Positions 1-24,597 of a DNA stretch of 24,597 nt are shown here, piece by piece (within the stretch, counting starts at the first letter, position 1; the number at the start of each line of letters is the position of its first letter). Location of the stretch: IMG/VR virus record IMGVR_UViG_3300002092_000187, positions 1 to 24,597 of that record. One strand, given 5' to 3'. The notes below the pieces were generated by a model that had not been told where the DNA came from, did not search any database, and was given only the letters and a program-made list of their open reading frames with translations. The position numbers and the translations under genes were made by a program. This DNA comes from a virus (lineage: Duplodnaviria; Caudoviricetes).

Positions 1-2
1 AC

Positions 3-218
3 GGCGAATATCACCGAGAAGATGGCCCGGCAATTGAACATGTAAATGGCGCTAACGTATGGTACCTGAACGGCAAATGGCACCGAGAAGATGGCCCGGC
101 AGTTGAATATGCAGATGGCACTAAAGAATGGTGTCTGAACGGCGACGCAGTAACTGGTTCAGAACTTGATATCATGAAGATGCGAATCTGGATGGAAAAC
201 GGAAAAAACTATTTTTGA
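3..218 (+). CDS. 5'-truncated 23-aa-repeat protein (copy A of the W-Y-L-N-G-K-x-H-R-E-D-G-P-A family; MORN/YwqK-like beta-hairpin repeat)
   Basis: Absent from the ORF track. Read by hand in frame 3: GEYHREDGPAIEHVNGANVWYLNGKWHREDGPAVEYADGTKEWCLNGDAVTGSELDIMKMRIWMENGKNYF, stop TGA 216-218. Paralogous to 1483..1773. Confidence 0.85.
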   Translation, partial: GEYHREDGPAIEHVNGANVWYLNGKWHREDGPAVEYADGTKEWCLNGDAVTGSELDIMKMRIWMENGKNYF

Positions 219-236
219 AAAAAGTGAAAAAACAGG

Positions 237-265
237 TTGACATCGGAAATACGATTTGCTATATT
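237..265 (+). promoter_or_regulatory. sigma70-type early promoter
   Basis: TTGACA (237-242), 17-nt spacer with TG at the extended -10 position, TATATT (260-265); A-rich upstream tract. Confidence 0.8.
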
Positions 266-313
266 AAGAACATAGAGAGAGACAGTCTCTCTCATTTGAA
301 AGGAAATTAAAAA

Positions 314-1414
314 ATGTCTCAAGTGTCTGATCATCTGACGATCACTTCTACTCAAGCTCGCAAGGCTATTCTTACTGCATTCAAGTCTAAGCGGCCCATC
401 TTTCTCTGGGGCCCTCCGGGCATCGGCAAGTCTGAGGTCGTGCAAGAGATCGCTAATGATCTCGGTGGTCACATGATTGACCTGCGTATGGCGCAGATGG
501 AACCTACTGATATTCGTGGTATCCCCTACTTCAATAAGGATATCAACAAGATGGATTGGGCCGAGCCCGTTGATCTTCCTACAGAAGAACTCGCTGCTCA
601 GTATCCTATCATCGTTCTTTTCCTTGATGAAATGAACTCGGCGCCTCCCTCGGTTATGGCTGCTGGTTATCAGTTGATCCTCAATCGTCGGATCGGCAAT
701 TACAAGCTGCCCGACAATGTGGTCATCGTTGCTGCTGGTAACCGTGACAGCGACAAGGGTGTTACGTATCGTATGCCCATGCCCCTCGCTAATCGTTTCG
801 TTCACCTTGAAATGCGGTATGACTTCAATGCGTGGCAGCAATGGGCTGTCAACAAGGGCATTCACAAGGATGTCGTCGGTTATCTGTCTTTCTCTAAGCA
901 AGATGGTTATGACTTTGATGCGAAGTCTTCGTCTCGTGCATTCGCTACGCCTCGTTCGTGGTGTTTCGTGAGCGATCTGCTCGCTGATGAGGATGTTGAT
1001 AACGATACGCTGTTCAATCTCGTTGCCGGTGCTATCGGTGAAGGTCTGGCTACGAAGTTCATGGCGCATCGCAAGGTCGCTGGTCGTATGCCCAACCCTG
1101 CTGATATTCTTTCTGGTAAGGTGAAGGACCTTCAGGTCAAGGAAATCTCTGCGATGTATTCGCTGACGATTTCTATGTGCTATGAACTGAAGGACGCTCT
1201 TGACAACAAGCGTGTTGACGCGAAGAAGTTCCACGAAATGGCTGACAACTTCTTTGACTACATCATGAAGAACTTTGAGACTGAGCTGGTCGTGATGGGT
1301 GCTAAGATCGCTCTTAAGACTTATCGTCTGCCTATTGAGCCCTCTCAGTTGAAGAACTTTGATGATTTCCACAAGAAGTATGGTAAATACATTGTGGAAG
1401 CTGGCAGCAACTAA
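314..1414 (+). CDS. MoxR-like AAA+ ATPase
   Basis: Walker A GPPGIGKS, Walker B LFLDEMN, AAGN sensor, LANRF arginine finger, TPRSW; SD AAGGA upstream; VWA gene nearby. Confidence 0.9.
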   Translation: MSQVSDHLTITSTQARKAILTAFKSKRPIFLWGPPGIGKSEVVQEIANDLGGHMIDLRMAQMEPTDIRGIPYFNKDINKMDWAEPVDLPTEELAAQYPIIVLFLDEMNSAPPSVMAAGYQLILNRRIGNYKLPDNVVIVAAGNRDSDKGVTYRMPMPLANRFVHLEMRYDFNAWQQWAVNKGIHKDVVGYLSFSKQDGYDFDAKSSSRAFATPRSWCFVSDLLADEDVDNDTLFNLVAGAIGEGLATKFMAHRKVAGRMPNPADILSGKVKDLQVKEISAMYSLTISMCYELKDALDNKRVDAKKFHEMADNFFDYIMKNFETELVVMGAKIALKTYRLPIEPSQLKNFDDFHKKYGKYIVEAGSN

Positions 1415-1433
1415 TACAGTTGCTGCATACTGC

Positions 1434-1470
1434 GGGGAGGGGTTTAGAGACATTCCCCTCCCCCTTTTTT
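1434..1470 (+). terminator. intrinsic terminator
   Basis: GGGGAGGGG / CCCCTCCCC stem followed by T6, just after the ATPase stop. Confidence 0.8.
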
Positions 1471-1482
1471 ATCGGAGTAAAA

Positions 1483-1773
1483 ATGTCTGACCAACCTACT
1501 TTACATATGGCTAGAGATGGCACCAAATACTGGTATCTGAACGGCAAAACTCACCGAGAAGATGGCCCGGCAATTGAACGTGCAGATGGCACCAAATACT
1601 GGTATCTGAACGGCAAAACTCACCGAGAAGATGGCCCGGCAGTTGAACGTGCAGATGGCACCAAACTTTGGTATCTGAATGACAAAAGAGTAACTGGTTC
1701 AGAACTTGATGTCATGAAGATGCGAATCTGGATGGAAACCGGAAAGAATTATTTTATGGATAAGGTAGATTAA
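1483..1773 (+). CDS. 23-aa-repeat protein (copy B, complete, 96 aa)
   Basis: SD GGAG 1474-1477, ATG 1483; repeats DGTKYWYLNGKTHREDGPA(I/V)ERA; C-terminal tail shared with copy A. Confidence 0.85.
   Translation: MSDQPTLHMARDGTKYWYLNGKTHREDGPAIERADGTKYWYLNGKTHREDGPAVERADGTKLWYLNDKRVTGSELDVMKMRIWMETGKNYFMDKVD
1516..1680 (+). repeat. 69-bp tandem coding repeat (about 2.4 units)
   Basis: GATGGCACCAAA starts at 1516, 1585 and 1654; units 1 and 2 differ at one base (ATT/GTT). Confidence 0.95.
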
Positions 1774-1776
1774 GGC

Positions 1777-1805
1777 TTGACTTCCGTCTCGGAACCAACT
1801 ATATT
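1777..1805 (+). promoter_or_regulatory. sigma70-type early promoter
   Basis: TTGACT (1777-1782), 17 nt, TATATT (1800-1805); same -10 as the promoter at 237. Confidence 0.7.
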
Positions 1806-1836
1806 GAATATTATGACAACGAAAGGGACTATCTCA

Positions 1837-3129
1837 ATGAGCGATGTTATTTCCCCCACTAAGCGTAAGCGTTCTCGCAGCAAGAAGTTTGAAAATCTAG
1901 TAGGTCCGATGGATCCGAAGATTGACAACGATGCTCGGGAGCGTCTGATAACTGCTCGTATCGGCCTTCTGTTGAAGCATTCTTTCTTCGGAAATCTCGC
2001 TACCCGACTGACGCTCACTAATGCTGATGAATGGTGTTCTACGGCTGCTACTGACGGTCAAAAGTTCTATTACAACTCCCGCTTCATCATGATGCTTCGC
2101 ACTAAGGAAGTTGAATTCCTCGTCGGTCATGAAGTCCTGCATGTTGTTTATGATCACATGGGTCGTCGTGGTACTCGTGACCCTGAAATCTGGAACATCG
2201 CTGATGACTATGCAGTGAATGCAGACCTCAAGCGTCACAAAGTCGGTGAGTTCATCACTACTGTCCCTGCATTGTATGAAGCAAAATATGATGGTATGGC
2301 GGCTGAGGCTATCTATGATGACCTCATGAAAAATGTGCAATACATCAACATTGAAGACCTTTTGGACAAGATGTTTGATGATCACGTGGATGGTGAAGGT
2401 GAAGGTGAAGATAACGACGGCGAAGGCGGTGATAAGAAGGGCAAGGGCCGCCCGCAAATGTCTCCTGAAGAACGCGAGCGTGTCCGTCAAGAAGTGAGGC
2501 AAGCGATCATCAATGCAGCACAGTCTGCTGATGCTGGTTCAATCCCTAAGGGCGTTGAGCGTATGCTTAAGGAACTCACTGCTCCTGTCATGCCCTGGCG
2601 CGAACTCCTTCAGTCTAATCTGACTTCTGCTATCAAGTCTGATTATAGCTGGATGCGTCCTTCTCGTCGCGGTTGGCACATGGATGCAGTGATGCCCGGT
2701 ATGAATCCTGGCGAAGAGATTGATGTCACTGTGTTCATTGATATGTCAGGTTCTATCTCAGCGAAGCAAGGTCAGGCGTTTCTGTCTGAGGTTGCTGGCA
2801 TGATGGAAGCATTTGACGGCTTCAAGATCCGTGTCGCTTGCTTTGATACCGAAGTCTATAACATGCAAGAGTTTACTTCTGAGAACCTTGATACTGTAGA
2901 TGAGTATAAGATCATGGGCGGCGGTGGCACCGACTTTGATTGCATCTTCAAGTATCTCAAGGAAGAAGGCAGTGTCCCTAATCGGCTGATCGTCTTCACG
3001 GACGGGTATCCGGTTGGTTCTTGGGGCGATGCTGACTACTGCGACACGACTTGGATCATTTATGGTGACCCTGATCCTAATCCCCCGTTCGGTTCGTGGG
3101 CGATCTATGATGACCACAAGAAGAAGTAA
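1837..3129 (+). CDS. metallopeptidase-like (HEXXH) plus VWA domain protein, DUF2201-like; MoxR partner
   Basis: HEVLH motif; MIDAS DMSGS, GGGTDF, FTDG. Start moved to ATG 1837 (SD AAAGGGA) because the upstream part of the track ORF overlaps a promoter. Confidence 0.88.
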   Translation: MSDVISPTKRKRSRSKKFENLVGPMDPKIDNDARERLITARIGLLLKHSFFGNLATRLTLTNADEWCSTAATDGQKFYYNSRFIMMLRTKEVEFLVGHEVLHVVYDHMGRRGTRDPEIWNIADDYAVNADLKRHKVGEFITTVPALYEAKYDGMAAEAIYDDLMKNVQYINIEDLLDKMFDDHVDGEGEGEDNDGEGGDKKGKGRPQMSPEERERVRQEVRQAIINAAQSADAGSIPKGVERMLKELTAPVMPWRELLQSNLTSAIKSDYSWMRPSRRGWHMDAVMPGMNPGEEIDVTVFIDMSGSISAKQGQAFLSEVAGMMEAFDGFKIRVACFDTEVYNMQEFTSENLDTVDEYKIMGGGGTDFDCIFKYLKEEGSVPNRLIVFTDGYPVGSWGDADYCDTTWIIYGDPDPNPPFGSWAIYDDHKKK

Positions 3130-3372
3130 GTGAAGACAATTGACGATATTAATCTAGAGACTTGGTTTACCGAGAGGGAACTCTCGGTAAACCCAAAGCA
3201 TTTTGTCAAGACTTCAACACCTATAACACCGGAATCAAAGGCATGGATCCTAGAGAAGTTACACGGTCGCTTCTCTAAGTGCGGCCCAACTAATTTTATA
3301 GATGCTCCTGGCATATGTCCTACTTTTGAAGACCCAAAAGAAGCCGTATTTTACGAATTAACCTTCGGATAA
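3130..3372 (+). CDS. hypothetical phage protein
   Basis: GTG directly after the VWA stop; 80-aa ORF ending FEDPKEAVFYELTFG. Confidence 0.7.
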   Translation: MKTIDDINLETWFTERELSVNPKHFVKTSTPITPESKAWILEKLHGRFSKCGPTNFIDAPGICPTFEDPKEAVFYELTFG

Positions 3373-3395
3373 AAAATACTTTATCACATTTCTAT

Positions 3396-3403
3396 ATTAA
3401 ATA
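3396..3403 (+). promoter_or_regulatory. T4-like late promoter core (ATTAAATA)
   Basis: Intergenic TAAATA core, like the other copies upstream of genes in this window. Confidence 0.5.
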
Positions 3404-3427
3404 CATATGTCATTTAAGGAGATTACA

Positions 3428-4153
3428 ATGTCATTTTTACGCCATATCGGTAAACACGGTGATCGCAAAGTAGCGATTGTGTTTCGTGAAGTACCAGGTG
3501 AACCCCACATGTGTTTGGTAGTTTATACCGAACTACTTAATCAGAATATGCATGATCCGATCATCAAGTGCATTGAGTCTGACATCGGTCAGAACAGCGA
3601 GCATCTTGCAGACGCATTCAATCGCACTCACACACGGGATGGTCATATCATCCTACAGAAGCTACACGCTGAAGGCATGTTGAAGAAGGTCCAGACTGAA
3701 CTTATCGTCATGACTCCGGCACCTAATACTAAGATCAAGTTGAGCGAACTCAACAAGATTCTTGATGAGATGAAGCTAGGCGAAGACGCTACCCGTAGGT
3801 TGGCTGAGATGGACAATCAACGCGGTATGCAAGATCCGGCACAAGTCGCCCGTATGATGCGTGGTAATCGTGATGCAATGGTTGATGCTCCGATCGCACC
3901 TATCGCAGCATCCGGTAGCGATGCATTAGGTGATGCCCAATTAGCCAACACATTCAGGTCACAAGCCGAGCGTATGCAGCGTGAGGCTAATGGTCTCCTT
4001 GCAGAAGCAAATAGGTTGTTGAATGAAGCAGCATCGCTTGAGCCTGCTCCCGCAGAGAAAACCGTCGCGAAGAAGGCCCCCGTAGCAAAGAGTGCAGCGA
4101 CAGTTGCTGCTAAAGCAAAAGGCAAACCCAAGAATACTCCCGTCGTAGCTTAA
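3428..4153 (+). CDS. hypothetical phage protein with coiled coil and Ala/Lys-rich tail
   Basis: SD AAGGAG 3416-3421 favours ATG 3428 over 3407; long ORF with phage-like codon use. Confidence 0.8.
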   Translation: MSFLRHIGKHGDRKVAIVFREVPGEPHMCLVVYTELLNQNMHDPIIKCIESDIGQNSEHLADAFNRTHTRDGHIILQKLHAEGMLKKVQTELIVMTPAPNTKIKLSELNKILDEMKLGEDATRRLAEMDNQRGMQDPAQVARMMRGNRDAMVDAPIAPIAASGSDALGDAQLANTFRSQAERMQREANGLLAEANRLLNEAASLEPAPAEKTVAKKAPVAKSAATVAAKAKGKPKNTPVVA

Positions 4154-4166
4154 GGTTATCATGTAG

Positions 4167-4463
4167 ATGTCACCTGAATTCATTCAGAAGTGGGAAAAAT
4201 TACTTGATGGCGTTGAAAAACAAACTATTCCGGTAGAATTTCTAAAGAAGTTAATTGTAAAACTTCATGGTAAACGACAACGCACGATTAACATTGAACG
4301 GTTGTTGAAACAAGGGTTAGAATCGGATCAAATAGAAGAATTCCTGAGTAGAAAACTCACGGAATTAGATGATGAGATGGTGGGCATTGAGTTTATTCTT
4401 AATGTTAAGAGCATCGCGGATACAGTTCAACCTGAAACAGATAAACTATTGAATAAACTATGA
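4167..4463 (+). CDS. hypothetical phage protein
   Basis: 98-aa ORF whose stop overlaps the thyA start (ATGA). Confidence 0.75.
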   Translation: MSPEFIQKWEKLLDGVEKQTIPVEFLKKLIVKLHGKRQRTINIERLLKQGLESDQIEEFLSRKLTELDDEMVGIEFILNVKSIADTVQPETDKLLNKL

Positions 4464-5365
4464 AACAATACCATGAACTCCTAATTGATATATTAGAAAA
4501 TGGAGGATTGCGTCAGGATAGGACCAACACCGGCACATATAGTGTATTCGGTCGCCAACTAAGATTTGACTTGACCCAGGGCTTTCCAGCAGTCACGACC
4601 AAGAAACTCGCCTGGAATGCTTGCAAGAGTGAACTGCTTTGGTTTTTAGAGGGAAGTGACGATGAACGAAGACTTGCAGAAATCTTACACGGCACAAGAG
4701 ATCCAAAGAACACTACAATATGGACAGGAAATGCTACCGCAGCTTATTGGGAACCCAAAGCAAAGTTCGCCGGCGATCTCGGAAGAGTTTACGGAGTACA
4801 ATGGAGACGATGGAACGAGCATGTTGAACGGAAGCAGTTCGGACCAGCTCGCCTTGGAGAAGGTCGTAGGCTAGCAGTTGATCAGACCGAAGTTGATCAG
4901 ATTGCAATTCTAATTGAAGGTATCAAAAATGATCCAAACGGTCGTAGGCATATCCTTACTGCATGGAATGTAGCAGAACTTGGTCAGATGGCTTTGCCTC
5001 CGTGTCATGTTATGAGTCAGTTTTATGTAAGCAATAATGGCCGTTTAAGCTGCCACATGTATCAAAGAAGTTGTGATACTTATTTAGGAATTCCCTTTAA
5101 TATCGCAAGTTATGCTCTACTTACCCACATGATTGCTCAAGTATGTAACTTGACAGTCGGTGAACTTATTATCAGCACAGGCGATACTCATATATATTCT
5201 AACCATTTGCCTCAGGTAAAGGAACTGCTTTCCCGAACTCCGTTTCCATCACCCACCTTGTGGTTAAATCCTGAAATAAAAGACATTGATAAATTCACTA
5301 TGGATGACATAAAACTTATAGGATATAAAAGTCATCCAGCATTACCCGCTATTATGGCAGTTTAA
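4460..5365 (+). CDS. thyA: thymidylate synthase
   Basis: DRTNTGT, ELLWFL, GRVYGVQWR, GRRHI, LPPCH catalytic Cys, YQRSCD, GIPFNIASY, HIYSNH, C-terminal MAV. Confidence 0.97.
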   Translation: MKQYHELLIDILENGGLRQDRTNTGTYSVFGRQLRFDLTQGFPAVTTKKLAWNACKSELLWFLEGSDDERRLAEILHGTRDPKNTTIWTGNATAAYWEPKAKFAGDLGRVYGVQWRRWNEHVERKQFGPARLGEGRRLAVDQTEVDQIAILIEGIKNDPNGRRHILTAWNVAELGQMALPPCHVMSQFYVSNNGRLSCHMYQRSCDTYLGIPFNIASYALLTHMIAQVCNLTVGELIISTGDTHIYSNHLPQVKELLSRTPFPSPTLWLNPEIKDIDKFTMDDIKLIGYKSHPALPAIMAV

Positions 5366-5385
5366 TGTTAAAAGGTAGTTCTAGG

Positions 5386-5393
5386 GATAAATA
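5386..5393 (+). promoter_or_regulatory. late promoter core (GATAAATA) for the GIY-YIG gene
   Basis: Matches T4 TATAAATA at 7/8; lies 8 nt upstream of SD GGAG. Confidence 0.6.
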
Positions 5394-5411
5394 TAATATA
5401 GGAGAACTTCA

Positions 5412-6221
5412 ATGAAGGGCATATATTATATTGAAAACATAATAAATGGTAAACGATATTACGGTAGTTCAATGAATGTTGAATGGAGGTTAGAACAGCA
5501 CCGAAGAGGATTACGCAAGGATAAACATATCAATGTTTATTTGCAAAGATCATATAATTTACATGGTATAGACAACTTTTCTTTTGCTCTAGTGGAAGAT
5601 ATGGGTAATCCTAGTAGAAAAGAACTGCATTCTCGGGAACAATGGTATATTGATAACAATAAAAATGGCTACAATATAGCACCTGCAAATGGAGGGGATA
5701 CTTTATCAAATCATCCTGACAGAGAAACTATAATTGAACAACGAACCGAAAACTACCGACTGTGGCTAAAATCCTTAAGCGCAGATGAGCGCAAAGAAAG
5801 ATTTAGTAAACCAGGAGAGAGTAATCCAAATTGGCGTAACGGCGGTAGAAAGTTACTATGCTCTGTATGTCTTGTCAATATGATAGAACCTAAGGCTAAT
5901 ACATGTGGTGAGTGCAGAGATAGATCGGGAAAAAATAATCCGTTTTATAACAAAAAACATACAGAAGAAACACTTAAAATTCTAAGAAGCAAAACGCCCT
6001 GGACTAAAGGGGCCACCCCGGAAGATCAATCATATACAAAACAGTATGAAATAATATATCCAGACAACACGAGTAAACAAGTATATGGGCTAAAAGTAAT
6101 CGCTGAGGAATTTAAGGTTAGTATAGCGAATGTTCACGCCACTATCAGTAGAATGAGCAAAGGCAAAATTCCTACCAAAAGTGTGTTTAAGGGCTGTTTA
6201 ATTAAGATCGTAGATAAATGA
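5412..6221 (+). CDS. free-standing GIY-YIG homing endonuclease (Seg-like) with Zn finger and NUMOD3-like motif
   Basis: N-terminal GIY...YYGSS...R...H, conserved E and YN; CSVC..CGEC; NNPFYNKKHTEET; AT-richer than flanks. Confidence 0.88.
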   Translation: MKGIYYIENIINGKRYYGSSMNVEWRLEQHRRGLRKDKHINVYLQRSYNLHGIDNFSFALVEDMGNPSRKELHSREQWYIDNNKNGYNIAPANGGDTLSNHPDRETIIEQRTENYRLWLKSLSADERKERFSKPGESNPNWRNGGRKLLCSVCLVNMIEPKANTCGECRDRSGKNNPFYNKKHTEETLKILRSKTPWTKGATPEDQSYTKQYEIIYPDNTSKQVYGLKVIAEEFKVSIANVHATISRMSKGKIPTKSVFKGCLIKIVDK

Positions 6222-6295
6222 TAGAAATAATATACAATATTCAGTTGACAGACTATGAAAGTCATGCTAGTATCAAAGCCGAAATGGCAGTATGA
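6218..6295 (+). pseudogene. stranded duplicate of the thyA 3' end (25-codon mini-ORF)
   Basis: Translates MIEIIYNIQLTDYESHASIKAEMAV*; the last 18 aa align with the thyA end IKLIGYKSHPALPAIMAV (9/18 identical). Confidence 0.8.
6245..6273 (+). promoter_or_regulatory. possible sigma70-type promoter upstream of the sugar cluster
   Basis: TTGACA, 17 nt ending TGC, TAGTAT; lies within the thyA remnant, so it may be coincidental. Confidence 0.45.
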
Positions 6296-6351
6296 ATAAG
6301 GCAACCTTTGATGACAACGCACACATTTTTTGGAAGTTGAAATTTGAATGA
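6292..6351 (+). other. 19-codon mini-ORF or gene remnant
   Basis: MNKATFDDNAHIFWKLKFE*, with ATGA overlaps at both ends (6292 and 6348). Confidence 0.45.
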
Positions 6352-7286
6352 GAATCCTCGTTACCGGCGGTATGGGCTTCATCGGTCACAATGTAGTGTC
6401 TCAGCTGGAAGATTTGGGACATGATGTTGAAATTATTGATAGCTTAACTGATTACGGAATAATTCCGAAAGATGAGTTGAGTAGGTTGATTGATGAACGC
6501 AGTTCGCAACTTTCTGCGACATGCCATCTGCATGACATTTCTAGCAAAGGTCACGGGATAGATACTTTATTCCGCACCTTTAAACCAGAGACCGTGATTC
6601 ATCTCGCGAGCATACCTAATCAGAAGATAGCAGGTTTTGCTCCTGTCATATCCGCGAGAACGATGACAGAAGGTCTGTTAAACATATGTGAGCAATCTCG
6701 CCAGTACAATGTAAAGAGATTTGTCTATATCAGTAGCAGCATGGTGTATGGTGATTTTGCTGACGGCGTGAGAGAGGATGCTACCTGTTCTCCCGCAGGA
6801 TTATACGGTATCCTGAAACTTGCAGGCGAACGACTCGTAGAAGATTACAGTCGTCGCGGTAGCTTTGAGCATGTCATCATCCGCCCTAGTGCCGTATATG
6901 GTCCCCGTGATATTAAAGACAGAGTGATATCAAAGTTTTTATGGGCAGCTATGCTTGACGAAGTTCTACCGGTCAATGGTTCAGATGAATCTTTAGACTT
7001 TAGTTATGTTGACGATGTAGCCTCAGGCATCGTAGGAGCGTCACTGAGCGATGCTACTGCCGGAAAGACATACAACATCACTCGTAGCCGAAGCCGTAGC
7101 TTGCTAGATGCTGCTGAATTAGCGGTGAGAATAGCAGGTAAGGGTAGAATTGAGGTCAAGGATCGCGATAAAAATTTCCCTCAGAGAGGCTTATTAAATA
7201 TAGATGCTGCTCGTATAGATTTTGGCTTTGAACCAAAAATTGACCTAGAAGAAGGCCTCCAACTCTATTATGAATACCTTATGTAA
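6348..7286 (+). CDS. NAD-dependent nucleotide-sugar epimerase/dehydratase (extended SDR)
   Basis: GGMGFIG Rossmann motif, HLAS, SSSMVYG, YGILK catalytic YxxxK, VYGP. Confidence 0.93.
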   Translation: MRILVTGGMGFIGHNVVSQLEDLGHDVEIIDSLTDYGIIPKDELSRLIDERSSQLSATCHLHDISSKGHGIDTLFRTFKPETVIHLASIPNQKIAGFAPVISARTMTEGLLNICEQSRQYNVKRFVYISSSMVYGDFADGVREDATCSPAGLYGILKLAGERLVEDYSRRGSFEHVIIRPSAVYGPRDIKDRVISKFLWAAMLDEVLPVNGSDESLDFSYVDDVASGIVGASLSDATAGKTYNITRSRSRSLLDAAELAVRIAGKGRIEVKDRDKNFPQRGLLNIDAARIDFGFEPKIDLEEGLQLYYEYLM

Positions 7287-8496
7287 ATTACAATGGACCG
7301 GACTCACTGTTGATACAAACGGTGACATAAAACCGTGCTGCATATCCAATGCATACATTAAAAAAGATGACGGAACTAATTTCAATCTAGGAAAAGACAC
7401 GGTTGAAGAGATTTATAACAGCAAGAGCATAGTTGATATGCGACAGCAGATGCTTGACGGTGTTGTAGTAGCAGGATGCGAAGAATGCTATGAGATGGAA
7501 AAGTTTAGCAGAAGAAGCAACAGACTCATCTACAATCAGATATACAAGGATGTAAAGGCTGAGGATACAAGCACAGATCCGGCTGTCAAGTTTATTGATT
7601 TGAGATTTGGTAATCTATGTAATCTGAGTTGTCGCAGTTGTAATCCTAAGGCTAGTAGTCAGTTTCAACGAGAAATTGAAGTTATGCCATCTGCTATAAA
7701 AAAATATCAAAACTTCTTCCAAGAAGATATCAATTCTTGGTATCAGACTCCCGTGTTTAAGGATAATCTAGAAAAACAGTTAGATAGCATTGAAATCATC
7801 TCTCTTACTGGGGGTGAACCTACAATAATACAACAAAACATGGATTTGCTTGCCTCTCTAGTGTCTTCCGGTAGGAGTAAGAAAATAGTTCTTACCATAA
7901 ATTCCAACATGACTAATACTAATCCTAAATTTTACAATCTCATAAAAGAATTTAAGTATGTAGTGTTCATGGCAAGCATAGATGGAGTAGGTTCTATGCA
8001 AGAATATCTGAGATATCCTAGCAAATGGTCGGCTATGGACGCTAACATCAAAAAATTGTTAGGGCTAGGAGATAATATCATTATATCACCTACTCCGGTC
8101 ATACAGACTACTAACCTTAACAAGTGCGTAGAGTTGTTTGAATATTTTGAGTCCTATAACAGAGCAGCCAAACGAACATTGATACGCATTCAGCCCATCA
8201 ATCTAACTGGACCTGAACATCTAAATCTGCTATACCTACCCACCGAGTTCAAGATAAAATGCTGGGAAAAGATTCAGCAATGGGTAGATACGCGATGCGA
8301 GTATCAACCTGATAGTTTTCACGAAATTATTGATGGCATAAAAGCAAAATGCAATACGCAAGTTGATGAGACGGAAAGCAAACATCAATTGTGTAGATAT
8401 AAAGAATACAATTCTCTGTTTGATTTGCATAGAAAAGTAAAGCTTTCAGACATTGACCCTGAATTAGACATGGAAATTAGCAAGGTACTCGCGTGA
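7270..8496 (+). CDS. radical SAM protein with N-terminal SPASM/twitch-like domain
   Basis: CNLSCRSC (CxxxCxxC), GGEP, SIDG..YLRYPS.W; N-terminal C..PCC..CEEC. Confidence 0.9.
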   Translation: MNTLCKLQWTGLTVDTNGDIKPCCISNAYIKKDDGTNFNLGKDTVEEIYNSKSIVDMRQQMLDGVVVAGCEECYEMEKFSRRSNRLIYNQIYKDVKAEDTSTDPAVKFIDLRFGNLCNLSCRSCNPKASSQFQREIEVMPSAIKKYQNFFQEDINSWYQTPVFKDNLEKQLDSIEIISLTGGEPTIIQQNMDLLASLVSSGRSKKIVLTINSNMTNTNPKFYNLIKEFKYVVFMASIDGVGSMQEYLRYPSKWSAMDANIKKLLGLGDNIIISPTPVIQTTNLNKCVELFEYFESYNRAAKRTLIRIQPINLTGPEHLNLLYLPTEFKIKCWEKIQQWVDTRCEYQPDSFHEIIDGIKAKCNTQVDETESKHQLCRYKEYNSLFDLHRKVKLSDIDPELDMEISKVLA

Positions 8497-9563
8497 TATT
8501 CTCAAAAATATCTCACTTCGGGCTTAAGAGACAGACTGAAAACCTTAAGGCCGAGTTGTTAGATGCTACCTATGAGGCTATGAAAGAAGGCCAATTCCTT
8601 GAAGGTCCCTTCACACGGGAGTTTGAAGCATGGCTTTGTAAAAGAACAGGAAGCCAGTACGCAACCTTAGTACACAGTGGAACACAAGCACTTGAGTTCA
8701 TAGCGAAGAGCATTCGTGACATGAATGATAGCAAGGTTGTACAGTACAATCCTGACAAGATCGTACTTCCTAACCTAACATATCCTGCAACTCTCAATGC
8801 TTTTTTGAACACTGGCTGGGAAGTAGAGTTAGTAGACACCGATAAAAATGGATTGTTGCCGGACCAATATCTGTTAAATGTAGGCAAACCTACATGTTAT
8901 GTAGGACTATATGGCGCTTCTACTAACCGAATGGCATGGCGAGGAACAATAGTTGACGGGGCTCAACATTGGCTAGTCGCAGATGGCAACATAGGTGATG
9001 CTATGGCTATTAGTTTTGACCCTACCAAGAACCTACCATCATCTGGAAACGGCGGCGCCGTCGTAACAAACAATTCGTACATACATGACTTCATAGAAAA
9101 CTACAAAAATAACGGTAAAGGGAAGAATTTCCTAACTCCGGGTACCAATAGCAAGATGAGTGAGATTGACTGTGCCCATCTGATGGTAAGAACCAAATAC
9201 ATAGATCAATGGCAAGAACGGCGAAAGCAGATCAGATTATATTACATAGAGGAGTTCAAAGACATACCAGTACGATGCTTGAGCGACGGTTTTGAGAGAC
9301 ATGCAGATCAAAAATTTGTGATATACACTGATCGTCGGTCACAATTACAGCATGAAATGAATCAGCTAGGCATAGAAACAAAGATACATTACGATAGGCC
9401 CCTGAGTGAGTTGGCTGTTGCGAAGGATTTGGTTAAGCCTGATTTTTTAAGTGTAAGCAGCATGTTATGTAGGGGTATATTGAGCCTTCCTATCTATCCC
9501 GAGTTGACAGACAGTGAGGTAGAATATATCGCGGATAGAATAAAATTATTTTTCGCTAAATAA
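8493..9563 (+). CDS. DegT/DnrJ/EryC1/StrS PLP-dependent sugar aminotransferase
   Basis: SGTQAL, DGAQ, SFDPTKNL (PLP lysine), GGAVVTN, LSLPIYPEL. Confidence 0.93.
   Translation: MIFSKISHFGLKRQTENLKAELLDATYEAMKEGQFLEGPFTREFEAWLCKRTGSQYATLVHSGTQALEFIAKSIRDMNDSKVVQYNPDKIVLPNLTYPATLNAFLNTGWEVELVDTDKNGLLPDQYLLNVGKPTCYVGLYGASTNRMAWRGTIVDGAQHWLVADGNIGDAMAISFDPTKNLPSSGNGGAVVTNNSYIHDFIENYKNNGKGKNFLTPGTNSKMSEIDCAHLMVRTKYIDQWQERRKQIRLYYIEEFKDIPVRCLSDGFERHADQKFVIYTDRRSQLQHEMNQLGIETKIHYDRPLSELAVAKDLVKPDFLSVSSMLCRGILSLPIYPELTDSEVEYIADRIKLFFAK
9555..9562 (+). promoter_or_regulatory. late promoter core (GCTAAATA)
   Basis: TAAATA core ending 5 nt before ATG 9568. Confidence 0.6.
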
Positions 9564-9567
9564 CAGT

Positions 9568-9993
9568 ATGTCTAGTCTATTTGCACACTCCATCTTGAGC
9601 TTAGGAATAGTAGCACTACTATCATCTTTTGTGATATCAGTAATTCCTAAAGTCGGCGTATATAAGATGCCAGTCCAACTGGTTGGGATGATTGTTGCAG
9701 CATATGGATTCTGGCTAGAGGGTGGACTCGCCTACAAACAAAAAGTGGATCTCCAAATAGCCCAACTAGAGACACAGTTGGCGCAAGCCAAAGCAAAAGC
9801 CGATAGAGCCAGTGACAAAACGGAGACAAAAGTCACACATGACATTCAAATAATTCATGACAAAGGTGATACCATCATCAAATATCTTCAAGGTCCTGAT
9901 GTCATCAAGTACGATACCACCTGCGTGATACCAAAAGAAATCGTTGCTGCCCACAATGCTGCTGCGACATTAACTCCGGTGCCCGAAAAATGA
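9568..9993 (+). CDS. putative inner-membrane spanin (Rz-like)
   Basis: Hydrophobic N-terminal segments, then an Ala/Gln/Lys coiled coil and a single C-terminal Cys; overlaps a lipoprotein gene. Confidence 0.7.
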   Translation: MSSLFAHSILSLGIVALLSSFVISVIPKVGVYKMPVQLVGMIVAAYGFWLEGGLAYKQKVDLQIAQLETQLAQAKAKADRASDKTETKVTHDIQIIHDKGDTIIKYLQGPDVIKYDTTCVIPKEIVAAHNAAATLTPVPEK

Positions 9994-10262
9994 GAAAGAT
10001 TCTTATCCTAGCTAGTACATTGTTCGTGAGTTGCTGTGCCTCTGTGGTTCCGGTATCTGTTCCTTTTCCAACGCCACCGAAAGTGTTATTACAAAGATGT
10101 GATGATCTCAACACCCTCCAGCCTGAACCCAAACTGAGTGATCTCATGATAGTAGTCACTAAAAACTACACGAAGTATCATGTGTGCAAGGAAAAGGAAG
10201 CTGCATGGGCTAGCTGGTATAGTACGCAGAAATCCATCCACGATTCTTCAATCAAAAAGTAG
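9990..10262 (+). CDS. putative outer-membrane spanin lipoprotein (Rz1-like)
   Basis: MRK + hydrophobic core + lipobox-like FVSC(C); Pro-rich mature part with further Cys. Confidence 0.72.
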   Translation: MRKILILASTLFVSCCASVVPVSVPFPTPPKVLLQRCDDLNTLQPEPKLSDLMIVVTKNYTKYHVCKEKEAAWASWYSTQKSIHDSSIKK

Positions 10263-10283
10263 TTATGAATTGGCATCCCGTTT

Positions 10284-10291
10284 GATAAATA
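10284..10291 (+). promoter_or_regulatory. late promoter core (GATAAATA)
   Basis: Intergenic, upstream of a structural gene. Confidence 0.6.
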
Positions 10292-10313
10292 CTATATCAA
10301 CGGAAGAGTGTAA

Positions 10314-10850
10314 ATGTCAGCAACACAACAAATCATTAACATCGGAGCACTTCCAAACGACGGACAGGGTGATCCATTACGCACAGCTTTTGAGAAGATC
10401 AACAATAACTTCTCAAGTCTTTTCAATACCTTCACTAATACAAGTAATGCTTACACTAACGGTAATGCTCAAGGCCAAATTATCTTCACCGCCCCTGCTA
10501 ATACATTCTCTCAAGGGGTGTTTTATATTCAAAGTGCTGAAGTAGTGGGAGCGAATAGCCAAGCTATCTCACTCCTCTCAACAGTTAGTACCGACACGAC
10601 AGATGTGAACTATTCAGCTACTGGTTTTACCTACTTCGGAGCGTGTCTGTCAAACTTTGACATGATCGTGGTTAACGGTAATGTTCAGATCCGAGCTAAC
10701 CCGCTAGTAGATGAGACCCTGATTCACTTCATTGGTTCACAGATTATGTGGATCGGTAATGCAGTTCTTGGACAATCTCTGGCACTAGATGGATATGTAA
10801 ACTCAGTTCTAGCTACTGAAGCCGATAACAATATCACCACAGAGCAATAG
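10314..10850 (+). CDS. virion structural protein with T4 gp9/gp10-like N-terminal motif
   Basis: INIGALPNDGQGDPLRTAFEKINNNF resembles the baseplate wedge gp9/gp10 N-terminus; beta-rich, Asn/Thr/Gly-rich. Confidence 0.7.
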   Translation: MSATQQIINIGALPNDGQGDPLRTAFEKINNNFSSLFNTFTNTSNAYTNGNAQGQIIFTAPANTFSQGVFYIQSAEVVGANSQAISLLSTVSTDTTDVNYSATGFTYFGACLSNFDMIVVNGNVQIRANPLVDETLIHFIGSQIMWIGNAVLGQSLALDGYVNSVLATEADNNITTEQ

Positions 10851-10851
10851 C

Positions 10852-11250
10852 ATGAGAGCAAGAGAGTTTATTACGGAAGTTGCACTAGGGAAACCTGATA
10901 GTTTGCAGCAAGAAATCGCATTAGCATTGCCTGGTGCATGGAAGATTCCGGCTCTCCCCAACCAGGATCCGTATCTACAATATCGTTTTGGTGTCGCTAT
11001 CGCCGGTGCCAAAGGGGCCAAAGCCCGCCGAGAGGGCGGTGTTCCTGATTTTAAACCAGATAATATTTTTGGTGAGAATGAAATTGTAGTGAGCTATGAC
11101 CCAGAAACAGGTGAATATATCCGTGATGCATTGACATCAATGGGATTGCCTCCTAGTGCTGCTGTTCAGATTGCGACTATGGCAAGCCAAGAAATGCCGG
11201 ATGTTGTCAAGAAAAGTCCTATGAATGCCTTTAAGGGGTATAAGAGATAG
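10852..11250 (+). CDS. hypothetical protein, candidate internal head protein (paralog 1)
   Basis: Starts MRAREFITE; shares PYLQ.RFG.A.AGA and SP.NAFKGYK with 11326..11709. Confidence 0.75.
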   Translation: MRAREFITEVALGKPDSLQQEIALALPGAWKIPALPNQDPYLQYRFGVAIAGAKGAKARREGGVPDFKPDNIFGENEIVVSYDPETGEYIRDALTSMGLPPSAAVQIATMASQEMPDVVKKSPMNAFKGYKR

Positions 11251-11299
11251 GATGTGTGTGATCCACCCTTTGGTTCTTTCGGCATGAAACACAGTATCT

Positions 11300-11307
11300 G
11301 ATAAATA
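11300..11307 (+). promoter_or_regulatory. late promoter core (GATAAATA)
   Basis: Intergenic, followed by SD AAGGA and ATG 11326. Confidence 0.6.
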
Positions 11308-11325
11308 CTCTATAAGGAATCTGGC

Positions 11326-11709
11326 ATGAGAGCATTTGAATTTTTAACTGAGGCAACTAGTTTAGCTGACGGTGATAAGTTTCCACCTAGTCACATGGAT
11401 GCCATGAAAAATGCTATCAGCATGCCTGACATCAGCCATAACACCGCTACAGGTAGCCCATATCTCCAATGGAGATTTGGAATCGCGATGGCCGGTGCCC
11501 CAGACTATCCTACACCTCCCATTGGTCCAATGGCAGGGGATCCGCTGCTATCTTGTTACACAGATGTTGAGTTAGAGATCGTTAACAAAGCAGCACAGTC
11601 AGTAGGTGCTGGTAGGATCAATAGGTTGTCTGACAATCGTAGCACAGAGTTGTCTAACACACAGAAAGTAAGCCCGATAAATGCATTCAAAGGCTACAAG
11701 AAAAAATAA
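11326..11709 (+). CDS. hypothetical protein, candidate internal head protein (paralog 2)
   Basis: Starts MRAFEFLTE; paralog of the preceding gene. Confidence 0.75.
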   Translation: MRAFEFLTEATSLADGDKFPPSHMDAMKNAISMPDISHNTATGSPYLQWRFGIAMAGAPDYPTPPIGPMAGDPLLSCYTDVELEIVNKAAQSVGAGRINRLSDNRSTELSNTQKVSPINAFKGYKKK

Positions 11710-11728
11710 TTTCACTATAGTATAGTCA

Positions 11729-11736
11729 TATAAATA
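11729..11736 (+). promoter_or_regulatory. T4-type late promoter TATAAATA
   Basis: Exact consensus, ending 5 nt before ATG 11742. Confidence 0.7.
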
Positions 11737-11741
11737 TTTGC

Positions 11742-12446
11742 ATGACAAAACTCACTGACATCAATCAAACATTAGACCTCATCAAGCTAAAATTCTATAA
11801 TGAATGGCTTTACACAGAACACATCCAGTCCGAAGGACCTAGTCAGTTTCACGACCAATTGACTAAGCAGATAGTAGAAACCTATGTTGACCCCCTTGAA
11901 CTTCCTAAAGATGCACATATCCTTGATCTAGGCTGCGGCCCAGGATACTTTTTAGATAATATGAAGGCACGAGAATATACCAATGTCACTGGGGTAACAT
12001 TAAGCCCAGGTGATATTGAAACTTGTGAGCAAAAAGGTCATAGGGTCAAGCAGTATGATCTATCTTTCCTTCCGCAGAAAGATGGATACTATGATGAATC
12101 AGTAGACTTCATCTTCCTTCGTCATGCTCTTGAACATTCTCCGTATCCTATCTTCTCATTGATGGAATACAATCGTATTCTAAAGCAAGGTGCCAAGATT
12201 TATATTGAAGTTCCTGCTCCGGATTGTGAACGTCCACATGAATTTAATCCTAATCACTATAGTATTTTCGGTGCTACTCAATTAGGTGCGTTACTTGTTC
12301 GTGCTGGATTCAACATTGACAAGTTCAATGATATCTCATTTGATCTAACGATGCCTGCTACAGTAGAAGGTGAAGAAGACCAAACATTTAAGGAAAAGTA
12401 TTTCTGTATTCTAGCGACAAAAGCCAGGCCACTAGATATCAAGTAA
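11742..12446 (+). CDS. class I SAM-dependent methyltransferase
   Basis: ILDLGCGPG motif I, VDFIF..HALEH, RILKQGA..IEVP; substrate unknown. Confidence 0.9.
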   Translation: MTKLTDINQTLDLIKLKFYNEWLYTEHIQSEGPSQFHDQLTKQIVETYVDPLELPKDAHILDLGCGPGYFLDNMKAREYTNVTGVTLSPGDIETCEQKGHRVKQYDLSFLPQKDGYYDESVDFIFLRHALEHSPYPIFSLMEYNRILKQGAKIYIEVPAPDCERPHEFNPNHYSIFGATQLGALLVRAGFNIDKFNDISFDLTMPATVEGEEDQTFKEKYFCILATKARPLDIK

Positions 12447-12450
12447 AAAT

Positions 12451-12480
12451 AAAGACCGGGTTAAGGCCCGGTCTTTTGTT
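12451..12480 (+). terminator. intrinsic terminator (possibly bidirectional)
   Basis: AAAGACCGGG-TTAAGG-CCCGGTCTTT followed by TGTTT; A-rich upstream. Confidence 0.8.
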
Positions 12481-12487
12481 TATGTAT

Positions 12488-12495
12488 GATAAATA
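12488..12495 (+). promoter_or_regulatory. late promoter core (GATAAATA)
   Basis: Directly after the terminator, before SD AAGGA and ATG 12518. Confidence 0.62.
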
Positions 12496-12517
12496 CATAA
12501 TAAAGGACTCAACTAAC

Positions 12518-13072
12518 ATGGCGTCATATGTTTACACTGCAAACTCTTCTGCACAAGCATCCGCTAATATAGCGACTGATAAAGTAAGAATTGCCACGAC
12601 AACCTCTGCTATTCAATTTGTAGCGAGCTATCCTAAAGTTACCGGAACAGGAACGGTCACGGCTGCTACTTCTTCAAAAGTTATCACTGGCAACGGAACT
12701 TCATTCTCGTCTCAAGTAGGCGTAGGATATTGGATCGGAAATGCGACCGGAGTGACTGTAGGAATAGTTGATAGTGTCGGAAATAACACTAGCTTGACGC
12801 TCACTGCTAATGCTAATGTAGCGATAACCGCAAATGCATTTACAATTAATCCATTCGGCGTTCCATATCAAGTAGCAACTGCAAATAGTGAAATCATTCC
12901 TGCTAACGGCACTGAGCGTAGTGTCTATGTAGGACAAGGAAATGTTATCTCTTTCTTGAATGTTGCGGGGTCAGCAGGAGCATTCTCCGTTACAGAACTA
13001 GGTGCACCTTATGCAAATACAGGTACTTCTGGTGTTCTTCCAACTCCTGCAAACGGTGGACCTTCATCATGA
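12518..13072 (+). CDS. putative virion structural / tail-associated protein
   Basis: Gly/Thr/Asn/Ala-rich; GTGTVTAATSSKVITGNGTSFSSQV is a fibre/baseplate-type motif; late promoter upstream. Confidence 0.65.
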   Translation: MASYVYTANSSAQASANIATDKVRIATTTSAIQFVASYPKVTGTGTVTAATSSKVITGNGTSFSSQVGVGYWIGNATGVTVGIVDSVGNNTSLTLTANANVAITANAFTINPFGVPYQVATANSEIIPANGTERSVYVGQGNVISFLNVAGSAGAFSVTELGAPYANTGTSGVLPTPANGGPSS

Positions 13073-13111
13073 TATTGATTTTCTTTAGAAGTCGCAACAG
13101 GAGTTTACAGT

Positions 13112-13855
13112 ATGTCTAATCCTCCACCGCCCTACTCAAATATAACAGGTACTAGTGCTGTTATAGCAAAATACAATCAACAAGAATCCATAGCTAATGC
13201 GAATGGAAATGCTCGTCCTGGACAACTTGTAATTGATGTAACAAATAACAATGTCTACATTGGCAATGTCAATGGCAATTTAGAGTTGATTAATACAGGT
13301 GGCGGTGGCACACATGCTGACCCTTCAGGACCAGTAAGTTCTTTACAGTATAATGCAGGTGGTAATCTATTTGGTGGGACCTCAAATATAACAATATCAG
13401 GCAACGGTCTTAATGTTGTTGGCAACATTACTTCTAGATCATTGGCAGTTGTTACTTCTAATACCCAGTCATTTAATCCTCTTTTTACAGATGCGTCAGC
13501 AACAACTGCAGGAGCAACGGTTACAGCTTCTTATACGCTTCAAGGACCATTATGTTATTTTAGAGTATATATAGATTTTGCTACCTGTACTAATTTTGGA
13601 ACTGGTCAATATCAAATTACTTTACCATTCCCTGCTATTCAAACTATACGGATTGCAGGCGGAACATTGCATCAAACAACCGGTGATTCAAAATATCATA
13701 TTGCTGGTATAACAGATGTATTTGACAGCACAACCGTACACAAGTTATATTATTCTGGTAGCACAACAGATTTAAACTGGAAATATAACACTCCAGTGGG
13801 TGCTACAACAGTGACTACACACTTTGATATTAGTGGCACATATCAAATAGCGTAA
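13112..13855 (+). CDS. putative tail fibre / receptor-binding-like protein
   Basis: SD AGGAG; SLQYNAGG..FGG fibre-like linker; C-terminal beta-sandwich ending ISGTYQI. Confidence 0.6.
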   Translation: MSNPPPPYSNITGTSAVIAKYNQQESIANANGNARPGQLVIDVTNNNVYIGNVNGNLELINTGGGGTHADPSGPVSSLQYNAGGNLFGGTSNITISGNGLNVVGNITSRSLAVVTSNTQSFNPLFTDASATTAGATVTASYTLQGPLCYFRVYIDFATCTNFGTGQYQITLPFPAIQTIRIAGGTLHQTTGDSKYHIAGITDVFDSTTVHKLYYSGSTTDLNWKYNTPVGATTVTTHFDISGTYQIA

Positions 13856-13868
13856 GGTAGTACAGAAC

Positions 13869-13876
13869 GCTAAATA
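13869..13876 (+). promoter_or_regulatory. late promoter core (GCTAAATA)
   Basis: Ends 5 nt before the terL ATG. Confidence 0.6.
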
Positions 13877-13881
13877 ATATC

Positions 13882-14805
13882 ATGAGCGGTTCAACCTCCC
13901 TAATCAAAACACCATACAAGAAAACCAACTTTAAGACGAAGAAGGAACTTGATGAGTTCGTAGCGTGCTGTGATCCTGATTTCGGTTATCTATATTTTAT
14001 GGATAACTTCTTCGTGATTCAGCATCCTACTAAGGGAAGCATGAACTATCATCCATGGAATTATCAAGAACGATTGATTGACACTTATCATCGCTATCGT
14101 TTCTCTATTTCACTGATGCCTCGTCAATCAGGTAAATCAACTTCAGCCGCTGGTTATCTGCTTTGGTATGCGATGTTTGTCCCTGATTCTACTATCCTTA
14201 TTGCAGCACACAAGTACACCGGTGCACAAGAAATTATGCAGCGTATACGATATGCGTATGAAAATTGTCCAGATCACATTAAAGCTGGCGTCACCACCTA
14301 CAACAAAGGTTCTATTGACTTTGAGAACGGTTCACGCATCGTGTCTGCTACAACGACTGAAAACACAGGTCGTGGTATGTCTATCACACTTCTATATCTT
14401 GACGAATTTGCGTTCGTCCGTCCCTCAATCGCTACTGAATTTTGGACATCTATCACTCCTACGCTAGCAACCGGTGGTAAAGCGATCATCACTTCAACTC
14501 CAAACTCGGATGAAGATCAGTTTGCTCTTATCTGGAAGATGGCCAACAAGACTGAAGATGAGTTCGGCAACACGACTGAGTTAGGCAAGAACGGATTTAA
14601 AGCATATCGTGCTTACTGGCGAGAACAGCCCGGTAGAGATGACATATGGGCAGACGAGATGCGGGCCCAGCTCGGAGATGATCGGTTCAATCGGGAGATT
14701 GGGTGCTTTGCGCAAAGCACCCAATTAAAACTAAAGGACTCAAGCGGTAAAATATTTACGGCTACCATGGCTGAGCTTGAAAAGTTGTTGGAAAATGATA
14801 AATAA
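13882..14805 (+). CDS. terL: terminase large subunit N-half (ATPase domain) fused to a split-intein N fragment
   Basis: T4 gp17-like: YQ motif, PRQSGKS Walker A, LYLDEFAF Walker B, ITSTPN; residues 275-307 are intein-like. Confidence 0.93.
   Translation: MSGSTSLIKTPYKKTNFKTKKELDEFVACCDPDFGYLYFMDNFFVIQHPTKGSMNYHPWNYQERLIDTYHRYRFSISLMPRQSGKSTSAAGYLLWYAMFVPDSTILIAAHKYTGAQEIMQRIRYAYENCPDHIKAGVTTYNKGSIDFENGSRIVSATTTENTGRGMSITLLYLDEFAFVRPSIATEFWTSITPTLATGGKAIITSTPNSDEDQFALIWKMANKTEDEFGNTTELGKNGFKAYRAYWREQPGRDDIWADEMRAQLGDDRFNREIGCFAQSTQLKLKDSSGKIFTATMAELEKLLENDK
14704..14805 (+). mobile_element. split intein N fragment (33 aa)
   Basis: After extein ...RFNREIG: CFAQSTQLKLKDSSGKIFTATMAELEKLLENDK* (Cys1, block A-like). 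Confidence 0.85.
14797..14804 (+). promoter_or_regulatory. late promoter core (GATAAATA) overlapping the IntN stop
   Basis: Could drive the endonuclease and the terL C-half. Confidence 0.55.
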
Positions 14806-14863
14806 AGATGTAGTTCGCGGAATGGGGATTCCCAACTACTCTAACGCTTTGGAGAGCATCAGC

Positions 14864-15538
14864 ATGACTATTTACTCAAAACGAAACCCGCCTGTTGGAT
14901 TCTATGTATATGCGTACTTCCGAAAGGACGGTACTCCTTACTATATAGGAAAAGGTAACGCAAAACGAGCCTGGCAGCTACACGAAAACATCAAAAGACC
15001 GGCGTATGAGTATATTGTAATATTAGCAGGCGGCTTAACGGAACTATGGGCCTTCGCACTAGAACGTTGGTATATCCGCTGGTATGGTAGAAAGAATATA
15101 GGCTCTGGAATATTACGAAACCGAACAGACGGGGGCGAAGGTACGTCTGGTTGTCAGCCTTGGAATACCGGATTAAAACTTCCTGGCCAAGGTGGCCGGA
15201 AGAAGGGAACTAAATGGTCTGCTGATGAACGTAGATCACAAGATAAAGCACGGTCAGCCATCGGCTACTATGATTATTTAAAATCAGCCGAGAGAGCTAA
15301 GAAGATCGGAGATTCGCAGCGAGGAAGAGTTGGTACGTCACTGGGAAAAATATGGTACAACGACGGAACTAAAGAATACTACGGGAACGCGGTACCACCT
15401 GGATTTATTAAGGGACGATTGATAACCAATTCCTCTAAGATAGGCATGCGGTGGTTCAACAATGGGTTAGTTAATAAACAATATAAGCAAGGTGAAGAAC
15501 CGGAAGGATTCGTAAGTGGACGTGTTAATAAAAAATAA
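14864..15538 (+). CDS. GIY-YIG homing endonuclease between the terL halves
   Basis: FYVYAY...PYYIGKG...R, LE, LRNRTDGGEG; two C-terminal W(Y/F)N(D/N)G...P.GF..GR repeats; start at ATG 14864 after GGAG. Confidence 0.87.
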   Translation: MTIYSKRNPPVGFYVYAYFRKDGTPYYIGKGNAKRAWQLHENIKRPAYEYIVILAGGLTELWAFALERWYIRWYGRKNIGSGILRNRTDGGEGTSGCQPWNTGLKLPGQGGRKKGTKWSADERRSQDKARSAIGYYDYLKSAERAKKIGDSQRGRVGTSLGKIWYNDGTKEYYGNAVPPGFIKGRLITNSSKIGMRWFNNGLVNKQYKQGEEPEGFVSGRVNKK

Positions 15539-15848
15539 ATTAGGATTAGAAATCCTTACTGACACTGGTTGGCAATCATTTGATGGCATAGTTAACAAAG
15601 GGGTCAAGCATACTGTTATTGTGAAAACAGCGGCCGCCGAAGTTACGCTCACCCCTGACCACGAAGTGTTCTTATCCAACTTGGAAAAAACTCGTGCTGA
15701 TCAACTAAAGCCCGGTGATCTGGTTTGCACTCTATCAGGAACAACTGAGGTAATTTCGGTTAAAGAAAATTGCTTGGAATCAGTGTATGATATAGTAAAT
15801 GCCGGCGCAAACAAAAGGTTCTACGCAAATGATATTCTTTGCTCCAAT
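15516..15848 (+). mobile_element. split intein C fragment (~111 aa)
   Basis: ILTDTGW, block B TPDH, LKPGD, block F VYDI, block G FYANDILCSN followed by Cys+1 at 15849. Confidence 0.88.
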
Positions 15849-16574
15849 TGCGAATTTATCATCGCCGACGAGACACTTATCAATCCAAACACACTACTGA
15901 TGCTTGAAGGCACTGAACCAACACATCGCATGGGACAGATTCGCTGGTACAAGACTCCTGAGAAGGGTAAGCTATATGTTGTAGCACTTGATCCATCATT
16001 GGGTACAGGTGGTGATCCCGCAGCTATTCAGATTTTTGAAGCAAGCACAACTACTCAGATTGGCGAATGGAAGCACAACAAGACTGATATTCCTAGCCAG
16101 GTCAAACTACTCGCAGAGATCACTAAGTATATCGCTGAGATTACAGGTGAACCTAATAACATCTATTACTCTGTAGAGAATAACTCCATCGGCGAAGCAT
16201 CGCTACTCTCACTCGCAGAGTATGGTGAATCAAACATTCAGGGCATCTTCATGAGTGAGCCGGGAAAGAAGAGAAAAGGATTCACAACTACTAACAAACC
16301 GAAGTTAGCAGCCTGTGCTAAATTCAAAACACTATTAGAATCAAAGAAGATGACTATTCATAGTCGTTCACTAATCAGCGAACTCAAGGCCTTCGTCGCT
16401 CACGGCGGCAGCTATGCAGCTAAAGTAGGGGATCATGATGATTTGGTTATGGCTTCTCTGCTAGCAGTCCGGATCATGCTGCAACTTTCAGACTACCATG
16501 GTGACCTAGAATCACACATCCGTGATTATGAAGACATAATTGCACCTCTCCCATTCTTTGCTGTCTTTAATTGA
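15516..16574 (+). CDS. terL: split-intein C fragment fused to the terminase large subunit C-half (nuclease domain)
   Basis: GTG start after GAAGGA. Intein to Asn111, then CEFIIADE..., ALDPSLGTGGD, VENNSIG, HDDLVMA (RNase H-like terminase nuclease motifs). Confidence 0.92.
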   Translation: MDVLIKNKLGLEILTDTGWQSFDGIVNKGVKHTVIVKTAAAEVTLTPDHEVFLSNLEKTRADQLKPGDLVCTLSGTTEVISVKENCLESVYDIVNAGANKRFYANDILCSNCEFIIADETLINPNTLLMLEGTEPTHRMGQIRWYKTPEKGKLYVVALDPSLGTGGDPAAIQIFEASTTTQIGEWKHNKTDIPSQVKLLAEITKYIAEITGEPNNIYYSVENNSIGEASLLSLAEYGESNIQGIFMSEPGKKRKGFTTTNKPKLAACAKFKTLLESKKMTIHSRSLISELKAFVAHGGSYAAKVGDHDDLVMASLLAVRIMLQLSDYHGDLESHIRDYEDIIAPLPFFAVFN

Positions 16575-16579
16575 TTTAG

Positions 16580-16587
16580 TATAAATA
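16580..16587 (+). promoter_or_regulatory. T4-type late promoter TATAAATA
   Basis: Exact consensus, ending 5 nt before ATG 16593. Confidence 0.72.
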
Positions 16588-16592
16588 CTATT

Positions 16593-18722
16593 ATGGCAAC
16601 AGACGCAGAAAGTTTTAATCGCGACCTATATGATCTTCTAAAAGTTAGAGGATACCATCCAGTGCCGCTTGATTCTAAGAATCAAAGAGTAAATGCACCA
16701 CAAGAAGCTGATGTTATTCAATTTGTCTTCACTAAAGACGGAAAAGAATACGGTAAAGTCTGGATCAGCGTAGATAAAGCTAAACAAATCACTATCTACT
16801 ATGACAACGACCAAGAAGATAGCCCGAATGATGTAACACCCGGTGTAGAATACGATGACACTTGGACAGGTCTACTAAAGAATCTCAAGAAGTGGGCAAT
16901 GAGAAGACAACTAGACTTTGATCTACAAAATAAGGACCGTCTAGGCGATGATATGCGACAAAGGGAACATTATAAAATGAAAGAGAAACTTGGCGAAGGC
17001 TATCATTCAATGGGTAAGAAAGCCAGCTACAATGACGGCGTGCCTAATGTAAAGATCGTGTTACAGCACAGCCGCAACATTGAAGAAGGTGAGCAAAGAT
17101 TCCGCAATGTCGCCCGTATCTTTGTTGAAAATACAGACGGTGAGAGATTCTTACTCCCTACTACTCGTCCAGGCATCGCAAGGGTCTATGCTAGACACAT
17201 CGCAGAAGGTGGTACACCATACGATGAGCGTGGAAAGCATATTACATCTCTCGTAGAAGAATACAATCAGATGGCAGGATTCGTCCGTGCCACCCGCAAT
17301 GGCCAGTTCAATGAATCAACACAATCATTGGTGAACGAAGGTACCAATCACTACAACAATCTTCGCGAGACACTCGGCAAGATGACCGGTCTTCGTGGTT
17401 ACAATAACTATTTTGAATCTTGGACTCCTGCTCTCATGGAAGATGATGGAGATAGCTCTGCCATCAATGAACTATTCGTCCAAGAGACGCTAGACCCTCG
17501 CATTGAATCGGTCATGCCTATCCTATCTCGCATTCACAAGAAGGTAAACGAGATGCAGGAAGTTGATGCATTAGCCGAATGGGCTGATGGCGTTGCGAAC
17601 GAACATTTAGTTGAAGCCCCTGACAGAAAATACACTGTGGTCACGGCCAGTAATCGTGAAGGTGTAGAAGTAACGGCTGACAATGATGCTGATGCGTTAG
17701 AAAAAGGTGCCAAACAATTAGGAGTCTCTAAGAAAGAAGTCTACTTTAAATCCGCCAAAGCAAAATCAGGGGGTAAATCTTCTACAGATACCTCATTGGA
17801 AAAAGCTAAACTAACAGCAAAAAATAAGAAATCTTCAGCCAAAACCTTTTTGAAACGACTTTTAAAGCTTCCGGAAGGCGAAGAAAACCTAGAAGAAACA
17901 CATGATAAGCGACACGGCGGTCCATATGATCGTGGTTCTGCTGATAGTTACTATCGTCGCGACCCTCGTCCCCATTATTATGTAGGTGCTACTGCATCGT
18001 CTGATAGGGTTGAAAGGGAAAACATGACCCCTGAGGAAATCAAGGCCTACCATGCGGGTTATAAAGATAATGATGAGGCAGGTGAATTCAAGCAATGGAA
18101 CGAGGACAACGAAAAGATTGACGAAATCTCTGCAAGCAAGTTAGGCAGATATGCTAGAGCAGCAGCAGACGATAGTGACGCTACATTGGATAGAATCGTT
18201 GACAAAGGTTTTGATAATATAGATCCAAAAGATCAGAAGCGTCACGAAAAGCGACATGCCGGCGGCACCCTAGCAATCAAGAAAGTAGCAGGCTTTCCTG
18301 GCACGGTTAATAGACCAGCAACCCTTGACGAAAACTTACCTGACACTATCAAGAAGGTCAAGAAGGGTATAAAGTCATTCAAGCGTGGTATGGACGGTTG
18401 GGGTTATGGGGGCAAGGGCGATAGCACAGTAAGTAGTGTTAAGGACGTTACTAACAACTTATCTCCTGATTCCGCTAAGTTTGCTTTGGATAGTAAAGTT
18501 GATAAAGGTTCTCCTGCCGAACTACAGCAAAAATTAATTAGGCGTAAGATGAAACAGTCCGGTCAGAATCAAGTTGAAGAAGACTTAGATGCTAATCAAA
18601 AACGCGCCGGACAACTCGGCCCTACTGAAAAGGTCAAGCACAACAACATCGGTAAATTGGTCGGTGCCAATGAAAGCGTTGACGCAGAACTGGCACACAT
18701 CAGAAAACTCTCTGGTCTCTAA
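16593..18722 (+). CDS. large late hypothetical protein, modular; candidate protease-processed head/core protein
   Basis: 709 aa, late promoter, next to terL; many hydrophobic-x-E motifs; ends ELAHIRKLSGL. Confidence 0.75.
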   Translation: MATDAESFNRDLYDLLKVRGYHPVPLDSKNQRVNAPQEADVIQFVFTKDGKEYGKVWISVDKAKQITIYYDNDQEDSPNDVTPGVEYDDTWTGLLKNLKKWAMRRQLDFDLQNKDRLGDDMRQREHYKMKEKLGEGYHSMGKKASYNDGVPNVKIVLQHSRNIEEGEQRFRNVARIFVENTDGERFLLPTTRPGIARVYARHIAEGGTPYDERGKHITSLVEEYNQMAGFVRATRNGQFNESTQSLVNEGTNHYNNLRETLGKMTGLRGYNNYFESWTPALMEDDGDSSAINELFVQETLDPRIESVMPILSRIHKKVNEMQEVDALAEWADGVANEHLVEAPDRKYTVVTASNREGVEVTADNDADALEKGAKQLGVSKKEVYFKSAKAKSGGKSSTDTSLEKAKLTAKNKKSSAKTFLKRLLKLPEGEENLEETHDKRHGGPYDRGSADSYYRRDPRPHYYVGATASSDRVERENMTPEEIKAYHAGYKDNDEAGEFKQWNEDNEKIDEISASKLGRYARAAADDSDATLDRIVDKGFDNIDPKDQKRHEKRHAGGTLAIKKVAGFPGTVNRPATLDENLPDTIKKVKKGIKSFKRGMDGWGYGGKGDSTVSSVKDVTNNLSPDSAKFALDSKVDKGSPAELQQKLIRRKMKQSGQNQVEEDLDANQKRAGQLGPTEKVKHNNIGKLVGANESVDAELAHIRKLSGL

Positions 18723-18757
18723 CGCAAAATAGAATAATATTACTTACCCAATTACAG

Positions 18758-18796
18758 TATAAATACATTGACACAAGATGAACTATCTAGTATAGT
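18758..18796 (+). promoter_or_regulatory. tandem late (TATAAATA 18758-18765) and sigma70-type (TTGACA 18768-18773, 17 nt, TATAGT 18791-18796) promoters for the SSB gene
   Basis: Direct motif match in the intergenic region. Confidence 0.72.
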
Positions 18797-18884
18797 TCAT
18801 ATTGTGTTAGTTGTCTCCTTGACAGCAAAACATAAAACTAACTTAAAGCTCAACATAGGCACATTTAAAAAGGAAAAAACTAAA

Positions 18885-19868
18885 ATGGCATCACTTCAAG
18901 AAATCCGGGCCCGTATCGCGGCCACCGAAAATAAGAACCAACCACGAGGTTCTAACACTCAATCTGATAACGCAATCTATGCACACTGGAATATGGACGA
19001 AGGTGCTACGGCAACTATTCGCTTCCTTCCAGACGCTGACTCTAAGAACACATTCTTCTGGGTAGAACGGGCTATGATCAAGTTGCCCTTCAACGGTGTC
19101 AAGGGTGATTCTAATTCAAAGCAACTCACTGTTCAAGTTCCCTGCGTAGAGATGTACGGCGATAACTGCCCTGTTCTCGCAGAAGTTCGTCCTTGGTATA
19201 AGGACGAGACGCTGAAGGATATGGCTAACAAGTATTGGAAGAAGCGTTCTTATATCTTCCAAGGTTTTGTCCGTCAGAATCCTATCGGAGATGACACGAC
19301 CCCCGCGAATCCTATTCGTCGTTTCGTGATCTCCCCGCAAATCTTCACTGTCATTAAGTCTTCACTCATGGATCCTGAGTTGGAAGAATTGCCAACTGAT
19401 TATATGCGTGGCCTTGACTTCAACATCAAGAAGACTTCTAAGGGCGGTTATGCCGAATATTCTACTTCTAACTGGGCCCGTAAGGAATCGGCTCTAACTG
19501 AAGTGGAACAAGCTGCTATTGAAGCACACGGTCTGTTTAATCTCACAGACTTCTTGCCTAAGAAGCCATCTGAGGCTGAACTTCGCATCATCAAGGAAAT
19601 GTTTGAAGCTTCGGTTGACGGTCGCCCTTATGATAATGACAAGTGGGGTGCATACTATCGTCCTTATGGACTTGATGCCCCTGCTGGTGCAACCGCAGTG
19701 AAACAAACTGAGTCTATCGCAGCCGGCTCAACTGTAGTTGCACCGACTATCGTTGATGAAGATGATACTCCTCCCTTTGATGTTGATCCTGTAGTTGTCC
19801 CGAAGGCAACTTCAAGCGATAAGGCACAGGACATCTTGAAGATGATCCGTGAAAGACAATCCAAGTAG
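18885..19868 (+). CDS. single-stranded DNA-binding protein (T4 gp32-like)
   Basis: IRFLP, C..YG..CPV, YWKKRSY, DF.IKKT.KGGYA.YS.S, acidic tail; SD AAGGA supports ATG 18885; clustered with UvsX/UvsY. Confidence 0.9.
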   Translation: MASLQEIRARIAATENKNQPRGSNTQSDNAIYAHWNMDEGATATIRFLPDADSKNTFFWVERAMIKLPFNGVKGDSNSKQLTVQVPCVEMYGDNCPVLAEVRPWYKDETLKDMANKYWKKRSYIFQGFVRQNPIGDDTTPANPIRRFVISPQIFTVIKSSLMDPELEELPTDYMRGLDFNIKKTSKGGYAEYSTSNWARKESALTEVEQAAIEAHGLFNLTDFLPKKPSEAELRIIKEMFEASVDGRPYDNDKWGAYYRPYGLDAPAGATAVKQTESIAAGSTVVAPTIVDEDDTPPFDVDPVVVPKATSSDKAQDILKMIRERQSK

Positions 19869-19907
19869 GATTGTCCTAATGATCGGGGGTTAACTACCCC
19901 CGATCAT
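19866..19907 (+). other. twin hairpin after the SSB gene
   Basis: TAGGA-TTG-TCCTA followed by the perfect 12-bp stem ATGATCGGGGGT-TAACT-ACCCCCGATCAT; no U-tract. Confidence 0.7.
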
Positions 19908-19924
19908 ATATGGGAGAAAAAAAC

Positions 19925-20155
19925 ATGACCATGCCAGATGAAAGATATCGTGCTTTAAAACAAAGCAAGAAACTTTTGGAAGAACTTTGCGATCCAGGCA
20001 AGACTCCACGAGTTCCTAGTATTATTCGTGACCGTGCTAGAGGTATACTGCGTCATTTTCCAATGGATTCTGACTTAGATAGACTTACTGAGCAGTGTCC
20101 CGAATTACTTGAAAAAATATCTTATAATGATAAGATGAAACAAATCGTTAGATAA
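19925..20155 (+). CDS. hypothetical phage protein
   Basis: SD GGGAG then ATG 19925; MTMPDERYRAL...LRHFP. Confidence 0.75.
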   Translation: MTMPDERYRALKQSKKLLEELCDPGKTPRVPSIIRDRARGILRHFPMDSDLDRLTEQCPELLEKISYNDKMKQIVR

Positions 20156-20165
20156 GGAAATAACA

Positions 20166-20669
20166 TTGGCTAATAAACGATCCTCAGAAAGAGATGCTGC
20201 TATAGCAGCAGGTAAAGATACTTACTTTACCGGTAAGCCCTGTAAAAGAGGGCATATCTCTGAGAGGTTTGTAGCTACCCACACCTGCGTAGAATGCTCT
20301 CGCGGAGACCATTACCAATCAGATAGAGACCGATATCGGGCAATGGATAACACTATGCCCCATCAGTTTCGTCAACGAAAAAATCAGGCAATTAAAAAGG
20401 GAATCCCATTCACAGTTGAGTTGGATGACCTAGAACAGCCCGAATATTGTCCGGTGTTAGGTCTAAAGTTAAACTACGCATGGGGTGGGAAGAACGGTAA
20501 AGCAACTGACCCGTGCAAGGCAACAATAGATAAATTGGATCCTAGCAAGGGTTATGTGCCGGGGAATGTTTTTATTATATCTTGGAGAGCAAACAAACTT
20601 AAGTCAGACATGACACTAAACGAATTGGAAAAGATTTTGACATATATAAAGGAAAGAAATAATGGCTAA
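20166..20669 (+). CDS. putative HNH/His-Me-finger-like homing endonuclease with N-terminal Zn-binding module
   Basis: YFTGKPCKRGH...CVEC; CPVLG...TIDKLDPSKGYVPGNVFIISWRANKLK; TTG start after AAGGA. Confidence 0.7.
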   Translation: MANKRSSERDAAIAAGKDTYFTGKPCKRGHISERFVATHTCVECSRGDHYQSDRDRYRAMDNTMPHQFRQRKNQAIKKGIPFTVELDDLEQPEYCPVLGLKLNYAWGGKNGKATDPCKATIDKLDPSKGYVPGNVFIISWRANKLKSDMTLNELEKILTYIKERNNG

Positions 20670-21732
20670 GCCGTTTGATATAAGCAAGTTTCGCCGCGAT
20701 ATTACTAAGGCTATTGACGGCCTTAGCATCGGGTTTCACGACCCAACAGATTGGATAAGTACAGGTAACTATGCACTCAATTATCGTATTAGCAGTGATT
20801 TTAATAAAGGCATTCCTCTTGGCAAGGTTACTGTCTTTGCCGGAGAATCAGGAGCAGGAAAATCATTTATCTGCTCCGGTAATCTGGTTCGTAATGCCCA
20901 AGAGCAAGGTATCTTTGTTGTTCTGATTGACACAGAAAATGCTCTAGATGAAGCTTGGCTTCATGCATTGGGTGTGTCAACTGACGAAAGTAAGTTGCTG
21001 AAACTCAACATGGCAATGATTGATGATGTTGGTAAGACTATCAGTGAATTCATGAAGTCATACAAGCTCCTGCCACCGGAAGATCGCCCGAAGATTCTGT
21101 TTGTTATTGACAGTCTCGGCATGTTGCTCACTCCTACTGATGTAAATCAGTTTGAAGCAGGTGATATGAAGGGTGATATGGGTCGCAAGCCTAAGGCACT
21201 GACTGCTCTTGTTCGTAATTGTGTCAACATGTTCGGTTCATACAATGTAGGTATGGTTTGCACAAATCATACATATGCTTCACAAGATATGTTTGATCCA
21301 GACGACAAGATTTCAGGTGGTTCAGGATTCGTCTATGCATCTTCTATCGTCGTTGCAATGAAGAAGCTCAAGCTCAAGGAAGACGAAGACGGCAACAAGA
21401 TCAGCGAAGTGCGTGGTATTCGTGCTGCGTGTAAGGTAATGAAGACTCGTTACGGCAAACCTTTTGAATCTGTTCAAGTCAAGATTCCATATGAGACTGG
21501 CATGAATCCTTATTCAGGCTTACTTGATATGTTTGAGGCTATGGAACTTCTCAAGAAGGAAGGCAATTCTCTTGTCTATACTTGTGTTGATGGAACTACC
21601 ATCAAGAAGTTCCGAAAAGGTTGGGAACGTAATGACGACGGTTGCCTTGATCGGGTGATGCTGGAGTTCACTAAAAAGCCTCGTGCTAGTCTAAATATTG
21701 CTAGCGTAGAAGAAGAGGAACTTGCAGAATGA
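20662..21732 (+). CDS. uvsX: RecA/UvsX recombinase
   Basis: STGNYALN, GESGAGKS Walker A, IDTENALD, VIDSLG, NHTY, SGG; gp32/UvsY context. Confidence 0.95.
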   Translation: MAKPFDISKFRRDITKAIDGLSIGFHDPTDWISTGNYALNYRISSDFNKGIPLGKVTVFAGESGAGKSFICSGNLVRNAQEQGIFVVLIDTENALDEAWLHALGVSTDESKLLKLNMAMIDDVGKTISEFMKSYKLLPPEDRPKILFVIDSLGMLLTPTDVNQFEAGDMKGDMGRKPKALTALVRNCVNMFGSYNVGMVCTNHTYASQDMFDPDDKISGGSGFVYASSIVVAMKKLKLKEDEDGNKISEVRGIRAACKVMKTRYGKPFESVQVKIPYETGMNPYSGLLDMFEAMELLKKEGNSLVYTCVDGTTIKKFRKGWERNDDGCLDRVMLEFTKKPRASLNIASVEEEELAE

Positions 21733-21992
21733 GTCTAGCACTAATTAATGAAATTTGGAAAGTATTAAAGCCCAGCATAGAAACAGGTGATATTGGTTCT
21801 GCTGCTGAGACGCTTGTCAACTACCTAGTTGATGAAGCATACTCTCCGGCTGAAATTAAGCAGGTGTTTAGACTAGATTCTGATGTAAAAGGAGCCTTGT
21901 CTTATTATCTGGAAACCCCTGAGTGGGGCCTCTTAGAGGACGAAGAAGAAGACTACTCTATTGATTACTATGATGATGAAGAAGATTACTAA
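21729..21992 (+). CDS. hypothetical protein with acidic C-terminus
   Basis: Overlap-coupled between uvsX and uvsY; tail LEDEEEDYSIDYYDDEEDY. Confidence 0.8.
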   Translation: MSLALINEIWKVLKPSIETGDIGSAAETLVNYLVDEAYSPAEIKQVFRLDSDVKGALSYYLETPEWGLLEDEEEDYSIDYYDDEEDY

Positions 21993-22450
21993 TGACATGG
22001 TACAGCCGGATTACACAAGATTTAAGCGTATTACCGGACTTTATAACTCATTACGAAAATGAAATCATTTCTGCTAAATCAGATGTAAGGGTATATGGCA
22101 ATGTGGAAAAGAATATTGCTGCATTGCCAGGAATTACAGAGTATCGTTTCAACCAACTTCAAGAGGTTGAAGCGGTACTCAATTTTCTCAATATACAACT
22201 GAGACAGATTCGTAGAAAGCATTTTCAGAAGTATCTTGAGGGTTATGCCCGTGCATTGACCTCGCGTGATGCTGAGAAGTATGTTGATGGTGAACAGGAA
22301 GTCATTGACTTTGAAGTCCTCATCAATGAAATTGCTTTAATGAGAAATAAGTATCTAGGAATTATGAAAGGAATTGAATCTAAGAACTTCATGCTAGGGC
22401 ATGTGGTTAGGTTAAGAACTGCTGGAATGGAAGACGTAACACTTGGATAA
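21992..22450 (+). CDS. uvsY: recombination mediator, UvsY-like
   Basis: 152-aa helical protein, KYVDGE...GIESK..ML...V.LR.AG pattern; position after uvsX. Confidence 0.75.
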   Translation: MTWYSRITQDLSVLPDFITHYENEIISAKSDVRVYGNVEKNIAALPGITEYRFNQLQEVEAVLNFLNIQLRQIRRKHFQKYLEGYARALTSRDAEKYVDGEQEVIDFEVLINEIALMRNKYLGIMKGIESKNFMLGHVVRLRTAGMEDVTLG

Positions 22451-22455
22451 ACAAG

Positions 22456-23646
22456 ATGACAATTGATAAAGCATATGTAGTTGGTTATGGACTCGTGGAT
22501 ACTCTAGGAAACAATCCAAAAGATTGCTTTAAGCGTATGCTAGATGATACTGATTACTCTTCTGACATTCCGGCCATGATAGAAGAAAATCATAAGATTT
22601 ATCGGGCATATGTCACTGATGAATCAAACCTAGTGTTGCCTGAAGGATGGGTGAGTCGTGGAACTACCTTGACTCAAAAGATGGCAATGCATTGTACTAA
22701 ACAAGCGTTGGAGATGGCAAATCTCCCGCATAGTAGCAATGTGGCTGTTATTTTTAGCACTTGTTTGAATGATACTGAGACTATTGAAGAGTATTTCCCT
22801 AAACTCGTAGCAAACAAAAGGATTAACCCGAGGATAGTGGTCAATCGCATTTTGGATATGGCCAGTTGTCATATCAATAGTCATTGGCAATATCTAGGAA
22901 TAAACACCTCTGTGTTTGCATCATGTGCAACTGGCATTTTCTCTATAGACTATGCGATGCGACTGCTTGATGAATACGATTATGTTATCTGTGGAAGCGG
23001 TGATGCTGGTTCACATCGTATTGCTATGAAGTATTTTATGGCGATCAATGCTCTCGGAAATGTTAACACCCCGTTTGATGACACTCGTGAAGGATTTGTC
23101 ATGGGAAATGGCACTGGTGTGCTAGTATTAGCATCTCAGAAATCAGTAGAGAAATACGGGGCAACAGTCCACGCTACACTTTATCCTGCTGGTTTGGCGA
23201 GCGATGCGTTTGATCAGACTTCCCCTGCCCAAGATGGAAGGGGTGCTAGGTTAGCTATGAGTAAGGCACTTGCTAGCAATGTTTCTATTGACGCGGTATC
23301 TGCCCATGCTACTAGCACTCCGGTCGGAGATATCATTGAATACGCTGCTGTAACCGACTGTGTTAAGGATATTCCTATCTATGCACCGAAATCAAAGATT
23401 GGTCATACACTCGCAGGTGCTGGCATAGTAGAAACAATCTATGCTATTGAATCTATGAAGTTTGGTATCATTCCTCATATTCATAATCTAAAGGAAGCAT
23501 CAATGGATGTTCATAATTGTTTAGTGCGTGAGAATAAGAAGTTTGATGATAAACCAATCTTAAGAACCTTAAATAATTCGTTTGGATTTGGCGGCAAGTG
23601 TGCTGCACAGATCATTGAAGTTGATCGGAGAACACAATGGCTGTAA
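22456..23646 (+). CDS. beta-ketoacyl-ACP synthase (FabF/FabB-like)
   Basis: ASCATG catalytic Cys, AHATST and KSKIGHTLAGAG His motifs, PFD..REGFVMG, NSFGFGG. Confidence 0.93.
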   Translation: MTIDKAYVVGYGLVDTLGNNPKDCFKRMLDDTDYSSDIPAMIEENHKIYRAYVTDESNLVLPEGWVSRGTTLTQKMAMHCTKQALEMANLPHSSNVAVIFSTCLNDTETIEEYFPKLVANKRINPRIVVNRILDMASCHINSHWQYLGINTSVFASCATGIFSIDYAMRLLDEYDYVICGSGDAGSHRIAMKYFMAINALGNVNTPFDDTREGFVMGNGTGVLVLASQKSVEKYGATVHATLYPAGLASDAFDQTSPAQDGRGARLAMSKALASNVSIDAVSAHATSTPVGDIIEYAAVTDCVKDIPIYAPKSKIGHTLAGAGIVETIYAIESMKFGIIPHIHNLKEASMDVHNCLVRENKKFDDKPILRTLNNSFGFGGKCAAQIIEVDRRTQWL

Positions 23647-24347
23647 CCGACTGGAATTTACTTTATAGTAATATGGCGACTACTCCTACTCCTACACCCA
23701 TAGAGCGACATATTATTATAGGGGCAGATTTAATCACACTTAGTTGTACCCGCTATCGTCTAACTAATGAGGATCGTGCCGGTAACTTTGCACCCCCTAT
23801 TTCATCTCCTTTTGAAACGGAGCAAATTACAGATGAAGACCGCATTCTTGCCGACAAGATAAAATCACACTTTGGAAAAAAGTTGATGGTGTTGACGTTA
23901 CGCGGTACCGAATTAACTGCATTCCGCAAAGATTTGAGCATTTTAGTTAATACTGACTACTCTAAGAATGACTATTCATATCCCGACAAGTTTATGCCTA
24001 TGGCTTACAAACTGCCATACTTCTATCATTATGATAAGGAACTCATCAAAATCTTCGGCGGAGAGTATCGCAATATCAAAGATAGTAACACCTGGCCTAG
24101 CGAAAAAAGCCAGCTTACGTTCATCAATAAGATTCGGAATCACCTCAAAAAAGATGTCACGTTTGAATATTGGTTTTCTGATGAGAGGGATAACCGTATC
24201 TTATTAAAAATTGATCGTAAGAATCCACTCCTTCCTGTATTTGATTTGATCATCAAGGAGCCGATATCTGTCAGTGGAACCTTCGCTTACTGTGAACGAG
24301 AGGAACTGCGTTTCTACCAAGCTAGAAATTGGCAATTTGCTATCTAA
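23637..24347 (+). CDS. hypothetical phage protein
   Basis: 236-aa ORF overlapping the KAS stop, SD GGAG. Confidence 0.75.
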   Translation: MAVTDWNLLYSNMATTPTPTPIERHIIIGADLITLSCTRYRLTNEDRAGNFAPPISSPFETEQITDEDRILADKIKSHFGKKLMVLTLRGTELTAFRKDLSILVNTDYSKNDYSYPDKFMPMAYKLPYFYHYDKELIKIFGGEYRNIKDSNTWPSEKSQLTFINKIRNHLKKDVTFEYWFSDERDNRILLKIDRKNPLLPVFDLIIKEPISVSGTFAYCEREELRFYQARNWQFAI

Positions 24348-24370
24348 TTTCATATTAGGTCACTTTTCAG

Positions 24371-24399
24371 TTGACATTGGTTACCCATTTTGCTATGTT
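24371..24399 (+). promoter_or_regulatory. sigma70-type early promoter
   Basis: TTGACA, 17 nt ending TTTGC, TATGTT; same architecture as the 237-265 promoter. Confidence 0.78.
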
Positions 24400-24431
24400 G
24401 AATAGTAGAGGTTGAACAAGGTGATACGATA

Positions 24432-24597
24432 ATGGAAACCCCGACAAAGCATGTTCTTCCGAGTGGCACCAAAGAATGGTTCCGAAACGGCAAATATCAC
24501 CGAGAAGATGGCCCGGCAATTGAATATGCAGATGGCACCAAAAAATGGTATCTGAACGGCAAACTTCACCGAGAAGATGGTCCGGCAGTTGAACGTG
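24432..24597 (+). CDS. 3'-truncated 23-aa-repeat protein (copy C)
   Basis: Absent from the ORF track. SD AAGGTG, ATG 24432: METPTKHVLPSGTKEWFRNGKYHREDGPAIEYADGTKKWYLNGKLHREDGPAVER...; open to the window end. Confidence 0.85.
   Translation, partial: METPTKHVLPSGTKEWFRNGKYHREDGPAIEYADGTKKWYLNGKLHREDGPAVER

Follow-up and report, generated by a model that had tools for sequence, protein, structure and literature searches.

The closest structural matches in the PDB to the repeat proteins described here are MORN repeat proteins (MORN4–Myo3a, 6JLE; MORN1, 6T68/6T69/6T4D; junctophilins). The MORN motif, as defined in the accessible part of PMC7725318, includes GxG and YEGEW, and Myo3a docks onto the concave, conserved face of MORN4, according to the accessible part of PMC8774113. 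Our proteins have in common with MORN proteins a 23-residue period, a predicted single-layer hairpin sheet and a C-terminal helix, and their W..NGKxH stretch recalls YEGEWxNGKxH (PMC7725318, same part). However, they have a REDGPA loop in its place and an additional residue separating W from NG, and the portions of the MORN sources available to us describe neither concerted evolution nor hypervariable codons. Amoebal giant viruses also have multi-gene repeat families in large genomes (ankyrin, FNIP and MORN expansions), proposed to act through protein–protein interaction (PMC5753266), whereas the present family occurs in bacteriophages and bacterial islands and shows diversifying selection at the codon level.

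The PeSL cassettes of T4-type phages (PMC2839356) are similar in another respect: variable small genes stand at sigma-70-type promoters preceded by AT-rich sequence, and relatives have other genes or nothing in the same slots. At the MoxR–vWA slot, the one folded here, there is also a polyG/polyC stem-loop. However, PeSL moves unrelated ORFans, whereas here one family fills many slots and swaps sub-gene patches. Diversity-generating retroelements (DGRs) resemble the family in that hypervariable codons, presumably on a binding face, are set in an otherwise constant frame, but here there is a repeat family without reverse transcriptase (RT), adenine bias or single template, and the diversity is kept among expressed-looking paralogues. 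Pfam DUF6745 (PF20530) has the HxxDGPA motif in common with the units, although gene A reaches only 16 bits against a cut-off of 27, and genes B and C do not match. Many long homologues pass this cut-off, only through summed short repeat matches, with the best stretches mostly at profile positions of about 50–105 of 206. We found no paper naming DUF6745 and, among titles and abstract openings, no description of the repeat family. The main text of Iyer et al. 2021 has no occurrence of MORN; its supplements might list the family.

Results

The window is the whole 24,597-nt stretch of DNA that was analysed. It covers part of the genome of a large, T4-like freshwater phage and includes genes for both UvsX and UvsY. 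The first-pass annotation had noticed three reading frames made of 23-codon units, and these were confirmed (Table 1). The contig start and the contig end both fall inside repeat genes, and the repeat family explains assembly breaks in such genomes. A search of the whole window bore out the claim that the core is identical in five of six units, the last having GGT. No further core match was found in the window on either strand with up to five mismatches, and 100 mononucleotide shuffles gave at most one match at this threshold. The units are spaced at 69 nt, i.e., 23 residues, with the consensus xWYLNGKxHREDGPAxExAxGxK. Gene B consists of a head strand, two full 23-aa units, a closing hairpin, and a helical tail. 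No hydrophobic segment was found in the repeat proteins. The codons listed earlier as replaced wholesale, namely those before W (TAC/CTT/GAA/AAA/GTA), before H (TAT/TGG/ACT/CTT) and after E (CAT/TAT/CGT), are correct, but the list was an undercount: the codon after A (I/V/F), the one before K, the D/N codon and the one after W vary too.

Table 1. Features of the repeat genes and their surroundings in the window.
Feature	Positions	Strand	Basis or remark
Repeat gene A, 3' part, two cores and helical tail	1..218 (ORF 3-218, open at 5' end)	+	5' part beyond contig start
21-nt core copy 1, H-R-E-D-G-P-A codons	12..32	+	sequence match
21-nt core copy 2	81..101	+	sequence match
Sigma-70-type promoter consensus (11/12), 18 nt past gene A stop, before MoxR	237..265	+	consensus match only
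MoxR-type AAA ATPase; genes A and B occupy the slots on either side	314..1414	+	profile searches
PolyG/polyC stem-loop with T-run past MoxR, terminator-like	1434..1469	+	-21.6 kcal/mol, z -2.16
Repeat gene B, complete, 96 aa	1483..1773	+	ORF
21-nt core copy 3	1552..1572	+	sequence match
21-nt core copy 4	1621..1641	+	sequence match
Sigma-70-type promoter consensus (10/12), 3 nt past gene B stop, before vWA	1777..1805	+	consensus match only
Metallopeptidase-vWA (DUF2201), MoxR partner	1837..3129	+	profile search
Sigma-70-type promoter consensus before repeat gene C	24371..24399	+	consensus match only
Repeat gene C, 5' part, open at 3' end	24432..24597	+	cores at 24498 and 24567

The window was pooled with two further fragments, which come from this phage or one almost identical to it, giving a focal set of 16 repeat units. 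The last 83 nt of record G001 (L094) match window positions 1–83 exactly, and its upstream gene is the same as in the sister phage. Record G002 was pooled by inference, with no overlap joining it to the end of the window. The contig pieces 1483–1544, 1515–1560, and 1551–1613 listed for run X1, possibly the source, show no differences from the window. Among the pieces listed from four runs, none spans the repeats of gene B, so the order and number of units within a gene rest on the assembly. The summed contig depth in X1 is 593–625 at the cores against 17–22 in the flanks, which we do not take as a copy number.

Ten of the 23 codons are invariant at the DNA level in all 16 focal units. These include CGA and CCG, which make up just 7% of the Arg and 16% of the Pro codons in seven window genes. 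At codons 1, 8, 16, 18, and 22, pN/pS is 3.3 in the focal set (bootstrap 2.5–4.7), where pairwise values inside one genome are not independent. The same five codons also rank top in 27 other records. In this order, they have pN > pS in 25, 26, 19, 21, and 24 of 29 virus records, and in 16, 16, 16, 14, and 16 of the 16 records of low divergence; L055, L075, and L066 are among several records with pS at or above pN. The scaffold pS is 0.06 within the phage but 0.42 against the sister phage, and the neighbouring genes give 0.39, 0.41, and 0.46 in the latter comparison. Thus, the silent scaffold sites drift between sisters like normal genes and are not constrained. All 16 focal units have NNT at codon 18, and all 8 sister units have NNG. 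The scaffold includes fixed codons that are rare, and the synonyms that are fixed differ in other genomes, so codon bias or a universal DNA motif is rejected as its explanation. The initial proposal of a homogenised scaffold with diversifying selection stands up to these quantitative comparisons.

The tails of genes A and B within one genome have 4 and 1 differences per 66 nt, while orthologous tails between genomes have 14 and 13, so the paralogues are closer than the orthologues. Four gametes are seen at 66 of 143 site pairs, a pattern that can also arise by recurrent mutation, and linkage is near zero past about 24 nt (11 records). A strain of another study shows D>N and L>V in gene B, with both alleles present in paralogues, and one change among those listed in 1690–2100; the strain-level evidence for exchange is from this one study. 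Exchange among copies, by gene conversion or unit shuffling, had been suggested at the outset, and it held up in the quantitative tests (tail distances, four gametes). The idea that the 21-nt core is a special crossover hot-spot is unsupported, as linkage within the cassette is barely above linkage across the core at equal distance. Silent homogenisation within the genome, paralogues closer than orthologues, and pN > pS together fit concerted evolution with diversifying selection, and the earlier reading is supported.

A promoter motif lies within 25 nt of the gene end in all five focal genes with visible 3' ends, compared with 3 of 116 other ORFs, and in record G012 three of three repeat genes end within the −35 box. 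Early-type promoters are seen at three of five visible 5' ends. Genes A and B, in contrast to PeSL, have no promoter motif in front of them. The adjacency to promoters is specific to the lineage; family-wide, it is found for 12 of 185 distinct genes, with 0/1 in G008 and 0/5 in G004 by pattern. In an empty-site relative (L178), the stem-loop is joined straight to the vWA promoter. The neighbours of the repeat genes in the window are MoxR, the vWA-peptidase, and one ORF without assigned function. Functional coupling to MoxR/vWA is rejected, since 78 of 80 related MoxR loci are without repeat genes in these slots. Two of three complete relatives have no repeat genes at all. An empty-site comparison for gene C found no relatives of its two upstream genes.

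AF2 models of the repeat proteins have pLDDT of 87 and 91, and DSSP on these models gives repeated β-hairpins in a predicted single-layer sheet. The best Foldseek match is MORN4/Myo3a (6JLE), with E = 1.3e-4. The VIA alignment to 6JLE has Z = 7.9 and rmsd 4.3 over 113 residues, which is tied with the unrelated sheets TarM (7.3) and OspA (7.0). The TM-scores to MORN matches are just 0.41–0.45, and for the 96-aa model MORN4 ranks 24th, with Z = 3.9. The fold is thus predicted to be a MORN-like β-hairpin sheet without the MORN motif: GxG and YEGEW are absent from the unit consensus, the three window proteins have no match to Pfam MORN (PF02493) or MORN_2 (PF07661) at E ≤ 0.01, and a precomputed PF07661 match is seen in 2 among 240 homologues listed. 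The predicted strand register (DSSP, hairpin register), rather than coordinates, suggests that the variable residues share one face. Since the target of MORN4 sits on the side of the conserved residues, the analogy with binding by a variable face is imperfect. YwqK-type antitoxins are encoded beside their cognate toxin. The first-pass annotation had likened the repeat to the MORN/YwqK type; a MORN-like fold is indeed predicted, but the YwqK part is unsupported, as no toxin is adjacent in the window and Pfam MORN/MORN_2 do not match.

The family comprises 23,047 protein clusters at 50% identity (E ≤ 1e-10), from bacteriophages of 39 kb to about 490 kb and from bacterial islands. The cultured phages P12053L and Atu_ph07 carry members; in the podophage P12053L, which infects Celeribacter and has gene 09 as a member, a copy lies 3.5 kb from the left end. 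Oxalobacteraceae have arrays of copies between MobC and relaxase, and structural matches were found in Mimivirus, Megavirus, and Harvfovirus. A PDB sequence search gave no match (best E 0.17), NCBIfam and PADLOC gave no family above cut-off, PHROGs gave weak matches only, to families without an assigned function, and the ESM Atlas gave unnamed viral clusters. A docking tail common to unrelated proteins was not seen with two focal tails, for which the strong tblastn matches among the loci examined are all repeat genes.

Discussion

We are inclined, with some reserve, to the following explanation. The genes are members of a dispensable phage family in which the 69-bp units have a genome-specific frame in common and five codons per unit show an excess of amino-acid changes; the products are likely small binders of predicted MORN-like fold, likely reshuffled into a repertoire by the phage's own recombination, and their probable targets are host proteins early in infection. 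Within a genome the silent sites are kept alike, between genomes they drift, and paralogues are closer to each other than orthologues. The pattern of linkage is that of short patches moving between copies, probably by recombination of the UvsX/UvsY type, and the excess of pN over pS at codons 1, 8, 16, 18, and 22 would reflect selection for change there. Each unit is predicted to add strands to the single-layer sheet, which would place W, L, K, H, E, and K on one side and the Tyr-rich positions 1, 3, 8, 16, 18, and 22 on the opposite side. In this lineage, the genes occupy cargo slots just upstream of early-type promoters, which are empty or otherwise filled in relatives. The partners of the presumably cytoplasmic products may then be host proteins that differ from strain to strain, those of defence or take-over being the most likely, and binding to them would maintain the diversity. 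An anti-defence or toxin-neutralising role, as first suggested, is plausible from the context.

Could the conserved face be the functional one? Like that of MORN4, it (W, H, R, E, K) might bind a single invariable partner or ligand, with the other face diversifying only to escape host sensors or proteases or to avoid self-aggregation of the near-identical repeats. H, R, G, and P are indeed 99–100% conserved over 29 records, which is partly due to the extraction pattern, and some long homologues are fused to enzymes, e.g., MazG, DUF3310, and dGTP diphosphohydrolase. However, escape would favour the sweep of a single allele, not many alleles per genome, and in one record 51 of 51 units are distinct. 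Furthermore, the variable positions are rich in Tyr (26%) and aromatic residues, which suits an interface. We consider this alternative unlikely.

Slightly less probable still are binders for conflicts among mobile elements, either antitoxin-like neutralisers of phage or island toxins or superinfection-exclusion factors. It would fit that the family is carried by giant viruses as well as lytic phages and, between MobC and relaxase, by mobilisable islands, and three homologues carry the source label 'antitoxin component YwqK'. However, this label is automatic, PADLOC and NCBIfam point to no family above cut-off, and no toxin gene is annotated beside any of the three window copies.

The variation might also be neutral, with recent duplication and gene conversion keeping the frame while exposed positions tolerate any residue and the repertoire has no function. 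The family is dispensable, fast horizontal repeat evolution under relaxed selection is general according to the accessible part of PMC5120217, and branch migration may stall at, and so spare, multi-base mismatches. However, relaxation should give pN about equal to pS, and here pN is 2–5 times pS. The drift of the silent scaffold sites at the normal rate also argues against it. So do codons 16 and 20, where single-base nonsynonymous polymorphisms persist, whereas single-base silent sites have become fixed. The neutral model is disfavoured, and we regard it as improbable.

Virion-surface or adsorption proteins, whose variation widens the host range, are very improbable. The single-layer β-sheets do match phage spike proteins (Z 4.7–6.7), and leaders of some long homologues may resemble head-packaging sequences of T4-like internal proteins, but the proteins are short, have no anchor domain, and are encoded outside structural modules, with early-type promoters at three of five visible 5' ends and with copies in bacterial islands as well. 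DGR targets, finally, are hardly credible and rejected: the third base stays the same in many variable codons (NNT, NNC), as it would in DGR codons derived from AAY, but RVT_1 is absent in five of five records (two of them ≥90% complete, the focal phage itself covered only in part), silent sites with A do not exceed those with other bases in variability (0.127 against 0.143–0.144 for C/G/T), and all 16 focal units keep CGA, GAA and the silent A unchanged.

We return to the recombining family of diversified, host-directed binders. A bolder version of it, which we hold only tentatively, is an RT-free, antibody-like phage system, in which homologous recombination of 69-bp units would continuously vary a Tyr-rich binding face, copies would spread by way of early promoters, and selection would retain many specificities against strain-specific host defence proteins. 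It would extend to giant viruses and mobilisable islands, where the basic C-terminal tail may deliver the proteins through conjugation. If true, this would be a natural, evolvable β-sheet scaffold for binding, available in tens of thousands of versions.

Many genes of large phages encode small proteins without a known role, and in this repeat family five fixed codons carry a clear arms-race signature. If its members are binders, they would give a direct handle on the host proteins that phages fight, and they would be, alongside DGRs, a second way for phages to reach combinatorial diversity, as well as a compact binder scaffold. Since two cultured phages carry members, the function is testable now.

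Results

The window is a linear virus record of 24,597 nt, in which the repeat cores, spacing, ORFs, and codon lists of the first-pass annotation were all confirmed. Repeat genes are cut by both contig ends. The end of virus record G001 overlaps window positions 1–83 exactly over 83 nt; the gene upstream in G001 is the same as in the sister phage locus, L002, and the G001 upstream sequence was seen as a loose end in sequencing run X1. The units of a second record, G002, carry the same codons as the focal units, and the start of its tail is a loose end in runs X2, X4, X5, X7, and X9; no overlap joins it to the window. Pooling the window with G001 and G002, the latter a probable member, and leaving out G003 as a G002 duplicate gave a focal set of 16 complete units (4 + 7 + 5) spread over five or six genes; units truncated by a contig end were left out. 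Across these copies, the variation is concentrated at five codons (1, 8, 16, 18, and 22), as had been claimed for set positions; the four window units alone give the same pattern (scaffold pS 0, pN 0.48 at the five variable codons). The viral loci compared came from 66 records, reduced to 46 by removing those with at least 30% identical units in common; 29 have at least six units.

The repeat units undergo concerted evolution. All 16 focal units have the same triplet at 10 of the 23 codon positions, and these include triplets that the genome otherwise uses rarely. The sister phage, with about 86% DNA identity and the same order of repeat gene A, MoxR, repeat gene B, and vWA, has a fixed scaffold that differs from the focal one. 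At the scaffold, the focal units have a pS of 0.06 among themselves and the sister units 0.15, but the value between the two phages is 0.42, which matches ordinary genes (MoxR 0.39, vWA 0.41, a third gene 0.46). Thus, the silent sites are free to drift, yet they are homogenised within a genome, as first proposed. Paralogues are closer than orthologues: comparing A with B inside one genome gives 1 and 4 mismatches over 45 nt of head and 4 and 1 over 66 nt of tail, whereas orthologues give 14 and 12 (heads) and 14 and 13 (tails). The median silent codon difference is 0.18 between genes of the same record, as measured in the 27 records that have two or more genes, and 0.60 across records (406 pairs, minimum 0.10). 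The Oxalobacteraceae arrays have a saturated pS (0.75–0.82), so homogenisation of the frame appears to be a phage property.

The five codons are under diversifying selection, in agreement with the annotation. By pairwise Nei–Gojobori counts, in which unit pairs are not independent, the pooled focal pN/pS is 3.3 (bootstrap 2.5–4.7), with 4.2, 5.0, 2.2, 3.0, and 1.6 at codons 1, 8, 16, 18, and 22. The same codons are the top five in diversity in 27 other records. In this order, pN exceeds pS in 25, 26, 19, 21, and 24 of 29 records; the exceptions are mostly high-pS records, and among the 16 with pS < 0.3 the counts are 16, 16, 16, 14, and 16. The third base of codon 18 is T in 16/16 focal units, which encode R, Y, H, D, or G there, and G in 8/8 sister units, which encode G, R, or E; this suggests that unit diversity may have been rebuilt since the two phages split.

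The copies show a pattern of patch exchange, and the variable codons reassort freely. Four gametes are complete in 66 of 143 informative site pairs, and the association between variable codons (11 records) has a mean z of 0.4–1.9 at ≤6 nt and about 0 past 24 nt. This bears out the pattern of the proposed unit shuffling or gene conversion, which would be the mechanism. Runs X4 and X7, which belong to a single study, contain a contig that is tied to the gene B locus by its unique flank and has D>N at position 1654 and L>V at 1666–1668; both alleles also occur in paralogues. This contig has seven differences in 1624–2100; among the four listed, one lies past 1690. Gene B has 2 vs 4 units in two sister records (real or assembly collapse). 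A diversity-generating retroelement is excluded as the source of variation, and the 21-nt core was not demonstrable as a recombination hot-spot.

AF2 models of gene B and of the four-unit sister B (pLDDT 87 and 91) show repeating short strands, then a C-terminal helix. The predicted fold is MORN-like, as the annotation had guessed: MORN proteins make up most of the top PDB matches (best E with the short model 0.017, with the long model 1.3e-4; TM 0.41–0.45). A VIA search with the long model put MORN4 at the top, level with other sheets (Z 7.9; rmsd 4.3 over 113 aligned residues); with the short model it came 24th. The MORN motifs given in PMC7725318 are not present in the repeat family, which argues for predicted proteins that work like a MORN sheet, outside the MORN family. 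DSSP places strands at unit positions 16–17, 23–4, and 7–8 and turns at 19–21 and 5–6. The probable hairpin register (18:22, 17:23, 16:1, 4:7, 3:8, 2:9) would put positions 1, 3, 8, 16, 18, and 22, which are 26% Tyr, on one side. The suggestion that the variable residues share one face thus draws on predicted strands and register, by which all five hypervariable positions would do so. MORN4 binds Myo3a via the side bearing conserved residues, according to a review (PMC8774113).

In this lineage, the repeat genes occupy promoter-proximal slots. In 84.6 kb of focal DNA, from regions picked for holding repeat genes, 5 of 16 strict promoter motifs lie 3–18 nt after a repeat gene's stop and three precede a repeat gene; such a motif follows 3 of 116 non-repeat ORFs. 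Both sister repeat genes likewise have one, as do 3/3 genes read in virus record G012, with the stop codon inside the -35 box. The arrangement is not general (G004, 0/5 by pattern; G008, 0/1; family-wide, 12/185). It resembles PeSL-mediated shuffling, as described in PMC2839356; unlike PeSL cassettes, genes A and B have no upstream promoter and would rely on read-through.

The repeat genes are dispensable. Of 80 MoxR loci, near-duplicates counted, none but the two sister records carry them. In locus L178, the stem-loop after MoxR directly abuts the vWA promoter; other loci have unrelated small ORFs in the slot, and the gap measures 78–1547 nt across the 75 loci that have vWA. Among whole relatives, G008 has one repeat gene, G009 and G010 (complete) and G011 none, and G012 five matches. 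Across L176–L255, the gap between MoxR stem-loop and vWA promoter is a general cargo slot, with differing small ORFs per relative.

The window encodes MoxR with its peptidase-vWA partner, thymidylate synthase, a T4-like terminase, a gp32-like SSB, RecA/UvsX, and UvsY. The MoxR–vWA pair is described by Iyer et al. as characterising their group 2.2 jumbo phages (PMC7824862). The window RecA is 64–70% identical to those of 337–490-kb phages, e.g. Atu_ph07, CBB, and GAP32. Of the seven runs with at least half the words of the window's first 9 kb, six come from freshwater or lakes and one is marine (3/7 possibly the window's source). Further features are listed in the table. In the fractured terminase, the N-terminal ATPase ORF closes with a short stretch beginning at Cys; next comes an ORF of 253 aa whose start is GIY-YIG-like and which has no Pfam hit; and the third ORF opens with a weak Intein_splicing match ahead of Terminase_6C. 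The layout resembles that of an atypical split intein accompanied by a free-standing endonuclease, and is presumably akin to the terminase split inteins described before. A scan of viral contigs gave no relative of the β-ketoacyl synthase.

Features of the window and repeat-gene arrays of Oxalobacteraceae
Sequence	Coordinates	Feature
Window	5365–6580	Stretch apparently absent from sister phage
Window	5412–9563	After thymidylate synthase, in order: GIY-YIG/NUMOD3 homing endonuclease, sugar epimerase, radical SAM/SPASM protein, DegT aminotransferase
Window	13882–16574	Terminase large subunit, fractured into pieces
Window	22456–23646	Phage-borne β-ketoacyl synthase, FabF-like, both Pfam domains present
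L107	5408–10604	Array, MobC to relaxase-like gene
L118	4499–9215	Array, MobC to relaxase-like gene
L153		Array, MobC to relaxase-like gene
L155		Array, MobC to relaxase-like gene
L133		Array, MobC to relaxase-like gene

Among limited candidates, there are at least 5,520 near-length and at least 848 longer homologues; 36,615 protein clusters match at E ≤ 0.001 and 23,047 at 1e-10. Of 50,697 GenBank phage records, 5 match, among them Atu_ph07 and P12053L, whose member is gene 09 of 56, at the left end. Giant viruses gave structural hits, and 246 repeat stretches were confirmed in bacterial genomes. Janthinobacterium and Duganella have seven-gene arrays flanked by MobC and a relaxase-like gene, the latter with a Pfam match at E 2.7e-4, below cut-off, in L107 and no hit in L118; bacterial copies outside arrays are single genes in ordinary contexts. 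The array genes are translationally coupled, and most end in a basic tail, K..KRxKI, similar to that of a non-repeat neighbour; the tail is possibly a signal for type IV secretion.

Most of 50 long homologues, drawn from 91 with long non-repeat parts, have no added known domain; single or paired ones have DUF3310, MazG, dGTP diphosphohydrolase, PcfJ, poly(A) polymerase, InPase, or RepB C-terminal domains. Fusions to the first three occur in independent records (L012, L073, P0177, P0178, P0194, P0202). Similar short leaders ending in Glu are found in P0151, P0211, P0234, P0239, L071, and window ORFs at 10852 and 11326. We take them to recall head-packaging leaders of T4-like internal proteins, a likeness suggesting that injected forms of the repeat may exist.

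Discussion

General acceleration in paralogous repeats and repeat expansions in giant viruses are already known (PMC5120217 and PMC5753266, respectively). A published description of this family was not found in the literature searched, although it may be included in supplementary files, in particular those of PMC7824862. We hold the evolutionary mechanism of the repeat family with high confidence. The reading as a whole, in which the shuffled repeats form an intracellular binder repertoire, is a closer call, and we lean slightly towards it. Each protein would present one variable face and would act early, inside the host cell, and the targets would be host defence or take-over proteins.
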